In this document: piece by piece, positions 1-64,000 of the stretch
Layout: each line of letters starts with the position of its first letter
How positions within the stretch are numbered: position 1 is the stretch's first letter
From: Candidatus Saccharimonadota bacterium
GTDB lineage: Bacteria; Patescibacteriota; Saccharimonadia; Saccharimonadales; Saccharimonadaceae
Assembly: GCA_017431745.1 (NCBI GenBank)
Contig: JAFRKK010000003.1
Location: forward strand, 3,927-67,926
DNA length: 64,000 nt
Direction: 5' to 3'
Made by a program: the position numbers and the translations under genes
Notes under the pieces: generated by a model
What the model was told of the DNA's origin: nothing
Seen by the model: only the letters and a program-made list of their open reading frames with translations
Database searches by the model: none

Positions 1-609
1 CGGACGCATTTGACGAATATTGGGCCCTTGCATTTATCGGGGCACGCATACTATGAAGATCATGTGGATTTTGTAACTAGGCTTCAGCCGACGAATTACA
101 TGCCTTATCACGGAGAGTTTTTCATGCTAGAACACAATGCGGAGATGGCAGAAAATGTGATTGGAATTGATAAAGATCGAATTTTGGTGTCGGATGATGG
201 GGATATCGTAGAACTGTCACCGGATAAAAAAATTCGTAAGGCGGGGCGGATTCACGTGGGAAACAGCTTGTTTGATGATGCAGACCAGCCGGTTCATGAA
301 GCAGTGGTAAAAGACCGGATTCATATTTCACGCGAGGGGATTTTTGTGATAGTTTTGACCCTGAATAAAAAGACCGGGCATTTGATGAAGACGCCGGATA
401 TTGTGTCTAGGGCGTTTATTTACCTAGATAATTCAGAGGAGTTGATTGGGAAGATTCGGCACTATCTGCGGCAGAAGACAGATAAGTCGATTGCGACAGA
501 TCCGGAGATGAAAGTGCTAAAAGAAGAAATCAAAGAAGATATTACCCACATTCTGTTTGACGCGACTGGACATACGCCGATTGTGATTCCGGTGATAAAT
601 AAAGTCTAG
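1..609 (+). CDS. rnj: Ribonuclease J, C-terminal part (gene runs off the window start)
   Basis: Frame is open from base 1. Motifs LHLSGHAY, YMPYHGE and REGIFVIV...PDIVSRAFIY...PIVIPVI are typical of the RNase J C-terminus. Confidence 0.93.
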   Translation, partial: RTHLTNIGPLHLSGHAYYEDHVDFVTRLQPTNYMPYHGEFFMLEHNAEMAENVIGIDKDRILVSDDGDIVELSPDKKIRKAGRIHVGNSLFDDADQPVHEAVVKDRIHISREGIFVIVLTLNKKTGHLMKTPDIVSRAFIYLDNSEELIGKIRHYLRQKTDKSIATDPEMKVLKEEIKEDITHILFDATGHTPIVIPVINKV

Positions 610-626
610 AAAAGCGACGGATTATG

Positions 627-635
627 TGATATAAT
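627..635 (+). promoter_or_regulatory. Extended -10 promoter (TGnTATAAT) for the tRNA-Pro cluster
   Basis: TGATATAAT ends 11 nt before the first tRNA. Confidence 0.7.
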
Positions 636-645
636 TGTAAGGTAT

Positions 646-721
646 CTGGGTGTGGCGCAGTTGGTAGCGCGCGACTTTTGGGAAGTCGAGGCCGCTGGTT
701 CAAGTCCAGTCACCCAGACCA
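646..721 (+). tRNA. tRNA-Pro(TGG)
   Basis: Acceptor stem CTGGGTG/CACCCAG, anticodon arm CGACT-TT TGG GA-AGTCG, T-loop GTTCAAG, encoded CCA. Confidence 0.97.
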
Positions 722-744
722 AAACCTTGGCAGTTATGTATTGT

Positions 745-820
745 CAGGGTGTGGCGCAGTTGGTAGCGCGCAGCGTTCGGGACGCTGAGGTCGCTGGTTC
801 AAGTCCAGTCACCCTGACCA
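745..820 (+). tRNA. tRNA-Pro(CGG)
   Basis: Acceptor CAGGGTG/CACCCTG, anticodon arm CAGCG-TT CGG GA-CGCTG, encoded CCA. Confidence 0.97.
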
Positions 821-824
821 TTTT

Positions 825-901
825 CTGGGATTGGCGCAGCCTGGTAGCGCGCACGCATGGGGTGCGTGAGGTCGCAAGTTCAAATCTTGTATCCCAGACC
901 A
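825..901 (+). tRNA. tRNA-Pro(GGG)
   Basis: Acceptor CTGGGAT/ATCCCAG, anticodon arm CACGC-AT GGG GT-GCGTG, encoded CCA. Confidence 0.95.
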
Positions 902-982
902 CGGACCAAAAATGAGCCGATTGGCTTGTTTTTTTATTTTAGATTTTATGATAAAATAGAAGAAGTAAAGGAGAAATTTTTA

Positions 983-2908
983 GTGGCGGAAAAAATGATG
1001 AATAAAACGACCGGAAGGTCAAATAATAATGATAAGTCGAATATGGTACGGAGTGCGTTGTTTACGTTTGTATTGATTTGTTTTGGGGTGTTTTTGATAA
1101 TGAACATGAATTATGGTGGACCGCAGAAAACAGAGGTGCCGATCTCAGAAGTGATTAAAAGGGCGAATGATCCAAATGGAGATATTGCAAAATTGACGGT
1201 GACTGGTAATACAGTAGATATTACTCTGAAGGGGAAGGATCAACCAACGGAAACTTCCAGGAAGGACGGAAGCGGGACTTTGTATGACCAAGGGTTGGTG
1301 AACCATTGTGAGGATTTAGAGGGTGATGAATTAAAGGCTTGCGAAGAAAAGTATCCAGCGATTGAATATAAGGAAGATAATAATGTGTGGGGGATTGTGC
1401 TGGACGTGGCACTTACGATTTTGCCGATTATTGCTATTGTAATTTTCTTTTCTTGGATGATGCGGCAAGCGACGGCGGCGAATAGTCAGTCGATGGCATT
1501 TGGGAAAGCGAAGGCTAAATTATATGGGCCAGACAAGAAAAAAGTAACATTTAAAGATGTAGCAGGAAACGAATCGGCGAAGCAGGATTTGACGGAGATT
1601 GTGGATTTTTTGAAAAATCCAAAGAAATACGAGAAACTGGGAGCGAAAATTCCGCGTGGGGTGTTACTCGCGGGTGATCCTGGGACTGGTAAGACTTTGA
1701 TGGCGCGGGCAGTAGCTGGCGAAGCTGATGTGCCGTTCTTTTCGATTTCCGGTTCGGAATTTGCAGAGATGTTTGTGGGTGTGGGGGCTTCTAGAGTGCG
1801 TGATTTGTTTTCTAAAGCAAAGAAAAATGCACCATCAATTATCTTTATCGATGAAATTGATGCGGTGGCGCATAAACGTGACGCTAGGGGTGGTGCCGGG
1901 CGTGAGGACGAGCAAACTTTAAATCAGATTTTGGTAGAAATGGATGGGTTTGATAATGATTCGGGGGTGATTGTGATGGCGGCGACAAACCGTGTAGATA
2001 TGCTAGACAAGGCGCTACTGCGTCCGGGGCGGTTTGATCGGCATGTGAATGTAACCTTGCCAGAGAGAAAGGATAGGTTAGAGATTTTGAAGGTACACTT
2101 TAAAGGAAAACCGGTATCGGAAGATGTGGATTTAGAGTCTCTTGCGAAGAAAACAGCGGGGTCTTCTGGTGCGGACCTTGCGAACATAGCGAACGAATCG
2201 GCAATTACAGCAGCGCGTGAAGGGCACAAGTCGATTACAAATGCTGATCTCACTGAAGCGTTTGAAAGAGTGGCAATTGGGCCGGAGCGGAAGTCTAAGG
2301 TGATGAACGACAAAGAACGGAAGATAACGGCTTACCATGAAGCGGGGCACGCGATTGTGGGGCATGTGCTACCGGATTCGGACCCGGTACACAAAGTTAC
2401 GATTATCCCACGAGGTTCTACTGGAGGGGTAACCTGGTTTTTGCCACCGGAGGACAGGAGCTATAAGAGCATTTATGAGCTGAAGGATATTTTGGCGCGA
2501 GCGATGGGGGGTCGGATAGCGGAGAAGTTGATTTTTGGGACAGACGCAATAACGACAGGGGCTTCTTCGGACTTGCGTAACGTAGCGGAGCTTGCGAAAT
2601 CGATGATTGTAGAAGAAGGGATGGGTGATGGTACGCGAAACTTAGTGTTCCCTTCGGAGGCTACTGGTTATTATACGATTACTACCGGCAAGCCGTATTC
2701 GGAAAAAACAGCGGAACAGATTGATGCGGAAATCAAGAAACTGTCAGATGAGGCGTCGGTAAGAGCGGAGAATGTGTTGAAAGCCAATAAAACAGTATTA
2801 GATAAATTAGCTGAGGAGCTACTAGCACACGAGACATTGGAAGAAGCGGAACTTGAGCCGATTTTGAAAGGGGCGAAATTGCCGGAAACTGCAAAACTAC
2901 ATAAATAA
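983..2908 (+). CDS. ftsH: ATP-dependent zinc metalloprotease FtsH
   Basis: Two N-terminal TM segments, Walker A GDPGTGKT, Walker [27 protein letters not shown] zinc motif. True start is probably GTG 983 (AAGGAG upstream) or ATG 995, not 857, which lies inside a tRNA. Confidence 0.97.
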
Positions 2909-2924
2909 AAACAAGGAGGTATCA

Positions 2925-5399
2925 GTGGAGAGATTTTTGGAGTATTTTATACCGGAAAGGTACGTATTAGATATTGAGGTAGATAAGGGGCGAAAGACGA
3001 TTGGGGGAGTAGTGAAGGTTTATGGGGTATCTAAAGCTGAAAATATTAAGTTCCACGCGGTAGGCTTATCTGTTAAGGAAGTGTTAATTGATGGTAAAAA
3101 GTGGGATTTTAAATGTGAAAATGGCGTTTTGACGCTATTTAAGGTGCCTAGGAGCGATTTGAATATCGAAATAGGGTATGAGGGCACTTTGAATGAGAAT
3201 ATGCAGGGGGCATACTTATCGACTTATGAATATAATGGAAAAACGGAAATAATAGTAGCGACGCAGTTTGAGTCGCATTATGCTAGGGAGGCGTTTCCGT
3301 GTATTGATGAGCCCGCGGCAAAAGCGGTGTTTGAACTGACAATCACAGCTTCGGCAGAAGATATAGTGTTGTCTAATATGCCAGAAATGAAATTTAGTTC
3401 GGCGCCGCGTCGCTCGCGCCCGTCGCCACGGGGCGAGCGCGCTAATTCTCGCGCTGCCGCGCTCCGAAATGCGCCGAACCAAATTTCAGTTTCTGGCCGT
3501 AAAACCACTATATTTGAGCCGACGCCGAGAATGTCGACATATTTGCTGGCGTGGGTGATTGGTAAGTTTCATGGGAAAACTGTGAAGAATGAGCATGGGG
3601 TGGAGATTACGACTTACACGGCGTTGAACCAAGAAATTGATTCGGTGGATTTTGCAAATGAGGTAGCAGCACGGAGTTTGGAGTTCTATGATGATAATTT
3701 TGGGATAGATTATCCATTGAAAAAACTAGACCAAGTGGCTTTGCCAGATTTTGACGCGGGGGCAATGGAAAACTGGGGACTAGTGACTTATCGAGAATCA
3801 ATGTTACTTGCGTCGAAAGATGCGACTTTGGGGGCGCGAAAATCAGTGGCGTTAACTGTGGCGCATGAGCTTTCGCACCAGTGGTTTGGGGACCTTGTAA
3901 CGATGAAGTGGTGGGATGATTTGTGGTTAAATGAATCGTTTGCGTCGGTGATGGAATACTATGCAGTGGATGCGATTTATCCAGATTTTAAAATTTGGGA
4001 AAGCTTCTTTACGGGAGATTGTACGGCGGCTTTGAATCGGGATGCGTATCAAGGTGTGCAATCGGTGCATCAAGAGGTTCATGACCCGGAGGAAATCGTG
4101 ACCTTGTTTGATGGGGCGATTGTGTACGCCAAAGGCGCGAGATTAATGCTGATGTTGATTCGGTTGATGGGTTGGGAAGAGTTTTGCAAGGGGATACATG
4201 AGTATTTTGAAAAATATAAATATGAAAATACGGTGGGGGATAATTTGTGGGCTTGTCTTAAACCTTATGCAAAATTTGACCCGGGTGAGTTGATGCATGC
4301 ATTTATCGACCAACCCGGTTATCCAATAGTGACAAATGTGGGAGTGGATTTTGATAAGTTTACACAGAAGCGGTTTTTGTTGGACGGCGAAATGCCAGAA
4401 TCGGATTGGCCTTTGCCGGAAATCCGGGAAGATATGAGTGGGCATTATGTGCTGAATTTGAGTGACGAGGAGTTTGATGAAAGATTGAAAAGATTTGATG
4501 AGTTGGGGCTAGAAGAAAAGCTGAGGCTTTTGATTGATAGAGATTTGATTACGCGAGCGGGGGTGGTGAGCCCGGCGTCGTTGGTACCGCTGGTGATGAA
4601 GTTTAAAAACGAATCTGTGGCAGCGGTGTGGAATAAGTTAGCATCGCTAGTCGGTAATTTGAAGGTGTATTTTGATGATGAGTCGGAGGAAGAAAAGAGA
4701 TTAAAGAATTACGTTTATGAGTTGGTAGATGAGAGGTTGAAGGAAGTTGGGATGGAGACGAGAGAGGGTGACGATGAGAATACGATTCGTTTAAGAGCGA
4801 ACTTAATGGCGCTAGATTATTTTGCGGAGGATAAGGAGAGATTTGAGGAGCTGGCGGTAAAATATGAGGACGATTACAGTAAGATGGACGCTGAGGTAAG
4901 GGATTCGATTATTAGTGCTAAGGTGTATTTAGAGCCGGAGTTTGTAGATGAGTGTTTGAAAAAATACCAGGAAGTGAGCGATCCGGATGTGAAGTTTGAT
5001 TATTTGGCGGCGGCGTGTTTGGTGCGAGATGAAAAAGAGCTAGATAAATTGATTGCGCTTCTTGGTGAAAATGAGATAGTAAAGCCGCAGGACCAATTGT
5101 ATTTGTTTGTATATTTATATCGGAACCCGAAATGTAGAAAAAAGGCGTTTGAATGGCTAGTAAATAATTGGGAGACGGTGAAGAGGATAAATGGTGATAA
5201 GGCACTCGATAGCTACCCAACGATAATCGCGAAGCTTGCGAGAACGAAAGAAGAGTATGAGGATTATGTAGAATTCTTTAAGCCGATGGAAAACGATTCG
5301 TTAATGGCGCGAGCGGTGAAAATTGGGATGAACGAAATTAAAGCAAGACTAGAATTGATTGAAAAGAATAAAGAAGAAGTGCTTAAAGCGATTTCTTGA
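2925..5399 (+). CDS. pepN: M1 family aminopeptidase (PepN), with an in-frame palindromic insertion
   Basis: ATQFE...AREAFPCIDEP, GAMENWGL, HELSH-x18-E (NESFA), ERAP1-like C-terminal helical domain. RBS AAGGAGG. Confidence 0.95.
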   Translation: MERFLEYFIPERYVLDIEVDKGRKTIGGVVKVYGVSKAENIKFHAVGLSVKEVLIDGKKWDFKCENGVLTLFKVPRSDLNIEIGYEGTLNENMQGAYLSTYEYNGKTEIIVATQFESHYAREAFPCIDEPAAKAVFELTITASAEDIVLSNMPEMKFSSAPRRSRPSPRGERANSRAAALRNAPNQISVSGRKTTIFEPTPRMSTYLLAWVIGKFHGKTVKNEHGVEITTYTALNQEIDSVDFANEVAARSLEFYDDNFGIDYPLKKLDQVALPDFDAGAMENWGLVTYRESMLLASKDATLGARKSVALTVAHELSHQWFGDLVTMKWWDDLWLNESFASVMEYYAVDAIYPDFKIWESFFTGDCTAALNRDAYQGVQSVHQEVHDPEEIVTLFDGAIVYAKGARLMLMLIRLMGWEEFCKGIHEYFEKYKYENTVGDNLWACLKPYAKFDPGELMHAFIDQPGYPIVTNVGVDFDKFTQKRFLLDGEMPESDWPLPEIREDMSGHYVLNLSDEEFDERLKRFDELGLEEKLRLLIDRDLITRAGVVSPASLVPLVMKFKNESVAAVWNKLASLVGNLKVYFDDESEEEKRLKNYVYELVDERLKEVGMETREGDDENTIRLRANLMALDYFAEDKERFEELAVKYEDDYSKMDAEVRDSIISAKVYLEPEFVDECLKKYQEVSDPDVKFDYLAAACLVRDEKELDKLIALLGENEIVKPQDQLYLFVYLYRNPKCRKKAFEWLVNNWETVKRINGDKALDSYPTIIAKLARTKEEYEDYVEFFKPMENDSLMARAVKIGMNEIKARLELIEKNKEEVLKAIS
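3388..3488. repeat. Palindromic mini-element inserted in frame in pepN
   Basis: 18-bp arms TGAAATTTAGTTCGGCGC / GCGCCGAACCAAATTTCA (1 mismatch). The GC-rich core resembles the elements at 21333 (opposite strand) and 35908. Confidence 0.9.
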
Positions 5400-6612
5400 A
5401 ATCTTTAAGCGAGATTAGTTTGGATTTGCCGGTTTTGCGGTCAGTGATTTCGACGGAATCTTTTTCTAAAGTTTTGTCGGAAATGACGACGCGGTAAGGG
5501 ATGCCGATGAGGTCAGCGTCGGCGAACTTTTCGCCTGGGCGAAGGTCACGGTCATCGAGAATAATGTCGTTTTCGTGGCCTTTGTAGAATTTCTCGGCTT
5601 GTTTGACGCCCTTGTCGTCGATACCAATTAAGTAATACTTATATGGGGCGACTGATTCTGGCCAGTAGAGACCTTTATCATCTGCAAAGTACTCAGCGAG
5701 TACGCCCATCAAGCGTGAAATACCAATGCCATAACAGCCCATGTAAATTTCACGGCGTTCGTTGTTGTCGTCAGTGTATTCAAGGCCAAGTGGTTGGCTG
5801 AATTTGGTGCCGAGCTTGAAGATGTTACCGACTTCGGCGGCCGTGTCTTCGGTGAGGTCGGATTTTTTGATATTAAACTCTTTTAAGACTTCAGGAATGA
5901 CAACTTCTTTGTTTAGGACAACTGATTTATCCTTAGTATAGTAGACGGTGTCTTCGCCGACGGGGAGAAGAGTTTGGAACTCGTGAGAGAATTTAGAGAA
6001 AATACCACCAGAGGCAAAACATGGGAAAGTAACATCGCCAAGACCAACACGTTCATAAACATTTAGGTAAGCTTGGAATACTTTGTCGTAAAATTTGTCG
6101 AGATCTTTTTGTGAAGTGTGGAAGCTATACAAATCCTTCATCAAGAATTCGCGACCACGCATAATGCCGGATTTGGCACGCTTTTCGTTACGGAATTTGG
6201 TTTGGAATTGATAAATAGCAAGTGGCAAATCCTTGTAGCTAGAAATATACTCCTTCATCATGTTAGTGATTGGCTCTTCGTGGGTAGGAGCAAGGCCAAC
6301 CATGCCGCCGCTACTAACTTCAGTTTTAAACCAGATGTCGACTTCTTGGTCGGACCAACGGCCAGTTTTTTCCCAGAGTTCAGGGTTTTGAAGGGCAGTG
6401 AATTGCATTTCTTCGCAGCCGATGCTGTTTAATTCGTCACGAACAATGTTTTCGATATTGTTAATAACGCGCATGCCAAATGGTAGATAGTCATAGACAC
6501 CGGCCATTTCCTTATGGATGAAGCCAGCTCTGGTTAGTAGGGCGCCATTTGTCGCAGTTTCGTCCTTGGGTGCCTCGCGCAAGGTTTTGATAAAAGTTTG
6601 TGTCATTCTCAT
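5383..6612 (-). CDS. proS: Proline--tRNA ligase (short form, no large editing insertion)
   Basis: GFIHKEMAGVYDYLP, LAPTHEE, QFQTKFRNE.R...G..RGREFLMKD.YSF, MGCYGIGISR, C-terminal anticodon-binding domain. The 3' end overlaps the pepN 3' end convergently. Confidence 0.96.
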   Translation of the reverse strand: MRMTQTFIKTLREAPKDETATNGALLTRAGFIHKEMAGVYDYLPFGMRVINNIENIVRDELNSIGCEEMQFTALQNPELWEKTGRWSDQEVDIWFKTEVSSGGMVGLAPTHEEPITNMMKEYISSYKDLPLAIYQFQTKFRNEKRAKSGIMRGREFLMKDLYSFHTSQKDLDKFYDKVFQAYLNVYERVGLGDVTFPCFASGGIFSKFSHEFQTLLPVGEDTVYYTKDKSVVLNKEVVIPEVLKEFNIKKSDLTEDTAAEVGNIFKLGTKFSQPLGLEYTDDNNERREIYMGCYGIGISRLMGVLAEYFADDKGLYWPESVAPYKYYLIGIDDKGVKQAEKFYKGHENDIILDDRDLRPGEKFADADLIGIPYRVVISDKTLEKDSVEITDRKTGKSKLISLKDFKKSL

Positions 6613-6685
6613 AATCATTTAATTATACCCCATATTGCGGCGACGGTCAAATCTTGTTATAATAGTGGTAAATGATGGAGGTATT

Positions 6686-7810
6686 ATGATAAAAGTAAAC
6701 TGTGAACCGAAAGTAGATACTGCGAAAGCGGCGGAGATTTTGAAGGAAATCGCAAAGGATAAGATGGGGGGATGGTTTAACTTGCCGCGAAAATTTGATA
6801 TGGGGGAACTCATGCGTGTGAAGGAAGCAGCTGCAAAAATTCGTGAGGAGTCAGAGGTGTTGGTGTGTATCGGGATTGGCGGTTCGTATTTAGGGCATCG
6901 AGCGATTATTGAGGCTCTTCGTCCAAAATCGGAGGTGAAAATTGTATATGCGGGAAATTCTTTGTCGCGGCGGGAACTCGACCATGCTTTAAAATTGGTC
7001 GGGAGTCATGATTTTTCGGTGAATGTGATTTCAAAGTCGGGGACGACTTTGGAGCCGGCAATTGCATTTGGTGAGTTTAAGAAAAAATTGATTGAAAAAT
7101 ATGGTGAAGAAGAAGCGTACTCGCGGATTTATGCGACGACGGATAAGAAGGAGGGTGCGCTCCATGATGAGGCGGTGGCTTGTGGCTATACGAGGTTTGT
7201 GGTGCCGGATAATATTGGTGGGCGATACTCGGTGTTAACTTCGGTAGGGCTGTTGCCGCTTGCGGTAGCTGGAGTAAATATTGATAAATTGCTTGAGGGA
7301 GCGGCAGATGCGGCAGAAAATTCAGTGGAGCCGGCAGTGAAATATGCTTGGGAAAGGTATGAACTGGGTTCGAAAGGGCTTGATACGGAGGTATTCGCGA
7401 GTTTTGAGCCGTCGACGATGTATTTTAATGAATGGTTGAAACAGTTATTTGGTGAATCGGAAGGCAAAGGCGGACAGGGAGTATTTCCGGCTTCGGTGAT
7501 TTATTCGACAGATTTGCACTCACTCGGCCAATTTATGCAGGACGGTCGGAGGAATTTGTGGGAAACAATTATTGATTATCCGACTGATGAGATGAATGCG
7601 AAGGTAGTATCGGCGGTGAGAGTAGCGCATCGAGATGGCGGGATTCCGGTGCTAGATATTACGGTACCGTCGTTTGATGAACAGGGATTTGGGGAATTGG
7701 TGTATTTCTTTGAGCTTTCGTGTGCGATTAGTGCTAAGCTATTTGGTGTGAATCCGTTTGATCAACCGGGGGTGGAAGCGTATAAAAACGAGTTACAAAA
7801 ATTGATATAA
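6686..7810 (+). CDS. pgi: Glucose-6-phosphate isomerase (compact form)
   Basis: GIGGSYLG, SKSGTTLE, GGRYSVLT, QLFGESEGK, NPFDQPGVEAYK. Start at 6686 follows RBS GGAGG. Confidence 0.95.
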   Translation: MIKVNCEPKVDTAKAAEILKEIAKDKMGGWFNLPRKFDMGELMRVKEAAAKIREESEVLVCIGIGGSYLGHRAIIEALRPKSEVKIVYAGNSLSRRELDHALKLVGSHDFSVNVISKSGTTLEPAIAFGEFKKKLIEKYGEEEAYSRIYATTDKKEGALHDEAVACGYTRFVVPDNIGGRYSVLTSVGLLPLAVAGVNIDKLLEGAADAAENSVEPAVKYAWERYELGSKGLDTEVFASFEPSTMYFNEWLKQLFGESEGKGGQGVFPASVIYSTDLHSLGQFMQDGRRNLWETIIDYPTDEMNAKVVSAVRVAHRDGGIPVLDITVPSFDEQGFGELVYFFELSCAISAKLFGVNPFDQPGVEAYKNELQKLI

Positions 7811-7811
7811 A

Positions 7812-7838
7812 ATAATCTTGACATAGTGTCAAGATTAT
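7812..7838. terminator. Hairpin between convergent pgi and tRNA-Leu
   Basis: Perfect 12-bp stem ATAATCTTGACA-TAG-TGTCAAGATTAT. Confidence 0.6.
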
Positions 7839-7852
7839 GTTGATACAGTCTG

Positions 7853-7939
7853 TGGTGCCCGAGGCAGGACTTGAACCTGTACGGTATTACTACCACTAGC
7901 ACCTGAAGCTAGCGCGTCTACCAGTTCCGCCACTCGGGC
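7853..7939 (-). tRNA. tRNA-Leu(CAG)
   Basis: Reverse complement GCCCGAG...CTCGGGCACCA, anticodon arm CTAGC-TT CAG GT-GCTAG, long variable arm. Confidence 0.96.
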
Positions 7940-7961
7940 TTAGGGGATATTATAGCATATT

Positions 7962-8903
7962 TTATTTAGTTATAATAGTGCCAGCTTTTCCTTCTAGGGC
8001 GGCGGCAAGGTGTTTGATGTCGGTGATAATGCCGGTTCTGCCTGGTTTTTCAGCGAACTTTGCAGCGGCTTCGATTTTGGGGAGCATAGAGCCAGCTTTG
8101 AAATAGCCGTATTTTTTGAGATGGTTTATTTCTTTGACAGTAATGTTTTTGAGGGCGGTTTGTTCTTTGGTGCCAAAATTGAGATAGGCGTTAGGGACAG
8201 CCGTGACGGATACAAAGATGTCGGCTTTGGTCAACTCGGCGAGTTTTTCGGCGGCGTAATCTTTATCAATGACGGCATCGATACCTTTGAGGCGTTTTAA
8301 CACTTTAGTGCGAGTAACTGGGATACCGCCACCGCCGGTAGCAATGACAATGACTCCATCTTCGACGAGTTCTTGGATGGATTTTTTCTCAACAATATCG
8401 ATAGGCTTAGGGGAAGCAACAACACGACGCCAACCTCGGCCGGCGTCTTCTTTGACGGTCCAACCATTTTTCTTAGCAAGAGTTTTAGCTTCTTTTTTGC
8501 TGTAGAATTGACCGATGGGTTTGGTGGGGTCTTTAAAGGCCGAATCGTTTTTGTCTACTACGACTTGAGAGACGATGGTGGCAACTTTTTTGTTTTTGCC
8601 TGCTTTTAGGAAGGCATTATTGATGGCTTGAGTCAGCCAATAGCCGATTTGCCCTTGACTCATAGCTACTGCGGTTTCGAGTGGCATAGCAGGAGCTTGG
8701 TCGGTAGCGGCCTTTTCTTCATGAATGAGGATGTTACCGATTTGAGGGCCATTACCGTGAGCAATGATGATTTCGTATTTGTTAGCAAGTTCGGCGATTT
8801 TTTCGCCGACTTCGATAGCTACTTTTTTTTGGGCTTCAGCAGTGGCTTCGCCGTTTTTTTGTAAAGCATTTCCACCGAGAGCTAAGACGATTCTTTTTTT
8901 CAT
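7962..8903 (-). CDS. arcC: Carbamate kinase
   Basis: LALGGNAL, HGNGPQIG, DAGRGWRRVVASPKP, GGGGIPV, AVIDKD, GSMLPKIEAA. Confidence 0.97.
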   Translation of the reverse strand: MKKRIVLALGGNALQKNGEATAEAQKKVAIEVGEKIAELANKYEIIIAHGNGPQIGNILIHEEKAATDQAPAMPLETAVAMSQGQIGYWLTQAINNAFLKAGKNKKVATIVSQVVVDKNDSAFKDPTKPIGQFYSKKEAKTLAKKNGWTVKEDAGRGWRRVVASPKPIDIVEKKSIQELVEDGVIVIATGGGGIPVTRTKVLKRLKGIDAVIDKDYAAEKLAELTKADIFVSVTAVPNAYLNFGTKEQTALKNITVKEINHLKKYGYFKAGSMLPKIEAAAKFAEKPGRTGIITDIKHLAAALEGKAGTIITK

Positions 8904-8988
8904 ATTTTTATTATAGCACAAGTGTTAAAATTGCTTGTGCTTAAGGTTGATTTGATGTATAATAAAAGCATAAACAAGGGCATCATAA

Positions 8989-9996
8989 ATGGATTTTTAC
9001 GGAAAAGATTTTTTAAGAATATTGGATTTTAGTGAGGAAGAGCTGCATTATATGTTGGCAGTGGCGAGAAAATTTAAGGAAATGAAAAAACAGGGAATGA
9101 ACCATAAGTATTTCCCGCAGAAAAACATTGCGATTTTATTTGAAAAAACATCAACTAGGACGAGATGTTCGTTTGAAGTGGCGGGATATGACCTTGGGAT
9201 GGGAGTGACATATTTGGATCCGACAGGTTCACAGATGGGGCATAAAGAATCAATTGCGGATACAGCAAGGGTTTTGGCTAGAATATATGATGGTATTGAA
9301 TACCGTGGGTTCGATCAAAGAGTGGTAGATGAATTGGCAAAATATTCAGACGTGCCCGTATGGAATGGTTTGACTGATGAATGTCACCCGACGCAGGCGC
9401 TAGGTGATTTTATGACGATTGAAGAACATTTTGGAAAATTGCAAGGACTTACTGTGGCATTTGTAGGTGATACTAGGAATAATACGGCGAATTCTTTGAT
9501 GGCGATGAGTGCGAAAATGGGCGTGAACTTTATTGCTTGTGGTCCGAATGAATTGAGACCGACAGAAGAGATTGTGAAAAAATGCAGCGAAGTGGCGGAG
9601 AAGAACAATTGCACCATTACGGTGACGAATGATATTAATACTCTTTCTGGCGTTGCGGATGTAATTTATGCTGATGTGTGGCTATCAATGGGCGAGGCAA
9701 AGGAAAAATGGGGCGAGAGAATTGAGCTTCTAAAACCGTATCAGGTCAATAAAGAATTGATGAGTAAAATGAAAGATACAACGATTTTCTTGCATTGTTT
9801 GCCTTCATTCCATAATACCGATACGACGATTGCGAAAGAAATTGAATCGACTTTTGGTTTGAAGGAAATGGAGGTGACAGACGAGGTATTTGAATCGGAT
9901 AAATCGTTAGTGTTTGACCAAGCAGAAAATCGCATGCACACAATTAAAGCGGTGATGTACTTAACACTCTACAAAAAGGAGGAGCCACAACAATGA
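8989..9996 (+). CDS. arcB: Ornithine carbamoyltransferase (catabolic by context)
   Basis: FEKTSTRTR, VWNGLTDECHPTQ, DVWLSMGE, HCLP, QAENRMHTIKA. Adjacent to arcA and arcC. Confidence 0.96.
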   Translation: MDFYGKDFLRILDFSEEELHYMLAVARKFKEMKKQGMNHKYFPQKNIAILFEKTSTRTRCSFEVAGYDLGMGVTYLDPTGSQMGHKESIADTARVLARIYDGIEYRGFDQRVVDELAKYSDVPVWNGLTDECHPTQALGDFMTIEEHFGKLQGLTVAFVGDTRNNTANSLMAMSAKMGVNFIACGPNELRPTEEIVKKCSEVAEKNNCTITVTNDINTLSGVADVIYADVWLSMGEAKEKWGERIELLKPYQVNKELMSKMKDTTIFLHCLPSFHNTDTTIAKEIESTFGLKEMEVTDEVFESDKSLVFDQAENRMHTIKAVMYLTLYKKEEPQQ

Positions 9997-11225
9997 AAAA
10001 TATGATTAGCAATTTTAGTGAGATAGCGCCACTCAAAAAAGTGTTGATGCATCGGCCGGGTGATGAGTTTTTGAATTTAACACCGAACACTTTAGAAAGA
10101 TTGTTATTCGATGACATTCCGTATCTTAAAATTGCACAGGAAGAGCATGATGCGTACGCGAACGCAATGCGAGCAGAGGGTGTGGAAGTAGTGTATATTA
10201 CGGATCTTGCAGCGGAAGCGATTGAGGCAGGAGGGCGTACTGTGAAGAAAAAGTTTTTGGAACAATTTATTCGTGAGGCTGGTGTGACTTCACCAAAAAT
10301 AGCGAAACACTGCTTTGATTATTTGAACGGAATTAAAGACACGCGCGACATGGTGAAAAAATGTATTGCGGGGATAGACATCTCGGAATTGAAAAAACTA
10401 GGTAAAATATCAGGGTTTTATGCAACGCGCGATACCGGTCGGATGATACTAGATCCGATCCCGAACATTTTGTTCCAACGCGATCCGATGGCGACAATTG
10501 GAAATGGAGCGACCTTGCACAAAATGTGGTCAGTGACGCGGACACGTGAGTCCATTTTTATGGAATATGTGTACGAATATCACCCGTTTTACAAAGGAAC
10601 AAAACTGTATTATGATCGGACGGAGCCTTACTGTATTGAGGGCGGAGATATCCAGGTGCTGTCATCGGAGGTAGTGGCGATTGGGATTTCACAACGAACA
10701 GAACCGGACGCGATTGCGGATTTTGCGCGGAATTTATTTAAAGATAAAAAGAACTCGTTTAAATATGTGCTGGCGATTGATATTCCAGATGAGCGTAGTT
10801 TCATGCATCTTGATACTGTGATGACACAGGTAGATGTGGATAAATTTGCGGTACAGGATGCGATTATGGATATTTCGACAATCTATGAGATTTCGGCAGG
10901 TCGAGGTGGTGAAATTGAAATTATGGAGATTCATCAGAATTTGACGAAGGTATTAGAGAAATATTTACATCTGAATAAAGTTGAGTTGATCAAGTGCGGT
11001 AATGGGCGGAGAATTGACGCAGAACGTGAACAGTGGAGTGACGGTGTGAATTTGATGTGTATACGTCCGGGCGTAGTGATGGCGTATGATCGTAATTTTG
11101 TGACAAATCAGGCTTTGAGAAAACACGGGATTAAAGTGATTGAAATTCCATCCTCGGAACTTTCGCGCGGACGGGGTGGTTCGCATTGTATGGCCATGGC
11201 GCTGGTCAGAGAGGAGGCGCAGTAA
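9993..11225 (+). CDS. arcA: Arginine deiminase
   Basis: SEIAPLKKVLMHRPG, LLFDDI, PNILFQRD, IEGGD, MHLDTV, ELSRGRGGSHCM (catalytic Cys). Start overlaps the arcB stop (ATGA). Confidence 0.97.
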   Translation: MKNMISNFSEIAPLKKVLMHRPGDEFLNLTPNTLERLLFDDIPYLKIAQEEHDAYANAMRAEGVEVVYITDLAAEAIEAGGRTVKKKFLEQFIREAGVTSPKIAKHCFDYLNGIKDTRDMVKKCIAGIDISELKKLGKISGFYATRDTGRMILDPIPNILFQRDPMATIGNGATLHKMWSVTRTRESIFMEYVYEYHPFYKGTKLYYDRTEPYCIEGGDIQVLSSEVVAIGISQRTEPDAIADFARNLFKDKKNSFKYVLAIDIPDERSFMHLDTVMTQVDVDKFAVQDAIMDISTIYEISAGRGGEIEIMEIHQNLTKVLEKYLHLNKVELIKCGNGRRIDAEREQWSDGVNLMCIRPGVVMAYDRNFVTNQALRKHGIKVIEIPSSELSRGRGGSHCMAMALVREEAQ

Positions 11226-11276
11226 ACGGAGATTGGCTAATGGGGGTGATAAATATTAAAGTTAAAAGGATTTAAA

Positions 11277-13070
11277 ATGTTTAGGAAGAAAAATCGAAGT
11301 AAGAAACGAACACGCGCGATGCTTTCGGCGTATTCGATTATTATGATTTTGATTATAATACTTGGCATTTTGTCGCATGTTTTGCCTAAAGCGCAGTATG
11401 TGGCAGCTCCAGTAGAAGCGGAAGAAGCTTCAATTGAAGTTGGCCCTGGTGAATGGGAAGGTGAAATGCCAGAAGGTGGGCCAGCGGAGCTGAATGGCGA
11501 AGTGCCACCTAGGCCAGAGGATGGTGAGCGGATGGTCTTGCCAGAAGGTGAATCGGTTCAACCGACAGTAGGCGATGAAGTAACGAGTGAAGGTTTGACA
11601 GAAGACTATAATGCAGAAATTACCGGTACGATTACGGCTGGCGACGAAGTCTCAACGGAAGCTTTGGACGAGGAATTAGCTACTGAAGAAGAGGCTTTTG
11701 ACTCGATGGAAGCTTGCGAGGAAGTTTATGGCGAAGAAGGATGCGTAATCAAGGATGGTTCTGGTGTCGAAGGTGCGGAGCTTTATCAGGTTTTGATGGC
11801 GCCGATTTTAGGATTCCAGGATGCAATTGATGTATGTATCTTTGTGATGATTCTTGGTGGATTCCTTGCGGTAATGGCGAAAACCAAAGCGTTGGAAACT
11901 GGAATTAAGATTCTAGTAAAGAAGATGCACGGAAAAGAGTATTTGTTGATTGCAGTGTTGATGCTGATTTTCTCAATCATGGGTACGACGTATGGGTTCC
12001 TTGAGGAATCTGTTGGATTCTATGTGTTGATCGCGGCAACAATGTTTGCAGCAGGACTTGACCCATTGGTGGGCGTAGCAACTATTTTGCTTGGTGCAGG
12101 TGCTGGTGTGCTGGGTTCGACGATTAACCCATTTGCTACCGGTGTGGCCGTATCAGCAATGAAAGATGCTGGAATTGATTTTAATCAAGGAACGATTATT
12201 TTAATCGCGACAGTGCTATGGCTCACAACGCTTGCGGTTTCAATGTTCTTTGTGATTCGCTATGCGAAAAAGGTACAACGAGATAAAGGCTCAACATTTT
12301 TGTCGTTGCGTGAACAAGCGGCGGCCGAGAAGAGATATTCTAAGTTCTTGCAGGCTAAGGATGACGTACTAAAATTAACGGGCCGTCAGATTGCCTCGTT
12401 GATTGTGTTTGCGTTGACGTTTGTAGTAATGATTATCGGGTTTATCCCTTGGGGTGATTTCGGTATTACATTCTTTGACGATTGGACAGGATGGTTAACC
12501 GGTGCATCACTCGGGAACTGGTGGTTCTATGAAGCGGCCTTATGGTTCTTGATTGCCTCGATTATTATTTCGATTATTAATCGACAAGGTGAGCATGGGT
12601 TTATCGATACATTTATTGATGGTGCAGACGATATGATTGGCGTAGTTCTCGTGATTGCAGTAGCGCGTGGTGCGTCAGTATTGATGGCGGAAACAGCAAT
12701 GGATAATTATATCGTGGTGAATGCGGCGGCAGGGCTTGCATCGCTTCCTGAAATGGCGTTTGTGCCTCTGAACTATTTATTGCATGTAGTGCTCTCAGTG
12801 TTAGTCCCATCATCTTCAGGATTAGCAACGCTTTCGACACCGATCATTACGCCGGTGGCAGCACAGCTAGGATACAGCACCAATGTGGCGGCAATGACAA
12901 TTGTGGCAGCCAATGGCTTAGTCAACTTGATTACGCCGACTTGTGGCGCAATTATGGCTGGCTTGGCGCTTGCAAAAGTTGATTATTCAACTTGGTTTAA
13001 GTGGGGGATTAGAGTGGTAGCATGTATTGCAATAGTTAATATTATCGTACTTTGTCTGTTTTCTCTTTAG
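11277..13070 (+). CDS. arcD: ArcD/YfcC-type arginine:ornithine antiporter with a long acidic insertion
   Basis: Many TM segments, GSTINPFATG, VPSSSGLATLSTPI, LITPTCGAIMAGL...W.KW (YfcC/DcuC family). Last gene of the arc cluster. Confidence 0.85.
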   Translation: MFRKKNRSKKRTRAMLSAYSIIMILIIILGILSHVLPKAQYVAAPVEAEEASIEVGPGEWEGEMPEGGPAELNGEVPPRPEDGERMVLPEGESVQPTVGDEVTSEGLTEDYNAEITGTITAGDEVSTEALDEELATEEEAFDSMEACEEVYGEEGCVIKDGSGVEGAELYQVLMAPILGFQDAIDVCIFVMILGGFLAVMAKTKALETGIKILVKKMHGKEYLLIAVLMLIFSIMGTTYGFLEESVGFYVLIAATMFAAGLDPLVGVATILLGAGAGVLGSTINPFATGVAVSAMKDAGIDFNQGTIILIATVLWLTTLAVSMFFVIRYAKKVQRDKGSTFLSLREQAAAEKRYSKFLQAKDDVLKLTGRQIASLIVFALTFVVMIIGFIPWGDFGITFFDDWTGWLTGASLGNWWFYEAALWFLIASIIISIINRQGEHGFIDTFIDGADDMIGVVLVIAVARGASVLMAETAMDNYIVVNAAAGLASLPEMAFVPLNYLLHVVLSVLVPSSSGLATLSTPIITPVAAQLGYSTNVAAMTIVAANGLVNLITPTCGAIMAGLALAKVDYSTWFKWGIRVVACIAIVNIIVLCLFSL

Positions 13071-13259
13071 AATAATATAATAGTTATTTCTAAAGCTTGG
13101 ACTTGTTTGCTTGTAATTATTACAACATAAGTCAAGAAAAAATCTCCTTATTCGCCCTTCGGGCTGGGGGAGATTTTTTCATTGTTAAGTTGTAATAATT
13201 ACGCAAACAAATCTGGTCTAAATCTCATTATGCTTTAGAAATAACTATTATATTATTCT
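13069..13259. repeat. 191-bp imperfect palindrome between arcD and gpmI (includes a terminator-like core)
   Basis: Perfect 28-bp outer arms at 13069-13096 and 13232-13259, inner arms TAATTATTACAAC/GTTGTAATAATTA and GAAAAAATCTCC/GGAGATTTTTTC. Confidence 0.92.
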
Positions 13260-13276
13260 TATGTTATAATAGCAGT

Positions 13277-14869
13277 ATGGATAAATTATCGTTTGATGGG
13301 CCGGTAGTTTTGGCAGTCTTGGATGGGGTGGGGCTAGCGCCAGATTCTGATGGGAATGCAGTATCAAAAGCGCGAACACCGTTTTTAGGCAAAGCGTCAA
13401 AGAAATATCCGCATTTGGCTCTTGATGCGTCGGGTTTGGCGGTTGGTTTGGTTGATGGACAAATGGGAAATTCAGAGGTTGGCCATAATACGCTTGGATC
13501 TGGGCAGATTATTAAACAAGGTATTGCGCGAATAAATGAGGCGTTTGAGTCTGGTGAAGTTTTTGAATCGACAGCTTGGAAAGGAGCAATATCTCGAATT
13601 GGTAGTGTAGGAACTTTACATTTTGCAGGAATTTTCTCTGATGGTGGAGTACATAGCGATATTTCGCATTTATTTAAGATGATTGGTCGGGCGTATGAAG
13701 AGGGGGTGAGAAAAATGCGAGTACATGCGATATTTGATGGACGAGACGTACCGCCGACTTCGGCGATTGAATACATTAAACAATTCGAGGATTTTGCTTC
13801 GCAGTTTGTTGATGCGGATATTAAGCTCGCATCGGGCGGAGGTCGGATGGTATGTGTGGCTGACCGTTACGAAAACGATTGGAGTGTAGTAAAAAGCGGT
13901 TTTGACATGATGAAATGGGGAAAAGCGGAGTATTATTTCCATTCGGCTGAAGAAGGTGTGTCGGCTTTACGACGAGAATATACTGGGGTGCAGGATCAGA
14001 ATTTACCACCATTTGTGATTGTAGATAATAGCGAAAAACCGGTGGGGACGATTGAGGTTGGAGACGCTTTAATTTATTTTGATTTTCGAGCGGATCGAGC
14101 GATTGAAATTGCGCAAGCTTTTACTTACTGGGATTTTCCGTATTTTGAGCGAGGGAATTATACGCCGGATGATGTGTATTTTGTGGGGATGACGGAATAT
14201 AATTCCGATACACATGTGCCGGAACATAGGCTGGTGGAGCAAATCGTAATTTCGGATACTTTAAGCCAGTTCCTAGGTTTGCACGAGGTGTCGCAACTTG
14301 CGGTATCAGAAACCGTAAAGTTTGGACATATTACATATTATTTCAACGGGAACAGCTATGAGAAAGTGTCGGGCGAAGAGCACATACAAGTGGATTCGTA
14401 CACGGAACCATTTGAAACGAGGCCTTGGATGCGCTCAGCGGAGATTACGGATGCTGTGATTTCGAATTTGGAGAAATATAAATTCGTACGGTTGAATTAT
14501 CCGGGTGGAGATATGGTGGGGCATACGGCGGATATGAATGCGACGATTGTAGCAATGGAGGCGATTGATTTGTCACTAGCGAGACTGTATCAAAAAGTTC
14601 AAGAATTAGGTGGATGCTTAATTATTGTGGCGGATCATGGGAATGCAGAGGAGCTACTTGATAATGAAGGGCGAGCTAAAACTGCGCACACAACAAACAA
14701 AGTACCGTGCATTATTTGTGATGATACGGTAAATCGTTCGCGATATGAATTGGCATCAATAATGAATCCGGGGCTTGCAAATTTGGCTGCGACGATTGCA
14801 ACACTTTTGGGATTTAACGAATACCCAAAAAGTTGGCAAGAATCTTTAATTGTAGTTAATAAATATTAG
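13277..14869 (+). CDS. gpmI: 2,3-bisphosphoglycerate-independent phosphoglycerate mutase
   Basis: LDGVG, GQMGNSEVGH, SDGGVHS, DGRDV, FRADRA, DMVGHT, ADHGNAE, HTTNKVP. Confidence 0.97.
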   Translation: MDKLSFDGPVVLAVLDGVGLAPDSDGNAVSKARTPFLGKASKKYPHLALDASGLAVGLVDGQMGNSEVGHNTLGSGQIIKQGIARINEAFESGEVFESTAWKGAISRIGSVGTLHFAGIFSDGGVHSDISHLFKMIGRAYEEGVRKMRVHAIFDGRDVPPTSAIEYIKQFEDFASQFVDADIKLASGGGRMVCVADRYENDWSVVKSGFDMMKWGKAEYYFHSAEEGVSALRREYTGVQDQNLPPFVIVDNSEKPVGTIEVGDALIYFDFRADRAIEIAQAFTYWDFPYFERGNYTPDDVYFVGMTEYNSDTHVPEHRLVEQIVISDTLSQFLGLHEVSQLAVSETVKFGHITYYFNGNSYEKVSGEEHIQVDSYTEPFETRPWMRSAEITDAVISNLEKYKFVRLNYPGGDMVGHTADMNATIVAMEAIDLSLARLYQKVQELGGCLIIVADHGNAEELLDNEGRAKTAHTTNKVPCIICDDTVNRSRYELASIMNPGLANLAATIATLLGFNEYPKSWQESLIVVNKY

Positions 14870-14932
14870 TTTTTAAAGATTGGTTTTAGGAAACTTGAAA
14901 AAAAGGCACGCGAGATGTAAAATGGGTGTATT

Positions 14933-15760
14933 ATGATTACGAAAGCGATTATTCCGGTAGCGGGTTGGGGGACAAGAAGGCTACCAATTACCAAGATTAT
15001 AGAAAAATCAATGCTTCCGGTAGGCAACCGCCCATTAGTGGATTATTCGGTACAAGAATTAATTGCCGCTGGAGTAAAAGACATCTACATGGTGATTTCT
15101 AATGTGGAGCCTTGCCAAGTACAAGAGTTTTATAAGGATAATTTGGCGTTAAATCAATATTTGATTGAGCGTGGGAAAGAAGACAGATTGGAGCTTGCAA
15201 AGACATTACCGGATGATGTGACAATTCATTATACAGTACAGGATCCTTCGGGTAAATATGGTACGGCGGTACCGATTGCAATGGTAGTGGAGGAATATAA
15301 TATTGACGAGCCGGTACTGGTGTTTATGGGTGATGATTTTATTTGGAATCCGGGTGGTGAATCGGCGGCGAGTGCTTTGATTAATTCTTTGCAGAACGAA
15401 AATGATTCGGCGATTTTAGGAGTTGAAATTGACAAATCTAAAGTAGAAAAATACGGTGTTTTGTCAGTTGAGGATGACAAATTGACGAACGTAGTGGAGA
15501 AACCAACTCCAGAAGAAGCACCATCTAATATGATTAACGTATCTAAATATATTATGTCACCTGAGTTGTTACAAAAAATCGTGAAATATGTGGCTGAAAA
15601 CGATTTCGGTCCGAAGGATCAGGAATATATGGTGACGGATCCAATTGATGAGTATATTAGAGATGGTGGTATAATGCGTGTGGCTCCGACTTCGGGGGAA
15701 TATTTGGATGGTGGCTCGGTGGAGGGGTGGTTACATGCAAATAATGTTGTATGCGGATAA
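14933..15760 (+). CDS. Sugar-phosphate nucleotidyltransferase, GalU-like (UTP--glucose-1-phosphate uridylyltransferase)
   Basis: KAIIPVAGWGTRRLPITKIIEKSMLPVG, GTA, MGDD, YGV...VVEKP. Confidence 0.85.
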   Translation: MITKAIIPVAGWGTRRLPITKIIEKSMLPVGNRPLVDYSVQELIAAGVKDIYMVISNVEPCQVQEFYKDNLALNQYLIERGKEDRLELAKTLPDDVTIHYTVQDPSGKYGTAVPIAMVVEEYNIDEPVLVFMGDDFIWNPGGESAASALINSLQNENDSAILGVEIDKSKVEKYGVLSVEDDKLTNVVEKPTPEEAPSNMINVSKYIMSPELLQKIVKYVAENDFGPKDQEYMVTDPIDEYIRDGGIMRVAPTSGEYLDGGSVEGWLHANNVVCG

Positions 15761-15777
15761 GGGGTAAAAATACAAAG

Positions 15778-15804
15778 CTAGCACTCTTGACATGAGAGTG
15801 CTAA
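15778..15804. promoter_or_regulatory. CIRCE element (HrcA operator) overlapping the -35 of the clpC promoter
   Basis: CTAGCACTC-N9-GAGTGCTAA (consensus TTAGCACTC-N9-GAGTGCTAA). TTGACA at 15787-15792 lies in the spacer, with TATAAT at 15810-15815 17 bp downstream. Confidence 0.93.
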
Positions 15805-15824
15805 TTTTGTATAATGGGGGTATC

Positions 15825-18293
15825 ATGCAGGAAGAATTTAGTGAAATAATGAATAAATTGTCCGAAAATGCACGATTTGCGTTGCAGAAATCGGATTATT
15901 ATAGTAAAAGATACAATAATGGTTACATGGGGACAGAACACCTGCTACTTGGAATAATGTCGATGGATAATTCGATGGGTGCGAAAATTTTGCGAGGGGA
16001 GGGTGTGACGACAGAGGAGGTGGAAAAAGCACTGAATAAGGTGGCGGTGGAGGTGCCAGGCTCAGATATGGCTATGATGTCACTTTCCGAGGCGGTGATT
16101 TTGACTTTACGAATGGCGCAAAACTATACAAAAGAGCAAGGTTTGGGAGTGATAGGGACGGAGCATATATTATATGCATTAATAAGCCAACCAAATTCAC
16201 GAGCATCTTTGATTCTCACGGGGTTGAAGGTTGATGTTGAGAAAGTACTAGACGCGATTGAAGAATTGGTGGAAGAGCAAACGAAAGACGAGAAGTTGAA
16301 GGCGGAAAAAGCCAAATATATGAACAGAAAGCAGTTTAGGTTTTTGTCGCGATACGGAAAGGATTTAACGGAAGAAGCGAAGCAGGGACGACTTGATACG
16401 GTAATTGGTCGAGAAAATGAAATTGAAAGAGTGGTGACGGTGCTTAGTCGCCGAACGAAGTCGAATCCAGTTTTGATTGGCGAAGCGGGTGTTGGTAAAA
16501 CTGCTATTGTAGAGGGGCTTGCTACGAGAATTGTAAAAAATGAGGTTCCGGGTTCTTTGATTGGTAAACACATTTGGCAAGTAGATTTGAGTTCTTTGGT
16601 TGCTGGCACGAAGTTCCGCGGTGAATTTGAGGAAAGAATAAAGGGTGTGATTGACGAGGCGACGGGAGATGATTCGGTTTTGCTGTTCATTGATGAGTTA
16701 CATTTGCTTTCGGGGGCCGGATCAAGCGAAGGCTCGATGGATGCGGCGAACATTTTAAAACCAGCCTTGGCACGAAATTCGATTAATTTGATTGGGGCGA
16801 CAACTTTAGATGAATATCGTAAGTCAATCGAAAAAGATAAGGCACTTTCGCGGCGTTTTCAGACTGTGATGGTGGAAGAACCATCGGCAGCAGTGACCTT
16901 ACGAATTTTGAAGGGGATTAAAGGACATTACGAAAAACATCATGGAGTAGTGATTCCAGATGCTTGTTTAGAAACGGCTATTGTGATGAGTCAGCGATAC
17001 ATTAACGACAGATTTATGCCGGATAAAGTGATTGATATTATTGATGAGGCATCAGCGATTTGTAAAGTGGCGGCGGATAAAAAGGGTGGCGGAAAATATA
17101 AAAAACTGAAAATTGAGAAGTCGATGCTCGAGAATAAAATTGAATCGGCGGCAGAAGCGGAAGATTATGAAAAGGCGGCTGGCTATAAAACCGAATTGGC
17201 ACGACTTGAAAAAGAGATTAAAAAGCTAGAAAAATCGGGTGTTAAAGAAACTACAAATCCGAAATTAACGGAAGAACATTTGGCGACAGCGGTGTCTCTT
17301 AAAACCGGAATTCCGGTATCTAAGGTGCACGGGTCAGAGATGAAAATGCTAGTTAATTTAGAGGCTGAATTGAAGAAATCGATTATTGGCCAGGATGAAG
17401 CTGTGCGTGCAGTGTCAAAGGCGATTCGACGTGGGCGCTCGGGCATTGCAGACTCTCGCAGGCCGATTGGTTCGTTCCTATTTATGGGGCCGACGGGCGT
17501 AGGTAAGACGGAACTTGCTCGAGTAATCGCGAGGGAAGTTTTTGGTGGCGATAATGCGTTGGTGAAAATTGATATGAGCGAATTTGGTGAAAAGCATAAT
17601 GTTTCTAGGTTGGTTGGCGCACCAGCAGGCTACATTGGTTATGATGATGGGGGAAAATTGACGGAAGCGGTGCGGCGCAAACCATATTCAGTAATCCTGT
17701 TTGATGAAATTGAAAAGGCGCATCCGGATGTATTTAATTTGCTTTTGCAGATTTTGGAAGATGGCGTGTTGACGGACGGGCAAGGGAATAAGATTAAGTT
17801 TAATAATACGATTGTGATTTTGACTTCGAACCTTGGTTCGGCGGATATGTATCGTGAATCGGAGCTTGGTTTTACGGCTAAGACTGCAAAGGACAAAAAA
17901 GCTTTGGCGGAAGAATATGAAGAAAATAAGTCTTATGCAATGAAGGCTTTGAAAAAGGTAATGCGACCAGAGCTAATTAATCGTTTGGATAACATTTCCG
18001 TTTTCCATGCCTTAACACGAAAAGATGTTGAGAAAATATTTGATAATTTGATTGACGATTTAAAAAAGAGGCTTGCGACGAAGGGGATTGGCATTAAGAT
18101 TGCTGACTCGGCGAAGAAATATTTGATTGATGAAGGTTATGACCCGAAGAATGGGGCAAGACCGCTTCGGCGTAAGATTGAGGATGAGGTTGAATCGTTG
18201 CTCTCGGAAGAGATTATTGCCGGGAAATTAGTGAAAGGCGATATTCCGACTTTGAAACTCGTAAAAGGTAAACTTAAATTAGTAAAGGAGTAA
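15825..18293 (+). CDS. clpC: ATP-dependent Clp protease ATP-binding subunit ClpC
   Basis: Clp N-domain repeats (GTEHLL, GTEHIL), NBD1 GEAGVGKT, short UVR-type middle domain (AAEAEDYEKAA), NBD2 GPTGVGKT, GARPLRR. Confidence 0.93.
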   Translation: MQEEFSEIMNKLSENARFALQKSDYYSKRYNNGYMGTEHLLLGIMSMDNSMGAKILRGEGVTTEEVEKALNKVAVEVPGSDMAMMSLSEAVILTLRMAQNYTKEQGLGVIGTEHILYALISQPNSRASLILTGLKVDVEKVLDAIEELVEEQTKDEKLKAEKAKYMNRKQFRFLSRYGKDLTEEAKQGRLDTVIGRENEIERVVTVLSRRTKSNPVLIGEAGVGKTAIVEGLATRIVKNEVPGSLIGKHIWQVDLSSLVAGTKFRGEFEERIKGVIDEATGDDSVLLFIDELHLLSGAGSSEGSMDAANILKPALARNSINLIGATTLDEYRKSIEKDKALSRRFQTVMVEEPSAAVTLRILKGIKGHYEKHHGVVIPDACLETAIVMSQRYINDRFMPDKVIDIIDEASAICKVAADKKGGGKYKKLKIEKSMLENKIESAAEAEDYEKAAGYKTELARLEKEIKKLEKSGVKETTNPKLTEEHLATAVSLKTGIPVSKVHGSEMKMLVNLEAELKKSIIGQDEAVRAVSKAIRRGRSGIADSRRPIGSFLFMGPTGVGKTELARVIAREVFGGDNALVKIDMSEFGEKHNVSRLVGAPAGYIGYDDGGKLTEAVRRKPYSVILFDEIEKAHPDVFNLLLQILEDGVLTDGQGNKIKFNNTIVILTSNLGSADMYRESELGFTAKTAKDKKALAEEYEENKSYAMKALKKVMRPELINRLDNISVFHALTRKDVEKIFDNLIDDLKKRLATKGIGIKIADSAKKYLIDEGYDPKNGARPLRRKIEDEVESLLSEEIIAGKLVKGDIPTLKLVKGKLKLVKE

Positions 18294-18296
18294 GTT

Positions 18297-18881
18297 ATGA
18301 CTAAAAATTATTTAGTACCAACTGTGGTTGAAGAAACGAATAAAGGTGAGAGAGCTTATGATATTTATTCAAGGCTTCTGAATGATCGAATTGTATTCTT
18401 GGGTGAAGATGTGAATGCGCATACGGCGAATTTGGTGATTGCGCAGCTTTTGTATCTTGCACACGAGGATTCAAAAAAACCAATTAAGCTTTATATCAAT
18501 TCGCCTGGTGGGTCGGTGTATGATGGTCTTGCGATTATTGATACGATGAATTATATTGAACCAGATGTAGAAACGATTGGAATTGGCCTTCAGGCTTCGA
18601 TGGGTGCAATGCTTTTGTCTTCGGGTGCAAAAGGTAAGAGGTATTGCTTGCCAAATTCGAGGATTATGATTCATCAACCATCTTCTGGAACGGAGGGTAA
18701 AATCACTGATCAGGAAATTATGTTGAGGGAAGGCGTGTTTTTGAAGAAGCGTCTAGCGGAGATTTTTGCGAAGAATACTGGTAAAGATTTGAAGCAAGTT
18801 GAAAAAGATATGGATCGTGATAATTGGATGAGCGCGGAAGAAGCTTTGGAATACGGGATTATCGACGAGATAATTAAATAA
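18297..18881 (+). CDS. clpP: ATP-dependent Clp protease proteolytic subunit
   Basis: [21 protein letters not shown] (Ser), MIHQP (His), [11 protein letters not shown]. Confidence 0.98.
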
Positions 18882-18896
18882 GTGTATAATGAGAAT

Positions 18897-19325
18897 ATGA
18901 AAGTATTATGGACTGACGGAAGTGCAAGCCCGAATCCAGGGCCAGGGGGCTATGCGGTGATTGAGGTGGATGGAGATGAAGCTCGGCCAGTTGTTTTGGG
19001 TTGCGAAAAAGAATCGACGAATATTCGGATGGAAGCTCAAGCGATGATTGCGGCAATTAAATATGCTGGCGAAGAGGGTTGTAAAATACATTCAGATTCG
19101 GAATTTTGGATTAAGGTGTTGACCAAATGGGCACCCGGTTGGAAAGATAGAGGCTGGAAAAAAACAAAAGGCGAGATTAAGAATTTAGATTTGGTGCAAG
19201 AACTGTATGGGCTTTATTGTAAATACCCGGTGGAACTCGTTTGGGTAAAAGGTCACGTGGGCACTCAGTATAATGAACTCGCGGATGAGTGGGCTAATAA
19301 AGCACGACTTGGCGAGAAGTTGTGA
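18897..19325 (+). CDS. rnhA: Ribonuclease HI
   Basis: WTDGSASPNPGPGG, TNIRME, SDS, WKDRGWK, WVKGH...NELADEWA. Confidence 0.96.
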   Translation: MKVLWTDGSASPNPGPGGYAVIEVDGDEARPVVLGCEKESTNIRMEAQAMIAAIKYAGEEGCKIHSDSEFWIKVLTKWAPGWKDRGWKKTKGEIKNLDLVQELYGLYCKYPVELVWVKGHVGTQYNELADEWANKARLGEKL

Positions 19326-19340
19326 TATAATTAATCTATT

Positions 19341-20591
19341 ATGAAACTATCAGAGGAATTAATATATCGTGGCTTTGTAGCCGAAAATACATTTGATGAT
19401 CCAGCGGAGTTGGATACGAGAGAGAATAAAAGTTTTTATTGGGGTGCAGATCCATCGGCTGATTCTTTGACGATTGGAAATTTGGCTGCGGCAATGATGT
19501 GTGCCTGTTTTGTGAAACATGGCTATAAACCATTTTTGTTGGTTGGTGGAGCGACTGGCCAGATTGGTGATCCGAAAGACAACGGTGAACGTGATCTTAA
19601 ATCTTTGGACGAAATTGAGCATAACAAGAAATGTATTAAAGAACAAATGGAGCGAGTAATTAGTCCAGTTGCAGCTAGCGATACTCCACTTACGATGGTG
19701 GATAATTATGACTGGTTTAAAGATATTAAGTATCTTGATTTCTTGCGGGAAGTAGGGAAGGCGTTTTCGATGACGCAGCTACTTGATCGTCAGTTTGTGC
19801 AAAACCGAATTGGCGAAGGTGGCTCTGGGATAAGCTACGCAGAGTTTTCATACACTTTGATTCAGGGTTATGATTTCTTGCATCTATATCGTGAGCATGG
19901 TGTAGGGATGCAGCTTTGTGGGGCTGACCAATTTGGTAACTGTGCTTCGGGCGTGCACTTGATTAAGCGGCTTGAAAATGGTTCGGCTGATGTGTGGTCT
20001 ACGCCATTAATTATTGACCCGGTATCTGGACGTAAATTTGGAAAGTCTGAAGGAAACGCCGTATGGCTTGCTGCGACCGATAATGGCTCCGGAAACTATA
20101 CGCCAATCTTTGATTTTTATCAATTCTGGCTAAATCAACCGGATGAAAGTGTGGAGTATTTGATTAAGATTTACACGTTCCTTTCAAAAGAAGAGATTGA
20201 AAAGATTTTGGCAGAGCACAAGAAAGCACCGGAAAAGCGGATTGCACAGAAAGCTTTGGCGCGTAATGTGACTGAAGTAGTGCATGGCAAAAAGGCAGCT
20301 GAAGCAGTGGAGGCTTTGACTGAAAGATTGTTTGATATTAAAACGAGTTTTAAGGAATTTGCTGAAGATGAGATTCGAGAATTTGGCGAATACTTGCCGA
20401 CTGTGAAGAAGGGTGTTCAGTTGGTGGATGCTTTGATTTCAAATGGTTTGGCAGAATCGAAGAAAAAAGCTCGTGAATTTATAGCTCAAGGTGCAATCAC
20501 AATTAATGGCGAAAAAGTGAAAGAAGACGTGAAGATTAACGAAGTGGTGATAATTAAAAAAGGTAAGAATAAGTTTGTGATTGTGCGATAA
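19341..20591 (+). CDS. tyrS: Tyrosine--tRNA ligase
   Basis: YWGADPSADSLTIGN, EFSYTLIQGYDF, GADQFGN, KFGKS, S4-like C-terminal domain. Confidence 0.96.
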   Translation: MKLSEELIYRGFVAENTFDDPAELDTRENKSFYWGADPSADSLTIGNLAAAMMCACFVKHGYKPFLLVGGATGQIGDPKDNGERDLKSLDEIEHNKKCIKEQMERVISPVAASDTPLTMVDNYDWFKDIKYLDFLREVGKAFSMTQLLDRQFVQNRIGEGGSGISYAEFSYTLIQGYDFLHLYREHGVGMQLCGADQFGNCASGVHLIKRLENGSADVWSTPLIIDPVSGRKFGKSEGNAVWLAATDNGSGNYTPIFDFYQFWLNQPDESVEYLIKIYTFLSKEEIEKILAEHKKAPEKRIAQKALARNVTEVVHGKKAAEAVEALTERLFDIKTSFKEFAEDEIREFGEYLPTVKKGVQLVDALISNGLAESKKKAREFIAQGAITINGEKVKEDVKINEVVIIKKGKNKFVIVR

Positions 20592-20618
20592 AATAAGCCC
20601 CGAAAAGGGGCTTATTTT
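20590..20618. terminator. Intrinsic terminator after tyrS
   Basis: AAAATAAGCCCC-GAAAA-GGGGCTTATTTT. Confidence 0.88.
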
Positions 20619-20638
20619 ATTTATGGTATAATTAGGTT

Positions 20639-21820
20639 ATGTATTTAGCAGTTTTGGGGCGACAAAGTGAGATATCAGTAGCGGAACTTGAGACGCTGTT
20701 TGATGATGTGAAAAAAAAGAATGATTTTTTGGCGAGTTTTGATAGTGATAGTGCGCCAAATATTGATAAACTGGGTGGAAGCTTGAAATTGGCGGAAAAG
20801 CTAGATATGAAACCGTTAGAGTATTTAACAGAACTACCAGAAGGGAAAATAACGGTTGGAGTATCAGACTATTCCAAAAAGGCTTCGCGAAAAACTGCTT
20901 CAATGGAGGCACTAAAACTTAAAAAGATTTTAGTGCGATATGGACGTAGTGTGCGGGTGGTGGAGAATAAAGAAGCAGTTTTATCTACGGCGACATCACT
21001 TCATAATGGCCTGTCGGGGAAAAATGAGCGAAAAGTAGAGCTTATTAAGGTTGATAATGATTGGTATAAAGTAATCGGCGTGCAAGATATCGATGCTTAC
21101 GCTAAACGTGACCAAGCGAGGCCGGCAAGAGATGCTAAAGTTGGAATGCTACCACCGAAGTTGGCTCAAATCTTAATTAATTTATGTGGTCCGCTTAAAC
21201 CTGTTTCAACTATACTAGATCCGTTTTGTGGAACTGGTGTGGTGCTACAAGAGGCTCTTCTGATGGGCTACCATGCCTATGGGACTGATTTAAATGAAAA
21301 AATGATAGAATATTCTGACAAGAATTTACGGTGGCTAAGCGAGAAAGACTTTTTTCTGGGACATTTCGGAGGTTACGACCGAGAATTAGGGCGCTCCGCC
21401 CGTGACGACGGGCCGGAGCGACCCGTGTCCCAGAAAAAATGTACTTTCTCGCTTAGCCAGGGAGATGCTACTAGTTTTCAATGGAAACAGCCCATAGACG
21501 CGGTAGCGTGTGAAGGGTATCTGGGGAAGCCGATGTCGAAGATTCCGACCGAAATGACGTTAAAAGAACAAAAACAAGAGTGTAGTGCAATTGTACTAGG
21601 TTTTCTGAAGAATTTGGCGGGGCAGATTAAGAATGACACTCCAGTAGTGATAGCCGTACCGGCCTGGCTACGGGAGGATGGAACATATTCCCGCTTGAAT
21701 ATCCTTGACGAAATCGATAAACTGGGGTATAATGTTAATAATAAATCGCGCGAGGGGCTTATTTATTGTCGTGAAAAGCAAATCGTAGCGAGAGATATAT
21801 TAATTTTAAGGAAAAAGTAA
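20639..21820 (+). CDS. SAM-dependent RNA methyltransferase, Trm11/TrmM-like (THUMP-associated), with an in-frame palindromic insertion
   Basis: RDQARPARDAKVGMLPPKLAQILIN, ILDPFCGTGVVLQEA, GTDL, GDAT, EGYLG. Confidence 0.8.
   Translation: MYLAVLGRQSEISVAELETLFDDVKKKNDFLASFDSDSAPNIDKLGGSLKLAEKLDMKPLEYLTELPEGKITVGVSDYSKKASRKTASMEALKLKKILVRYGRSVRVVENKEAVLSTATSLHNGLSGKNERKVELIKVDNDWYKVIGVQDIDAYAKRDQARPARDAKVGMLPPKLAQILINLCGPLKPVSTILDPFCGTGVVLQEALLMGYHAYGTDLNEKMIEYSDKNLRWLSEKDFFLGHFGGYDRELGRSARDDGPERPVSQKKCTFSLSQGDATSFQWKQPIDAVACEGYLGKPMSKIPTEMTLKEQKQECSAIVLGFLKNLAGQIKNDTPVVIAVPAWLREDGTYSRLNILDEIDKLGYNVNNKSREGLIYCREKQIVARDILILRKK
21333..21458. repeat. Palindromic mini-element inserted in frame in the methyltransferase gene
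   Basis: Perfect 15-bp arms GGCTAAGCGAGAAAG/CTTTCTCGCTTAGCC, plus TTTTTCTGGGACA/TGTCCCAGAAAAA. The reverse complement of the core closely matches the intergenic element at 35931-35996. Confidence 0.93.
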
Positions 21821-22093
21821 ATGTCACATGTAAAAGCTGGCGGTACCGCCAAGAATATCCATAACAATGCTGGCCAGCGCCTAGGCGTGAAGCGTTTTGG
21901 TGGCCAGAAAGTCAAGAACGGTGAAGTTTTAGTGCGTCAGACTGGTGCTACGAAGATCGCTGGGCCTGGTACTTATATGTCACGTAATTTCACAATTCAC
22001 GCTGCGAAGGATGGTGTAGTCACTTTCGTAAAAACGAAAAAAACACACTTTTCGGGCAAATCTCTTCCAAGAGTGCGCGTAGAAGTTAGATAA
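21821..22093 (+). CDS. rpmA: 50S ribosomal protein L27
   Basis: MSHVKAGG...GQRLGVKRFGGQ...GEVLVRQTG...TIHAAKDGVV. Confidence 0.96.
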   Translation: MSHVKAGGTAKNIHNNAGQRLGVKRFGGQKVKNGEVLVRQTGATKIAGPGTYMSRNFTIHAAKDGVVTFVKTKKTHFSGKSLPRVRVEVR

Positions 22094-22095
22094 TC

Positions 22096-22120
22096 AATAA
22101 CCCCCGAGGGGGTTATTTTT
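22096..22120. terminator. Intrinsic terminator after rpmA
   Basis: AATAACCCCC-GA-GGGGGTTATT followed by a T run. Confidence 0.85.
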
Positions 22121-22174
22121 TATTTTTTGTGCGTATTTGTCCTTTTTCCCCTAGTATGCTAAAATAGATGTAGT

Positions 22175-22357
22175 ATGGAAGATTTTTCTAGGTTCCAGCG
22201 GGTTTATGCGAATTTGCCAGAGAAGATAAGGAATGGTATAGTTGTAGTGGTTAACGACAAGCCTTACAGCTGGAACGCTGTATATGTAGAATTGATTAAT
22301 AATACTGCCCTCGGTAGAGAAATGTATAAAAAACTAATTAAAATGGAGATAATATAA
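22175..22357 (+). CDS. Hypothetical small protein (60 aa), first gene of a coupled three-gene module
   Basis: Promoter-like TGCTAAAAT upstream. Its stop overlaps the next start (TAATG). Confidence 0.75.
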   Translation: MEDFSRFQRVYANLPEKIRNGIVVVVNDKPYSWNAVYVELINNTALGREMYKKLIKMEII

Positions 22358-22572
22358 TGGATGATGATTTCCAAAAATTAGTCTATGCCAGGCTCCAAGC
22401 TTTACCTAAAGGCTATTCTATTTCTATTGGCGGCGTTGGTGATGTTTCTAAAGAAGAGGCTTTACAGCATGTAAGCGCAAAAGATAAAATCGGTCAATTA
22501 TTAATAGCCGTAGATCGACATTATTTTGATTTGATTAAATCTGGGGAAATGTATGCGGGTATTACTGACTAA
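22357..22572 (+). CDS. Hypothetical small protein (71 aa), second gene of the module
   Basis: Translationally coupled on both sides; globular-looking composition. Confidence 0.75.
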   Translation: MDDDFQKLVYARLQALPKGYSISIGGVGDVSKEEALQHVSAKDKIGQLLIAVDRHYFDLIKSGEMYAGITD

Positions 22573-23185
22573 CCCAGAAGTTGATACTCTTACTTATTAT
22601 CTGTCCGCATGGACCAACCATGTTCTCAAGAAAACCAAAGCCAAAAATAAATACTATCATTTAAAGCGTGAAAAGGTTACTCGGGAAAAATTTGAAAGTT
22701 TTTTAACAAAACGTCCTATTGACCTGGTTTTATTATGCGGGCACGGCGGGTCAAACAAAGTTTTGGGCAATGATGAGGTAATTTTAGATAAAAATAACGG
22801 CGCAATTCTAAAAGATAAAGTAGTTCATGCTTTATCGTGCCAAAGCGCAAAAGTTTTAGGCAGAGATGTAGTTAAGAATGGTGCTAAAGCTTATATTGGT
22901 TATAAGGAAGATTTTATCGCGTTTTTGGATAATTCTAAGCGAACCTCGCAGCCCCTTAGCGATGATACTGCAGCGTTATTCTTAGATGCAGCATTTACTG
23001 TACCGAAAGTGTTGTTGCGCGGAGGTCTCCCAAACGAAGCCGTTACGGCTGCGAAAAAAGAGTACGACCGCAGTATCAGAAAAGCAATTAATAGCGACAT
23101 ACAATCTGATAGCGACCAGTTCATTAACTGGCTTTACTGGGACAGGGACAACTTAGTAAAAATCGAGCAAACGAAGTCTGTCTAA
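22553..23185 (+). CDS. Putative clan CD (caspase/gingipain/CHAT-fold) cysteine peptidase-like protein
   Basis: Hydrophobic strand plus GHG (LVLLCGHGG), second strand plus SC (VVHALSCQSA) about 30 aa later, then GAKAYIGY. No signal peptide. Fold is inferred from motif spacing. Confidence 0.6.
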   Translation: MRVLLTNPEVDTLTYYLSAWTNHVLKKTKAKNKYYHLKREKVTREKFESFLTKRPIDLVLLCGHGGSNKVLGNDEVILDKNNGAILKDKVVHALSCQSAKVLGRDVVKNGAKAYIGYKEDFIAFLDNSKRTSQPLSDDTAALFLDAAFTVPKVLLRGGLPNEAVTAAKKEYDRSIRKAINSDIQSDSDQFINWLYWDRDNLVKIEQTKSV

Positions 23186-23208
23186 ATAGTTTGTGGTATA
23201 ATCAAGAT

Positions 23209-24267
23209 ATGGCTAAGAAAAAGTCAGCAAAGAAGAAAGCGATTATTTCTTTTCGTACAGTTTTGATGGTTTTGACGGTAATTTTGGTGGCTTATGTAGT
23301 GTATCAAAACTGGCCAGATATTTTGGAGACACTGGATAATATTCAAGATGCAAATGTATTTGTTTTGCTGCTTTTAATTCCAGAGCAATTATTCATGTAT
23401 TATGCTTGTGGACAAATATTCTTTTCTTATTTAAAACATCGGAAAAACGTGAAGGAATTTACCGATAAAGAAATACTGAGGATTTCGACGGAATTGAATT
23501 TTGTGAATCATGCGATTCCGGCGGGAGGAGTTGGGGGATTAGCCTTTTTGACTTATCGTTTGTCGCCGTACGGTGTGACGGCAGGGCAAGCGAGTTTTTT
23601 GTATTTGTTTCGTTATGCGGTAACAACGGTAATTAATTATTTCCAGGCGCTAGTAGCGATTTTGGTGCTATTGATACTTAATTTGATTCCGCGAGAGGCG
23701 ATGTGGATTATTCCGGTGGCGCTTCTCATGAATATGGGGGTTTGCTTCTTCTTGTGGTTCGTGATATTCGTGGCAAGTAGCAGGAAGCGGATTGAAGTTT
23801 TTTCGCGAGCGATTACAAAAATTATGAATTCGGCAGTGACATTAGTGACATTCGGGCACAAGAAAGAAGCGGTTTCACGAGAGAAGATTCATCAATATTT
23901 TTCTGATATTCATGAAAGCGTAAAAATTGCAAAGGAGCACAAAAGATATTTAAAAAAGCCTGCACTATGGGGCTTTATTTATAGTTTCTTGGAAGTTGGG
24001 ACATATTGGATTGTGGCGATATCGCTGGGGCGGCCGGAGCTTTTGCCGTTTATTATGGTGGGGGAGGCGATCGGGTCGGTATTTGACGGAATTGTGCCGT
24101 ATGGATTATACGAGCTTGGTATGGCGGGGGTCATGATTGCTCTAGGCGTGGATTTTCCTACCGCAACGATTGTAACCGTTATGACACGGGTGATTACGTT
24201 GCTGTTTACGATCGTGTCAGGGTCGTATCCGTATTACAAGGCAATTCAAAGGAAAACAGATGACTGA
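23209..24267 (+). CDS. Lysylphosphatidylglycerol synthase-like TM domain protein (YbhN/UPF0104 flippase-like)
   Basis: Multiple TM helices, NHAIPAGGVGG, VPYGLYELGM...TIVTVMTRVITL. Confidence 0.75.
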   Translation: MAKKKSAKKKAIISFRTVLMVLTVILVAYVVYQNWPDILETLDNIQDANVFVLLLLIPEQLFMYYACGQIFFSYLKHRKNVKEFTDKEILRISTELNFVNHAIPAGGVGGLAFLTYRLSPYGVTAGQASFLYLFRYAVTTVINYFQALVAILVLLILNLIPREAMWIIPVALLMNMGVCFFLWFVIFVASSRKRIEVFSRAITKIMNSAVTLVTFGHKKEAVSREKIHQYFSDIHESVKIAKEHKRYLKKPALWGFIYSFLEVGTYWIVAISLGRPELLPFIMVGEAIGSVFDGIVPYGLYELGMAGVMIALGVDFPTATIVTVMTRVITLLFTIVSGSYPYYKAIQRKTDD

Positions 24268-25438
24268 TTTTTCCAAAACTGAGACATTTACTCCAACTGA
24301 ATTTGTAGGCGTGGTAAATCAGACACTGGAATATGCGTATTCGTCGGTATTGGTGACGGGAGAGGTGGCGAGCTTTAAAGTGAATCAAGGGAAGTGGGTG
24401 TTTTTTGATTTGAAGGATGAAGAGACAAGTGTTTCATGTTTTATGACGCTGTGGTCTTTGAGGCAGCCGCTAGAAGATGGGATGAAAGTGACGGTGCGTG
24501 CGGTGCCAAAGTTGACAAAATGGGGGAAGTTTTCGTTGACAGTTTCGACGGTGCAGCCGGTGGGTGAAGGGTCTTTGAAAAAAGCGTATGAGTTGCTGAA
24601 GAAAAAGCTGACGGCTGAAGGGTTGTTTGATCCGGCCAAAAAACGGTCATTGCCAGATGATTTGTTGCGAGTTGGGGTGATTTCTTCGACTCAGGCTGCG
24701 GGCTATGCAGATTTTATTAAGATTATCAATGCTCGGTGGGGTGGAATGAAAGTGCAAGTAGCCCACACTCAAGTGCAGGGAATGGATGCGCCAGATCAAA
24801 TTATTCGAGCTTTACAGTATTTTAACGAGCGAGCGGATGTACAGGTAATTGCAATACTGCGCGGTGGTGGTTCGGCAGATGATTTGTCGTGTTTTAATGA
24901 TGAGAAGTTGGTGCGAGAAATTGCTAGCTCTAGAATACCGGTGATTACGGGAATTGGGCACGAGGTGGATGAATCTTTATCGGATCTTGCGGCGGACGTG
25001 CGGGCTTCAACCCCATCGAACGCAGCCGAGATTTTGACGCGTGACCAGGCAGAGGAATTGGAAAAACTGTCGCGGTCGATGAATCGGGTTAACCAAGTGT
25101 TGTTGCAACAAGTCGATCAAGCGAGATTTGAAAACCGCGAGAAAGTTCAGAAGGTGTCGCGAGGGCTACTAACAAAATATATTGAACCGAGTCTAGAGGC
25201 TAATAAAAATAAAATGACACAAATGTTGCAAAAAATACAGGGGAAAGTGACGGAAATGCAACAAAATGTGCAAAGTAAACTTAAGTTACTAGAGGCGCTA
25301 AATCCGGAGCAAGTTTTAGCACAAGGGTATGCGATATTGAGTGGTAAAATATCTCCAGGAATGCTCATAAAAATTACAACATTTAGTAGCGATATAGAGG
25401 CAGAAGTTAAAAAAGTAATGGAAAGGAATAAAAACTAA
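24260..25438 (+). CDS. xseA: Exodeoxyribonuclease VII large subunit
   Basis: VTGEVASF, FFDLKDE, GVISSTQAAGYADF, RGGGSADDL, ITGIGHEVD...TPSNAAE. Confidence 0.96.
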   Translation: MTDFSKTETFTPTEFVGVVNQTLEYAYSSVLVTGEVASFKVNQGKWVFFDLKDEETSVSCFMTLWSLRQPLEDGMKVTVRAVPKLTKWGKFSLTVSTVQPVGEGSLKKAYELLKKKLTAEGLFDPAKKRSLPDDLLRVGVISSTQAAGYADFIKIINARWGGMKVQVAHTQVQGMDAPDQIIRALQYFNERADVQVIAILRGGGSADDLSCFNDEKLVREIASSRIPVITGIGHEVDESLSDLAADVRASTPSNAAEILTRDQAEELEKLSRSMNRVNQVLLQQVDQARFENREKVQKVSRGLLTKYIEPSLEANKNKMTQMLQKIQGKVTEMQQNVQSKLKLLEALNPEQVLAQGYAILSGKISPGMLIKITTFSSDIEAEVKKVMERNKN

Positions 25439-25439
25439 A

Positions 25440-25637
25440 ATGGCAGAAAAAATGACTTTAAATCAAAAGATTGAGAAATTAGATGCGGAAGTGGAATGGT
25501 TTTATTCGGATGAGTTTAAATTGGAGGAAGCGGTAGATAAGTACAAAGCTGCAACGAAATTGGCGAAGGAAATTGAGAAGGATTTGAGCGAGCTGAAGAA
25601 CGAGATTGAAGTTTTAAGCGAAGATTTTAGTAAATAG
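25440..25637 (+). CDS. xseB: Exodeoxyribonuclease VII small subunit
   Basis: 65-aa helical protein directly after xseA; LEEAVDKYKAATKLAKEIEKDL pattern. Confidence 0.88.
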   Translation: MAEKMTLNQKIEKLDAEVEWFYSDEFKLEEAVDKYKAATKLAKEIEKDLSELKNEIEVLSEDFSK

Positions 25638-25705
25638 TATTATAAATAAGCGGAAAAGTGCGTAAAAAGGGCTAGACATGAGGATTTTTGTGGTATAATA
25701 GAATT

Positions 25706-25852
25706 GCTATAGTTTTACAATTTAATAAATAGGCTGGTTTTGATACTAGGGCTGGAAAGGAATAATGGCACCGTGAGGATGTTGACCCTTTTCAGTCGGC
25801 TATTTGGCCTATTGGATTGTAAGACTATAGCACCCCTGGCGGTGCCATTTTT
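25706..25852 (+). ncRNA. Candidate structured leader or ncRNA upstream of the FISUMP gene
   Basis: Starts 7 nt after TGGTATAAT (25691-25699). Long outer helix 25706-25734/25807-25831, inner helix 25751-25760/25787-25796, loop 25764-25773 perfectly complementary to 25840-25849. Confidence 0.55.
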
Positions 25853-25912
25853 GTGGAGAAGCAAAGAAGAAGCGTACCGCTTGGGAGAGGTAAACATAAC
25901 AAGAGGTATTAC

Positions 25913-27853
25913 ATGAAGAGCATGAAGAAGTGCTATAGCACTAAACAAGACAAAATAAGCTTAAACAAAATAGACGAGTTAATGAGACTGGTTCGGCATA
26001 GGCGACGTTCCAGCGCCGGTATGTTTTACACTTCTTCTGCCGGCGCTGTGACCTCGCTTATTTTGTGCCTAATGGTGAGCCTGGCCATTACTGGGCTAGG
26101 CGCAAATAGTGCCAATGCAACTTCAGTAATGAGCCTCACAGTAAGTAGCGATACAGTAGCCCTAAACCTCGCCCCTACTCGCGCTACAGGCACCTTTGGC
26201 AAATCTAGTAATATATCTATTACCGCAAAGACCACCAATGCGACAGGATATACTTTAGGTGTAGCGGCAGCTAGTGCGACAGATTATGATAAGTTGAAGA
26301 ATGGTAGTGATTCAATTGATTCCATTACAGAAGCCGTAACCGAAGAAGCTTTCAAAGCATTGAATAATACAGCTTATAACGGTAAGTGGGGCTATCTCCC
26401 TAGCAAACATAACTCTGCTGTTAATACAGATTTTCTCCCAGCGCCAAAAGCTTCTGGCGATATTCTTGATGTTACTACTACAGCTAACACAACAGCCAAT
26501 GAATATTCCCTTGCCATTGGCGCAAGAGTAGACAGTACCACCAAAATGGGCGCCTATTCCAATACTTATAATGTAATCCTAGTTAACAACGCTATACCTT
26601 ATACCATTACTTACATGGACAGTATCATTGGCAGTATGCCGACTGACGTAGATAGCACTTCGGAAAGTGAAACTGTCTATATTTCGGGCAATACGCCAAC
26701 TAGAAGTGGCTACACCTTCAATGGTTGGTGTACAGTAGCGCCAACTCGTTCTACGCTAACTGATACTTGTAGTGGCACAACTTACACCCAGGGTCAGGCT
26801 CACCACATTGATGGTTCAAGTCTCACTAATGATTTAACTCTCTACGCCATGTGGAAACGTAATACCATGCAGAATGTATCTGAATGGGAAAGCACTGTAG
26901 GAGCCGGCGAAGAAACTACAGCAGTAGATACGAGGGATGGTAATGTATATTCAGTGGCTAGACTTTGTATGAGTGCTGCTACGCATACACAACCAGCTCT
27001 AAATACTTGTGATAGAACGATGTTATGGATGACGCAGAACCTAGACCTTAAACTCGGTCCAGCCGGTTCACAAACCCTTACTAATGCAGATACAGACCTC
27101 AATAGTGTATCGTCCTGGACACCAGGTGATACAGCGAAGGTACCAGCAGTGATTACGAATCACGCAACAGGCAGCCCAAGCAACTCCGTGACTGGTTGGA
27201 CCAATAGCAACAACAAACCTTACTGGGCGGAAGGTGGCGACTATTATGTGTATACTAGCGGTAATACTAATACAGACACCATCTATAACAGCATGACAGC
27301 CTGTATTAACGGTGGACATACGGAAGACCAATGTAGACACTACCATGTAGGCAATTACTACAACTGGAGTGCAGCAGTAGCCAGTAACGATACCTCTAGC
27401 ACGACATCTGATCTCACAGTGATGCCAAATTCCATCTGCCCAAAGGGTTGGCGTTTACCGAATGGCTTAACGGGCACTAATGGTAACGAAATCATTACTG
27501 AGTTTAACCAGCTAAGCCTCGCTAATAACATTACAGCAGGGATTACAACCAAGCATGATCAGTCGCCAGGTTCTGGGCAATGGGTAAACACCGGCTGGAC
27601 TTCAACTGGCTTCAATAACTTCCGCTCTACCAGCACTAACCCAGCGGGAAAGCAGGCGCCGATGTACTTTGTCCGCTCGGGCAGCCTCGATGGTACTACG
27701 CTCTACGATTACGGCACGCTTGGCCTCTTGTGGTCTAGTACTTCACAGTATACTACCATTGCTTACTACCTTGACTTCCATTCAGGCGTATTCTACCCGG
27801 CGGGTCAGTATGGTCGCTTCGACGGGTTTCCAGTGCGGTGCGTGGCTCGGTAA
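25913..27853 (+). CDS. Surface protein with an InlB B-repeat and a C-terminal FISUMP (Fib_succ_major, C-lectin fold) domain; probable DGR target
   Basis: N-terminal TM/signal segment; B-repeat YTITY...PTRSGYTFNGWCT...LTLYAMWK; FISUMP motifs GNYYNWSAA, ICPKGWRLP, GLLWSST, GFPVRCVAR. Start at 25913 follows AGAGG. Confidence 0.85.
   Translation: MKSMKKCYSTKQDKISLNKIDELMRLVRHRRRSSAGMFYTSSAGAVTSLILCLMVSLAITGLGANSANATSVMSLTVSSDTVALNLAPTRATGTFGKSSNISITAKTTNATGYTLGVAAASATDYDKLKNGSDSIDSITEAVTEEAFKALNNTAYNGKWGYLPSKHNSAVNTDFLPAPKASGDILDVTTTANTTANEYSLAIGARVDSTTKMGAYSNTYNVILVNNAIPYTITYMDSIIGSMPTDVDSTSESETVYISGNTPTRSGYTFNGWCTVAPTRSTLTDTCSGTTYTQGQAHHIDGSSLTNDLTLYAMWKRNTMQNVSEWESTVGAGEETTAVDTRDGNVYSVARLCMSAATHTQPALNTCDRTMLWMTQNLDLKLGPAGSQTLTNADTDLNSVSSWTPGDTAKVPAVITNHATGSPSNSVTGWTNSNNKPYWAEGGDYYVYTSGNTNTDTIYNSMTACINGGHTEDQCRHYHVGNYYNWSAAVASNDTSSTTSDLTVMPNSICPKGWRLPNGLTGTNGNEIITEFNQLSLANNITAGITTKHDQSPGSGQWVNTGWTSTGFNNFRSTSTNPAGKQAPMYFVRSGSLDGTTLYDYGTLGLLWSSTSQYTTIAYYLDFHSGVFYPAGQYGRFDGFPVRCVAR
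27665..27853 (+). other. Putative DGR variable region (VR)
   Basis: The last 62 codons contain no Asn in an otherwise Asn-rich protein. Many NNC/NNT codons (TAC, GAC, CTC, TTC, AGC) alternate with fixed residues, and the GC-rich end CGGTGCGTGGCTCGG is IMH-like. Confidence 0.6.
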
Positions 27854-27904
27854 GTTTATTGTAATATGTATTGGTGATTTAGGAAAGTGTGGTATAATTA
27901 GCTT

Positions 27905-28687
27905 ATGGATAATAATTATCAAATGCCACCAGTGAATGGGGCACAGCCGATTCAGCCGGCAGGGTCGGGTGCTAGTGTTGGTGCACCAGGGATGCCAATG
28001 GTGCAACAAGTGCAGGTGCCGCCGGAGGCGAAAAAAGACGTAGCAGGCTTAGTTAAAACGATTGTGATTATTATGTTGTCGCTTGTCGCACTGACATTTA
28101 TTGGGCTATTTATTTGGATTATGGTGGAATATAATACTGTGCGAAGCGATGTGGATGGGCAAATTGATGTGGCGGTGGCAGAAGCGAAGGACGAACAAGC
28201 AACAAAAATGGAAGCGGAATTTTTGGAACGGGAGAAATATCCATACAAAGTGTTTGCTGGGCCAGCGGATTATGGGCAGCTAACTTTTGAATATCCGAAG
28301 ACTTGGAGTGTGTATGTGGCGGCAGCGGCGACGGAGGGTGGCGACTTTAATGCATACTTTAACCCGGGACAGGTAGATGCCGTGGGGAAAGATACGATTA
28401 ATGCGCTTAGAGTTTCGATTCGAAACGAGAGTTTTGATAAGGTTACAGAAGAATACCAAAAGGCGATGGACAGGAAAGATTCGGGCCTCACGATGGAATC
28501 GGTGACGATTGGCAAAAACAGTGACATTACGGCGAATCGTTATACCGGTAAGATTCCAAACACAGAACTTTCAGGGTTTATCGTGACATTTAAGATCCGG
28601 GATAAAACCGCAATATTACAAACCGATTCTGTATTATTCCAAGCTGATTTTGATAAATTACTTGGTACAGTTATATTTAACCAGTAA
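27905..28687 (+). CDS. Hypothetical single-pass membrane protein with an extracytoplasmic domain
   Basis: Pro/Gln-rich N-terminus, one TM, coiled segment, globular C-terminus (LTFEYPKTWSVY, PsbP-like motif). Confidence 0.75.
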   Translation: MDNNYQMPPVNGAQPIQPAGSGASVGAPGMPMVQQVQVPPEAKKDVAGLVKTIVIIMLSLVALTFIGLFIWIMVEYNTVRSDVDGQIDVAVAEAKDEQATKMEAEFLEREKYPYKVFAGPADYGQLTFEYPKTWSVYVAAAATEGGDFNAYFNPGQVDAVGKDTINALRVSIRNESFDKVTEEYQKAMDRKDSGLTMESVTIGKNSDITANRYTGKIPNTELSGFIVTFKIRDKTAILQTDSVLFQADFDKLLGTVIFNQ

Positions 28688-28707
28688 TCCGTGCTATAAT
28701 TAATAGT

Positions 28708-30048
28708 ATGAGAAAAATTAATACTTCACCTATTTCTGGTGCGCAAGAACTTTTGCCGGAAGTTCAAGCTAGTTTCAATAATCTTAAAACTAAAATTGCT
28801 GAAACCTATAAAAAACACGGGTTTTTTGAAATTGAAACTCCGACTATTGAGCGTACGGAAATATTGCTAGCTAAGGCTGGCGGCGATACCGAAAAACAAA
28901 TTTATAAGGTTATTAAAACGGCTGAGTCTGAAGATAGTGCTGACCAGGCCTTGCGTTTTGACCACACTGTTCCACTAGCTCGTTATGTGATTGAGCATGA
29001 AAATGACTTGAGTTTTCCATTTAAAGTTAGCCAAATCGGCTTGAACTATCGGGGTGAGCGTGCCCAAAAAGGGCGTTTTCGTGAGTTTTATCAGTGTGAT
29101 GTTGATATAATTGGTCGCGGCAAACTTGAAATTGCTTATGATGCTGATATTATTTCAACTTTGATTGATACTTATAATTCTTTTGAGCTCAACACTCCGG
29201 TAGTCGCTAGAATTAATAATCGTAAAATTATTGCTGGGCTATTAAATGCGCTTGAGTTAACTGACCAGACTAGCGAAATAATGAGCATTATCGACCATGC
29301 TGAAAAAGTCACGCCAGAACAAACTAAGCAAAGTCTTGAAGAATTAAAATTAGACGAAAAGACTATCAAGAATATTCTGGCTTTCATTAATTTGAATGGT
29401 GAGCGTTCTTTTGTAATTAAAGAACTCAACAATCTAGAAATCACTGACGAAACTTATCTTGAGGGGGTTACTGAGCTTGATCAGGTTCTTTATCTTCTTG
29501 AATCCATGAATTTAAGCGAGCAAATTCTTGCCGACATGAAAATTGTGCGAGGGCTTGATTATTACACTGGTACGGTGTTTGAGTTTTTCTTGCCGGAGCA
29601 TAAAAATATCGGTTCTGTGGGTGGTGGTGGTCGTTACGAAAACCTTACTAGCTATTTTTCCGATAAATCTTTCCCGGGTGTAGGCGGTTCAATTGGCCTT
29701 ACTCGACTCTTTTACATTATTAATGAAAAGGGGCTTTTGAAGGCTGAAAAAAGCACGCTACTTGACTATGCTGTTATTCCGGTTTCTGAACATGAGTTTG
29801 ATGAGGCTCTTAATGTAGCGCAGAAGCTGCGCGATAAAAACTACAATACCACGGCTATTCTAACCGACAAGAAGCTTGGTAGTAAATTAGAGCATGCTGC
29901 AAAATTGGCTCGCAACGGGATAGTGATTGGTGAGGAGGAGGTCAATTCGAAGATTTTGAAGGCGAAGAACTTTGAAACTGGCGAAGAAAATGAAATTAAT
30001 ATTGAAGTCATTAGTAATCCTGAGGACTTCTGGGGAGATCAAATATGA
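28708..30048 (+). CDS. hisS: Histidine--tRNA ligase
   Basis: GGDTEKQIY, LRFDHTVPLARY, QKGRFREFYQCDVD, VRGLDYYTG, GGGRYENL. Confidence 0.97.
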   Translation: MRKINTSPISGAQELLPEVQASFNNLKTKIAETYKKHGFFEIETPTIERTEILLAKAGGDTEKQIYKVIKTAESEDSADQALRFDHTVPLARYVIEHENDLSFPFKVSQIGLNYRGERAQKGRFREFYQCDVDIIGRGKLEIAYDADIISTLIDTYNSFELNTPVVARINNRKIIAGLLNALELTDQTSEIMSIIDHAEKVTPEQTKQSLEELKLDEKTIKNILAFINLNGERSFVIKELNNLEITDETYLEGVTELDQVLYLLESMNLSEQILADMKIVRGLDYYTGTVFEFFLPEHKNIGSVGGGGRYENLTSYFSDKSFPGVGGSIGLTRLFYIINEKGLLKAEKSTLLDYAVIPVSEHEFDEALNVAQKLRDKNYNTTAILTDKKLGSKLEHAAKLARNGIVIGEEEVNSKILKAKNFETGEENEINIEVISNPEDFWGDQI

Positions 30049-31388
30049 GCAAATTAGACGATATAGTGAGCTTATGTAAGCGTCGTGGCTTTGTTTTTCA
30101 GGGGAGCGACATTTATGGCGGTATGGCTGGTACCTGGGATTTTGGTCCACTGGGCGTGATTTTAAAAAAGAACATCACTGACGCTTGGTGGAAATATTTC
30201 GTTGAAGATAGAAACGACATTTATGGCGTTGATGCGGCAATTATTATGAATCCGCGTACTTGGATTGCTTCTGGGCATACTGCAACTTTTGCTGATCCTT
30301 TAGTTGAGTGTAAGGAATGTAAATCGCGTTTTCGCGCCGATAAGATTGCTGAAGGTATAAATGAATCAGTTACTACGGAGGAGTTTTTAGCTACTCATAC
30401 TAAATGTCCGGTTTGTGGCAAGGAGAATTGGGGGCCAATTCGTAAATTTAATATGATGTTTGAAACCCACGTGGGGGCTGTGCTTCCCGATGACGATGAG
30501 TCTGAAAAAGGCAAGAATGTCGCTTATCTTCGTCCGGAAACTGCCCAGGGGATTTTTACGAATTATAAAAATGTAGTGGATACTTTTTATCCTAATTTAC
30601 CTTTTGGTATTGCTCAGCAGGGTAAGGCTTTTCGTAACGAAATCAGCCCGCGAGATTTTATTCTGCGTGATCGTGAATGTTCGCAAATGGAGATTGAATA
30701 CTTTGTTAAGCCTGATACTTGGGAAGAAAACTTTGAAAACATGCGGAGCTTAAATCACGATTTCTTGGAAAATGTTATGCATCTTCCGAAAGACAAAATT
30801 AAGGAATATGAAGTTCCGGCTGAAGACCGTGCCCACTATTCTAAGCGTACGATTGATTTTATGTTTGATTATCCGAATGGTGAAGAAGAGTTGATGGGTT
30901 TGGCCTATCGTACCGATTTTGATTTGGCGAATATTGCTAAGGAATCTGGCAAATCTATGGAGTATCGTGACAAGATTACCAAGGAGGCATTTGTTCCACA
31001 CGTGATTGAACCATCGATTGGGGTTGAGAGATTGTTCCTGGCAGTTATTTCGTCTGCCTATACTGAAGATGAAGTTAATGGCGAAAAGCGTATTGTTTTA
31101 AAGCTTCCTGAAAACCTTGCGCCATATAAGTTTTGTGTTTCTCCACTACTTAAAAATAAACCAGAGCTAGTTGAAAAAGCTCACGATGTCTATCAGAAAC
31201 TTAAAACTAAGTACGGTTATGTTACTTGGGATGATTCTGGTAATATCGGTAAACGTTATCGCAAGCAAGACGAAATCGGTACTCCTAAATGCGTTGTGAT
31301 TGATTTTGAAACACTGGAAGATGACACCGTCACTGTGCGTGACCGGGATACGACTGAACAAGTTCGCATTAATATTTCTGAATTGTAA
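30045..31388 (+). CDS. glyQS: Glycine--tRNA ligase (alpha2 homodimer type)
   Basis: LCKRRGF, LRPETAQGIF, GKAFRNEISPR, PHVIEPSIGVERL, IGKRYRKQDEIGTP. Confidence 0.96.
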   Translation: MSKLDDIVSLCKRRGFVFQGSDIYGGMAGTWDFGPLGVILKKNITDAWWKYFVEDRNDIYGVDAAIIMNPRTWIASGHTATFADPLVECKECKSRFRADKIAEGINESVTTEEFLATHTKCPVCGKENWGPIRKFNMMFETHVGAVLPDDDESEKGKNVAYLRPETAQGIFTNYKNVVDTFYPNLPFGIAQQGKAFRNEISPRDFILRDRECSQMEIEYFVKPDTWEENFENMRSLNHDFLENVMHLPKDKIKEYEVPAEDRAHYSKRTIDFMFDYPNGEEELMGLAYRTDFDLANIAKESGKSMEYRDKITKEAFVPHVIEPSIGVERLFLAVISSAYTEDEVNGEKRIVLKLPENLAPYKFCVSPLLKNKPELVEKAHDVYQKLKTKYGYVTWDDSGNIGKRYRKQDEIGTPKCVVIDFETLEDDTVTVRDRDTTEQVRINISEL

Positions 31389-31453
31389 TAAATAATAAAC
31401 ATAAATAGATTACAATATGTTATAATTATAGTAATATTAACAGGAGGAATTTT

Positions 31454-31984
31454 ATGGCTGAAAAAGCTAAGGCGTCCAAAAAGGACAATAAAAATTTAAT
31501 AATCGGCATCTGCGCGGCTATTGTTGCAGTAGTAATCATTGTTATAGTGGTACTGGCTGTTCGTGGCGGTGGCTTAGGTGATGATTATTTCGTTTCGGAC
31601 GGCACTAAATATGTGCTAACAATTGAGTCTGATGATATCGAAGACAATAACGAATTTACGCCACTCAAGACTCACCTTGTTTATACCTATGATGGCGACA
31701 AGGTCACTAGCATGAAGTCATATTATGTCTATGCTGATGCCGATGCAGCCAAAGCTGCTTTTGATGCGATGCAAGAAGCTGGCGGGGAGGAAGCTAAGGG
31801 CATGGAACTTAACGGCAAATACATTATTATGACCGCCGAAGAGGATGTTTATAAGGACCTCACTACTAGTGACGTAAAAAAGCAAATTGAGTTTATAGAA
31901 GCACTTAAGAATTCGGATACTAGTTCCGCTGGGGATAGCAACGAAAGCGAAAACACCGAAGAAACCGTTGAAGTTGAGGAATAA
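31454..31984 (+). CDS. Hypothetical membrane-anchored protein with an acidic tail
   Basis: RBS AGGAGG, N-terminal basic stretch plus one TM, small domain, E/S-rich C-terminus. Confidence 0.8.
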   Translation: MAEKAKASKKDNKNLIIGICAAIVAVVIIVIVVLAVRGGGLGDDYFVSDGTKYVLTIESDDIEDNNEFTPLKTHLVYTYDGDKVTSMKSYYVYADADAAKAAFDAMQEAGGEEAKGMELNGKYIIMTAEEDVYKDLTTSDVKKQIEFIEALKNSDTSSAGDSNESENTEETVEVEE

Positions 31985-32020
31985 AAAAAATACCTCCCGA
32001 TTTGTGGGAGGTATTTTTTT
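31983..32020. terminator. Bidirectional intrinsic terminator
   Basis: AAAAAAAATACCTCCC-GATTTGT-GGGAGGTATTTTTTT between convergent genes. Confidence 0.9.
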
Positions 32021-32615
32021 AGCTCATTGATTTTTTGATTTCGTTTACGACTGACTCTACGCCTTTTTTCATCACTAATTCTGGGTGTAATTCTTCATAG
32101 CGTTTGATAGCGTCTGCGATTACTTTCTTTGCTGATTTGACATCTTCAAAAGCCTTTACTTTTGTCGTGCCTGGCTTTTTCAAATCTTTGTAATGGTTGA
32201 AGTGGAATTCGATTTGATTTAAAGTCTGCTTTGGCAAATCTTCCAGAGTTTTGTATGCGTCGCCGTTGTTGCGGTCGTCTTCTGGAACGCAAATGATTTT
32301 GTCATCTACTTCGCCGCCGTCCACGAACTTCATTACACCAAGGATGCGCGCTTTCATCCAAATGCCAGTAGTGAGTGGCTGGTCGGTAATCATTAATACG
32401 TCTAGTTCGTCGCCATCTTCATCTAAGGTCTGTGGGATGAAGCCGTAGTTGCAAGGTTTTGCAAAAGCCATTGGTTCAACTCGGTCTAGCATAAAGCAAG
32501 CATGCTCGCGATCCCATTCGATTTTGTGATTCGAACCGGTTGGGATTTCGATTACGACGTTTAGCTCACCTTTTTCATAGTCCCCCGGCGTCAAGATTTT
32601 GTTAAAATCTGCCAT
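32019..32615 (-). CDS. ppa: Inorganic pyrophosphatase (family I)
   Basis: VVIEIPTGS, LDR, NYGFIPQTLDEDGDELDV, DGGEVDDKII, HFNHYKDL. Confidence 0.97.
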   Translation of the reverse strand: MADFNKILTPGDYEKGELNVVIEIPTGSNHKIEWDREHACFMLDRVEPMAFAKPCNYGFIPQTLDEDGDELDVLMITDQPLTTGIWMKARILGVMKFVDGGEVDDKIICVPEDDRNNGDAYKTLEDLPKQTLNQIEFHFNHYKDLKKPGTTKVKAFEDVKSAKKVIADAIKRYEELHPELVMKKGVESVVNEIKKSMS

Positions 32616-32654
32616 AATATCTCCTTTTGTTATCTTATAATTATATCACAGATA

Positions 32655-33347
32655 TTACATATGTGTTGCCATCCGGGCTAGATTTAGTAATTTGCTATAC
32701 ATTTTGGTGGGGACTTTTATTTTTTGAACTGTTTTTAAATCAGTTGTCATTATTAGACGTAGCATTTTGATTTCGTCTGTTCCGTATTCACCGTGTTCGC
32801 TTTTTGAAAACGAGTCGTTTGCAACATCCCAACTGTAGGTACTGTTTATTGTTAGCTTGTCACCAGTTGTGTCGCGGTATAAATTGATATCTTCGCCGGT
32901 GGCTTTTGTTAGATTTAGCAAAAACCAGCTTTCTACTAGTTCGATGCTTGTGCTGCTGTTTAGTCCTGTTAGGCACTGCTCTACAATATTGAAGAATTCT
33001 GGATTGTCTGAATTTTCGGCTGCGTTGCTGGTTTTTTTCAGAATTGTGCCGGCAAGCTCCATTTTGGTGAAATCTTTGATAATTTCGCTATAGTATTTTA
33101 ACATTTTCGCACCGGTTACTACGCCCATTTCTGAACGACCTAAGTGGATGTTAAAATCGATTAGTGAAAACATTTCGATGTCGCCGGCCAGTTTTGATTT
33201 GGCTTTTCTCACACTTTTGGCGATTGCTGTAATTTTACCTTGAGTGGTTAGAATATTGAGGATACGGTCGGCTTCGCCGTAGTTGGTGCGGCGGAGGATA
33301 ATACCGTTGATGCGAATATCTTTAGTTGGAGCAGTATTTGTCGACAT
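32655..33347 (-). CDS. recO: DNA repair protein RecO
   Basis: GIILRRTNYGEADRILNILT..GKITAIAKSVRKAKSKL OB-fold motif. Confidence 0.92.
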   Translation of the reverse strand: MSTNTAPTKDIRINGIILRRTNYGEADRILNILTTQGKITAIAKSVRKAKSKLAGDIEMFSLIDFNIHLGRSEMGVVTGAKMLKYYSEIIKDFTKMELAGTILKKTSNAAENSDNPEFFNIVEQCLTGLNSSTSIELVESWFLLNLTKATGEDINLYRDTTGDKLTINSTYSWDVANDSFSKSEHGEYGTDEIKMLRLIMTTDLKTVQKIKVPTKMYSKLLNLARMATHM

Positions 33348-33672
33348 AGTTCTTAATCTCCTGTGGCGTCATGGTTGCCTTATCTAGTGTTCCTACTACG
33401 CCATATTCCGACAAATCTTGTTGCTTAAAGTTTAACGTCGATACTATGACAATCGGTATTTTGGCTGTGTCGGTGTAGGATACCAGCTCGTTGAGAAATG
33501 TAAAACCATCGGGGCCATCTAGCATGACATCCAAAAAAATCAAACTTGGTGTTTCGCCAGAACTGATTTTTGCCATTGCTTCAATCGCGTTGCTAAATAC
33601 TCGCGTTTTGGTTTTGCAGGCTCTAGCGATGCATTCGCACATTATTTCGTCGTCGTCAATTATGTAAATCAT
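33322..33672 (-). CDS. Single-domain response regulator (receiver only)
   Basis: IYIIDDD, IFLDVMLDGPDG (phospho-Asp), PIVIVST, LDKA. No output domain. Confidence 0.9.
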   Translation of the reverse strand: MIYIIDDDEIMCECIARACKTKTRVFSNAIEAMAKISSGETPSLIFLDVMLDGPDGFTFLNELVSYTDTAKIPIVIVSTLNFKQQDLSEYGVVGTLDKATMTPQEIKNYVDKYCSN

Positions 33673-34355
33673 ATCTCAAATAAACTCGCTTGTTTAGAAA
33701 TCGGTAACTCTACATAAAAACTTGTACCGTCGCGATGGCGAATTGCGCCAACTGACGCGTTCATGTAGCGGGAAAATTTGGATGCAATGTAAAGTCCCAA
33801 TCCTGAGGAGCCTGGACGCATAGCGATTGAGGTAGGTTTTTTGATGAAGCCGCGTTTTACTTCGCGCCATACATCTACTGGCAAAGCTGGTCCGTAATCT
33901 CGGACTATTACGCGTACTCGGTCACGAAAATCTCGCACAATTAATTCTGCCCTGGTGCCATCACCTGAATAATGCATGGCATTTAGCATAAAATTATAAA
34001 TTACGCTATAAAGTAGGTCGCGGTTGGCAGTTACAAGTCGAGAGCGATTACTGTACTTGACCCAGAGATCGCGTTTGTTGTAGCTGAATAAATATTGTAG
34101 CTCCCTGGTTACATCATCGCAGACTGCGCGAACTGCTACTGGCTCCATGGTAAATAAACCGTCTTCTAGCCGTCTGATTTTGGCTAGGTCGTTGACTTGC
34201 TTCAAAGCTCTCTCGCTGACACTGACCATTTCGTTTCTCATGTGTTCGCCGTCAAAATCCATGCCTGGCAAATTTAGAGCTAATTGACGAAGCACTGCAA
34301 GAGGTGCTTTTAGCTCATGAGTAGCCACTAGTATTCCATCGACCTCCACATCCAT
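33669..34355 (-). CDS. Histidine kinase lacking a sensor domain
   Basis: H-box ATHELKAPL at residue 11, N-box NFMLNAMHY, DYGP, GSSGLGLYI, GTSFYVELP. Confidence 0.88.
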   Translation of the reverse strand: MDVEVDGILVATHELKAPLAVLRQLALNLPGMDFDGEHMRNEMVSVSERALKQVNDLAKIRRLEDGLFTMEPVAVRAVCDDVTRELQYLFSYNKRDLWVKYSNRSRLVTANRDLLYSVIYNFMLNAMHYSGDGTRAELIVRDFRDRVRVIVRDYGPALPVDVWREVKRGFIKKPTSIAMRPGSSGLGLYIASKFSRYMNASVGAIRHRDGTSFYVELPISKQASLFEI

Positions 34356-34413
34356 GTATTTAATTATAGCACAGAAAAAAATCCCGATGGGATTTTGAGG
34401 AAATTTTTGGGAT

Positions 34414-34490
34414 TGGTGGGCGATAGAGGATTTGAACCTCTGACCTTTTCTACGTCAAAGAAACGCTCTAGCCAACTGAGCTAACCGCCC
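34414..34490 (-). tRNA. tRNA-Val(GAC)
   Basis: Reverse complement GGGCGGT...ATCGCCCACCA, anticodon arm TTTCT-TT GAC GT-AGAAA. Confidence 0.96.
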
Positions 34491-34509
34491 ATTTGTAGGT
34501 CTACTGTTA

Positions 34510-34586
34510 TGGTGAGCCGGGAGAGGCTCGAACTCTCGACACCGGGCTTAAAAGGCCCGTGCTCTAACCAACTGAGCTACCGGCCC
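34510..34586 (-). tRNA. tRNA-Lys(TTT)
   Basis: Reverse complement GGGCCGG...CCGGCTCACCA, anticodon arm CGGGC-CT TTT AA-GCCCG. Confidence 0.96.
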
Positions 34587-34595
34587 ACATTGCTG

Positions 34596-34671
34596 TGGTG
34601 GCGCCGACTGGACTTGAACCAGTGACACAAGGCTCTTCAGGCCTCTGCTCTACCAACTGAGCTACAGCGCC
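34596..34671 (-). tRNA. tRNA-Phe(GAA)
   Basis: Reverse complement GGCGCTG...CGGCGCCACCA, anticodon arm GAGGC-CT GAA GA-GCCTT. Confidence 0.96.
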
Positions 34672-34737
34672 ATAGATGTATTATACCATAGATTTTGTTT
34701 TTTGCATAAAAAATGAATTAATACTATAATAGTGGGT

Positions 34738-35922
34738 ATGAATAGAGTGCCATTAGCGGAGAGAATGAGACCGACGAAGCTATCTGAGGTGGTGGGACAG
34801 GATGAAATTATTGGTGAAGGAAAAATTTTGACGGAGATTGTGCGGAAAGGTGAACCGGTAAACTTGATTTTTTGGGGGCCACCGGGGACAGGTAAGACGA
34901 CGCTGGCTCGGATTTTGGCGCGAGAATTTGAAGCAGATTTTGTGGAGATATCGGCGGTGACGGCGGGGAAAAAGAATGTTGAAGAAGTAGTAGAACGAGC
35001 AAAATTAAACTGGAATCTGAAAACACGGACGATTTTGTTTGTGGATGAAATCCATCGGTTTAATAAGGCGCAGCAGGATGCATTTTTGCCACACGTTGAA
35101 TCGGGATTGATTACTTTGATTGGGGCTACAACAGAGAACCCTTCGTTTGAAGTGATTTCGCCGCTGCTTAGCCGTTCACGGGTCGTAGTGGTGTCAGCGC
35201 TATCGAAGGATGCGATTATTGAGGTATTGAAGCGGGCGATTAAAGCAGAAAAAGCTTCGAAGCGAGTATCTAAGAAAGCAATTGATTTGTTAGCGGAGCT
35301 GTCGGGTGGTGATGCGAGGGCGGCATTAGGGGATTTGGAATTAGCTTTGTCACTAGCTAGTAAGGTGGATGAAAAAGTAGTAGAAGAGGCGGCGGGAAAG
35401 AAAATGCCAGGGTACGATAAGAAAGGCGACAACCATTATGACACGATCTCAGCATTTATCAAATCGATGCGTGGTTCGGATGTGGATGCGGCACTTTATT
35501 ATCTTGCTCGGATGGTAGAAGCAGGTGAAGACCCGAAGTTTATCGCACGGAGAATGGTAATTTTTGCTTCAGAAGATATTGGGCTAGCTGGGAATGGAGC
35601 GCTTAGCCTTGCGACGGCGTGTTTTCAAGCGGTGGAAAGAGTGGGGATGCCGGAATCGGGGTTAATGTTGGCGCATTGTGCGGTGGCTCTCGCGCTATCG
35701 AAAAAGTCGCGGCAAACAACGGATGCGTGGTATAAAGCACTTGAAGTGGCGCGTAAATCGCGAGGTGAGCCGGTGCCGACGTGGCTTCGGAACGCGCCGA
35801 CCAAATTAATGAAAGATTTGGGATATGGAAAAGGTCAAAAATGGGAGGCGGGGTTCCATCTCGACAAAAGTTACTTGCCAGAGAGTATTAAGGACGTTGA
35901 AATATGGAAGACAACTAAATAA
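34738..35922 (+). CDS. rarA: Replication-associated recombination protein A (RarA/MgsA)
   Basis: PLAERMRP, WGPPGTGKTTLA, FVDEIHRFNKAQQD, ATTENPSFEV, YDKKGDNHYDTISAFIKS.RGSD. Confidence 0.97.
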   Translation: MNRVPLAERMRPTKLSEVVGQDEIIGEGKILTEIVRKGEPVNLIFWGPPGTGKTTLARILAREFEADFVEISAVTAGKKNVEEVVERAKLNWNLKTRTILFVDEIHRFNKAQQDAFLPHVESGLITLIGATTENPSFEVISPLLSRSRVVVVSALSKDAIIEVLKRAIKAEKASKRVSKKAIDLLAELSGGDARAALGDLELALSLASKVDEKVVEEAAGKKMPGYDKKGDNHYDTISAFIKSMRGSDVDAALYYLARMVEAGEDPKFIARRMVIFASEDIGLAGNGALSLATACFQAVERVGMPESGLMLAHCAVALALSKKSRQTTDAWYKALEVARKSRGEPVPTWLRNAPTKLMKDLGYGKGQKWEAGFHLDKSYLPESIKDVEIWKTTK

Positions 35923-36026
35923 AGCCGTTCGGGACACGGGTCGGCTCGGCCCGTCGTTACGGGCGAGCCGCCCTCTTTCTCGGTCGTAACCTCCGAACGG
36001 TCCCTCAGGCTTTATTTAGTTGTCTT
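35908..36026. repeat. Palindromic mini-element between convergent rarA and the DsbA-like gene
   Basis: Perfect 19-bp arms AAGACAACTAAATAAAGCC/GGCTTTATTTAGTTGTCTT. Core TTCGGGACAC...CGGTCCCTCAGG is shared with other copies. Confidence 0.93.
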
Positions 36027-36774
36027 AGCTATCTAAGCCGGCTTGGAAGTACATTTTGACGTATTCCCAGCCCCAGGAGAGGTCGAAGCCGGAGGAGGTG
36101 TAGTTGTTGAATTTGAAATAAGGCATACCATTGGTGAGTTTGGCGGTTTTTTCGGCGTTCTTTTTAATTTCATTGAGAGGGTCTTGGTTTTTAACACAAT
36201 TGTCAAACTCTTCGCCAAGGCCGATTTGATGTCCGATTTTGATCCAGTAGTCGGGTCCGAGGCTACCCATCTTAGAGAAGGCAGACTTGCCGAGGTCTTT
36301 GAAATAATCATTCCAAATGTTAGTGACGGCGAGATTGTAGTAATCCCAGAATTTGCCTTGTGATTTGGCACAATAAGTGGCGACGGCGGAATAGCGGGAG
36401 TGGATGGGGCTACTTTCGCCAAATTCATAGAGAAAGTCAGAGAGGCGAATTTCGACGAGAATGTCGTTTTCGGCGATATATTTTTGGAATTCGTCTTCGT
36501 GTTCGACGATGGCGTTTTCGAAGGCGACACAGTAAGGGCAAACAAGATCAGAATAAATAACGAAGTAGTTTTTAGCGTTTATGTTGCCGGTGGTCGTTTG
36601 TTCATCCCAAATTTTTTCGGAATTTGAGGGCTCTTTTGGGGTCATACTAATAACAATGGCGGCAATAATAATTGCAATAATTGCAATGATGCCACCGATT
36701 CTAAGAACTTTTTTCACTTTTCTCCTTTTTCTCCTTACTCGTTTGCTTCGCCTTTTTAGCGAGGTATTTTTCAT
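36025..36774 (-). CDS. Membrane-anchored DsbA/thioredoxin-like protein
   Basis: Basic N-terminus plus TM, then YSDLVCPYC (CPYC) and GMPYF cis-Pro-like motif. Confidence 0.8.
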   Translation of the reverse strand: MKNTSLKRRSKRVRRKRRKVKKVLRIGGIIAIIAIIIAAIVISMTPKEPSNSEKIWDEQTTTGNINAKNYFVIYSDLVCPYCVAFENAIVEHEDEFQKYIAENDILVEIRLSDFLYEFGESSPIHSRYSAVATYCAKSQGKFWDYYNLAVTNIWNDYFKDLGKSAFSKMGSLGPDYWIKIGHQIGLGEEFDNCVKNQDPLNEIKKNAEKTAKLTNGMPYFKFNNYTSSGFDLSWGWEYVKMYFQAGLDS

Positions 36775-37342
36775 TTATTATTATAGCATAGGTTTCGACA
36801 CCGAGACGCTTTAAGGATAAGATAGCGATGACGATAGCAAGAATGGTGACGATAGTACTGACAGTGCCGGCGATGGCGAGGCTGCCAGTGCTAAAAATGG
36901 CACCGATAAGAGGAGTGAGTAAGGTGGCGCCGCAAGTGGGGCAACCAGCGCCGAGAGCGATTAGTCCAGTGATAATACCGGCTTTCTCGAGACTTTCGGC
37001 ATTTTGACCCTTTTTTGTGCGCTTTTTGTCCCAGAGGAGAGTAATGAGGCCGATAAGGATTCCTTGGAGTGTGGCGATTAAAAAGATTGGAAGCCAGTCA
37101 AGAAACGGTTGATTAATGCCAAAAATTGCAAGGAAACTGCTCCAGATGATCTGGAGATTTTGCGGGAAACCGAGAGCACCCATGAGCTCAAATTTGCTGG
37201 TACCGCCGGACAAAAGGTTCATGAGCATGCCAAAAAAGATAAAGCTAGGGATTGCCCCGTACCAAAATTTACGTTCTTTGGTGGCGAGCAAGATACCTTT
37301 ACCCGCTAAAACAAATTCGTCGAGCCATTTCCTCCAATTCAT
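36701..37342 (-). CDS. Hypothetical 4-TM membrane protein with a CxxC motif
   Basis: Hydrophobic segments and GAGCPTCGA. 3' end overlaps the start of the DsbA-like gene. Confidence 0.75.
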   Translation of the reverse strand: MNWRKWLDEFVLAGKGILLATKERKFWYGAIPSFIFFGMLMNLLSGGTSKFELMGALGFPQNLQIIWSSFLAIFGINQPFLDWLPIFLIATLQGILIGLITLLWDKKRTKKGQNAESLEKAGIITGLIALGAGCPTCGATLLTPLIGAIFSTGSLAIAGTVSTIVTILAIVIAILSLKRLGVETYAIIINEKYLAKKAKQTSKEKKEKSEKSS

Positions 37343-37494
37343 ATAGAATATATTATCATAAGTTTTTATGGTTTGTCAAGAATTATTTGTTCGGTTTTTG
37401 GGTTTTTACCCCTGTTAAAGTAAAAACATATTAGAACATAAAGATTTTTAAAAATCAATATTGACATTGATTTCGCCTATGCTAAAATAGAGTT

Positions 37495-37620
37495 AAGTTC
37501 GAATCGATCTGACGTTGAGAGAGATTCGAGCTGGGTGGAGAGTATGGAGCTATTTTGGCTAAATATTGTATAACCACCTAGAAATTTGTTTATAAAAGTC
37601 CGTCCTCGCACGGATTTTTA
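37495..37620 (+). ncRNA. Candidate small RNA with its own promoter and terminator
   Basis: TTGACA 37461-37466 and TGCTAAAAT 37480-37488; hairpins 37496-37532 and 37531-37581; terminator-like hairpin 37593-37620. No ORF. Confidence 0.45.
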
Positions 37621-37654
37621 TATTTTTAACGATAAGTATGATATAATAGTTAGT

Positions 37655-38689
37655 ATGAAATTATCCAGAAGAATCGATAAGATTCTGATTTCGGTGATAA
37701 TTGTTACTTTGGGGCTGATTTTTGGGTGTCTTTATAAGGTATATTCGACTGCTACTTATGCGGAGGGAGAGGAAGCGGTTGAAATGACGGGGGCGAAGTT
37801 TGTGACTTTTTATGATGGTGGTAAGAAATTGACGGTGCGAACAGAGGCAGACACGGTGAAAGATGCTTTGGCGCGAGCGGATGTTGTAATTAATGAGGGG
37901 GATATTGTGGATCCGGGATTAGAAACAGAGATAAATGCGGATAATTTTTACATTAATATTTATCGAGCACGGCCAGTGGTAGTACGTGATGGTGCGGTGG
38001 AAAAATATTTGATGTCGGCGAGTTATGACCCTGCGACGGTGGCTAGAGAGGGTGGCTTTACGATTTATGATGGAGATGAAATTGCGCTTGCGATGAATAC
38101 TGAATTCCTAGAAGCAGGGGTGGCGACTGTTTACCAGATTACGCGAAATGGTGGTCGGACAATAACAGTGGATGAGGAAATTGCATTTAATGAAGAGTTT
38201 GTGGAAGATGGAGCTTTGGCGGCGGGGAAAACTGAGGTACGTCAACTAGGCGAAGTGGGATTGATGCGAAGAAGTTATAATGTGAATTTTGTGGATGGAG
38301 TAGAGGTGACCAGGGAGCTGGTTTCGGAGGAAATGGTACGGGCGCCGATGCCGCGAATTACAGCAAGAGGTACGAAGGTGGAAATTGCAGCAGTAGCGGC
38401 GACGGGAACTTGTGCAGATTGGATTCGGGCAGCGGGAGTAGCTGAGGCGGACGTGCAGGCGGCCTTGTATTTGATTAATCATGAGAGTGGTTGTAGGTGG
38501 AATGCGCGGAACGCATCGTCGGGGGCTTACGGAATTCCACAGGCTTTGCCAGGGTCAAAAATGGCTTCGGCGGGGGCGGACTGGGAAACGAACCCGATTA
38601 CGCAGATTAAGTGGATGTCGGGATATGTGTCGCGGTATGGTGGTTGGCAAGGGGCGGTTAATTTCTGGAATGCGCATGGTTGGTACTAA
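37655..38689 (+). CDS. DUF348 + G5 + lytic transglycosylase-like (YabE/Rpf-like) cell-wall protein
   Basis: TM anchor, TVKDALARADV repeats, G5 domain (EVRQLGEVG...RELVSEEMVRAP), C-terminal INHESGCRWNARNASSGAYGIPQALPG. Confidence 0.85.
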   Translation: MKLSRRIDKILISVIIVTLGLIFGCLYKVYSTATYAEGEEAVEMTGAKFVTFYDGGKKLTVRTEADTVKDALARADVVINEGDIVDPGLETEINADNFYINIYRARPVVVRDGAVEKYLMSASYDPATVAREGGFTIYDGDEIALAMNTEFLEAGVATVYQITRNGGRTITVDEEIAFNEEFVEDGALAAGKTEVRQLGEVGLMRRSYNVNFVDGVEVTRELVSEEMVRAPMPRITARGTKVEIAAVAATGTCADWIRAAGVAEADVQAALYLINHESGCRWNARNASSGAYGIPQALPGSKMASAGADWETNPITQIKWMSGYVSRYGGWQGAVNFWNAHGWY

Positions 38690-38693
38690 ACTT

Positions 38694-38775
38694 AAACTCA
38701 CAATACCATCCTTCTCGGACACACTCAAGGCCGTTCGGCCAAGCTTACGGTCCTCGAAGGAGGTATTGTGAGTTT
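38694..38775. repeat. Short palindromic mini-element overlapping the rsmA RBS and start
   Basis: Perfect 14-bp arms AAACTCACAATACC/GGTATTGTGAGTTT. Core CTCGGACACACTCAAGG...AAGCTTACGGTCCTCG closely matches the 46655 copy. Confidence 0.9.
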
Positions 38776-39514
38776 GAATAATAATATCAAGCTAGGGCAG
38801 CATTGGTTGAAAAACCGAGATATCCTAAATGAAATTGCGGCTTTGGCTGGTGATGGAAAGTTATGTGTGGAGATTGGGCCGGGGCTAGGGTTTTTGACAT
38901 CGTCCCTACTTCGACGATTTAAAAATGTAATTGCGGTGGAATATGATGATAGACTGGCTTTGAATTTACCGAAGTCGTTTCCGGGGACTGGATTAGAGGT
39001 GGTGCACGGGGATTTTTTGGAGTATGATTTTGCTGGAGTTGATGCCCCTTATGCGATTGCAGGAAACATTCCATATTATATTACGTCGCCGATAATTGAG
39101 AAGGTACTAAGTTTAGAAGTTTTGCCGGAGCGAGTGGTTTTATTAATTCAGAAGGAAGTTGCGGAGCGCATTTTGTCGGATAAGGAGACGGTTTTGTCGC
39201 TGTTTGTGAAGAATAGGGCTCGAGTTTCAGCAGGGCCGGTAGTAAAGGCGGCTGAATTTACGCCTCCACCGAAGGTTGATTCGCAAGTAATTGTAATGGA
39301 GCCGCATGCGCCAGAAGTATCGGATGAAGTGTTTGATTTGATTCGGAAGGGATTTTTGGCGCCGAGGAAGAAATTAGTGCATAATTTGAGTGGACTAAAA
39401 CCACGAGATGACTTAATGCGGATTCTTGAATCTGTAGGTGTTTCGCCAGATGTTCGGCCAGGGGATTTGCACCTGGAGGATTGGGCTAAACTTTATCAAA
39501 AGATATATTCGTAA
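38768..39514 (+). CDS. rsmA: 16S rRNA adenine dimethyltransferase RsmA/KsgA
   Basis: LGQHWL, VEIGPGLG.LT, AVEYD, GNIPYYITSP, QKEVAERI, FTPPPKVDS. Confidence 0.96.
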   Translation: MSLNNNIKLGQHWLKNRDILNEIAALAGDGKLCVEIGPGLGFLTSSLLRRFKNVIAVEYDDRLALNLPKSFPGTGLEVVHGDFLEYDFAGVDAPYAIAGNIPYYITSPIIEKVLSLEVLPERVVLLIQKEVAERILSDKETVLSLFVKNRARVSAGPVVKAAEFTPPPKVDSQVIVMEPHAPEVSDEVFDLIRKGFLAPRKKLVHNLSGLKPRDDLMRILESVGVSPDVRPGDLHLEDWAKLYQKIYS

Positions 39515-39543
39515 AAAAGTTTAAATGATGATATAATGGGGGT

Positions 39544-40788
39544 ATGTTAGATGTGAAGTTTATCAGAGAAAATCTGGAACTCGTGGAAAAGTCTGCGAAA
39601 GAAAAAGGATACAAAATAAATATTGCTGAACTGTTAGAACTGGATGATAAGCGGAAGGCTGATTTGGCGGAAGTGGAGGAGTTAAGAAAGGCGCGAAACG
39701 AAACAGCGGCAAAGATGAAGGGCGGAAAGCCATCGCCAGAATTAATTGCAGAAGGAAAGCGCATCAAGGAAGAACTATCGGCAAAAGAACAGGCGCTTAC
39801 TTCATTGGAAACAGAGGTAAAAGAAGGTTTGAAAAAAGTACCGAATATTATCTTTGAGGATGTACCACTAGGTGGTGAGGAAGATTCAGTAGAGATTAAA
39901 AAATGGGGCGAAAACCACGAAACCGGAGTAGATCATTTGGATTATGCAGTGAGCCGGGATTGGGTTGATTTTGAACGTGGTGCGAAAGTGGCAGGTGCGA
40001 AGTTTTATTATTTGAAGGGTGGTTTGGCGTTCCTCGAGAACGCTTTGCTTCAATACGGTTTGGCTAAAGTTCAGGAGCATGGTTTTACTTATATGACGGT
40101 GCCAGATATGGTGTCATCGAGAATATTGGAGGGTTGCGGGTTTAATCCACGAAGCTCTGAGCAATCGGATGAGTATTTCATTGAAGGGGAAGATCTCGCG
40201 ATGATCGCGACGGCGGAGATGCCACTAACTGGTTATCACATGGATGAGATTATTGATGAAGATAAACTGCCCCTACTTTATGCTGGATATTCACCGTGTT
40301 TTAGGAAAGAAGCGGGGGCATATGGTAAATATACGCGGGGGCTATTTCGGGTGCATCAGTTTAATAAGCTAGAGATGTATATTTTCTGTTTGCCAGAGAA
40401 ATCGAAGGAGATGCACGAAAAATTGTTAGAAATTGAAGAAGATATTTGGCAAGGTTTGGGAGTGCCGTATCATATAGTGAATATTGCGGCAGGGGACCTT
40501 GGTGCGCCGGCGGCGAAGAAATATGATATGGAATACTGGTCGCCAGTTAATCAGAAATATCAGGAGATTACTTCGTGTTCGAACTGTACAGATTTCCAAG
40601 CGCGGGCAGTGAATTGTCGAGTGCGTCGAAAAGATGGAAGTGTGGAGTTTGTCCACACTTTGAATGGAACAGCGATTCCTTTGGCCAGAGCGCTAGTGGT
40701 AATGTTGGAAAACTTTGCGACTCCGGATGGAAAATTTAAGGTGCCGGAGGTATTGAGACCGTATTTAAATAATAAGGAGGAATTATAA
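39544..40788 (+). CDS. serS: Serine--tRNA ligase
   Basis: MLDVKFIR, IATAE, FRKEAG...RGLFRVHQFNKLE, EITSCSNCTDFQAR, HTLNGTA. Confidence 0.97.
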   Translation: MLDVKFIRENLELVEKSAKEKGYKINIAELLELDDKRKADLAEVEELRKARNETAAKMKGGKPSPELIAEGKRIKEELSAKEQALTSLETEVKEGLKKVPNIIFEDVPLGGEEDSVEIKKWGENHETGVDHLDYAVSRDWVDFERGAKVAGAKFYYLKGGLAFLENALLQYGLAKVQEHGFTYMTVPDMVSSRILEGCGFNPRSSEQSDEYFIEGEDLAMIATAEMPLTGYHMDEIIDEDKLPLLYAGYSPCFRKEAGAYGKYTRGLFRVHQFNKLEMYIFCLPEKSKEMHEKLLEIEEDIWQGLGVPYHIVNIAAGDLGAPAAKKYDMEYWSPVNQKYQEITSCSNCTDFQARAVNCRVRRKDGSVEFVHTLNGTAIPLARALVVMLENFATPDGKFKVPEVLRPYLNNKEEL

Positions 40789-41151
40789 ATGATTGAAAAA
40801 ATCGAAGTCAGCGGTAAGGGATATAAAGTTGAAGAGCCATTTAAAAAATACGTGATTAAACGATTATCGAAGCTGGATCGGTATTTGCCGCGACGAGCGA
40901 AAAAAGATGTATCGGCAAAAGTGATGGTGACAGAAATTGGCAAAGGTAAAACAGAGAAATATGAGATTTCGGCGGCACTTGATGTGAAGGGAGGAAAAGT
41001 TTTAGCAGCGAAAGATGAGTGCTCGAATGTGTTTGCGGGGGTTGACCTCGTAGAGGCAAAGTTGACTGGTCAGATTCGGCGATATAAGCTTGAAATGCAA
41101 CCACATCGTCAGCGGAAAAGCTTGAAAAACCTCTTTATTAAGCGCAAGTAA
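40789..41151 (+). CDS. hpf: Ribosome hibernation factor (HPF/RaiA)
   Basis: IEVSGKG...YVIKRLSKLDRY...AKDECSNVFAGVDLVEAKLTGQIRRYK. Confidence 0.85.
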   Translation: MIEKIEVSGKGYKVEEPFKKYVIKRLSKLDRYLPRRAKKDVSAKVMVTEIGKGKTEKYEISAALDVKGGKVLAAKDECSNVFAGVDLVEAKLTGQIRRYKLEMQPHRQRKSLKNLFIKRK

Positions 41152-41191
41152 TGTGATATAATGGGGTGAATATTTAGGAGTTTTAATTTGT

Positions 41192-43945
41192 ATGGCCAAA
41201 AAAGAAAAAAAGCCAAGTGATAAATTGGCGGATAAGACTGCGCTTACGAAATTTTTGCAGGGCGTGTTTGGTGATGCGCAAAAGCGAGTTTTAAAAAGGC
41301 TTTGGAAAAAGGCGCAAGAAATTACTAAGCTGGAGCCAAAATATGAGAAAATGTCGGACGAGGAGCTAAGGAAGCAGACGGAGATTTTTAAACAAAAAAT
41401 CAGCAGAGCTTTGAAGACGGCACAAGCGGAAGAAGGAAACAGCAAGTCTGGTAAAAAACGTCCGCCAGTAGATGATACGAAGATTTTGAATGAGATTTTG
41501 CCGGATGCTTTTGCAGTGGCACGGGAAGCATCGAAACGGGTTTTGGGCCTGAGGCCATACGACGTACAGTTGATTGGTGGAATGGTATTACATGAGGGCG
41601 CAGTGGCAGAGATGAAGACTGGCGAAGGTAAAACGCTTGTCGCAATGTTGCCAGCATACCTCAATGGTTTGACTGGGCGTGGGGTACATGTGGTGACGGT
41701 GAACGACTATTTGGCACAGCGGGATGCGGGTTGGAATGGGCCAATTTATGATTTTCTAGGTTTGACCGTAGGTGTGATTATCAATGAAGCATCGTTTATT
41801 TATGATGCAGAATATGAAAATGACGAGCATGACGATGAAAGGTTTTTACATTTAAAGCCTTGTACTAGGAAGGAAGCTTACGAAGCAGATATCACTTATG
41901 GGACAAATAATGAATTTGGATTTGACTATTTGCGCGACAACATGACCTCAGAAGTGCAATATTTGCGTCAGCGAGAACTGAATTTTGCAATTGTGGATGA
42001 GGTGGATTCGATTTTGATTGATGAGGCAAGAACACCTCTCATTATTTCGGCGCCGGCGGGAGATAATCCGGAACAGTATTACCAATTCGCGAAGGTAGCA
42101 TCACGGTTGACGCCAGAAGATTACATCTTTGATGAAAAACGGCGTTCGGTGACTTTGACAGATAAGGGAATTGAAAAAGTTCAGAAAATTTTAGGGGTAG
42201 AAAACATTTATTCGACTAAAAATACGCCTTTGGTTTATCATCTTGAGCAAGCGATTCGAGCGGAAGTGGTGTTTAAGCGTGACAAAGATTATGTGGTGAC
42301 AAATTCGGGTGAAGTAATTATCGTAGATGAGCATACCGGGCGGTTGATGCAGGGGCGGCGTTATAACGAGGGGCTACACCAGGCGATTGAGGCAAAGGAA
42401 GGGGTGGCGGTTAAGCAAGAGTCGATGACGCTCGCGACGATTTCGTTCCAGAACTTTTTCCGGTTGTACAAAAAGTTGTCCGGGATGACTGGTACGGCGT
42501 TTACGGAAGCGGAGGAATTTCGGCAGATTTATGCCCTAGAAGTAATTCAGATTCCACCGAATAAGCCGATTGTCCGGGTGGATAAGGATGATTTGATTTA
42601 CAAAACGAAGGCTGCGAAGCTAAAAGCAATTGCGGAAGAAATTAAAAAGTATCATGAAAAAGGTCAGCCGGTGTTGGTGGGTTCGGATTCGATTGCGAAT
42701 AATGAGGAAATTGCAGCTTATTTGGAACAATACGGATTGCCATATGAGATTTTGAACGCGAAAAACAATGAGCGGGAGGCGGCGATTATTGCGAAGGCTG
42801 GAGAAAAGGGTGCGATTACACTTGCTACCAATATGGCTGGACGTGGTACGGATATTAAACTTGGCGAAGGAGTGAAGGATTTAGGTGGCTTGGTAGTGAT
42901 TGGTTCAGCACGGCACGATTCAAGGCGGGTGGATAATCAGCTTCGTGGTCGAGGTGGCCGACAAGGTGACCCGGGGACAACGCAATTCTTTGTAAGCTGT
43001 GAAGATGATTTGATGCGAATTTTCCAGGGCGATAGAGTAAAAATGTTGATGACAAGACTTGGTGTGGATGAGGACATGCCAATTCAGACGCGTTCGATTT
43101 CAAAGACCTTGGAGGCGGCACAGAAACGGATTGAAGGGTTTAACTTTGATTCGCGGAAGAATGTGGTACAGTACGATAACGTGATTAATCGACATCGGCG
43201 AGTGGTTTATGCGATGCGGCGACGGATTTTGATGGGCGATGACATTTATCCGGAGATTAAGCGGTTAATGCGTGAAGAAACTAAGATGTTGACGGAGTTT
43301 TCATCGCGAGTAAATAAAAAATTTGACGCAGAATTTAAGGCGGCATTCCCGACTTTTGATGACGAATTAATTCATGGGATTGGTTTGGTGCGCAAGGAAA
43401 AAGACCGGGAAAAGATGGCACTTGAGGCGGTAGAAGAAGCCTACAGGGTTCAAGAAGAGAAATTTGGCGCAGAAACGATGCGAAAGATTGAACGCGAAGT
43501 TTATCTAAAGGTGCTTGATACTTTGTGGATGCAGCATCTTGAGAATATGCAACATTTGCGTGAGGGGATTCACTGGCGTTCAGTGGGTCAGAGAGATCCT
43601 TTAGTGGAATATCGTTCAGAATCGCAAAAGCTATTTGATGGTTTGCAGAGGAATTTGCGAGAAGAGGTTTTGAAGATTTTGCTGACAATTACTCCGGCGG
43701 AGGCTGCGGCTGATGATGTGACGGACGGTGAGGAATATGAATCTGAACTGACCAAGATGGCAGAGTCACAAACTGAACGAGGGGTGAATGAAATTTCGAA
43801 GGGTGAGAAGAATTTGGATAGTGAATTTAAGAAAAAATCTTCCGGTAAGGCAGTGCCAAAAAGGACGTCTAGTAGGAAATCTGGGTCGAAAGCCAAAAAG
43901 TCGAAAGCTAAGAAGAAAAAGAAGGCTAATCGCAAGAAGAAATAG
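41192..43945 (+). CDS. secA: Protein translocase subunit SecA
   Basis: EMKTGEGKT, VTVNDYLA, IVDEVDSILIDEARTPLIIS, ATNMAGRGTDI, QLRGRGGRQGDPG, QRDPLVEY. Lys-rich tail with no CxC zinc motif. Confidence 0.98.
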   Translation: MAKKEKKPSDKLADKTALTKFLQGVFGDAQKRVLKRLWKKAQEITKLEPKYEKMSDEELRKQTEIFKQKISRALKTAQAEEGNSKSGKKRPPVDDTKILNEILPDAFAVAREASKRVLGLRPYDVQLIGGMVLHEGAVAEMKTGEGKTLVAMLPAYLNGLTGRGVHVVTVNDYLAQRDAGWNGPIYDFLGLTVGVIINEASFIYDAEYENDEHDDERFLHLKPCTRKEAYEADITYGTNNEFGFDYLRDNMTSEVQYLRQRELNFAIVDEVDSILIDEARTPLIISAPAGDNPEQYYQFAKVASRLTPEDYIFDEKRRSVTLTDKGIEKVQKILGVENIYSTKNTPLVYHLEQAIRAEVVFKRDKDYVVTNSGEVIIVDEHTGRLMQGRRYNEGLHQAIEAKEGVAVKQESMTLATISFQNFFRLYKKLSGMTGTAFTEAEEFRQIYALEVIQIPPNKPIVRVDKDDLIYKTKAAKLKAIAEEIKKYHEKGQPVLVGSDSIANNEEIAAYLEQYGLPYEILNAKNNEREAAIIAKAGEKGAITLATNMAGRGTDIKLGEGVKDLGGLVVIGSARHDSRRVDNQLRGRGGRQGDPGTTQFFVSCEDDLMRIFQGDRVKMLMTRLGVDEDMPIQTRSISKTLEAAQKRIEGFNFDSRKNVVQYDNVINRHRRVVYAMRRRILMGDDIYPEIKRLMREETKMLTEFSSRVNKKFDAEFKAAFPTFDDELIHGIGLVRKEKDREKMALEAVEEAYRVQEEKFGAETMRKIEREVYLKVLDTLWMQHLENMQHLREGIHWRSVGQRDPLVEYRSESQKLFDGLQRNLREEVLKILLTITPAEAAADDVTDGEEYESELTKMAESQTERGVNEISKGEKNLDSEFKKKSSGKAVPKRTSSRKSGSKAKKSKAKKKKKANRKKK

Positions 43946-44002
43946 CCCTAAGACTATAATATTATACAATGATTATGTTTATTTGTCAACTCTAGGAGGT
44001 AA

Positions 44003-45274
44003 ATGAAACATTCAGTCGAGGAAATCACACTAAAGAATGGGGCGAAGGGGCTGTTTATTGATATTCCGGGAGCTTCTGTGATGTCGACTCGAATTCAATT
44101 TAGAGCGGGGATGCTTTATGCGAAAAATAAATATGTGTATGAGATTCCACACGTGGTGGAACATTTAGCTTTTGGGGCAAATGCAAAATATCGGGATGAA
44201 CAGGCTTTTGAGGCAGAATTTACTAAAAATGGGGCATATCACAATGCGTGGACTTCGGATATATCGGTGTGTTATGAGACGGAATGTGCGGATTTTGAGT
44301 GGGAAAGAATTATGGAGCTTCAGCAGGTGTCGATTTGCGAGCCGAGATTTAATGAGGAAGAATTAAAGTCAGAGAAGGCTAATGTAAAATCTGAACTTAC
44401 CGGCTACATGAATGATTATTATCGGTTGCTTTGGCCGCGAGTACAGCAGGCGGTGGGTGAAGAGGTGCTTGATTTATCGCAAAGGCGAGAAACGATAGCG
44501 AATATTGACCTAAAGGATATTCGAGAGCATTATCGGAGAACTCATACTGCGAAAAATATGCGGTTCATTATTGCTGGGCGTTTGAAGGGGCGAAAGCACA
44601 AATTGGTGAAAATGTTGGAAGCGTGGAATTTGAAAGAAGGAAAGGAATTTGACATTCCTTTGGTTGAATTGCACTCTTCAGAGGCAGTGTCAATTCGTCG
44701 AAAGGATGCGTCGAATATTACGTTTGGATTTTCGCTAGTGACGCCACGACACTTGGAGCCTTCGGAGGTGTTTGCGATGAATTGTTTGAACCATATTTTG
44801 AACGGAACGACTAATTCGAAGATTTTTGGGGCGGCCAGGAAGCGGGGGTTGGTGTATGGGATGGGCTCCTCAATTGCTTCAAATGCGCACAATTCGTATT
44901 GGGATTTTGACGGGGAAGTAAATATTGAAAATGCAGAGGAGTTGTTTGAGCTTATTCAAACGGAATTAATGAAGACGCTAAATAGCGAGATACTGGATAT
45001 GGATTTTTTGGCGGCAAAATCTTATGCGATGGGTAGATTCCAGATGGGGGCGCAAACGGTGGGACAAATCGCGGATTATTATGCTGACGGATTCTTTACT
45101 AATGGGACGATTGAAAAATATGATAATATGCCAAACCTCATTAAATCGATTGATAAGTTTAAGATGATTGAGTTAGCGCGTGAATTTGCAGGTTCAGGTA
45201 TAAAGGGGTTTGCGGCGGTGTCATCTGTTGAGAAAGCGTTTATTTCTGAATTAGAGAATAGATTGAACTTCTAA
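44003..45274 (+). CDS. M16 family zinc peptidase
   Basis: Inverted zincin motif HVVEH, NAWTS, EELKSEKANVKSE, RKRGLVY. Confidence 0.88.
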   Translation: MKHSVEEITLKNGAKGLFIDIPGASVMSTRIQFRAGMLYAKNKYVYEIPHVVEHLAFGANAKYRDEQAFEAEFTKNGAYHNAWTSDISVCYETECADFEWERIMELQQVSICEPRFNEEELKSEKANVKSELTGYMNDYYRLLWPRVQQAVGEEVLDLSQRRETIANIDLKDIREHYRRTHTAKNMRFIIAGRLKGRKHKLVKMLEAWNLKEGKEFDIPLVELHSSEAVSIRRKDASNITFGFSLVTPRHLEPSEVFAMNCLNHILNGTTNSKIFGAARKRGLVYGMGSSIASNAHNSYWDFDGEVNIENAEELFELIQTELMKTLNSEILDMDFLAAKSYAMGRFQMGAQTVGQIADYYADGFFTNGTIEKYDNMPNLIKSIDKFKMIELAREFAGSGIKGFAAVSSVEKAFISELENRLNF

Positions 45275-45433
45275 TAAATAAATTATAAGTTGATTCACTC
45301 ACGTCAAGTAATTCTTGATGATTTTTTAAACGGAAATTTTCGCGTCTTGCCTACGTCGCGCTGCAAAAATTTCCTAAAGACCACCAAGAATTACTTGGTT
45401 CGTTCAAGACTTACAATTTATTTATTAGAAGTT
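45266..45433. repeat. 168-bp imperfect palindrome spanning both stop codons of the convergent M16 peptidase and murD genes
   Basis: Perfect 19-bp arms at 45266-45284 and 45415-45433; inner arms CAAGTAATTCTTG/CAAGAATTACTTG and GGAAATTTT/AAAATTTCC. Confidence 0.92.
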
Positions 45434-46634
45434 TAAATTGATTCCCTCGGTCGTAGACGTTTTCGAACATGTCGAAAGAGGCGGCGGCGGGGGACATGAC
45501 TATGATAGACGGGGACATGCTTTCGGCTTCGGATTTGGCGGTGCTGATTGCTTCATTGAGCGATTCAGCTAGGATGAATCTGTCGTCTTGATATTTTTTG
45601 GTTAGTTCGTGGCCGGATTCGCCGATGAGGACGATTTTTTTGACTTGGGGAGCCTGCAGAATCTCGTAGATTTCAGGGAGATCTTCGTAATTGGTTTTGT
45701 CGCGACCACCGAGGATAACTACTAGGTTGTCATTTGGGAAGGCGTTGATTGCAACGCGAGTTGAGGATGGATTGGTTGAGAAATTGTCGTCGTAATATTT
45801 AACGCCGTTGATTTCACGGAGGTATTCGAGGCGATGGGGGAGACCTTTGAAGTTTTTGAGACCTTCTATGATGGTGGCTTGATGGTCCTTCAAATATTCA
45901 TCTGGTGATATATTTAAGAGACAGGAAACTGCGGAAATAGCGGCGATAGCGTTGTTTTCATTGTGAACGCCAGGTAGAGTGATAGCGTTTTTTACCTCTG
46001 TTGGGATGGTGAATGGATAGGGGATTTTCTGGGCTTTTGAGGTGTCTGCGATTTTGGTGGTTTCGGGGTTTTCCTTGAAGTAAATGAGGTAATCATCTGG
46101 GGTTTGGTATTTGGTGATATTGGCCTTGGCATTTAGGTAATCAGCGTAGTCTTTATGAATGTTGAGATGATCGGGCTCTAATTGTCCGAGAATGGCGATA
46201 TGAGGAGATTTGGTGACGTCCCAGAGTTGAAAACTAGATAATTCATAGACTACAACAGAGGTAGGTTTGAGCTCATCTAGGATATCAATAGCAGGGTTGC
46301 CGATGTTGCCGACAAGATAGGAATCTTGGCCTTCGGCATCAAGAAGAGCTTTGATAAACGAGCAAGTGGTGCCTTTGCCTTTGGTGGCGGTGACGCCAAT
46401 AATTGGGCAAGGACAGTGGTCAAAAAAGTATTTAGTGAGGCTGGATTCGTTTTTTAGCCCCAGGGGTGGGACGCTGGGGCTTCGCAAAATTATATCATAG
46501 GATGAATAATCCTTGTTTATTATTTCGTTGTAGGTGAAATCTTCAAAAACATCGATTTCAGCGTTAAATTTGTCCTTGAAATATTTTTCGGCAGATTTGC
46601 CTTCTTTGCCGTAACCGAGCAATGCTATTCTCAT
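45411..46634 (-). CDS. murD: UDP-N-acetylmuramoyl-L-alanine--D-glutamate ligase
   Basis: LLGYGKEG, GVTATKGKGTT, GNIG, ELSSFQL, DHLNIH, GLPHRLE, DDNFSTN, SPAAASFDMF...RG. Confidence 0.96.
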   Translation of the reverse strand: MRIALLGYGKEGKSAEKYFKDKFNAEIDVFEDFTYNEIINKDYSSYDIILRSPSVPPLGLKNESSLTKYFFDHCPCPIIGVTATKGKGTTCSFIKALLDAEGQDSYLVGNIGNPAIDILDELKPTSVVVYELSSFQLWDVTKSPHIAILGQLEPDHLNIHKDYADYLNAKANITKYQTPDDYLIYFKENPETTKIADTSKAQKIPYPFTIPTEVKNAITLPGVHNENNAIAAISAVSCLLNISPDEYLKDHQATIIEGLKNFKGLPHRLEYLREINGVKYYDDNFSTNPSSTRVAINAFPNDNLVVILGGRDKTNYEDLPEIYEILQAPQVKKIVLIGESGHELTKKYQDDRFILAESLNEAISTAKSEAESMSPSIIVMSPAAASFDMFENVYDRGNQFKLLINKL

Positions 46635-46654
46635 AAACTCAATTATACCATAGG

Positions 46655-46732
46655 GCGCGAAAAATATCTCCTTCGGACACGCTCAAGGGCGCTCGCCCAA
46701 GCCTACGGTCCTCAGGAGATAATTTTTCGCGC
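46655..46732. repeat. Short palindromic mini-element overlapping the dus stop codon
   Basis: Arms GCGCGAAAAA-TATCTCCT / AGGAGATA-A-TTTTTCGCGC; core TTCGGACACGCTCAAGG...AAGCCTACGGTCCTCAGG. Confidence 0.9.
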
Positions 46733-47638
46733 TTCTGATACGCTGTGGGTTTCCATAAGTTTAGCGCGGAGTTCTTTGGCTCCCGGGAAGTTGTTGATGT
46801 AAATCTTGAAAAAATGCTTCAGAGGCTCGTAAGGAATATGAGAATATTCCTCATATAGGTCTAAGTGCATTTTTAGAAGTTTCATCAGCTCATCGCGGGT
46901 GGGGGTGTGGTCGGTGAAGCAGTAGGGGTTTTGAAAAACACCGCGGCCAATCATGAAGCCGTCTACCTCTGAGTATTTGGTGTGGAGTTCTAGAGCTTGG
47001 GTGCGGTCTTTGATGTCGCCGTTGATTATCAATTTAGTTTCGGGGCTGATTTCGTTGCGTAACTTGATAATTTCAGGGATTAGCTCATAGTGGGCGGGGA
47101 CTTTGCTCATCTCTTTTTTGGTGCGGAGATGAACGGTGAGAGCGGCGGGATGCTCAGTGAGCAAAAGAGGCAACCATTCACGATATTCTTCGGGTTGGCT
47201 CCAGCCGAGGCGGGTTTTGACGGAAACGGGGAGATTAGTGCTACTAGCAGCGTTCCTAAAACATTCTACAGCGAGGTCAGGGGTTTTAATCATGGCAGCG
47301 CCGCCACCAGCTTTGTTGACGTGTTTGTCAGGGCAGCCAAAATTTAAATCTACCCCTGAAAATCCAAGTGACGCAAGCGCCTGGCAAGTTGCCGAAAAAT
47401 GTTCGGGGTTTTTGCCCCAGATTTGAGCGATGATGGGTTTGTCGGAAGGAGCGATTTCGAGGCGTTCCAAAGCGTTTTCGCGGCCCTTTTCAGAGGCGTA
47501 AGATGAGACATTGGTGAATTCAGTAAAAAATAAATCTGGACGACCGGCGTGCGCGATGACCTGACGAAACATAATATCCGTTACACCCTCCATGGGGGCA
47601 AGAATTAGAAAAGGTTTTTTTAGCTCATTCCAAATCAT
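46712..47638 (-). CDS. dus: tRNA-dihydrouridine synthase (Dus family)
   Basis: LAPMEGVTD, FTEF, DLNFGCP, SVKTRLG, VHLRT, NGDI, MIGRG. Start reassigned to ATG 47638. Confidence 0.94.
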   Translation of the reverse strand: MIWNELKKPFLILAPMEGVTDIMFRQVIAHAGRPDLFFTEFTNVSSYASEKGRENALERLEIAPSDKPIIAQIWGKNPEHFSATCQALASLGFSGVDLNFGCPDKHVNKAGGGAAMIKTPDLAVECFRNAASSTNLPVSVKTRLGWSQPEEYREWLPLLLTEHPAALTVHLRTKKEMSKVPAHYELIPEIIKLRNEISPETKLIINGDIKDRTQALELHTKYSEVDGFMIGRGVFQNPYCFTDHTPTRDELMKLLKMHLDLYEEYSHIPYEPLKHFFKIYINNFPGAKELRAKLMETHSVSEARKIIS

Positions 47639-47790
47639 GAGGCATATTTTAACATAAAACCCCTGTAAAATCAAGCGGGATGGGGCTTGAATTATTTGAA
47701 GAAGTATAATAAGATAGTAGATACCTCTCGAAAAATTGTGACAGAGGGTGATCCGTTATTTCTAGGATAGTACCTTTAAAGGAGGGTTGT

Positions 47791-48291
47791 ATGAAAAAAC
47801 ATATTATAGGCGAGAAGAGGCTAAAGGTTGGTGATACGGCGGTATTATACGTGACGACGTGCTCCGACGTGAACCCGAGCTTTAAGCACAGTAGACGGCT
47901 TCTGGAATGCGTAGTGGTTGGTAAAATTAAGGGATTTACTAGGGACGAGGATGATAGATATATCATTCGTTGTTCGGAAGACCTTAGGACCGAGCATGTT
48001 AAAACCGGTGCTTATGCCGACGAAGCGATTGCTAGTAAGTATTCACCATTTCTGATGACTTGGGAAGAATATGAAAACTACAAGAAAGATGCAGCTTTGC
48101 TGAGTAGATGGATAAGTGAGACGACTAGTATCCTGATGGGATATAATGTCCCGGCGCATCTCAGAAACTGGCAAAATGAAGTAACCAAAATTATGGATGA
48201 CCTCGGCATCGAAGCAAAAGATGCCGTTTCGGATATAATGGATGATTTTTCGCCTACATCGGGGCTGGAGGTTATTACCTTCCCTCGTTAG
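47791..48291 (+). CDS. Hypothetical protein, paralog A
   Basis: Strong RBS AAAGGAGG; clearly similar to 48915-49397. Confidence 0.85.
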   Translation: MKKHIIGEKRLKVGDTAVLYVTTCSDVNPSFKHSRRLLECVVVGKIKGFTRDEDDRYIIRCSEDLRTEHVKTGAYADEAIASKYSPFLMTWEEYENYKKDAALLSRWISETTSILMGYNVPAHLRNWQNEVTKIMDDLGIEAKDAVSDIMDDFSPTSGLEVITFPR

Positions 48292-48392
48292 GTGGCTTCT
48301 TCTTTTTCTGGAAGAGCCCATGTACACCTCTTGATGGTCCCTCTCGTGCACAGAGGGACTTTTCTTTTGGATTTTTGTGTTATAATTAAAGT

Positions 48393-48531
48393 GCTCCTGC
48401 TAAACTTCGGTCACTGGCAGTGAGAAAAGTTTTTAGCTGTTTGTGGACATTTGTCATTTGGTCCCGCAGCCAGGAGCCAAAAAATTAAGGCTCGCATAAA
48501 TGACTCTAATAAATTTAATTTACGGGAGTCA
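48393..48531 (+). ncRNA. Candidate structured 5' leader (riboswitch-like)
   Basis: Begins 7 nt after TATAAT (48381-48386). Closing stem GCTCCTG/CAGGAGC encloses two hairpins; downstream TGACTC/GAGTCA stem covers the RBS. Confidence 0.45.
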
Positions 48532-48534
48532 ATT

Positions 48535-48786
48535 ATGAAAAACTTTAACAAAAACAACAAAACAGAAAGAGTCGAAGTAATGGCGCTCTTCGGGTATGAA
48601 ATGACGCCTTGCCAACCGTTGTCGTTTAGACGACGAGGCGAGAGCGAAACCGAGGTGACGGAGCTACTCGCTACACAAATTAGATTTGTGGGTGATGTGG
48701 CACTCCATATCTTTGACGTTCTGGTCGGCCGAGAGAGGGTACGACTCGAGTTTAACTCGCGCGATCTGTCTTGGCAGATTATTTAA
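48535..48786 (+). CDS. Hypothetical 83-aa beta-rich protein
   Basis: RBS GGGAG precedes ATG 48535, terminator GAGGCCCC-TTT-GGGGCCTT follows. The ORF-track start at 48451 lies inside the structured leader. Confidence 0.75.
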   Translation: MKNFNKNNKTERVEVMALFGYEMTPCQPLSFRRRGESETEVTELLATQIRFVGDVALHIFDVLVGRERVRLEFNSRDLSWQII

Positions 48787-48914
48787 TAGACGAGGCCCCT
48801 TTGGGGCCTTGCTATTTTGTGTCTTGATTTTTTTAAAAAAATGTTGTAAGATAAGTAAATCTCTAAAATTATTTGGGGAAATTTTCTAGATAGTACTTTA
48901 AAAGGAGGGTAGAA

Positions 48915-49397
48915 ATGAGTTTATTAACGAGAAAAGAATTTGACAATTACGACACGGCAGTACTTTACGTCACGACGTGCTCTGATGTCGAGGCTTCTTT
49001 TAAGAATAGCCGTCGTTTTCTTGAATGCAAGGTCGTGGGGTCAAATCCGGGATTCAACGGAAAAGATAAGAGATACTTCGTGCAGTGCGCTGAACCTTTG
49101 AGGAAAGACGGGTACAAACTTGGTTTGTATTCAGCCGAGGCAATGGTTAGCGAATATTCTCCTTTCTTGATGAGTGAGGAGTTCTTCAATGAATTGAAGA
49201 GCGATTCTGAGTTGAGAAGGAGATGGCTTCAGGAAGTAGAAGAGTTGATTTTGGGAGAAAACATCCCTGAGGGACTTGGCTACTGGCAGAACGAAGTAAA
49301 TGCCATCATCCAGGAGCTCGATGCAGACATACATGATATCATCTCAGATATTAAATCTGACTTTACGACTGGCAAGATGGAAATAATCCGGTTTTAA
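48915..49397 (+). CDS. Hypothetical protein, paralog B
   Basis: RBS AAAGGAGG; shares DTAVLYVTTCSDV, SFK.SRR.LEC.VVG, YSPFLM and WQNEV with paralog A. Confidence 0.85.
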   Translation: MSLLTRKEFDNYDTAVLYVTTCSDVEASFKNSRRFLECKVVGSNPGFNGKDKRYFVQCAEPLRKDGYKLGLYSAEAMVSEYSPFLMSEEFFNELKSDSELRRRWLQEVEELILGENIPEGLGYWQNEVNAIIQELDADIHDIISDIKSDFTTGKMEIIRF

Positions 49398-49532
49398 TTG
49401 AATTGATAAACTAGTACTTTAGGAGGACCTCCCCTTATGGGGAGGTTGATTTTTTTGTGAAAATGTGATATAATTAAGCTATTAGTTATTTTATAGCTTG
49501 AACTTTAATTTTTTGCGAACTAAGGAGGGGGA

Positions 49533-49598
49533 ATGTATTGGCTGATAGTAATTGTGATAATAGTAATGGTTGTGTTTGTTTTGGATAGGATGGAATAA
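49533..49598 (+). CDS. Small hydrophobic peptide MYWLIVIVIIVMVVFVLDRME (21 aa), absent from the ORF track
   Basis: Strong RBS AAGGAGGGG directly upstream, one TM-length hydrophobic run, and its stop overlaps the RBS of the next gene. Confidence 0.6.
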   Translation: MYWLIVIVIIVMVVFVLDRME

Positions 49599-49612
49599 GG
49601 AGGGGATGTAAC

Positions 49613-50263
49613 ATGAGTTATTGTAGGCCAGTAAACGAGATTGGTTATCTTGGACCGGACTGGATTCCGAGTAAACTTAAGAAGTATGCACGTGATAGTT
49701 ATGGAGAGTTGGATTTTGTACTTTTGGTACGAAATGGCGGTATTGATGGGTTTATGTATGACGACAATATCCCGGAAAATGAAAAACTAGAGCTTTCTGA
49801 CATGTCGGCGGAAGTACTAGAGATGCTGACGATAAATGGCTTTATTAGGCCAATAATCAGAAGGATGCTGTTTTCGGCGGACGTGCCAAACTCGGAGCTG
49901 TATTTTATCAGAAAATACATTATAGAACCAAAATTAATTGAAGAGTTCGCACTAAGGCACGAGTCTTTGGGCGGCTATCAGGATGTAGACGTCGAAGACT
50001 ACAGAGAGGCCCTGATGCCTTACTTTTATTCCAACAAAGCATATGAAAAATATGATCTTTGCTGCGATGAGCGGATAGAAGCAACAATTAATTTGCTGTC
50101 AAACTATCTTGATGAAGATGAGCTCTATGATGTCATGCTTGACATAAGGGGTGCCGGCGATTTTATCTGCGATAAGAAGATTTTTAAAAGGGTCTGTGGT
50201 AAATTGAAGGACGAATGTCTTGATTTTATACCAAAACTAGTACAGGCGTTTGAGATGTACTAA
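49613..50263 (+). CDS. Hypothetical acidic cytoplasmic protein
   Basis: RBS AAGGAGGGG; terminator AATCCCTAGC-TAAG-GCTAGGGATT follows. Confidence 0.8.
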   Translation: MSYCRPVNEIGYLGPDWIPSKLKKYARDSYGELDFVLLVRNGGIDGFMYDDNIPENEKLELSDMSAEVLEMLTINGFIRPIIRRMLFSADVPNSELYFIRKYIIEPKLIEEFALRHESLGGYQDVDVEDYREALMPYFYSNKAYEKYDLCCDERIEATINLLSNYLDEDELYDVMLDIRGAGDFICDKKIFKRVCGKLKDECLDFIPKLVQAFEMY

Positions 50264-50324
50264 TCATTTAATCCCTAGCTAAGGCTAGGGATTTTTCATA
50301 GGTTTTCGTGATATAATAAGGGAT

Positions 50325-51401
50325 ATGCAGGAACTTGCTAAGAAATTAGATGTGCTTCGGGGGGAGTTTTTGAAAGCGTATGAGAAATTAGCGATTGATG
50401 AGAAACTAGGCGAGGTAGCTATTTTGGAGAAGGAAGTGGCAGAGCCGGATATTTGGAAAGATGTGGCGGTGGCAACAGAGAAAAACCAGGAGCTCGCGAA
50501 GCTTTCTGATGAGGTGCAACCGTGGGTGCTTTTAAAAACGCAGATTGGGGACTTGGCAGAGCTACTAGAAATGGCAGATGAGGATTTGAAAGATGAAATT
50601 AAGGGGCAGATTGAGGCGATGGAGGCTCAACTTGAGGAATTGAAGAAATCTTTGAGATTTCAGGGGCCGTATGATGCAAATAATGCGATTTTGAGGATTA
50701 CTTCAGGGGCAGGTGGAACGGAGGCGATGGATTGGGCTTCGATGCTGGAGCGGATGTATCTGAGGTTTTTTGAATCGAAAGGATTTAAAGCGGTTTGTCT
50801 TGAAAGAGTTGTCGGCGAAGAAGCAGGAATTAAGACCGCGGTTTATGAGGTGTCGGGCGTGAATGTTTATGGGACGTTGAAATCTGAACATGGGGTGCAT
50901 CGGTTAGTGAGACTCTCGCCCTTTAATGCAAATAATTTGAGGCAGACTTCGTTTGCGCTGGTGGAGGTGTTGCCGGTGATTAAGGCTTCGACAGAGGTAG
51001 AAATCGATGAAAAGGATTTGCGTATTGATGTTTATCATGCTGGTGGACATGGTGGCCAATCGGTAAATACAACGAATTCGGCGGTGAGGATTACGCATTT
51101 GCCGACAAATACAGTGGTGGCAATTCAAAATGAAAGGTCGCAACTTCAGAATAAAGAGAAGGCGATGGAGATACTTAGGGGTAAATTAGTGCAGATGCAA
51201 TTGGAACAACATGCTGCGACGATTGGAGAATTACGCGCTGGTGAGTCAGCAGGTTGGGGGCAACAGATTAGGAATTACGTGTTGCAACCTTATAAACTAG
51301 TGAAGGATACTAGAACGGGCTACGAATCAAAAGAACCAGATAAAGTGCTTGATGGCGAGATTGATGGTTTTATTGATTCGTATCTAGAAAATATGGTTTA
51401 G
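50325..51401 (+). CDS. prfB: Peptide chain release factor 2 (continuous ORF)
   Basis: GAGGTEAMDWA, EHGVHRLVRLSPF (SPF), GGHGGQSVN (GGQ), WGQQIRNYVLQPY. Confidence 0.97.
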   Translation: MQELAKKLDVLRGEFLKAYEKLAIDEKLGEVAILEKEVAEPDIWKDVAVATEKNQELAKLSDEVQPWVLLKTQIGDLAELLEMADEDLKDEIKGQIEAMEAQLEELKKSLRFQGPYDANNAILRITSGAGGTEAMDWASMLERMYLRFFESKGFKAVCLERVVGEEAGIKTAVYEVSGVNVYGTLKSEHGVHRLVRLSPFNANNLRQTSFALVEVLPVIKASTEVEIDEKDLRIDVYHAGGHGGQSVNTTNSAVRITHLPTNTVVAIQNERSQLQNKEKAMEILRGKLVQMQLEQHAATIGELRAGESAGWGQQIRNYVLQPYKLVKDTRTGYESKEPDKVLDGEIDGFIDSYLENMV

Positions 51402-51459
51402 AGATAGCGTAATAAGTCTTCTGGTAGCTAGCCGGGGGATTTTTATTGAAAATTAGGGG

Positions 51460-51650
51460 TTGGCAAGAGGAAAAAAGTGTGCTATAATAAGAATGTTAAT
51501 CTAGACATAAGGAGAGGTCCGAAACTCACGAGCGGAAACCGGCCTAAAAGTCTAGTTATTTACGTGTAAAAATATTAAAAAATTGCGAGAAATAATTCTG
51601 TCTGATGTACAGAGACAGAATTGGCAATGTAAGGGAAAGAAAGGAATAGA
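51460..51650 (+). promoter_or_regulatory. Promoter and structured leader of the ribosomal protein operon
   Basis: TTGGCA (51460)-17-TATAAT (51483); helices CTAGAC/GTCTAG, AGGTCCG/CCGGCCT and AATTCTGTCT/AGACAGAATT. Confidence 0.7.
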
Positions 51651-52271
51651 ATGCAAGTCATTCTCGGCACCAAGATTGGTATGACCCAGATCATCGGTGA
51701 AGACGGTGTAGTTACGCCTGTAACTATCCTTCAAGCCGGCCCTTGTACAGTGACTCAGATAAAGACCACCGATACCGATGGTTATAATGCTGTGCAAGTA
51801 GGTTTTGGTCAGGGTAAGAATCTGAGCAAGTCGGTTACTGGCCACGTTAAAAAGGCTGGTGAAAAAGCAAGCCCTAAAGTCATCAAAGAGTTTCGCATTG
51901 AGGAAATTCCAGAAGGCATGAAGCTTGGTGATGCTATCACCGTAGAAAGTTTTAAGATTGGTGACAAGGTTACTGTGACGGGCACTAGCAAGGGTAAAGG
52001 TTTTGCTGGTACGGTAAAGCGTCACAACTTTAACGAATCAAGGAATACCCACGGTTTTAAGGGGAATATTCGTCGGGTTGGTTCAATTGGTTCGATGTAT
52101 CCACAAAAAGTATTTAAAGGTCGAAAGATGCCTGGTCGAATGGGGCACGACAGAGTGACCGTGAAGAATTTGACCGTGGCTTATATTGACGCGGAGAATA
52201 ATTTGATTGGGCTAAAAGGCGCTGTGCCTGGTCCGAAAAAAGGAATCGTAAGCGTGGAGGGAAAGGAGTAA
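51651..52271 (+). CDS. rplC: 50S ribosomal protein L3
   Basis: ILGTKIGMTQ, DGYNAVQVG, VTGTSKGKGFAG, GKMPGRMG-like motif. Confidence 0.98.
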   Translation: MQVILGTKIGMTQIIGEDGVVTPVTILQAGPCTVTQIKTTDTDGYNAVQVGFGQGKNLSKSVTGHVKKAGEKASPKVIKEFRIEEIPEGMKLGDAITVESFKIGDKVTVTGTSKGKGFAGTVKRHNFNESRNTHGFKGNIRRVGSIGSMYPQKVFKGRKMPGRMGHDRVTVKNLTVAYIDAENNLIGLKGAVPGPKKGIVSVEGKE

Positions 52272-52272
52272 T

Positions 52273-52875
52273 ATGGCTAGTTTGAACAAAGATATATTTG
52301 GCCTGAAGGTCGAAAACCACGAACTCGTGAAACTCTGCTACGATGCATACCTTGCTAATTCACGCTCATCGCACGCTAAAACTTTGAAGCGGGGTGAAGT
52401 GCGCGGTGGTGGTAAGAAGCCGTGGAGGCAAAAAGGTACTGGTCGCGCTCGTTTTGGTTCGACTCGTAACCCGATTTGGCGACATGGTGGTGTGGCATTT
52501 GGCCGCACTGGTAACGAAAACTTTACCAAGAAAATTGCAAAGTCCTCGAAATTGCTGGCTGTGCGTCAAGCTTTGTCGATGAAGAATGCCGATAAGGCAA
52601 TCGTCACAATTGCAGATTTCAAGGTGAAAGACGGTAAAACCAAAGAAACCTTGAAGATTCTAGCAGACAATAAAATTGACACTAAGGAAAATACATTGCT
52701 TGTAGTACCAGAGAAAGACGAATTGATTCTTCGTGCGACGAACAATATCGCTAATTTGAAGTTAGTGCGAGCGACTTACCTTAATGTGTTTGACATTATG
52801 AACGCGGATAAAATTGTGATTTCAGAGAAAGCTTTGCCAATTATCGACAAGTGGTTAATGGGAGAGGAGAAGTAA
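52273..52875 (+). CDS. rplD: 50S ribosomal protein L4
   Basis: KRGEVRGGGKKPWRQKGTGRARFGS, RHGGVAFG. Confidence 0.98.
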   Translation: MASLNKDIFGLKVENHELVKLCYDAYLANSRSSHAKTLKRGEVRGGGKKPWRQKGTGRARFGSTRNPIWRHGGVAFGRTGNENFTKKIAKSSKLLAVRQALSMKNADKAIVTIADFKVKDGKTKETLKILADNKIDTKENTLLVVPEKDELILRATNNIANLKLVRATYLNVFDIMNADKIVISEKALPIIDKWLMGEEK

Positions 52876-52876
52876 A

Positions 52877-53293
52877 ATGGCGGAGAAAACTACTAATAAA
52901 GTCAATTTGCAGCTTCATCTTTTAGAACCACGTGCGACAGAAAAAAGCTATCTTGAACAAACGAATCGGATTTACGTTTTTCCAGTGAAAAAATCAATGA
53001 GTAAGCAAGCAATTGCGAAACTAGTTGAGAAGGAGTTTAACGTAACCGTGACTGATGTAAGAACTTTGGTTCGCAAGGGTAAAAAGACGAAATTTAGTAA
53101 AGGCAAACACGCTTATCCGGGTATTACGCACCGTCAGGACAAGAAGTTTGCTTATGTGAAACTAAAGAAAGGCGATTCGATTAAAGTTTTCGATGAGCCA
53201 GAAGACGATAAAAAAACCAGCGCAAAGGAAGCCAAGAAGTCTGAGAAAAAGGCTAAAAAGGCGGACAAGAATGCAGGGAAGGAGAATAAGTAA
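52877..53293 (+). CDS. rplW: 50S ribosomal protein L23
   Basis: PRATEKS, NVTVTDVRT, KKFAYVKLKKG; charged C-terminal extension. Confidence 0.95.
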   Translation: MAEKTTNKVNLQLHLLEPRATEKSYLEQTNRIYVFPVKKSMSKQAIAKLVEKEFNVTVTDVRTLVRKGKKTKFSKGKHAYPGITHRQDKKFAYVKLKKGDSIKVFDEPEDDKKTSAKEAKKSEKKAKKADKNAGKENK

Positions 53294-54129
53294 TGGCAAT
53301 TAAAGCATATCGCCCGATTACACCGGCGCAGCGTCAAAAAACGACGCAGGACTTTGATCAGATTACGACAAAGAAGCCGATGAAGGCTTTGACGAAAGCA
53401 AAAAAGCAACAAGCAGGTAAGAATAATCAAGGTCGGATTACAGTGCGACATCGTGGTGGCGGAGTAAAGCGTCACTATCGCATTATGACCTATAAATTAC
53501 CAGCAGACCTTACTTTTACAGTTGAGGAAATCGAGTACGATCCAAATCGTTCAGCTCGAATCGCTCGGGTGAAAGATAATAACGGGGTATTTTACTATGT
53601 TTTGGCTGATACCAAGATGAAAAAGGGTTCAACTTTTAAGACTGGTAAGGAAATTGAAGTTGAAGAGTCTTCAAGGATGCCGCTTGAGAATATCCCAGTC
53701 GGTACATTTGTTTATGCAGTGGAGTTAACTCCGGGTCGGGGCGCACAGATGGTGCGTGCGGCTGGAGCTTCGGCGCAGCTGATGGCAAAGGAAGATGGTT
53801 ATGCCACTTTGAAGATGCCATCTGGTGAAGTACGTAAAGTTTTAGCAACTTGCGAAGCTTCGATTGGTACCGTTTCAAATATTCAGCATCAGAATGTGAA
53901 AATTGGCGCGGCAGGTCGAAGGCGCCGGAAGGGTATTCGCCCAACTGTACGTGGTGTCGTGATGAACGCGACAGATCACCCACACGGTGGTGGTGATGGT
54001 GGTCGTCACGGTTCGGGTAAAGCTCCGCGTACTCCATGGGGCCAACTCACTTTGGGTTACCGTACCCGTCACAATAAGAAAACTAATAAGATGATCGTGC
54101 GCAGTCGCCACGAAGGAAAGAGGAAATAA
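53293..54129 (+). CDS. rplB: 50S ribosomal protein L2
   Basis: [47 protein letters not shown]. Confidence 0.99.
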
Positions 54130-54422
54130 TGTCGAGGAGTCTTAAAAAAGGTCTATTTGTAGACTATAAACTCGCGAAAAAAGTTGCCGCACTTTCCAGC
54201 GAAGATCGCACCGTGATCAAAACTTGGGCACGTAGCTCAACTATTTCGCCAGAAATGGTAGGTCGGACGATTGCCGTACACAACGGTAAGGTTCATGTGC
54301 CAGTGTTTATTTCGGAAAACATGGTGGGTCATAAGCTTGGTGAATTTGCGCCAACTCGTAAATTCCGCCGTCACGGTGGTAAAAAGGCTGCTGAAGCTGC
54401 AGCAGCAAAGGGAGGTAACTAA
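54129..54422 (+). CDS. rpsS: 30S ribosomal protein S19
   Basis: [32 protein letters not shown]. Confidence 0.98.
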
Positions 54423-54424
54423 TT

Positions 54425-54841
54425 ATGGCGGAAACTTATTTTGCACATGCATATATTAAAGGTGTTGACTCGCAGCCACGCAAAACTAATATCGTAGCAG
54501 CATTGGTACGTGATCGCTATGTGGCAGATGCGGTAGTGATTTTGGAACATACACCACGACGTGCTGCTCGGGCAGTTTTGAAAGCTATTGAGTCAGCGAA
54601 TGCGAATTTACTGAACAATGCGAAAGTTTCAATTGATCCAAAAACAATTCGGATTGCTAGGATTTTCGTGACGAGCGGAACCAGGATGCGTCGTTATAAG
54701 CCCGCATCTAGGGGTCGTGCGTTGCCGTATGAGATAATTTCGTCCAACATTTTTGTTGAGGTCGCAGGCGAAGAGAAAGTAAAGAAAGCTGCTGAGAAGG
54801 CTGATACTAAGAAGCCGGCGGCTAAAAAGGAGAAAAAGTAA
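54425..54841 (+). CDS. rplV: 50S ribosomal protein L22
   Basis: QPRKTNIVAALVR, LKAIESANAN, PASRGRA. Confidence 0.95.
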   Translation: MAETYFAHAYIKGVDSQPRKTNIVAALVRDRYVADAVVILEHTPRRAARAVLKAIESANANLLNNAKVSIDPKTIRIARIFVTSGTRMRRYKPASRGRALPYEIISSNIFVEVAGEEKVKKAAEKADTKKPAAKKEKK

Positions 54842-54842
54842 T

Positions 54843-55469
54843 ATGGGTCAGAAGGTTAATCCCATCTCTTACCGTCTCCAGGTTAGCAAGGACTGGTCCT
54901 CAAAGTGGTTTACCCGCAAGAGTGATTTTCGTCACTGGCTAGTGGAAGACGACAAGATCCGCAAGATTGTGGAAGAGCGCTTCAAGGCGCGACCAACAAT
55001 TGCGCGGGTAGGCATTGAGCGCTCCGCAAATCTTACTACGATTACAATTGCGACAGCAAAAGCTGGTGCAGTAATCGGCAAGCAAGGTTCGGGCATCAAT
55101 GAGTTAAAGAAGCAAATTGAGAAAATCGTCGATGGTCCAGTACGGATTAACGTCGAGGAAGTTAAGAAACCAGAACTAAACGCTAAACTCGTGGCTGAAA
55201 ACATTGGTTTTCAGCTTGGCAAGCGGATGAACTTCCGTCGTGCTGTTAAGATGGCACTTCAGTCCACGATGAATGCGGGCGCTAAGGGTGTACGTATTGA
55301 GGTGGCTGGTCGACTTAACGGGGCTGAAATGAGCCGTCGAGAGAAGTTTATCGAAGGTTCGGTGCCACTACATACTTTGAGAGCTGACATTGACTTTTAT
55401 TGTCATCACGCTCCAACTATTGCTGGTATCGTAGGCGTTAAAGTTTGGATTTATAAGGGGGAAAAGTAA
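54843..55469 (+). CDS. rpsC: 30S ribosomal protein S3
   Basis: MGQKVNP, GRLNGAEMSRRE, VPLHTLRADID, GVKVWIYKGE. Confidence 0.98.
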   Translation: MGQKVNPISYRLQVSKDWSSKWFTRKSDFRHWLVEDDKIRKIVEERFKARPTIARVGIERSANLTTITIATAKAGAVIGKQGSGINELKKQIEKIVDGPVRINVEEVKKPELNAKLVAENIGFQLGKRMNFRRAVKMALQSTMNAGAKGVRIEVAGRLNGAEMSRREKFIEGSVPLHTLRADIDFYCHHAPTIAGIVGVKVWIYKGEK

Positions 55470-55470
55470 G

Positions 55471-55890
55471 ATGGCTATATTAGTACCAAAGAAAGTACCG
55501 CACCGCAAGGTTCGGAAAGGTAAAAACGAAGGCATCGCAACGCGCTGTAACACCGTAGCGTTTGGTGACTTTGGATTGATGTCGCTAGATAACGAGCGGG
55601 TAACTTCGAAGCAAATCGAAGCAGCTCGTCAGGCAATTACACGTTATGTAAAGCGTGGTGGTAAAATTTGGATTCGAATTTTCCCACATACACCAGTTTC
55701 CAAGAAACCGTTAGACGTAAAAATGGGTTCCGGTAAAGGTGAACCACAGTTTTACGTAGCGAAGGTGAAGGCGGGAACTGTAATGTTTGAAATTGCGGAT
55801 GTGACCGAAGAGCAGGCACGTGAAGCTTTGAGACTTGCTTCACACAAGTTGCCGGTAAAATGTAAAATAATTAAGAAAGAGGAGTTCTAA
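55471..55890 (+). CDS. rplP: 50S ribosomal protein L16
   Basis: [35 protein letters not shown]. Confidence 0.98.
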
Positions 55891-55891
55891 G

Positions 55892-56275
55892 ATGGCACAC
55901 ACTTTGATTGGAACCGTGACTTCCGATAAGCGCGATAAGACCATTACCGTCTCCATCGCAAATCGAGAAACTCACCCGCTTTATCGTAAGCAGTACACGA
56001 AGACTCGTAAATATACTGCGCACGACGAAAAGAACGAAGCGAAAAAAGGTGACCGTGTAGAAATCGCGGAAACTCGGCCGATTTCCAAAACCAAGGCTTA
56101 TACTTTGGTAAAGGTGATCGAGAAGGCACGTGGTACCGTAGAATTGAAAGAAGATGTTCATAAAGCTTATGAAGCTGAGAAAGTTGGTGCAGATGCAGCA
56201 GCAAAAGCTGAAAAAGCTAGACTTGCTGAAGAAGCCGCTAAGGCTGCCGAAGCTAAAGAAGGGGAGGAGGCTTAA
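55892..56275 (+). CDS. rpsQ: 30S ribosomal protein S17
   Basis: GTVTSDKRDKTITV, HPLYRK, AHDEKNE, ETRPISKTK; Ala/Glu/Lys-rich tail. Confidence 0.97.
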   Translation: MAHTLIGTVTSDKRDKTITVSIANRETHPLYRKQYTKTRKYTAHDEKNEAKKGDRVEIAETRPISKTKAYTLVKVIEKARGTVELKEDVHKAYEAEKVGADAAAKAEKARLAEEAAKAAEAKEGEEA

Positions 56276-56644
56276 ATGATTCAGCAAGAAAGTAGACTAA
56301 AAGTTGCCGATAACTCTGGCGCGAAAGAGCTTGGAGTAATCCGAGTGCTCGGTGGCACTCGTGCACGATATGCTAGAGTTGGTGATATTGTGACTTGCTC
56401 AGTCAAGGAAGCATCACCTACTGGCAACGTAAAGAAAAAAGCAGTGGTTCGTGCGGTAATTGTACGAACGGTAGCACCAATTCGTCGTCCGGATGGTTCA
56501 ACGATTCGATTTGACGAAAACGCAGCAGTGCTTGTGAACGAAGACAAAACTCCAAAGGGAACTCGTGTCTTTGGTCCGATCCCGAGAGAGTTGCGTGACG
56601 CTGGCTTTACGAAGATTATTAGCTTAGCACCGGAGGTACTATAA
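56276..56644 (+). CDS. rplN: 50S ribosomal protein L14
   Basis: [34 protein letters not shown]. Confidence 0.99.
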
Positions 56645-56950
56645 ATGAGTAAAAGTTTGAAGATTAACGACAAAGTTTTAGTTATTTCCGGCGATAATAA
56701 AGGTAAAGAAGCTAAAATTGTAAAGATTGACCGTGCGGCTGGCAAGGCGTGCCTTGAAGGTATTGAAGTGCGTGAGCGCCATATGCGCAAATCGTATTTG
56801 AATCCAGCTGGCGGTAAGAAAACCATTCATGTAGGTATCGATTTGTCGAATTTGAAGCTAGTGGAGGCGGCAAAGTCCGTGAAGCCAGCTGTGAAAAAAG
56901 TTGACAAAAAGGCGAAATCTACAGATAAGAAAAAGAAAGGAGCTAAGTAA
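56645..56950 (+). CDS. rplX: 50S ribosomal protein L24
   Basis: DKVLVISGDNKGK, LEGIEV, IDLSNL. Confidence 0.93.
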   Translation: MSKSLKINDKVLVISGDNKGKEAKIVKIDRAAGKACLEGIEVRERHMRKSYLNPAGGKKTIHVGIDLSNLKLVEAAKSVKPAVKKVDKKAKSTDKKKKGAK

Positions 56951-57591
56951 TGGCGGAAAAGAAAACGGCTGCCAAGACTGAGGCTAAAAAGCCAGCTGCG
57001 AAAGTTGCTAAGGCTACTAAAGCTGCAGTTAAAGCTGGGCCACGCCTCAAAGCTCTCTATAATAACGAGCTGAAGGCGAAACTAAAAAAGGAGCTTGGTC
57101 TTTCGAATATCAACCAGGTTCCGGAGTTGACAAAAATTATTGTCTCTTCTGGTGTTGGTAAAAAGCGTGAAGACAAGAGATTCACTGAAACAGTGGCTTT
57201 GACGCTTGAAAAAATTACCGGTCAGAAGGCGACTTCTAGGCTCGCGAAGAAATCAATTGCGACCTTTAAGATTAGGAAGGGGATGGGTGCGCCAGTTGGC
57301 TATCTTACGACTCTTCGCAATGATAAGATGTATGAATTTGTCGATCGTTTGATTAATGTGGCTTTGCCACACGTGAGGGATTTCCACGGTGTATCTCGCA
57401 AGGCGTTTGATGCTCAGGGGAATTATAGTTTGGGTCTAAGAGAACAGACTGTATTTCCGGAAATCACTTTTGAAGACGCTTCGGTGCTTCACGGGCTTGA
57501 AGTGACGTTTATTATTAAAAATGGTTCAAAGGAAGGAAGTCTAAAATTGTTAGAGCTTTTCGGAATGCCGTTTGAGAAGGAGGGTAAGTAG
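56950..57591 (+). CDS. rplE: 50S ribosomal protein L5
   Basis: QVPELTKII, ITGQKA, FKIRKG, LPHVRDFHG, DAQGNYSLG, FGMPF; Lys/Ala-rich N-terminal extension. Confidence 0.98.
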   Translation: MAEKKTAAKTEAKKPAAKVAKATKAAVKAGPRLKALYNNELKAKLKKELGLSNINQVPELTKIIVSSGVGKKREDKRFTETVALTLEKITGQKATSRLAKKSIATFKIRKGMGAPVGYLTTLRNDKMYEFVDRLINVALPHVRDFHGVSRKAFDAQGNYSLGLREQTVFPEITFEDASVLHGLEVTFIIKNGSKEGSLKLLELFGMPFEKEGK

Positions 57592-57861
57592 ATGGCGAAG
57601 AAATCTGCAGTAAACCGCGACGAAAAACGGCGCAAGATGTACGAAAAATACAAAGATAAACGGGCAGCATTAAAAGCGGCTGGTGACCTTGAGGGGTTGC
57701 AGAAGCTTCCACGCAACTCTAGCCCAACTCGGCTCAAAAACCGTGATATGCTAGATGGTCGTCCGCGCGGTTATATGCGTCGGTTTGGACTTAGTCGTAT
57801 TAATTTCCGGGAAAAAGCAAGTAAAGGCGAAATTCCTGGTGTAACTAAGAGTAGCTGGTAA
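57592..57861 (+). CDS. rpsN: 30S ribosomal protein S14, zinc-independent (C-) form
   Basis: MAKKS...[13 protein letters not shown]...[15 protein letters not shown]...[11 protein letters not shown]; no Cys. Confidence 0.97.
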
Positions 57862-57878
57862 GGAGAAAGGAGAGAAAT

Positions 57879-58280
57879 ATGTCATTACAATCTACAGATC
57901 AAATCGCTGATTTACTCACTCGTATTCGTAATGCGGTGATGGTTGGCAAAAATGAAATTCTCGTCCCGACTTCTAAATTGAAGGCTGGGGTGGTAGAAGT
58001 ACTTGCGAAAAATGGCTATGTGGCTTCATTTGAAGTTATTGATGGCTCGCCTCGTGGGATGCTTAAAGTTGTGATTAACGAACCAGGGACGGTCGCCAAA
58101 ATTAACGAGATTTCAAAAGTTTCAAAGCCAGGGCGAAGGGTGTATTCGTCGGCTGACGAGTTGCCAGTAGTGAAGTCTGGACGAGGGATGGTAATTGTAT
58201 CTACTTCTAAAGGTTTGATGACTGGACGTGAGGCGAAGAAGAATCGCCTTGGTGGTGAAGTCTTGGTTAAGGTTTGGTAA
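57879..58280 (+). CDS. rpsH: 30S ribosomal protein S8
   Basis: DQIADLLTRIRNA, SKPGRRVY, STSKGLMT...LGGEV. Confidence 0.98.
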   Translation: MSLQSTDQIADLLTRIRNAVMVGKNEILVPTSKLKAGVVEVLAKNGYVASFEVIDGSPRGMLKVVINEPGTVAKINEISKVSKPGRRVYSSADELPVVKSGRGMVIVSTSKGLMTGREAKKNRLGGEVLVKVW

Positions 58281-58458
58281 AAATAGTAAAGTAATTATTT
58301 GCTTTTCTCAGCGTTGAAATACGCGCCAAGATAAAAAATACAACACTCGTCGGATTGTTTCGGAAATTACAGTTTCCTCAACAATCTGGAGAGTTGTATT
58401 TTTTATATGGGCGATTTCAAATGCTTCGAAAAAGCAAATAATTACTTTACTAGATTTT
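58278..58458. repeat. About 180-bp imperfect palindrome directly after rpsH
   Basis: Perfect 23-bp arms at 58284-58306 and 58430-58452; inner arms ATAAAAAATACAAC/GTTGTATTTTTTAT-like; apical TTCGGAAA...TTTCCTCA. Confidence 0.9.
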
Positions 58459-58588
58459 GCTAAACGCTTATTGTTGACTCTTCTTTTTTTATGCGATAAA
58501 ATCGAGGTATTAATAGAGTGTAAGGAAGGTCATGGTGGAGCCTTAGAGACTCTTTTGTATATTTAATCAACATAACCAAAGGAGGAAT

Positions 58589-61500
58589 ATGGGTATGAGA
58601 TTAATATCAACTTTAAAGAGGGCCAAGTTTATTGCTGCGGCGATGGTTTTGCTTCCTGCGACAATGCCGGTGTTGCCAATTAGAAAGGCTTGGGCAGACG
58701 CAGGCGACCTTGCAAGTTGCTTGTCCAGCACTGAGAATACCTGTACATTGCAAGGTGACGAGACAATGAGCGATTTGTTTACGTTGGATCGTGATTTGAC
58801 GATTAATTTGAATGGATACAAGATTTCGTCCAGTAGTACGGCGAAATTTTTTGAAGTGAAAGGACATACGCTGAACATTGTCGGCCCGGGGTCGATTGTA
58901 ACTACGAACACTGCGAATACAGGGATTATTCGAGTTCTTGGTACTGATACCGCTGATTCGGGCAGTACTGGAGTGACGGTTGGCCAGAACGTGACTTTGT
59001 CTGGTCCAAATCCGATTGTAGTTTATAATAATAATGGTACGGCCTACAATACACAGATTGATGTTTATGGTACTTTGAATGGGCAAAATGCTGGCATCTG
59101 GATGATTGGAACAATTGCCAACAAGGTAAATTATCCGGTTGTGAATATTCATGACGGAGCGGTGATTTCTGCAAATAATACAGATAGTGTTGCGGTTTCA
59201 GCGATGGGTTATGCAGAATGGAATATTGGTGCTGCTACGATTACTGGTACTGGCTCTGGTATTGGTATAAAAGCTGGTATTGTTAATATTGAAGGTGCAA
59301 CTGTTAAAGGTACTGGCAATCCAGCGATTTTGCCGCCAGCAACCTATAATAATGGTATTAATCCTTCAGGTGCAGCAATTCAGATAGAAAAGAATGCTGG
59401 ATATGCTGGTGGGGTAGAACTAAGCATCAGTTCTGGGACATTTACGTCTGATTATAATGATGCAGTTTATATTTATGGCTCGGCAGAAAGCGCCATTGAT
59501 TCGATTGAGATTTCTGGCGGTACTTTTAGTGATCCAAATATGTTACCAACTGAGCTTGAAGAAGGAAAAGTTATTTATAAAGTCGGCAGTAATTATGTTG
59601 TAGATGATGCGCCGAGCTATGAACTACCTGCTAGAATCATGATGGAAGCTGGTACTTATACTTTTGCTGGAATGAAAGACGATGCTATTGTACAGAAATA
59701 TGGCAAGGTTGAGGCGCATTACCATGACTATTCGAGTCCGGCGCCAGTTTTTGATAAGGCGGCGGGGACTTTGACCTCTAATCGCGAAGTGTATGGTGCA
59801 GCAAATTTGACCTATGATATTTACGAATCGGTAGGAGGCGTGGTTACTCCAACTGACAAGTATAATCAAAAGGTTGTGTTTGACACTTATTCCGTGAGTA
59901 AGGTTGGGCCACAATACGTAAAGATGGGTACGCCAATTACAAATTTGGAAATCAAGTCGAAGATGACCAAGTTTGGTAACGATGAGTTTACGAGTATCGC
60001 TGTAACAACTGAATATGGAAGTATTGCGACCATTTCAGAGAATGCTGACGGTACATATACGCTTACTGGTGTGAAGCCGGGAAGTACTAAGATTTACGCT
60101 ACGATTACCGATATCGACGGGACCGTTGAACCTCAAATTGTTGAGCTAGGCACAGTTTATGTATGGGATCTTGTAACAGAGAATTTTGTTGATAATTATG
60201 ACCTAGGTAATCTAGTAACTAAGACCCCTATATTTAAGGTTTATGATGAAGGTGGTTCGATTTCGACGGTTGTCAAAGATGCTAGCGGCAATCCGGTGAG
60301 TGATATTATCGTTCAGCGTGATGACACTACTGGTAGATTTAGATTGAAAGGGGATAAGAATACTAGACCGGGACTTTACACGGTAGAATTTATTGATACC
60401 GTAGGTGGCGAAGTGGTAGACAGATTGACTACGACTGTGCGAGTGCATAGCATAAATATTACCGGTAGCTCTGAACACTATATTGTTATGACTCGTGATC
60501 CATCACATCAGGACCAAAATAGGCTGAATCTTAACGTTGTGGAAGAGAATGGATTTACGGAGAACCGAGATATTACGGCTAGTGTGGGTGGCTTGCCGGT
60601 AGATGGCCTGACTCCTTCCTATCAGCACCTAGGGAATTGGCGGCTTACTGGTAATGAGGCTGGTGCGTATACTGTGACGTTTAGTGATGGTTATGCTTCG
60701 GCTAAATATAAAGTGTTTGTGATGAAATTTACCTTTGGACAGGATAGCTATCACGTACGATTAGCTGAGGATGAACCGTATATTGCAGTGAACGCATTTA
60801 ACCAATACTGGCACGATATCAATGCGGCTGAACATCGTTTGGATACCTATTTCAAGGTAGTAAAGGATGAGGGCAATATTGATGTAACGAACGGGTATGT
60901 TTCGATGAAAATGGACCCGGCAGTATCTGGACAAGGTGAAGATTATCGGTTTTACTGGTGTGATGATGATAATTGTTTGAGTGCTGGTAACTATACTATT
61001 CATTACAGTGCCGACGCAAATGGTGGAAGCGTGGCTGCTAATGGTAAGACTGCGACTAAGAATGTTCGGCTTCACATCTACAATATGGTGGCACCTGATT
61101 ATGACACTCGTTATGCTAAGGTAAATGACACTATTGATGTGGACGTGCACGATGAGAATGATCGTGGAGACGTGACAGCTACGATTGAAGCGATTTCTGG
61201 AGATGCAGATGGGCTTAGCTTTGCTACAAGCGGCTTTGGCCCGTGGGCGACTACAGATTATACGCGTCTAGAAGCGAACAAGCCTGGCGTGTACATGGTA
61301 CATTACACTGATAGAATGGCAAATGGTGAGATTGTAGGCACTTACGATTTGCGTGTGGTAGTAATTGAAGTTGAGGAACAAACCTTGCTAGTAGCAGAGG
61401 GTGAGACAATCGATATTACTGGTAGCGCCGATTGGAGTGCATCATATGCTGTTGACGCGACTTCGGGCGAAGAATATACTGCCGAGGACGGAGTGATTAA

Positions 61501-62395
61501 GTTTGATACTACTGGAATGAAGCTTGGTCGTCATGAGGTGTCGGTGGCGCACGATTTTGAAGAATATGAGGAAGAGGGTTATCCGGTAGCACGCGAAACG
61601 GTGAAAAAAGTGAATGTGGTAGTCTACAAAATCGACTCTGATCCGGTAAGCGATCCAGAAGGTGTGACCAGTGATACTATCAAGGATCTCTTTGACACCT
61701 TGAATGACGAAGGATTGGCGGACGACCTTTTGGAAAGTAGTTTCTGGCGACTTTGGAATATGGCTAACCGTGATGATGTGAAGGCGCTATTTGGCCCATC
61801 ACGAACTGAGGCATTTAGCGCATTGAGAAGTTTGCGTAATGCGGTTTTGGAAGGTCGAAAAGTCTCAACCTTTGTAGATGTACGTGAATTGACTGAAGAA
61901 GAAGTTGAAACCTTGGTGGATGAGCAGCTGAAAGATTTGGTTAAGGTAATGGATAGCGAAGGGAACGCCACTTACTACGATGTAAATATATTCATGGTGG
62001 TAAATGAAGAGATTCTTGGGATGATGCATCAACTAAATAGCCCTATTACGGTGTGCTTGGGTGAGGTAGAAGGCCCTGCGGATGGATACTCTCGTCAGTT
62101 TACCGTTATACGTCAGCATGCTGGAGAAACTCCAGAGGTGATGACGGAAGGCTTAAGGGCAGATGGTGGGTTCTTCGTCGAAGATGGCAAACTTTACATT
62201 GTGTCTAGCAAGTTCTCACAGTACGCAATGTTCTATGAGGATACTTTGAATCCAATTCCGCCAAAGGCGCCAGACACAGGTAACGAGGCTAAGGTTGATG
62301 GAGCGGCAACGGTGATGAGCTTAGGCGTTACGATGCTACTGGTCTTATCCTTGATGACGTTAGCGGGCAGCGTAGTGGCCGCGAAGCGGAAATAG
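58589..62395 (+). CDS. Large secreted surface protein/adhesin (beta-helix N-domain, Ig-like repeats, sortase-like C-terminal signal)
   Basis: Signal peptide ending AWA, Gly/Thr/Asn-rich beta-strand repeats, C-terminal PPKAPDTG + hydrophobic helix + KRK. RBS AAAGGAGG; promoter TTGACT-17-TAAAAT at 58474-58502. Confidence 0.85.
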   Translation: MGMRLISTLKRAKFIAAAMVLLPATMPVLPIRKAWADAGDLASCLSSTENTCTLQGDETMSDLFTLDRDLTINLNGYKISSSSTAKFFEVKGHTLNIVGPGSIVTTNTANTGIIRVLGTDTADSGSTGVTVGQNVTLSGPNPIVVYNNNGTAYNTQIDVYGTLNGQNAGIWMIGTIANKVNYPVVNIHDGAVISANNTDSVAVSAMGYAEWNIGAATITGTGSGIGIKAGIVNIEGATVKGTGNPAILPPATYNNGINPSGAAIQIEKNAGYAGGVELSISSGTFTSDYNDAVYIYGSAESAIDSIEISGGTFSDPNMLPTELEEGKVIYKVGSNYVVDDAPSYELPARIMMEAGTYTFAGMKDDAIVQKYGKVEAHYHDYSSPAPVFDKAAGTLTSNREVYGAANLTYDIYESVGGVVTPTDKYNQKVVFDTYSVSKVGPQYVKMGTPITNLEIKSKMTKFGNDEFTSIAVTTEYGSIATISENADGTYTLTGVKPGSTKIYATITDIDGTVEPQIVELGTVYVWDLVTENFVDNYDLGNLVTKTPIFKVYDEGGSISTVVKDASGNPVSDIIVQRDDTTGRFRLKGDKNTRPGLYTVEFIDTVGGEVVDRLTTTVRVHSINITGSSEHYIVMTRDPSHQDQNRLNLNVVEENGFTENRDITASVGGLPVDGLTPSYQHLGNWRLTGNEAGAYTVTFSDGYASAKYKVFVMKFTFGQDSYHVRLAEDEPYIAVNAFNQYWHDINAAEHRLDTYFKVVKDEGNIDVTNGYVSMKMDPAVSGQGEDYRFYWCDDDNCLSAGNYTIHYSADANGGSVAANGKTATKNVRLHIYNMVAPDYDTRYAKVNDTIDVDVHDENDRGDVTATIEAISGDADGLSFATSGFGPWATTDYTRLEANKPGVYMVHYTDRMANGEIVGTYDLRVVVIEVEEQTLLVAEGETIDITGSADWSASYAVDATSGEEYTAEDGVIKFDTTGMKLGRHEVSVAHDFEEYEEEGYPVARETVKKVNVVVYKIDSDPVSDPEGVTSDTIKDLFDTLNDEGLADDLLESSFWRLWNMANRDDVKALFGPSRTEAFSALRSLRNAVLEGRKVSTFVDVRELTEEEVETLVDEQLKDLVKVMDSEGNATYYDVNIFMVVNEEILGMMHQLNSPITVCLGEVEGPADGYSRQFTVIRQHAGETPEVMTEGLRADGGFFVEDGKLYIVSSKFSQYAMFYEDTLNPIPPKAPDTGNEAKVDGAATVMSLGVTMLLVLSLMTLAGSVVAAKRK

Positions 62396-62421
62396 TCTAA
62401 AACTAGGACAGGGGGTGAACA

Positions 62422-62496
62422 TTGACAAAAATAAAAAAGTGTGCTATAATCTAGAGTAGCATATTCGAAAATCCCCTCTTACTTGAGGGGATTTTT
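62422..62496 (+). promoter_or_regulatory. Consensus sigma70 promoter followed almost immediately by an intrinsic terminator
   Basis: TTGACA (62422-62427)-17-TATAAT (62445-62450); hairpin AAAATCCCCTC-TTACTT-GAGGGGATTTT at 62468-62495. Confidence 0.75.
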
Positions 62497-62598
62497 GGTG
62501 GAAAAGTTTGATTATTTGGCTGAATTTTGGCTGAAAATAGTCTTGTTTTTTGTAAGTATAAACGGTATAATGGGATTAATAATAAGTGGAGGTTATTA

Positions 62599-63999
62599 AT
62601 GGTAAAACATAAAATTGTTTATGCATTGTCAGCGGTAGCTATGACATTGGGGTCGGGAGTTTTGACTCCGGCGGTATTCGCGGATGCAACACCGACATCC
62701 TGTGAAGGTATCGACAATTGTGAAGAAATAAGCACAGCTGAAGACTTGGCGAGCTTCTTCATTGCGACTGGTGAAGGAAAATTTGTAACTCGTGACGGCG
62801 CGTCAACGATGATTATTAGTGACGATTTTACGATGGGGGCTGACTATTACATCAAAGATGTAGACTTATCGATTTATCTAGGTGACCATACAATTACGAT
62901 GAATGATTATTCGTTTTTGTTCTATAGTAGTTCAGTGAAGATTTATGGTGATAAAGGTTCCATGACGAATGCTGATGCTTACTATGCCCCACTTTATTTC
63001 CGTGATGCATCTACCGGTGAAATCAATGGCGGAACATTTAGCGGCGGTCAATCTGCTATTATAAATGGCGAAGATACATACGAACCAGAACCTGCTGTTT
63101 ATTTGGAGAATGGAGCAAAGTTGGTTTTAAATGGTGGTACTTTAACTGCTAAAACATGGGCATTGAATGCTTTTGCTGACACGGAGTTCACTATGAATGG
63201 TGGTAAGGTTTCTGCGACAGGTGATGGCAGTATTGCGATTTCAGGAAATGGAACGACTGATCCCGCAAGTAGTAACTATGGAGGAAATGCAAAATTCACA
63301 ATCAAGGGCGGGGTTATTGAATCTGGTGAGTTGGGGATTTATGCTCCTCAAGTTAATGGTGTGACTACGATTTCTGGTGGCGCTATTAATGCTTTAACTG
63401 GTGTTGAGGTACGGGCTGGTAGTTTAAACATAACAGGTGGTACGATTATGGTTAAGGATGGCGCAGAATATAAAGTAGAGAAGAATGGTAGTGGTTCGAC
63501 GACGACTGGTGCTGCAGTTGCGGTTGCGCAACACACCACAAGGAAACCAATCAATGTGAATATTACCGGCGGGACATTTGTTGGGCCAGTGGCATTTTCG
63601 GAAGCTGATCCGCAAGACGGTGACCCGGTTGATGTTACTTTGTCGATTAGCGGAGGTGTTTTCGTAGGTGATATTGTTTCAGAAAGTTATGATTTGGAGG
63701 ACTTCGTAAAGGGAGGTGATTATGTGAATTATCTCGAGTCTGAAGGAGGTGAATCATCAGTAGCTATTGACGGCCCTGTTGTCGCAGACACTCCTGTTAA
63801 GTTCAAGACTGAAACAGTTGATACATCTACTTTGAAATTAGTTGATGGAACGGATTCTACGATTGTGTCTGCTTATGACTTTAGCTTAATAGACGAGAAT
63901 AATGTGACTGTTGAAGTCAGTGAGAATGATGGAGTTTCTTTGACAATTTCAGTAGCCTTAACTAATGAACAGTATGAAGCGTTGAAAGACAAAAAAATA
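62599..63999 (+). CDS. Second secreted beta-helix surface protein, related to the upstream gene (not in the ORF track)
   Basis: RBS GGAGG, signal peptide ending VFA, open frame to the last displayed bases (TAA at 63997-63999). Shares G(V/I)E(V/I)(R/K)AG.(L/V)NI.G.T...GAA..V...(I)..GTF with the 58589 protein. Confidence 0.85.
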   Translation, partial: MVKHKIVYALSAVAMTLGSGVLTPAVFADATPTSCEGIDNCEEISTAEDLASFFIATGEGKFVTRDGASTMIISDDFTMGADYYIKDVDLSIYLGDHTITMNDYSFLFYSSSVKIYGDKGSMTNADAYYAPLYFRDASTGEINGGTFSGGQSAIINGEDTYEPEPAVYLENGAKLVLNGGTLTAKTWALNAFADTEFTMNGGKVSATGDGSIAISGNGTTDPASSNYGGNAKFTIKGGVIESGELGIYAPQVNGVTTISGGAINALTGVEVRAGSLNITGGTIMVKDGAEYKVEKNGSGSTTTGAAVAVAQHTTRKPINVNITGGTFVGPVAFSEADPQDGDPVDVTLSISGGVFVGDIVSESYDLEDFVKGGDYVNYLESEGGESSVAIDGPVVADTPVKFKTETVDTSTLKLVDGTDSTIVSAYDFSLIDENNVTVEVSENDGVSLTISVALTNEQYEALKDKKI

Positions 64000-64000
64000 A

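Follow-up and report, generated by a model that had tools for sequence, protein, structure and literature searches.

Small GC-rich hairpin DNA elements form a high-copy family in rumen Saccharibacteria and resemble Rickettsia palindromic elements

Our analysis confirms that small GC-rich hairpin DNA elements constitute a real, high-copy family in rumen Saccharibacteria (Candidatus Nanosyncoccus). The window, i.e., the whole 64,000-nucleotide stretch of DNA that was analysed, belongs to Candidatus Nanosyncoccus, phylum Saccharibacteria, and contains five copies. Three are long: two are inserted in frame, one in pepN and one in the gene of a UPF0020 methyltransferase, and the third lies at the 3' end of rarA. 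Two are short, lying in the spacers between a G5 gene and rsmA and between dus and a Mur-ligase gene. The family thereby occupies intergenic spacers as well as, in frame, essential genes. Each copy consists of a near-perfect, AT-rich stem that is specific to its locus and is capped by a conserved GC-rich core. On balance, we favor the view that these are small DNA elements of a selfish, non-coding type that occur in Candidatus Nanosyncoccus and related Saccharibacteria, similar to the Rickettsia palindromic elements (RPEs), and not an RNA gene.

The original prediction had proposed five related copies, and repeat search, motif matches and profile matches agree with it; the places stand, although some full hairpins extend slightly beyond the ends given (3381-3496, 21332-21459 and 38692-38778). 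In the repeat search of the window, 21358-21431 pairs with 35931-36004 (74 nt, 85% complementary), 3406-3451 with 21380-21425 (46 nt, 85%) and 38715-38755 with 46673-46713 (41 nt, 88%). The conserved unit ranges overall from 41 to 81 nt, with about 80 nt in the long type and about 41 nt in the short type. The core folds as a Y, in which a closing helix, P1, is followed by the hairpins P2 and P3, and either strand can fold. P1 is GGGG/CCCC, usually with TTTTC before it and GAAAA after it, and the loops are 56-68% GC compared with roughly 43% for the window. On both strands, all five regions fold with z values of -7 to -12.7 relative to shuffles. The apical motif proposed for the long type matches exactly the three long copies (0.26 matches expected), and the consensus proposed for the short type has no mismatch in either short copy and does not match any of 100 shuffles. 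The proposed boundary TCGG(G)AC...GT(C)CCTC with its T.C/C.T mismatch is present at 35908, 38692 and 46655, while related copies often carry a fully paired boundary instead (TTCGGGG...CCCCGAA). The long and short types, which had been treated as one family, turn out to be separate core families whose common features are limited to the closing-helix and boundary motif.

The first long copy (3381..3496, plus strand, whole hairpin defined by sequence and fold) lies in frame within pepN, an M1 aminopeptidase ORF at 2925-5399 (ORF, translation and Pfam). Its conserved Y unit, 3398-3478, comprises P1 (TTCGGCGC/GCGCCGAA), then P2 and P3, and is flanked by locus-specific stem arms at 3381-3397 and 3479-3496. 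Some pepN homologues have the insert and others do not, and the core is flipped between close relatives. In the orthologous pepN copy of L219, 79 of 81 core positions are identical, as are 12/17 and 14/18 positions of the arms. The second long copy (21332..21459, core on the minus strand, defined by fold) is read through in frame by a UPF0020/RMKL-like methyltransferase ORF on the plus strand (20639-21820; Pfam), in which the insert forms residues 232-274. Its conserved unit (21356-21433) is enclosed by stem arms at 21332-21355 and 21434-21459; these consist of native WLSEK and FSLSQ codons, which in the naive empty allele of L217 lack complementarity. At the same site, L215 has a hairpin without a core, and in L216 the core is flipped, being identical at 64/64 positions after flipping, with arms 66% identical. 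The third long copy (35908..36026, plus strand) lies between the convergent genes rarA/mgsA (34732-35922) and a thioredoxin-like gene (36025-36774, minus strand), with the conserved unit at 35927-36007 and arms at 35908-35926 and 36008-36026. The left arm holds the native last codons of rarA, KTTK and the stop, and the right arm is an inverted copy. This site is empty in 16 relatives and occupied by a family-C element in L042; in one strain the core is inverted, with joints 35926/36007 and 35927/36008 on opposite strands and 19 nt shared.

The first short copy (38692..38778, plus strand; core 38715-38755, arms 38692-38714 and 38756-38778) lies between the G5-domain gene, with its stop at 38689, and rsmA (38768-39514). 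Both the annotated GTG start of rsmA and its GGAGG come from the right arm; in relatives that have no element here, the two genes overlap or are 0-5 nt apart. The second short copy (46655..46732, plus strand; core 46672-46713, arms 46655-46671 and 46714-46732) lies between two minus-strand genes, dus (46712-47674) and the Mur-ligase gene (45411-46634). Its right arm encodes the C-terminus of the dus product, ARKIIS, and the dus stop is at the arm/core junction. L026 has an orthologous copy; L005, L007, L009, L015 and L022 have an empty site, with dus overlapping the ligase gene. A short hairpin within dus, at 46832..46851 (AGGAATAT GAGA ATATTCCT; no strand assigned), is the probable footprint of a lost element. 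A full element occupies this site in L002, L004, L013, L023, L038 and L042, with the core flipped between L023 and L004. In the window, the native K-T-H codons, which are kept in never-occupied species, are missing, and the SHIP codons, an inverted copy of the EEYE codons, are kept. In the dus element each arm is part native and part copy of the other arm.

When 86 long cores were combined into an nhmmer profile, it had exactly three matches in the window, which are the three long copies, and the profile search returned 17 long-type matches spread over 12 of 81 related loci. In ruminant gut metagenomes, core word depth is 10-100 times that of the flanks, and a pattern scan yielded at least 120 loci. 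Among the matches listed, 88 of 124 sit in contigs of <52% GC, and nearly all of these 88 have the same anatomy. The metagenome loci and the 12 of 81 related loci thus bear out the prediction of a dispersed repeat family with further copies beyond the window. Relatives carry additional copies at other sites and a third core family, and several unrelated core families have a common anatomy. Orthologous sites may lack an element, contain one, contain a different core type, have the core flipped or show a footprint; the presence/absence polymorphism that had been anticipated is seen at dus, rarA, pepN, the methyltransferase gene, mnmA and dus/mur-ligase.

Among the metagenome copies listed, 45 of the 76 that could be classified (59%) are inside long ORFs, a genic share about the same as for random positions, and the remaining copies are in spacers. 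In a strict frame test, restricted to those listed metagenome copies whose flanks each provide 300 nt or more of open frame, 31 are in frame, one is a frameshift and none has an internal stop. Genic copies appear to be translated within the host protein, in loops that tolerate an insert predicted to be disordered; in an AlphaFold2 model of the methyltransferase, the core-encoded residues 240-266 have pLDDT <50 and are bordered by a helix and a strand that are both modelled with confidence. A point not stressed in the original prediction is that two of the five window copies are read in frame by their host ORFs, 2925-5399 and 20639-21820.

We considered whether the hairpins could be a structured RNA, i.e., a cis-regulatory element, a small RNA, a self-cleaving ribozyme or an intervening sequence (for example, one with a stem cut by RNase III). 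The folds are very stable, with the z values given above, and covariation is strong in P2 and P3. P2 is paired in 95.7% of cells compared with 73.1% in shuffles, a value that none of 500 shuffles reaches; 276 double-change cells are observed against 88 expected, and the covariation score is 0.519 versus 0.123, with a maximum of 0.17 in slid controls. In P3, covariation is visible by eye in alignment A1 (GCGC/GCGC, GCCT/AGGC, GGT/ACC and GCC/GGC). A conserved core with a variable closing stem is also the pattern of many RNA families, and the right arm supplies the ribosome-binding site of rsmA. However, the genic copies listed are almost evenly divided in orientation relative to their genes (24 same, 21 opposite), the core flips between strains, and stem mismatches have no clear strand bias (GT 43/TG 26, AC 26/CA 16). 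With Rfam 15, only tRNAs reach the gathering threshold, and even with E values up to 10 allowed, no match falls on one of the five copies. These four observations point to DNA rather than RNA. Further, one-sided (G-U) intermediates are almost absent from the helix changes, and 31 of the 32 genic copies listed keep the frame without stops, which excision would not require. In one possible RNA run, too thin to weigh, there are no joints that skip the element. A structured RNA is therefore highly improbable.

Under the preferred reading, the hairpins are DNA elements, and their stems call for an explanation of their own. The outer 12-25 bp of every stem is unique to its locus, a feature that the original prediction had not stressed. 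Outer-stem similarity is at background (0.28) even where the cores are 90-97% identical, and there is no consensus further than ~11 nt from P1. Arms change faster than third codon positions (21/32 versus 82% identity, from two pairwise comparisons), and the changes in the two arms compensate each other. As a plausible mechanism, the long AT-rich stem would not be carried by the element but would, at least in part, be made in place: starting from an existing hairpin, intrastrand template switching (quasipalindrome-type conversion) would render the flanks mutually complementary, with either flank serving as the template. Such conversion would keep the arms matched despite their rapid divergence between species, and the arms may also permit flipping of the core. 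The same process, known from quasipalindromes and from small inversions in chloroplasts, fits the near-perfect stems arising from simultaneous multi-base changes, the compensating arm changes without G-U, and the flips of loops between inverted repeats. Known cases are isolated mutational hotspots, whereas here it would have to act as a regular process at a mobile core and reach 15-30 bp into the coding sequence. In-place 'zipping' leaves part of the stem DNA unexplained: at each of the two sites of the short type, core and arms together account for the net insertion (about 78-82 nt), and relatives with an empty site have hardly any spacer that could be converted.

Comparisons between the window and its relatives indicate exchange at fixed sites. 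A 240-nt block around the element is 95-100% identical between the window and L218, compared with 83% for the gene overall; between the window and L082, the gene is 97% identical and the element region just 32-73%. Near-identical flanks with unrelated stems in the latter pair require allele replacement. We suggest that short-patch homologous recombination transfers element-bearing segments between lineages without a change of site. Mobility of the element itself is suggested by its distribution; the window ORFs scanned include no mobilising enzyme or parent insertion sequence (IS), and the occupied and empty alleles compared give no clear target-site duplication.

At orthologous sites, the core is better conserved than expected for a purely selfish, decaying element. 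It far exceeds its surroundings (79/81 versus 51.5% at third positions; 64/64 when flipped versus 66% in the arms), and the former difference suggests either lateral exchange or purifying selection on DNA. This leads to a reading that we consider decidedly unlikely, in which the core would act as a signal at the DNA level, maintained by orientation-independent selection or molecular drive, e.g., as a putative target that a structure-specific protein binds or cleaves, or as a sequence favored in natural transformation, with growth of the hairpin around it as a side effect. Core conservation is independent of orientation and of the encoded peptide, the unusual P1 of the pepN copy (GGCGC/GCGCC) is kept in two species, short recombination patches centre on the element, and Saccharibacteria are reported to be naturally competent. 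However, recent lateral exchange alone could mimic such conservation. Orthologous dus copies are ~20% diverged or replaced by other core types, the element has been lost at many sites with no obvious cost, and the occurrence of several unrelated core families with the same anatomy argues against a single recognition sequence.

A classical MITE, as the original prediction had suggested by analogy, also appears rather unlikely. Here the copies would be deletion derivatives of an IS whose transposase, encoded elsewhere in the genome, acts in trans on the ends TCGGG...CCC(T)TC, and the stems around them would be hairpins, such as terminators, that were already there as targets. The constant core ends do directly adjoin variable DNA, copy number is high, and some intergenic copies lie within terminator-like stems followed by a T run (e.g., L127 and L133); TTC often flanks the core on both sides, in some copies only. 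The window ORFs scanned contain no transposase, as the original prediction had stated, and no HUH or GIY-YIG domain; the eight window ORFs without a Pfam match leave room for an unrecognised enzyme. When occupied and empty alleles were compared, neither the core nor the hairpin as a whole proved to be flanked by a consistent direct repeat. We saw no longer element with the same ends, and no parent IS in the window. As for the inverted repeats expected of a MITE, only the 4-6 bp closing helix and TTTTC/GAAAA are common to the copies, and the long inverted repeats lie outside the repeated unit and differ everywhere. Moreover, the genic copies had no prior perfect palindromes of 15-30 bp, since naive empty alleles at pepN, the methyltransferase gene (L217) and dus have none.

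If the copies are selfish-type DNA elements, as we favor, they can be set beside known hairpin repeats. The copies are not REP elements, to which they had been likened earlier, although the two kinds have features in common. REP/BIME sequences are likewise much-repeated palindromic hairpins, with imperfect stems containing a conserved mismatch, and plausibly form hairpins in single-stranded DNA. REPs are 20-40 nt long and extragenic, with a conserved GTAG at the 5' end, and they occur beside or together with a RAYT (Y1, IS200/IS605-like) gene. The elements described here, in contrast, have Y-shaped cores of 41-81 nt (~80 nt in the long type) without GTAG and are mostly genic among the copies listed, and no window ORF scanned matches a Y1_Tnp or HUH domain. 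GC clusters and double hairpins of fungal and algal mitochondria are GC-rich, polymorphic and occasionally in frame within an AT-richer compact genome, and to our knowledge no enzyme is known for them. The likeness is one of kind (GC-rich palindromes, strain polymorphism, some coding DNA); those clusters are organellar, there is no sequence relationship, and site-specific long stems and flipping are not, as far as we know, among their defining features. The Correia elements of Neisseria (CREE) reportedly invert and give rise to substrates of RNase III (PMC10969869). Like them, the elements in Saccharibacteria are short, non-autonomous, high-copy hairpins near or in genes that invert and can supply expression signals, here the ribosome-binding site of rsmA. 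Correia elements have fixed terminal inverted repeats with transposase-recognised ends and a TA target duplication, whereas here long inverted repeats lie outside the repeat, the alleles compared have no consistent duplication, and the window has no parent element.

The elements most resemble the RPEs, and the analogy in the original prediction fits well in that copies are inserted in frame in genes. RPEs are small palindromic repeats of several families, without coding of their own, found in a reduced genome and often in frame in housekeeping genes, with inserts apparently compatible with the host protein fold (PMC10969869). Common to both are palindromic repeats of ~100-150 bp without their own ORF, many copies, and in-frame genic insertion. 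The comparison, made by description only, also brings out differences, the host being Saccharibacteria and not Alphaproteobacteria/Rickettsiales. RPEs are conserved over their whole length and have a preferred reading orientation, whereas in Saccharibacteria only the central core is conserved and the outer 12-25 bp of stem is site-unique and partly made of host codons. The Saccharibacteria elements also occur in both orientations, with a flipping, GC-rich core in a 43% GC genome. We therefore regard them as analogous to RPEs and not as members. In-frame palindromic repeats as a kind are already known; the literature we searched holds no description of such elements for the phylum Saccharibacteria.

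The five palindromic regions of the original prediction were borne out as described when the window sequence was re-examined, with three copies of a long type, in pepN (3381-3496, forward strand), in a methyltransferase gene (21332-21459, reverse strand) and at rarA (35908-36026, forward strand), and two of a short type, between a G5-domain gene and rsmA (38692-38778, forward strand) and between dus and a Mur-ligase gene (46655-46732, forward strand). On either strand, every copy folds into one long hairpin, with an energy lower than that of shuffled sequence by 7 to 12.7 SD (five copies). The outer stems, unrelated among the five copies, are AT-rich and nearly perfect, and their arms contain exact runs of 14-21 nt, or of about 30 bp at most when interruptions are allowed. 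The stem tip is a GC-rich core set off by a short closing helix, which reads GGCGC/GCGCC in pepN and GGAC/GUCC or GGGAC/GUCCC in the other copies. Identity is 85% among the three long cores (over 46-74 nt) and 88% between the two short ones (over 41 nt). Pattern searches of the window yielded no extra copies, and none in shuffles either, and a profile built from 86 long cores and run on the window returned exactly the three long copies. Two genes are read through their element without a stop, namely pepN (M1 aminopeptidase ORF, 2925-5399; an example of the predicted peptide running through the element is APRRSRPSPRGERANSR) and the UPF0020/RMKL-type methyltransferase gene (20639-21820), in which the core lies on the strand opposite to the gene. 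The remaining three copies meet the ends of genes: the left arm of the rarA copy includes the rarA stop codon, the last six codons and stop of dus lie in the right arm of the dus/Mur-ligase copy, and the right arm of the rsmA copy (38756-38778) supplies the GGAGG and the GTG start of rsmA. This element parts rsmA from the G5-domain gene, whose end (ATGGTTGGTACTAA) rsmA overlaps in four relatives (L002, L012, L024 and L027); since its right arm provides both initiation signals, the element has rewired rsmA translation initiation.

The conserved part of the family is the core. In the alignment of 86 long cores, the apical CCCGTCG..ACGGG is invariant, but these bases belong to the search pattern; around them lies a long helix (P2), accompanied by a mini-hairpin (P3) and by a closing helix (P1) made up of runs of G and C. 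Pairing in P2 extends to 95.7% of cells compared with 73.1% after shuffling (0 of 500 shuffles as high), double changes number 276 against 88 expected, and the covariation score is 0.519, where shuffles give 0.123 and slid partners do not exceed 0.17; one-sided changes of the G-C to G-U type are almost absent. Pairing in P3 survives double changes (GCGC-TGCC-GCGC, GCCT-TGCC-AGGC, GGT-CGTA-ACC and GCC-CGTA-GGC), and the short core, a single hairpin, likewise remains paired through changes (GGCCG-TT-CGGCC versus GGGCG-CT-CGCCC). Just outside P1, most copies carry TTTTC(TC) to the left and (TTC)GAAAA to the right, a consensus that is gone beyond about 11 nt from P1. The boundary motif that had been noted at the intergenic copies proved common to all three core families, the third of which (family C) was found in relatives, at L015 (2258-2398 and 8215-8399), L033 (9428-9575), L042 (2840-2970 and 18042-18171) and L182 (near 911). 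Its core of about 90-140 nt contains an internal hairpin, GTGATAAT...TATCAC, and is bounded by TCGGGAGC...ATGTCCCTC, the same boundary as in the other cores; its stems are likewise site-specific.

Presence/absence polymorphism at orthologous sites, the lack of which was to count against mobility in the original prediction, is present, and the same few loci recur in differing states. Within dus, after HLDLYEE, the full element occurs in L002, L004, L013, L023 (flipped) and L038, a family-C core in L042, a reduced core in L005 and a 105-nt insert with no hairpin in L028, and fewer than 20 species have neither element nor hairpin remnant. The window and L010 have only a short hairpin here, which we read as an element footprint. 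At the 3' end of rarA, 16 relatives lack an element and L042 has a family-C one. Across 120 homologues, the pepN loop between SNMPE and FEPTPRMSTYLLA is variously filled by long cores of either orientation, by short cores, by remnants or by other inserts, or is empty, and the methyltransferase loop is occupied in most of 120 homologues, by many variants, and empty in few. The mnmA loop after GHYAR is a further recurrent permissive site, with a short-type element in L018 (7152-7218) and a long-type one in L010 (7032-7144) at the same place. Two metagenome contigs (L173 and L182) carry long-type elements at the same place in a gene that, judged by eye, resembles a translation GTPase (lepA-like), and the stems covary between both contigs. 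Between the dus/Mur-ligase copy and the Mur-ligase start, the stretch 46635-46654 (CCTATGGTATAATTGAGTTT, gene strand), compared with L026, keeps a TATAAT box and looks like displaced ancestral dus C-terminal codons. The present dus C-terminus, ARKIIS, is encoded by an arm of the element, which hints at a local duplication when this copy was inserted.

We then asked at which level the elements are maintained. The 45 copies in long ORFs divide into 24 oriented like the gene and 21 oriented against it. At the methyltransferase site, the core of the close relative L216 is inverted with respect to the window and is identical at 64 of 64 positions once flipped (the proteins are 89% identical); at the rarA site, a contig in sequencing run X4 changes strand at the stem, with 19 nt shared, and core inversion is also seen at dus (L023 versus L004) and among pepN proteins. 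Mismatches in the stems are not clearly biased towards one strand (GT 43/TG 26, AC 26/CA 16), and no Rfam family overlaps the elements, either at gathering thresholds or at E values up to 10. The use of both orientations, the core flips, the absence of a clear mismatch bias and the lack of an Rfam match speak against a role as a strand-specific RNA. Removal of the element from the transcript is improbable too: of the copies flanked on each side by an open frame of 300 nt or more, 31 are in frame, one changes the frame and none introduces a stop, a constraint that an intron would not face. Run X25, which is possibly RNA, contained no element-skipping joint, its contigs being diverged and too thin to add anything. 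In an AlphaFold2 model of the methyltransferase (mean pLDDT 87, pTM 0.86), the core-encoded residues 240-266 have pLDDT below 50 and are predicted as a loop flanked by a helix and a strand, both confident, the ends of which are encoded by the arms.

By its SecA and the genes around it, the window is assigned to Candidatus Nanosyncoccus, of Saccharibacteria group G3 from the ruminant gut; the same contig is also found in an ENA metagenome assembly. Using SecA loci with 20-kb flanks from 80 species-level relatives, the long-type profile detected 17 copies in 12 of 81 sources (these loci and the window), including species at 75-79% SecA identity, and eight short-type and six family C copies were found in 2.3 Mb of related loci. 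In four ruminant gut metagenomes, assembler word depth was 107-4515 for the long core compared with about 8-60 for its flanks, and 112-933 for the short core compared with 6-40, and contigs often stop within the core, which continues into differing flanks. A pattern scan of metagenome contigs gave at least 120 loci; among the matches listed, 88 of 124 come from contigs with less than 52% GC, almost all of these 88 having the same anatomy. Two scans of viral contigs with patterns for the core gave nothing beyond chance matches, in contigs with 52-71% GC and without the hairpin anatomy.

Sequence exchange between lineages is visible at pepN. Compared with L218, the window gene is 83% identical (64% at third positions), and a 240-nt block that includes the element (3284-3523) is 95-100% identical. 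Compared with L082, pepN is 97% identical and the stretch 3345-3500 only 32-73%, the L082 element having another core subtype and unrelated stems; the metagenomes also include a near relative whose allele of this stretch is diverged and free of the element. This mosaic identity argues that short-patch homologous recombination spreads and swaps element alleles between lineages at orthologous sites, and it may explain part of the core conservation there, selection on the core as DNA being the alternative. Comparisons of occupied and empty sites gave no consistent target duplication, no longer parent element was seen, and no transposase, HUH/Y1 or GIY-YIG domain was detected among the window ORFs scanned. 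Eight of these ORFs, of 111-260 aa, have no Pfam match (22553-23185, 27905-28687, 31454-31984, 36701-37342 on the minus strand, and four consecutive ORFs at 47.8-50.3 kb, 47791-50263), and an unrecognised enzyme may be among them.

The site-specific stems require a separate account. Their carriage along with the core is ruled out, since outer-stem similarity stays at the level of random pairs (0.28) even for cores that are 90-97% identical, and L107 has two identical 80-nt cores with unrelated stems. Nor do the elements occupy pre-existing palindromes at genic sites, as naive empty alleles have none (L217 at the methyltransferase site, and many at pepN and dus). Native host sequence is instead found within the arms at three sites: the methyltransferase outer stem, TGGCTAAGCGAGAAAG/CTTTCTCGCTTAGCCA, consists of the conserved WLSEK and FSLSQ codons, which are not complementary in L217; at rarA the native KTTK-stop forms the left arm, of which the right arm is an inverted copy; and at dus each arm is part native and part copied from the other. 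Slow neutral drift alone is unlikely to have produced the stems, since divergence in the arms outpaces that at third codon positions. Between the window and L216, 21 of 32 arm positions per side are identical, with matched changes and an unchanged core, compared with 82% identity at third codon positions upstream in the methyltransferase gene; between the window and L219, the arms are identical at 12 of 17 and 14 of 18 positions and the core at 79 of 81. A single rule, in which one arm is native and the other an inverted duplicate made at insertion, fits rarA and the internal dus site in sequence and length but fails at the methyltransferase site, where both arms are native codons, and at the two short-type sites, where both are net additions. 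A triple structure (native, inverted, native copy) was suggested by the dus/Mur-ligase site and is absent from recent-looking copies such as those of L107, and a palindromic target centred on TTCGAA, suggested by the TTTTC...GAAAA flank consensus, finds no support in the empty sites. Stem length does not differ significantly between genic and intergenic copies (median paired positions 29.5 versus 26.5, p = 0.08).

As a plausible mechanism, we propose that a hairpin, once formed, would grow and stay near-perfect through intrastrand template switching, in which either arm could serve as template and selection at the protein level would filter the outcomes. Intrastrand template switching is the quasipalindrome mechanism known from E. 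coli genetics. This mechanism of stem formation is moderately supported, and is incomplete for the two short-type sites at which both arms are net additions relative to empty relatives. The window also contains long, AT-rich nested palindromes with no GC core in intergenic DNA (13056-13272, 45263-45436, 58279-58457 and 25705-25852), with arms of 23-41 nt and 82-135 nt between the outer arms; the first has a terminator-like hairpin in its centre, and the inner part of the second is conserved in L031 and L036. These coreless palindromes suggest that the genome tends to extend any hairpin.

Other features of the window were recorded alongside. GC skew is strongly positive over almost all of 1-64000, mostly +0.15 to +0.48 per kb, and about zero at 26-28 kb and 32-34 kb; the plus strand holds most genes, and the window thus appears to be part of a single replichore. 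At 646-901, within 260 nt, are three tRNA-Pro genes in tandem (anticodons TGG, CGG and GGG), overlapped by the mechanical ORFs 652-915 and 857-2908. An arginine deiminase pathway cluster at 7962-11225 comprises an AA_kinase-family gene, presumably carbamate kinase, ornithine carbamoyltransferase and arginine deiminase, followed by a DcuC-type transporter.

The family itself, its Y-shaped core, in-frame residence, flips, polymorphism and mosaic history are solid. Rickettsia palindromic elements (RPEs) are numerous small palindromic repeats that reside in frame in housekeeping genes (PMC10969869). The behaviour of the Nanosyncoccus elements is closest to theirs, but they are not members of an RPE family, since the host phylum differs and only the core is conserved here; they also fail the tested parts of the MITE and REP definitions. 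The elements recall mitochondrial GC clusters. No earlier description was found for Saccharibacteria or Patescibacteria under 'palindromic' or MITE, within incomplete journal coverage, in line with what the original prediction supposed. A tentative and rather doubtful reading is that the core might be a recognised DNA module rather than passive junk, kept by selection or by recombination or uptake drive, that would be retained nearly unchanged whatever its orientation or encoded peptide and would seed a lineage-specific conversion of neighbouring DNA, essential coding DNA included, to long perfect palindromes. If true, bacterial repeats would have a new means of propagating, through lateral exchange of short patches at orthologous sites, and of altering proteins.

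The genomes of Saccharibacteria and other CPR bacteria are tiny and nearly devoid of spacer DNA, and to our knowledge little is known of their mobile DNA. Here, a high-copy repeat resides mainly inside essential genes (pepN, dus, mnmA, the lepA-like gene and the methyltransferase gene) and adds 25-45 disordered residues to the proteins, accounting for much of the length variation of orthologues (780-850 aa in pepN, 360-433 aa in the methyltransferase). Such inserts affect gene calling, orthologue alignment and structure prediction in the phylum, and the repeats break metagenome assemblies, many contigs ending within the core. With their fast-evolving yet matched site-specific stems and frequent flips, the elements are a natural system for hairpin-templated mutation in coding DNA; they could also be used as strain markers, and the short recombination patches centred on them give a direct view of gene exchange among Nanosyncoccus lineages.

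What the first reader, a model, noticed from the sequence alone, without database searches (positions are those of the whole stretch)
3388..3488. Selfish palindrome translated inside aminopeptidase N
A GC-rich hairpin of about 100 bp sits in frame between VLSNMPE and GRKTTIFEPTP. It adds an Arg/Ala/Pro-rich peptide (KFSSAPRRSRPSPRGERANSRAAALRNAPNQISV) where M1 aminopeptidases normally have a short loop. The catalytic motifs are intact downstream. This parallels the Rickettsia palindromic elements that create new protein segments.
Basis: partly seen in the sequence, partly recalled or inferred. Interest (0 to 1): 0.75.

Follow-up and report, generated by a model that had tools for sequence, protein, structure and literature searches.

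The report
Translated palindromic repeat in Saccharibacteria genes
The GC-rich hairpin inside this aminopeptidase gene is one copy of a repeated palindromic DNA element that has spread through gut Saccharibacteria, sitting in frame in many housekeeping genes, much as the Rickettsia palindromic elements do, but with arms copied from the host and the ability to flip.

Summary
Window 3380-3497 is a 118-nt near-perfect hairpin (70-76% GC in a 43% GC genome). It lies in frame in a loop of an intact M1 aminopeptidase.

It is not a one-off. The window has three copies: in pepN, in a methyltransferase-like gene, and between two convergent genes. A pattern scan found 108 or more loci in at least 52 Saccharibacteria/Nanosyncoccus assemblies.

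Each copy has a conserved GC-rich core of about 80 nt, flanked by 15-30 bp arms that are unique to the locus.
- 66 of 115 copies lie inside ORFs, and all 66 are in frame and free of stop codons, in either orientation.
- The other 49 are intergenic, and many sit at or close to the 3' ends of genes.
- No gene is split by a copy.

Orthologues of both host genes show four states at the same loop: empty, forward, exactly flipped, and an arm-only stub.

Stem complementarity is Watson-Crick only, and there is no target-site duplication. In at least one locus an arm is an inverted copy of native host coding sequence.

Best reading: a Rickettsia-palindromic-element-like selfish DNA palindrome that is translated as a disordered surface loop. 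It is a new variant of a known kind. How it spreads is not known.

The parts
2925..5399 (+). Host gene: M1-family aminopeptidase (PepN-like), 824 aa, catalytic motifs intact
   Evidence: ORF. Pfam PF17900/PF01433/PF11838 on homologues. Matches to solved M1 aminopeptidases at E of about 1e-89. GAMEN and HExxH invariant.
3380..3497 (+). Copy A: the whole palindromic element (arms plus core), read in frame as residues about 153-191
   Evidence: Fold and inverted repeats. nhmmer core profile hit at 3390-3485, E = 1e-19.
3380..3396 (+). Copy A, 5' locus-specific arm (GCCAGAAATGAAATTTA). It overlaps the codons M-P-E-M-K-F and is probably original host sequence
   Evidence: The 'NM P(E)' codons are conserved in orthologues with and without the element. 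The same GCCAGA lies outside the hairpin in L112.
3397..3479 (+). Copy A, conserved GC-rich core. P1 is 3397-3405 paired with 3471-3479. P2 is the hairpin 3407-3442 with tip CCCGT-CGCC-ACGGG. P3 is the hairpin 3451-3462. The joining strands are TAATTCTC and TCCGAAAT
   Evidence: Structure. 112-copy alignment A2. P2 covariation: 94% of cells paired and 299 double-sided changes against 102 in shuffles.
3481..3497 (+). Copy A, 3' arm (AAATTTCAGTTTCTGGC), the inverted complement of the 5' arm, encoding (Q)ISVSG
21333..21458 (-). Copy C: a 126-nt element (type-2 core) with the element strand on minus. It is read in frame on the + strand inside the methyltransferase-like gene as ...WLSEKDFFLGHFGGYDRELGRSARDDGPERPVSQKKCTFSLSQ
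   Evidence: nhmmer E = 3e-24. Exact flipped allele in L194.
20639..21820 (+). Host gene of copy C: 393-aa methyltransferase-like protein (PF01170 UPF0020 / PF01555 N6_N4_Mtase)
35908..36026 (+). Copy B: a 119-nt element (type-2 core) lying exactly between the stop codons of two convergent genes. Its 5' arm covers the last four codons and the stop of the MgsA/RarA-like gene
   Evidence: nhmmer E = 4e-18. Pfam of the neighbouring genes.

Best explanation
The hairpin is one copy of a repeated, non-coding, palindromic DNA element family found, in the collections searched, almost only in assemblies labelled Saccharibacteria or Candidatus Nanosyncoccus, mostly from animal guts.

Anatomy (shown): a conserved GC-rich core of about 80 nt folds as a three-way junction. 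This is a short closing stem P1, a long hairpin P2 whose tip CCCGTCG-YY-ACGGG was fixed by the search pattern, and a small hairpin P3. The core is enclosed by 15-30 bp AT-rich arms that differ at every locus.

Distribution (shown): copies persist only where they are tolerated. That means between genes, often at or near gene 3' ends, or inside genes where the copy keeps the reading frame and carries no stop. In pepN it lies in a loop of the N-terminal beta domain.

Translation (inferred): the genic copies are translated as Arg/Ala/Pro/Ser/Gly-rich, probably disordered, surface peptides.

Level of the palindrome (shown): complementarity is Watson-Crick only, equal on both strands, and wobble pairs are not enriched in the mRNA sense. 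It is therefore a DNA-level palindrome.

Fate after insertion (shown): the whole palindrome can flip, which gives a different in-frame peptide of the same length. It can also lose its core and leave an arm-only stub.

Origin of the arms: in one locus an arm is shown to be an inverted copy of native host coding sequence. I infer that arms arise or grow by fold-back or template-switch synthesis across the hairpin. That process would also explain the flipping and the concerted evolution of the two arms.

The agent and route of spread to new sites are unknown.
For: **A multi-copy family**
- The window has three copies.
- The core profile gives 138 hits in loci L001-L113 and none in 80 RarA loci from other lineages.
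- Metagenome depth is 1700-4200 over the core against about 40 on the flanks.

**In-frame persistence**
- 66 of 115 copies lie in read-through ORFs, in both orientations.
- The other 49 are intergenic. The tandem neighbours checked are distinct genes such as tsf|frr, nrdD|nrdG and dnaK|pta.
- The frames used are mostly those that most copies keep open.
- In L040, MnmA carries three copies and an IscS-like gene carries one.

**A loop insertion in pepN**
- Orthologues have an 11-aa loop where the window has 44 aa.
- The alignment to solved M1 structures breaks at residues 155-196.
- AlphaFold gives mean pLDDT 85.6 overall but below 50 for residues 158-183, between two strands.

**A DNA-level palindrome**
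- P2 has 299 double-sided changes and only about 5 wobble cells out of roughly 2000.
- In the arms, read in mRNA sense, G.U pairs number 10 against 18 A.C mismatches.

**Flipping**
- L194 is the exact reverse complement of copy C at the same site, with the same gene length.
- L111 compared with L113 shows the same for pepN.

**Stubs**
- L109 and L195 keep only the arms.

**Host-derived arms**
- In L111 the arm TTATTTAATTGCTT is the inverted copy of the native codons (E)AIK plus the stop.
- Net insertion is 99 nt at both window genes, while the hairpins are 118 and 126 nt.
- In about 21 intergenic copies the upstream stop codon lies inside an arm.
Against: - No direct evidence of translation. 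RNA runs gave only contigs, and none crosses the junction.
- No transposase, no target-site duplication and no conserved element termini were found. Mobility is therefore inferred from distribution alone.
- L112 is a PepN 93% identical to the window's. At the same site it carries a different core type with unrelated arms, which the simple 'one arm is host' model does not explain.
- Two copies 3.6 kb apart in L002 share arms, so arms can travel with the core.
- Three long AT-rich palindromes in the window lack this core. Arm growth may therefore be a property of the genome and not of the element.
- The pattern used to collect copies fixed the P2 tip and two other motifs, so their invariance is partly circular.
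Confidence: 0.75

Rival explanations
1. The element is an intervening sequence removed or skipped before the protein is made. Possible routes are an intron-like RNA, excision at the long stem by RNase III followed by ligation, or ribosomal bypassing as in T4 gene 60 or the mitochondrial 'byp' elements.
For: The mRNA would carry a very stable hairpin, -70 to -88 kcal/mol with 20-30 bp stems. GC-rich mobile inserts in AT-rich mitochondrial genes are bypassed (my own knowledge). RNA data here neither show nor exclude a spliced form.
Against: All 66 genic copies are in frame and stop-free. Frames that carry a stop in most copies are almost never used. No gene is split. Removal or bypass would lift exactly these constraints. 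No Rfam family matches, with the best E-values at 0.12-1.8 and scores far below gathering thresholds. Wobble pairs are not favoured in the mRNA sense.
Confidence: 0.05
2. The element is mainly a functional cis-acting site that the host maintains. Examples would be a bidirectional terminator or mRNA-stabilising hairpin, or a binding or recombination site for a protein. On this view the genic copies are tolerated by-products.
For: Many intergenic copies sit at or near gene ends, for example exactly between two convergent stop codons. The P2 tip and junction motifs are strongly conserved and the P2 stem covaries. Whole-element inversion resembles a site-specific switch.
Against: More than half of the copies lie inside coding sequence, in both orientations. 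The hairpins are not followed by a T-run of their own. Presence and absence vary among close relatives at the same site. Stubs and empty alleles are evidently viable. Part of the motif conservation was imposed by the search pattern.
Confidence: 0.15
3. The insert is a native, lineage-specific loop of PepN that happens to be GC-rich and self-complementary. Alternatively it is an assembly artefact.
For: This loop is naturally variable. Some lineages carry an unrelated insert of about 33 aa (KKHFKVPDGKYTVFYDEDGKK) at the same place.
Against: The same core occurs in unrelated genes and in intergenic DNA, at more than 130 sites in dozens of independent assemblies. Close relatives have an empty site or a stub. 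The flips keep their arm asymmetries and keep ORFs open.
Confidence: 0.02

Closest known systems
Rickettsia palindromic elements (RPE-1 and related families)
   Same: Both are palindromic repeats of about 100-150 bp in a small, reduced genome of a host-dependent bacterium. In both, a large share of copies is inserted in frame in unrelated housekeeping genes, adds a peptide compatible with the protein fold, and has no recognised transposase (PMC10969869 for RPEs; here).
   Different: - The phylum differs (Saccharibacteria / candidate phyla radiation).
- The core here is GC-rich in an AT-rich genome and folds as a three-way junction.
- The arms here are locus-specific and partly copied from the host flank, whereas RPEs have a family-wide consensus along the whole element.
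- Both orientations and several frames are used here, so there is no single conserved peptide.
- Exact flips and arm-only stubs are seen here.
- Sequence homology to RPEs was not tested.
Bacterial MITEs (Correia, ERIC, RUP, BOX and others)
   Same: Both are small, non-coding, multi-copy and hairpin-forming. MITEs are occasionally intragenic with in-frame fusions.
   Different: No target-site duplication was found. No termini are conserved at the true outer ends. No parent insertion sequence is known. The flanks are inverted repeats, not direct ones.
REP / REPIN elements mobilised by RAYT transposases
   Same: Both are GC-rich, structure-conserving palindromes present in many copies. REPINs form long hairpins.
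   Different: REPs are extragenic and carry a conserved 5' GTAG. Here 57% of copies are intragenic and there is no such motif. Association with a RAYT gene was not examined.
Mitochondrial GC clusters, double-hairpin elements and 'byp' elements of fungi
   Same: All are GC-rich palindromic mobile inserts in AT-rich compact genomes. Some lie in coding regions, and the core here is likewise a double hairpin. This comparison rests on my own knowledge.
   Different: Those are organellar. The byp elements are skipped by the ribosome, whereas here the frame is always kept, which argues for translation.

Membership tests
RPE-like in-frame palindromic repeats (functional class) | Repeated palindromic element of about 100-150 bp present in many copies per genome | tested here: met
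   There are 3 copies in 64 kb and 138 profile hits in 111 loci. Median hairpin length is 118 nt.
RPE-like in-frame palindromic repeats (functional class) | A large fraction of copies lies inside protein-coding genes, keeps the frame and carries no stops | tested here: met
   66 of 115 copies are genic and all 66 read through. No genes are split.
RPE-like in-frame palindromic repeats (functional class) | The insert lies at a position compatible with the fold (surface loop) | tested here: met
   AlphaFold gives pLDDT below 50 for residues 158-183, between two strands of a confident model. The alignment to solved structures breaks there. This is a prediction only.
RPE-like in-frame palindromic repeats (functional class) | The insert is actually transcribed and translated | tested here: inconclusive
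   The RNA runs are held only as contigs, and none spans the junction. No proteomic data were available.
Rickettsia RPE families proper (homology) | Sequence similarity to an RPE consensus | not testable with these tools
   No RPE library or Rickettsia chromosomes are in the collections offered. Homology is unlikely given the difference in composition and host clade.
MITE | Direct target-site duplication flanking the element | tested here: not met
   Matches of k = 3-8 at the hairpin ends are no more frequent than in shifted controls.
MITE | Terminal inverted repeats conserved across copies | tested here: inconclusive
   The outer arms are unique to each locus. Only the 8-9 bp P1 stem at the ends of the core (YTCGGGR / YCCCGAR) is semi-conserved.
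MITE | A parent insertion sequence with matching ends and a transposase | not tested
   No search for an autonomous partner was made. The pattern is absent from viral contigs.
REP / REPIN | Extragenic location and a conserved GTAG head | tested here: not met
   57% of copies are intragenic. No GTAG motif appears in alignment A2.
Structured RNA family, ribozyme or intron | A match to a curated covariance model, and G.U-tolerant covariation on one strand | tested here: not met
   There are no Rfam hits at gathering threshold, and the best E-values are 0.12-1.8. Covariation is almost purely Watson-Crick.

The most novel reading that the evidence does not exclude
The element, or the Saccharibacteria replication and repair system acting on any stable hairpin, works by fold-back or template-switch synthesis and not by cut-and-paste transposition. 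Copying across the hairpin would invert the core, overwrite or add an inverted copy of the adjacent host sequence, and keep the two arms identical. The result would be self-extending, invertible palindromes that give housekeeping proteins two alternative in-frame loop peptides. It would be a transposase-free mode of repeat spread and protein-loop diversification not described for bacterial repeats.
Probability: 0.3. Interest if true: 0.8.

Novelty: new variant of a known kind. Interest (0 to 1): 0.62.

Why it matters
It extends the 'selfish DNA inside protein-coding genes' phenomenon, so far a Rickettsia curiosity, to the candidate phyla radiation. Here it touches essential enzymes: PepN, MnmA (three copies in one gene), an IscS-like protein and a methyltransferase-like protein.

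The family offers many natural replicates in four states (empty, forward, flipped, stub). These can be used to study how proteins tolerate random loop insertions and how DNA palindromes arise, invert and decay in ultra-small genomes.

There is also a practical side. The repeat breaks metagenome assemblies of these organisms, and it inflates and diversifies protein-length variants in databases.

Tried and rejected
- **Rfam.** Gathering and permissive thresholds gave nothing meaningful. The three-way junction with GAAA superficially recalls a hammerhead, but the CUGAUGA strand is absent (by eye).
- **RNA-level removal.** Two metatranscriptome runs and one run of unknown type are held only as contigs, and none spans the element, so this is inconclusive.
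- **Read laying for strain-level empty sites.** Contigs break at the repeat. Only 'opposite strand' joints consistent with flipped alleles were seen.
- **RarA-like orthologues from metagenomes.** These were fetched to test whether the 5' arm of copy B is host sequence. No relative carries the element and the C-termini are too variable to decide.
- **Split-gene hypothesis for non-read-through copies.** Rejected, because the tandem neighbours are distinct genes.
- **Target-site duplication.** Not found.
- **Phage carriage.** The pattern is absent from viral contigs.
- **Literature.** Four full-text searches found no description of such elements in Saccharibacteria or the candidate phyla radiation.
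- **Covariance model.** Not built. An nhmmer profile was sufficient because the family is conserved in sequence.
Full report
**1. Observation**

- Pairing runs from 3380 to 3497 (118 nt). That is 17-nt AT-rich arms around a GC-rich centre.
- RNA minimum free energy is -70.3 kcal/mol, against -44.4 +/- 3.5 for dinucleotide shuffles (z = -7.4). The inverted repeats are listed.
- GC reaches 0.70-0.76 in a window that averages 0.43.
- The hairpin lies in frame in an 824-aa M1 aminopeptidase ORF, 2925..5399. GAMEN, HExxH and the distal Glu of that protein are invariant among homologues.

**2. It is a family**

Only two 80-nt windows in the 64 kb exceed 66% GC. One is this hairpin; the other is 35920-36014. 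The second window, and a third site at 21333-21458 on the opposite strand, share the same core as the pepN insert.
- An nhmmer profile of the core finds exactly these three copies in the window.
- Copy C is in frame inside a 393-aa methyltransferase-like gene (PF01170/PF01555).
- Copy B fills the gap between the stop codons of a convergent MgsA/RarA-like gene and a thioredoxin-fold gene.

- All but one hit are in assemblies labelled Candidatus Saccharibacteria or Candidatus Nanosyncoccus. The exception is a 2.4-kb contig that is probably mis-binned.
- At least 52 assemblies are represented, mostly from ruminant guts, with mouse-gut and termite-derived assemblies as well.
- The pattern is absent from viral contigs.
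- The core is absent from 80 RarA loci of other Saccharibacteria and candidate-phyla-radiation lineages.
- In a gut metagenome that holds this strain, depth over the core is 1700-4200 against about 40 on the flanks, and contigs end at the element.

**3. Anatomy**

Every copy has a conserved core of about 80 nt. Its parts are:
- a closing stem P1 (YTCGGGR paired with YCCCGAR);
- a long hairpin P2 with the tip CCCGTCG-YY-ACGGG;
- a joining strand containing TTCTCG;
- a small hairpin P3, which comes in two forms that define type 1 and type 2;
- the strand CTCCGAA.

Outside P1 each copy has 15-30 bp of AT-rich stem whose sequence is unique to the locus.
- In 98 non-redundant copies the arms have 1427 Watson-Crick pairs, 94 mismatches and 54 gaps.
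- Median total hairpin length is 118 nt, range 72-176.
- Among 122 copies, arms are shared essentially only between orthologous loci. The clear exception is two copies 3.6 kb apart in L002.

P2 covaries strongly: 94% of cells are paired against 78% in shuffles, and there are 299 double-sided changes against 102. Almost none of the changes are G.U intermediates. In genic copies read in the mRNA sense, arm mismatches are 10 G.U against 18 A.C. The complementarity is therefore symmetrical between the two strands. This points to a DNA-level palindrome or templated copying. An RNA structure under selection would tolerate wobble pairs on one strand. No Rfam family matches.

**4. Coding context**

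Of 115 pattern-defined copies, 66 lie in open reading stretches with at least 40 codons on each side, in both orientations.
- The remaining 49 are intergenic. Where same-strand ORFs flank a copy, they are distinct genes: tsf|frr, nrdD|nrdG, map|ftsA, dnaK|pta-like, rplO|next gene, and others. No gene is split or frameshifted.
- The frames used by genic copies are mostly those that most copies of each type keep open.
- One locus, L040, has an IscS-like gene with one copy followed by mnmA with three copies, all in frame.

This is the pattern expected if the copies are translated and only non-disruptive insertions survive. It argues against removal at the RNA level or ribosomal bypass, either of which would lift the frame and stop constraints.

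**5. The pepN site**

The loop between '..SNM P' and 'FEPTPRMSTYLL' takes several forms among 120 homologues:
- a short loop of about 11 aa, for example PLKESNGDMYV;
- the element in forward orientation (SSAPRRSRPSPRGERANSRAAALRNAP);
- the element in reverse orientation (GALRSAAARELAPAARGDGPAGRG);
- a type-2 core read in another frame;
- an unrelated native insert of about 33 aa.

At the DNA level:
- L110 (85% identical protein) is a true empty site with no palindrome.
- L113 has the forward element.
- L111 has the same outer arms with the core reversed.
- L109 retains only a 25-nt arm stub (GCCAGAACTAAGCATTAGCTCTGGC).
- L112, whose PepN is 93% identical to the window's, carries at the same place a type-2 core with unrelated arms.

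Alignment to solved M1 aminopeptidases breaks at residues 155-196. That is 42 aa where puromycin-sensitive aminopeptidase has 16. An AlphaFold model built on 40 homologues has mean pLDDT 85.6 and pTM 0.85. It shows residues 158-183 with pLDDT below 50 and little regular structure, between strands 147-150 and 192-197.

**6. The methyltransferase site**

The same four states occur here.
- True empties such as P0132 have 12 aa between KNL and GDAT, where the window has 45.
- L194 (89% identical protein, the same 393 aa) has the whole 126-nt hairpin as the exact reverse complement of copy C. Identity is 118/127 as reverse complement against 90/152 direct, the core is identical, and the arm asymmetries are swapped as well.
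- L195 keeps only an arm stub, 90 nt shorter.

'Opposite strand' joints in metagenome contigs at both window sites are consistent with flipped alleles in co-occurring strains.

**7. Origin of the arms (partly shown, partly inferred)**

- There is no target-site duplication and no conserved outer terminus.
- In L111 a second copy follows pepN. The gene ends with the native, orthologue-conserved ...EAIK-stop. The 3' arm of the element, TTATTTAATTGCTT, is the exact inverted complement of those codons. That arm is therefore an inverted copy of host sequence.
- In pepN the outer 5' arm covers the conserved Met-Pro-Glu codons. In L112 these same codons lie outside the hairpin.
- At both window genes the net insertion relative to empty alleles is about 33 aa (99 nt), while the hairpins are 118 and 126 nt. 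The difference is about one arm. The 5'-arm residues of copy C (EKDFF) align with FKDYK of the empty alleles.
- In about 21 intergenic copies the stop codon of the adjacent gene lies 1-33 nt inside an arm.
- Between orthologous copies, substitutions in one arm are mirrored in the other. For example, window TGAAATTT and L113 TAAAGCTT each match their own opposite arm.

I infer that arms are generated or extended by fold-back or template-switch synthesis across the hairpin. The same process could flip the element and homogenise its arms.

Three findings count against a simple version of this model:
- L112 has unrelated arms at the same site.
- The two L002 copies share arms.
- Three other long AT-rich palindromes in the window (13056-13272, 45263-45436, 58279-58457) are built around other small hairpins and lack this core. 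Palindrome growth may therefore be a property of these genomes and not of the element.

**8. Comparison and verdict**

The closest known phenomenon is the Rickettsia palindromic elements: repeats of about 150 bp, nearly half of them inserted in frame in metabolic genes (PMC10969869). The present family behaves the same way, in a different and equally reduced, host-dependent lineage. It differs in several respects:
- a GC-rich three-way-junction core;
- locus-specific, partly host-derived arms;
- use of both orientations and several frames;
- exact flips and arm-only stubs.

It fails the MITE test for target-site duplication, and it fails the REP tests for extragenic location and a GTAG head. 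Four full-text searches found no description of such elements in Saccharibacteria.

I rate it a new variant of a known kind. Translation itself remains an inference from ORF integrity, and the mechanism of spread is unknown.

Noticed in passing
window 13056-13272, 45263-45436, 58279-58457: Three further near-perfect hairpins of 170-220 nt (28-33% GC, -62 to -97 kcal/mol) lie in intergenic DNA. Each is built around a small central hairpin; the first looks like an intrinsic terminator. None has the GC-rich core. The arms of the second overlap the 3' ends of two convergent, unrelated 423-aa genes. This suggests that palindromes grow outward from any stable hairpin in this genome.
   Followed up: partly
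L040:1501-4225: An IscS-like cysteine desulfurase gene carries one in-frame copy of the element. The adjacent mnmA gene carries three: N-terminal, middle (reversed and diverged) and C-terminal.
   Followed up: partly
alignment A2 columns 26-27 and 47-48 (P2 stem), e.g. L005, L020, L029: In about 40 of 112 copies the 3' strand of P2 reads GCTCGC instead of GCGAGC. The inner four bases are themselves reverse-complemented, which unpairs that part of the stem. This looks like a small internal flip within the element.
   Followed up: no
L002, two copies about 3.6 kb apart (also L086, L022): Two copies on one contig share the same arms of about 27 nt (GTGAATTCAACTTCCATAGACACTTTC), although the flanks beyond the arms are dissimilar. 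This is the only case found in which arms seem to have moved together with the core.
   Followed up: partly
PepN homologues P0017, P0031, P0043 and others, same loop as window residues 153-196: Some lineages carry an unrelated insert of about 33 aa (for example KKHFKVPDGKYTVFYDEDGKKSASTYIEYH) at the same loop, so the position tolerates insertions of more than one kind. Its DNA was not checked for palindromy.
   Followed up: no
P0002 versus window PepN (residues about 136-200): P0002 is 92% identical to the window protein overall. Around the loop, however, it matches the more distant P0005 type (FELNIKTTDKDDIILTNVSLG-EPTP, no insert). This suggests recombination between pepN alleles.
   Followed up: no
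window 646-898 and 34417-34671: There are two clusters of three tRNA genes each. The listed ORFs 652..915 and the first ~14 codons of the 857..2908 ORF overlap the first cluster, so 652..915 is probably spurious and the true start of 857..2908 probably lies further downstream.
   Followed up: no
L111:2681-2768: A second element copy sits immediately after the pepN stop codon in this relative. Its outer 3' arm is an inverted copy of the last pepN codons plus the stop. The window, L112 and L110 have no element there.
   Followed up: yes

Follow-up and report, generated by a model that had tools for sequence, protein, structure and literature searches.

Leaderless gene starts are well known in other phyla, and sigma-70 promoters of the extended -10 (TGn) type with a weak -35 element have been described for Gram-positive and for genome-reduced bacteria, mycoplasmas among them. 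Among gene-finding models, GeneMarkS-2 group C comprises genomes, most of them from Actinobacteria and Deinococcus-Thermus, that often transcribe genes without a leader; in them a Pribnow box lies 6 to 8 nt from the start of operon-first genes and 25 to 50% of operons are leaderless (Lomsadze et al. 2018; PMC6028130). Leaderless transcriptomes have been mapped in Mycobacterium tuberculosis, M. smegmatis, Corynebacterium glutamicum, Deinococcus deserti, and Streptomyces coelicolor (PMC6028130). A 2011 survey of the 953 bacterial genomes then available classified genes with a TA-like signal ~10 bp ahead of their translation start ("TA-led" genes) as leaderless and revealed that orthologues from more distantly related genomes increasingly differ in initiation mode (Zheng et al. 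2011; PMC3160421). Our literature search found no paper describing leaderless starts in Saccharibacteria or Patescibacteria and no transcription start site study of this lineage.

A sequence-only reading of the window, a 64,000-nt stretch of DNA from a Candidatus Saccharimonadota bacterium, had listed 19 genes with a -10 box ending 5 to 9 nt before the ATG, and every one of these spacings was found as described. The sites are given below together with two that we added and one gene led by a Shine-Dalgarno (SD) sequence for contrast; gene names were confirmed with NCBIfam and Pfam.

6610..6630, minus strand: proS, gggTATAAT, 9 nt, ATG 6612 (added site)
8901..8918, minus strand: arcC leaderless module, TGcTATAAT-N6-ATG, ATG 8903
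13262..13279, plus strand: gpmI leaderless module, TGtTATAAT-N6-ATG, ATG 13277
14915..14935, plus strand: galU-like gene, aTGTAAAAT, 9 nt, ATG 14933, short leader
15778..15827, plus strand: clpC promoter, TATAAT 15810-15815, 9 nt, ATG 15825
18882..18899, plus strand: rnhA leaderless module, gTGTATAAT-N6-ATG, ATG 18897, directly behind the clpP stop codon
19323..19343, plus strand: tyrS, TGaTATAAT, 9 nt, ATG 19341
20624..20641, plus strand: methyltransferase gene, TGgTATAAT-N6-ATG, ATG 20639
22157..22177, plus strand: 60-aa ORF, TGcTAAAAT, 9 nt, ATG 22175
23194..23211, plus strand: membrane protein gene (LPG_synthase_TM), TGgTATAAT-N6-ATG, ATG 23209
27890..27907, plus strand: gene for a 260-aa protein with no family assigned, TGgTATAAT-N6-ATG, ATG 27905
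28692..28710, plus strand: hisS, TGcTATAAT-N7-ATG, ATG 28708
31420..31456, plus strand: contrast, SD-led gene at 31454, gtTATAAT, ~20-nt leader with AGGAGG, then ATG
34353..34371, minus strand: histidine-kinase gene, TGcTATAAT-N7-ATG, ATG 34355
34722..34740, plus strand: rarA, TATAAT-N7-ATG without the TG extension, ATG 34738
36772..36788, minus strand: DsbA-like thioredoxin gene, TGcTATAAT-N5-ATG, ATG 36774
37340..37358, minus strand: gene for a 213-aa protein with no family assigned, TGaTAATAT-N7-ATG (weaker -10 box, 4/6 match), ATG 37342 (added site)
37639..37657, plus strand: gene for a protein with an aggregation-promoting-factor C-terminal domain, TGaTATAAT-N7-ATG, ATG 37655
39529..39546, plus strand: serS, TGaTATAAT-N6-ATG, ATG 39544
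46632..46650, minus strand: murD, TGgTATAAT-N7-ATG, ATG 46634
47636..47654, minus strand: dus, TGtTAAAAT-N7-ATG, ATG 47638
50309..50327, plus strand: prfB, TGaTATAAT-N7-ATG, ATG 50325

The 9-nt gap at proS would imply a leader of ~3 nt, and a second ATG (6618) lies merely 3 nt past its -10 box; at the DsbA-like gene, a 5-nt gap leaves little room for a transcription start on the A of ATG. At clpC, a CIRCE inverted repeat (15778-15804) holds the -35 element TTGACA within its loop, with a 17-nt spacer to TATAAT. A terminator hairpin (22096-22117) is located just upstream of the 60-aa ORF. SD sites are carried by clpP (18297; AGGAG) downstream of clpC, the internal gene glyS (30045) behind hisS, and hpf (40789; AGGAGG) downstream of serS; ppa (32615, minus strand) and secA (41192) show the layout of the 31454 gene, i.e., a -10 box followed by a short AGGAGG leader.

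When the 744-kb genome was scanned without annotation for ATG after TATAAT, gap 6 yielded 105 ATGs and gap 7 yielded 52, compared with ~20 at other gaps, an ~5-fold enrichment of ATG exactly at gap 6, and ORFs of at least 100 aa were opened by 91 of the gap-6 and 34 of the gap-7 ATGs. The peak at gaps 6 and 7 is sharp in this genome-wide motif-distance count, a check that the sequence-only reading had proposed. The gaps ranked 6 > 7 > 8-9 > 5 in frequency, the order in which E. coli RNA polymerase is known to prefer start sites at these distances from the -10 box; gaps of 8 and 9 nt, in modest excess over background in a relaxed scan, imply leaders of 1 to 3 nt rather than zero. Using home-made gene and start calls, 227 genes (uncorrected) were assigned to the leaderless type, 212 of them starting with ATG, and these included 165 of the 405 putative operon-first genes. 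After background correction the layout accounts for ~150 to 180 of 684 genes (22 to 26%) and ~40% of operon-first genes. The leaderless-type pattern is far above chance.

Could the pattern be a compositional or selection artefact of the AT-rich intergenic DNA that flanks start codons? Relaxed -10 matches do occur at ~9% of decoy starts, which sets the false-positive level of the leaderless class (~32% for the 4-nt SD class). Nevertheless, TATAATN6ATG occurs 105 times in the genome and its reversed-pattern control 5 times, TGnTATAATN6ATG occurs 82 times versus 0 in the control, and the peak is sharp at gaps 6 and 7. Furthermore, in a footprint of 30 gap-6 pairs with a same-genus genome, upstream and spacer bases were 20 to 45% identical, whereas identity was 87 to 90% for TG, 77% for the -1 T, 100% for ATG, and 73 to 83% for positions +4 to +6. 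Across species, TG, the -1 T, and the spacing persist amid randomised flanking bases. The reversed-pattern, peak, and footprint controls all contradict an artefact, the probability of which we regard as negligible.

Alignment of 191 sites, chosen without using TG as a criterion, gave the consensus T-R-TGnTATAAT-N6/7-(T)ATG, with TG at -15/-14 in 69 to 86% of sites, T at -1 in 62 to 75%, and a weak TTG 17 bp upstream of the -10 box. The genome encodes a single sigma-70 with regions 1.2, 2, 3, and 4, and the hallmarks of an extended -10 promoter (TG one base upstream of the hexamer, a weak -35, and sigma region 3) are all present. TGnTATAAT occurs 352 times genome-wide, including 128 copies at gaps of 5 to 9 nt from a CDS, 92 copies 10 to 60 nt upstream of a CDS, of which 72 are accompanied by an SD, and 30 that precede tRNAs; viewed from the tRNA side, it lies 7 to 16 nt before the mature 5' end in ~30 of 47 genes.

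A/U-rich translation enhancers exist in other bacteria, and the box might instead be a non-SD ribosome-binding or enhancer element in longer, leadered mRNAs transcribed from promoters further upstream, as in GeneMarkS-2 group B. Its distance from the ATG is one at which ribosome-binding motifs also sit (6 to 8 nt), and a bipartite -35/-10 scan was barely above shuffled sequences (52 versus 44.6 and 51 versus 37.4). However, tRNA genes are untranslated, so the box before them is read as a promoter rather than as a ribosome-binding element, and the same box 20 to 30 nt upstream of SD-led genes must be acting as a promoter there. The TGn extension, the weak -35 at 17 bp, the scarcity of the motif before operon-internal genes (13% versus 53% of divergent genes), and the use of AGGAGG sites with a canonical anti-SD also argue against a translation element, which we consider very unlikely. 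The motif is an extended -10 promoter and not a ribosome site, and the spacer of 5 to 9 nt in leaderless-type genes is too short for a normally spaced SD. Logo, footprint, and tRNA placement thus bear out the earlier proposal that these -10 boxes behave as promoters positioned for a +1 on or adjoining the ATG.

Such promoters could still serve ordinary short-leader mRNAs if translation started at a downstream codon. Calling starts from sequence is uncertain, and in 80 of the 227 leaderless-type genes the same ORF offers other in-frame starts; a longest-ORF rule would over-extend these 80 genes by a median of 33 nt, as for rnhA, arcC (wrong start at TTG 8921), and the 23209 gene (TTG 23191) in the window. 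A downstream start would, however, leave the ~5-fold ATG excess exactly at gap 6 unexplained, and a strong SD precedes a start further downstream in only 5% of leaderless-type genes, close to the 3% of SD genes. Family profiles begin at residues 1 to 10 of the predicted proteins: arcC profile positions 1 to 315 align to residues 1 to 313, serS positions 1 to 418 to residues 1 to 408, proS position 1 to residue 1, galU position 2 to residue 1, and hisS position 8 to residue 2. Between species, conservation begins at the ATG. Downstream initiation is, in our judgment, very improbable. The leaderless status itself was kept in 88 of 110 orthologues of the same-genus genome (76% amino acid identity; OR 40, p=9e-36), weakly conserved in one other family (OR 3.6), and not significantly conserved in two further families.

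The 3' end of the 16S rRNA reads ACCTCCTTTCT (also …GGATTACCTCCTTTCT), an intact and canonical anti-SD, and S1 is present with four domains; the sequence-only reading had called for both to be checked, and together they make both initiation routes available. An SD core of at least 5 nt was found in 210 genes. AGGAGG-type sites serve the operon-internal genes and roughly half of the first genes, and the leaders that carry them are very short (~13 to 25 nt). Leaderless-type genes made up 53% of divergently transcribed genes, versus 13% of genes no more than 15 nt behind a same-strand gene, where 64% were of the SD type. These data indicated that operon position is the strongest divider of initiation mode.

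It had been proposed that the mode is set by gene class instead, with housekeeping genes leaderless and ribosomal, surface, and island genes SD-led. The AGGAGG-type sites of the ribosomal-operon and 47.8-50.3 kb island genes are indeed there, four tRNA-synthetase genes in the window are leaderless-type, and a soft conservation bias exists among first genes: 51% of leaderless operon-first genes are conserved in other families versus 29% of SD-led ones (OR 2.6, p=3e-5), and for proteins of at least 450 aa the same comparison gave 70% versus 29% and 9%. Yet operon position explains more. Ribosomal genes are mostly operon-internal, so SD use is expected of them regardless of class; ppa, secA, pgi, and ksgA in the window are SD-led although they are housekeeping genes; and the membrane protein at 23209 and the secreted-type protein at 37655 are leaderless-type. 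The two sets also did not separate by N-terminal hydrophobicity (22% versus 28%, p=0.23) or codon adaptation (0.624 versus 0.634). The gene-class proposal holds only in part, and a division by gene class rather than operon position is, on balance, unlikely.

From the motif, its spacing, promoter character, and conservation, and the match between ATG and protein N-termini, we infer the position of the transcription start and the mode of translation. The genes are very probably leaderless transcription units with a leader of 0 to 3 nt. The single sigma-70 would recognise the extended -10 box T-R-TGnTATAAT with a weak -35, the box ending 6 or 7 nt before the ATG in about a quarter of genes and less often 5, 8, or 9 nt before it. 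With this geometry, a 6- to 7-nt gap would place the transcription start on the A of ATG, for the most part with a T before it, giving a pyrimidine at -1 and a purine at +1. An mRNA that begins with AUG in this way would be translated by the leaderless pathway: the ribosome, with initiator tRNA, binds the 5'-terminal AUG and requires no SD pairing. AGGAGG-type sites of operon-internal and other first genes would pair with the canonical anti-SD.

TATAAT-N6-ATG was 2.1- to 2.3-fold over control both across 60 other families in the order and across 144 genomes from other classes; in 37 of these 144 the excess was individually significant. Leaderless initiation may, we tentatively suggest, be general and possibly ancestral in Patescibacteria, sharpened in this genus to a nearly invariant 18-nt module that a single sigma factor reads and that preferentially drives conserved core genes, with SD leaders on lineage-specific (possibly acquired) genes. 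If so, gene finders built around the SD would have misplaced starts systematically in many CPR genomes, and CPR organisms would have little scope for regulation through 5' UTRs. Since ~40% of transcription units would have no 5' UTR and the others only ~13 to 25 nt, leader control by riboswitches or sRNAs would be largely excluded, and operators must then lie within promoters, CIRCE at clpC being an example. Current genetic tools for Saccharibacteria borrow tuf and rpsJ promoters (PMC10633639), which the 18-nt TGnTATAAT-N6-ATG cassette could replace.

The arrangement is of a known kind, GeneMarkS-2 group C, in a new lineage, and with it leaderless-rich bacteria reach past Actinobacteria and Deinococcus into a lineage of ultrasmall episymbionts. 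As in group C, a Pribnow box precedes many operon-first genes, here with a peak at gaps 6 and 7 and no SD between promoter and start, whereas the motif is rare before internal genes, which are SD-led. Unlike group C, it occurs in an ultrasmall CPR-type genome of 43% GC, with a near-perfect TGnTATAAT and a very tight 6-nt mode. The mapped species resemble this genome in having >25% leaderless alongside SD-led genes; they are high-GC and known from dRNA-seq (with proteomic proof as well in D. deserti), whereas the present genome is AT-leaning and its starts are predicted from sequence. As for TA-led genes, the status is conserved within the genus and weaker or not significant across families. 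Like the described extended -10 promoters, those found here combine TG (~75 to 80% of sites) with a weak -35 and are served by one housekeeping sigma, but in contrast to them, about half of the recognisable CDS promoters are fused to the start codon.

At every site named in the sequence-only reading, the distance claimed there between the end of the TATAAT or TAAAAT hexamer and the ATG was found again when the 50 nt upstream of each plausible gene were printed and all candidate starts were scored. Most of these -10 boxes had the extended form (TGn), and the gene names were backed by NCBIfam and Pfam. Two further sites, proS and ORF 37342, were additional to that list. The gap, i.e., the number of nucleotides between the -10 hexamer and the start codon, is given below; genes designated by a number carry their start position in the window.

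Gap between the -10 hexamer and the start codon at sites in the window
5 nt: the DsbA-like gene
6 nt: arcC, gpmI, rnhA, the methyltransferase gene, 23209, 27905, serS
7 nt: hisS, the kinase gene, rarA, 37655, murD, dus, prfB
7 nt, additional: ORF 37342 (TGaTAATAT)
9 nt: clpC, tyrS, the galU-like gene, 22175
9 nt, additional: proS (ATG at 6612)

Several of these loci had other features. The release factor 2 gene, prfB (50325-51401), is a single unbroken 358-aa ORF in which the programmed +1 frameshift site is absent. At 33322-34355 (minus strand), the kinase gene, whose 228-aa product is a histidine-kinase core that matched the kinase domain alone (residues 11-223), overlaps by 4 nt the gene for a receiver-only response regulator of 116 aa; recO comes next on this strand, and the three genes share one leaderless-type promoter. 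The window as a whole (1-64000) has an unusually strong and uniform GC skew, (G-C)/(G+C), of 0.12 to 0.34 on the plus strand, which carries the majority of its genes.

The genome, in which the window occupies C3:3927-67926, comprises 744 kb in 13 contigs, with about 43% GC and a completeness rated at 97%; all 150 sampled genomes of the phylum span 0.5 to 2.1 Mb. It carries the arginine deiminase genes arcC, arcB, and arcA and an arcD-like gene. Together with the genome size and the size range in the phylum, these genes suggest an ultrasmall Patescibacteria/CPR bacterium, probably a Saccharibacterium. A gpmI query against genome contigs returned solely matches of 33 to 38% identity from other phyla and none from close relatives, and a search for contigs encoding serS found none on record. 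The leaderless spacing had been described as pervasive, and the genome-wide distance histogram bore this out: in a scan made without gene annotation, the 1,082 TATAAT hexamers were followed by an ATG at a gap of 6 nt in 105 cases and of 7 nt in 52, versus about 20 at each other gap. ORFs of at least 100 aa were opened by 91 of the gap-6 and 34 of the gap-7 ATGs, compared with 1 to 9 at neighbouring gaps. The pattern TATAATN6ATG had 105 matches versus 5 for the reversed-pattern control, and TGNTATAATN6ATG had 82 versus 0.

Using our own set of 684 genes, which covers 91% of the genome, a simple start classifier called 227 genes leaderless-type (-10 box 5 to 9 nt before the start), 361 SD-type (AGGAGG-like ribosome site), and 96 neither, with false calls on decoy positions of about 9% for leaderless-type and about 32% for SD, the latter mainly from 4-nt cores. 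The true leaderless number was derived from the excess over flanking gaps; background-corrected, it came to about 150 to 180 genes, or 22 to 26% of the gene set and about 40% of the genes obliged to carry their own promoter. Among the 96 genes in neither class, 46 overlap the upstream gene or start at most 15 nt from its end and are probably translationally coupled. Coupling is likewise probable for a 90-aa ORF at 21821-22093, presumably ribosomal protein L27 from its resemblance in sequence, since its first base directly follows the methyltransferase stop codon (21820) and leaves no space for a promoter.

Alignment of 191 sites gave the consensus T-(A/G)-T-G-n-T-A-T-A-A-T, 6 or 7 nt, ATG. The TG, which played no part in site selection, was present in 69 to 86% of them, and the -35 region showed a weak TTG 17 bp upstream and nothing more. 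A T directly preceded the ATG in 62 to 75% of the sites; pyrimidine(-1)/purine(+1) is the pair that RNA polymerase favours at start sites. Four results identify the motif as a promoter, as opposed to a ribosome-binding site: it depends on operon position, precedes tRNA genes, lies upstream of SD-led genes, and is matched by a single sigma-70. Leaderless-type starts made up 53% of divergently transcribed genes versus 13% of genes at most 15 nt behind a same-strand gene, 64% of which had an SD. TGnTATAAT occurred 7 to 16 nt before the mature 5' end in about 30 of 47 tRNA genes; the 31454 gene, ppa, and secA are examples of SD-led genes that have it 20 to 30 nt upstream. Its 352 copies were distributed as 128 at a gap of 5 to 9 nt from a CDS, 92 at 10 to 60 nt and 24 at 61 to 150 nt upstream, 30 before tRNAs, and 78 with no start within 150 nt. 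The whole genome has one sigma-70 family gene (contig C6:27367-28341; 324 aa; regions 1.2, 2, 3, and 4), and therefore one promoter type is expected; the start of this gene itself has a weak -10-like box, TATACT, at a gap of 8 nt. A classical -35/-10 bipartite scan performed hardly above shuffles and missed most of these promoters, since their -35 is weak, as expected for extended -10 promoters.

The whole-genome TGnTATAAT set includes three tRNA genes of the window:
646: tRNA-Pro
7939, minus strand: tRNA-Leu
34671, minus strand: tRNA-Phe

As the boxes end 7 to 16 nt from the mature 5' ends, pre-tRNA leaders of about 0 to 9 nt are expected. A Nanoarchaeum-like arrangement, with leaderless tRNAs and no RNase P, was ruled out by these spacings, which imply short leaders, and by an RNase P RNA encoded at C6:80392-80725.

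Several lines of sequence evidence argue that the promoter-adjacent ATG is the start codon. Protein profiles matched from the N terminus (serS residues 1-408 to profile positions 1-418; arcC 1-313 to 1-315; first matched residue and profile position 1 and 1 for proS, 2 and 1 for galU, 8 and 2 for hisS, 4 and 7 for rnhA). We compared the genome with another of the same genus (287 reciprocal best hits; median amino-acid identity, 76%), in which 110 leaderless-type genes had orthologues, 88 of them leaderless-type too (OR 40, p=9e-36) and 67 of the 88 with the same start residue. In 30 orthologue pairs with a gap of 6 nt in both genomes, nucleotide identity was at the random level upstream and in the spacer (20 to 45%), 87 to 90% at the TG, 77% at -1, 100% at the ATG, and 73 to 83% at +4 to +6; the near-100% identity of the hexamer is a product of pair selection. 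This profile suggests that the coding sequence begins at the promoter-adjacent ATG, and that the TG, the -1 T, and the spacing are under selection. Only 5% of leaderless-type genes have a further in-frame start downstream that carries a strong SD, versus 3% of SD genes.

The promoter is fused to the start codon. If the -10 box occupies -12 to -7, a gap of 6 nt places the A at +1; from this geometry, transcription would begin at the A of the start codon, and translation would then follow the leaderless route. The gaps ranked 6 > 7 > 8-9 > 5 in frequency, an order parallel to that in which E. coli RNA polymerase is known to prefer start sites. Gap-9 sites (clpC, tyrS, proS, the galU-like gene, and 22175) probably give leaders of 2 to 3 nt. 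Overall, a leaderless architecture of these units is very probable. The clpC promoter (15778-15827) is overlaid by a CIRCE, CTAGCACTC-N9-GAGTGCTAA, which differs from the HrcA operator consensus by 1 mismatch and has the -35 TTGACA within its loop; with a leader of about 2 to 3 nt, this operator would lie in the promoter and not in the 5' UTR.

The SD route is intact as well. The 16S 3' end reads GGATTACCTCCTTTCT, and S1 is present (contig C5:19624-20619; a short 365-aa ORF with four S1 domains). The Rfam SSU model RF00177 found no 16S gene across the assembly; a string search located its last ~100 nt at the edge of C5 (first ~190 nt, minus strand). Sites of the AGGAGG type are found ahead of ribosomal-operon genes, of internal genes, i.e., those packed behind a same-strand gene, and of about half of the first genes (operon-first genes, which need their own promoter), and the SD-led first genes have leaders of merely ~13 to 25 nt.

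The proposed split of the two initiation modes by gene class held in part. Operon position is the main divider, sufficient alone to account for SD use by ribosomal-operon genes, and the class split has exceptions: four housekeeping genes within the window (ppa, secA, pgi, and ksgA) have SD sites, and leaderless-type starts occur in the genes for a membrane protein (23209) and for a secreted-type protein (37655). What stood is a lean of conserved first genes toward leaderless starts. When homologues of first genes were sought in partial genomes of three other families, they were found for 51% of leaderless-type versus 29% of SD-led genes (OR 2.6, p=3e-5), and the difference persisted after length stratification (at 450 aa or more, 70% for leaderless-type genes versus 29% and 9% for those with a strong and a weak SD, respectively). 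Thus, leaderless starts are favoured among conserved core genes and SD sites among those for large lineage-specific proteins, which is a bias and not a partition. A surface-versus-housekeeping divider of first genes was unsupported, since leaderless and SD-led first genes barely differed in N-terminal hydrophobicity (22% versus 28%, p=0.23) or codon adaptation (0.624 versus 0.634, p=0.04).

The exact pattern TGNTATAATN6ATG occurred 36 to 106 times per genome in 19 of 19 genomes of the genus, including this one, versus just 3 to 10 times in 12 of the order's other families. A genus-restricted feature, as this count suggested, was ruled out by 200 to 400 kb of sequence from three of these families: the peak at gaps of 6 to 9 nt recurred there, and the box was more degenerate (TG in 24 to 43% of sites versus 73 to 75% in the genus). 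The leaderless share, estimated as counts at gaps 6 to 9 minus the mean of flanking gaps, was about 12 to 15% of genes in these families versus 19 to 21% in the genus. TATAATN6ATG exceeded its control 2.3-fold in 60 other families of the order (median, 17 versus 7; maximum, 35) and 2.1-fold in 144 genomes from the phylum's other classes, 37 of them individually significant, with a maximum excess of 47 versus 100 in this genome. Thus, the signature is widespread in the phylum and sharpest in this genus. Conservation of the initiation mode among orthologues fell from an OR of 40 within the genus to 3.6 (p=0.004) for one other family; with two others it did not reach significance.

No paper that describes leaderless mRNAs or maps TSSs in either Saccharibacteria or Patescibacteria was found in a full-text literature search, and a genetic-tool paper on Saccharibacteria borrowed its promoters from tuf and rpsJ (PMC10633639). 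The architecture found here has practical value in annotation and tool building; it is mildly surprising for the lineage and mechanistically ordinary. In GeneMarkS-2 group C, mainly Actinobacteria and Deinococcus-Thermus, a Pribnow box lies 6 to 8 nt from first-gene starts, 25 to 50% of operons are leaderless, and internal genes have an SD (PMC6028130); all the sequence-level defining features of this group were found here. The architecture belongs to the same class as the "TA-led" genes of Zheng et al. 2011 (PMC3160421), and the fading of mode conservation with distance agrees with that study.
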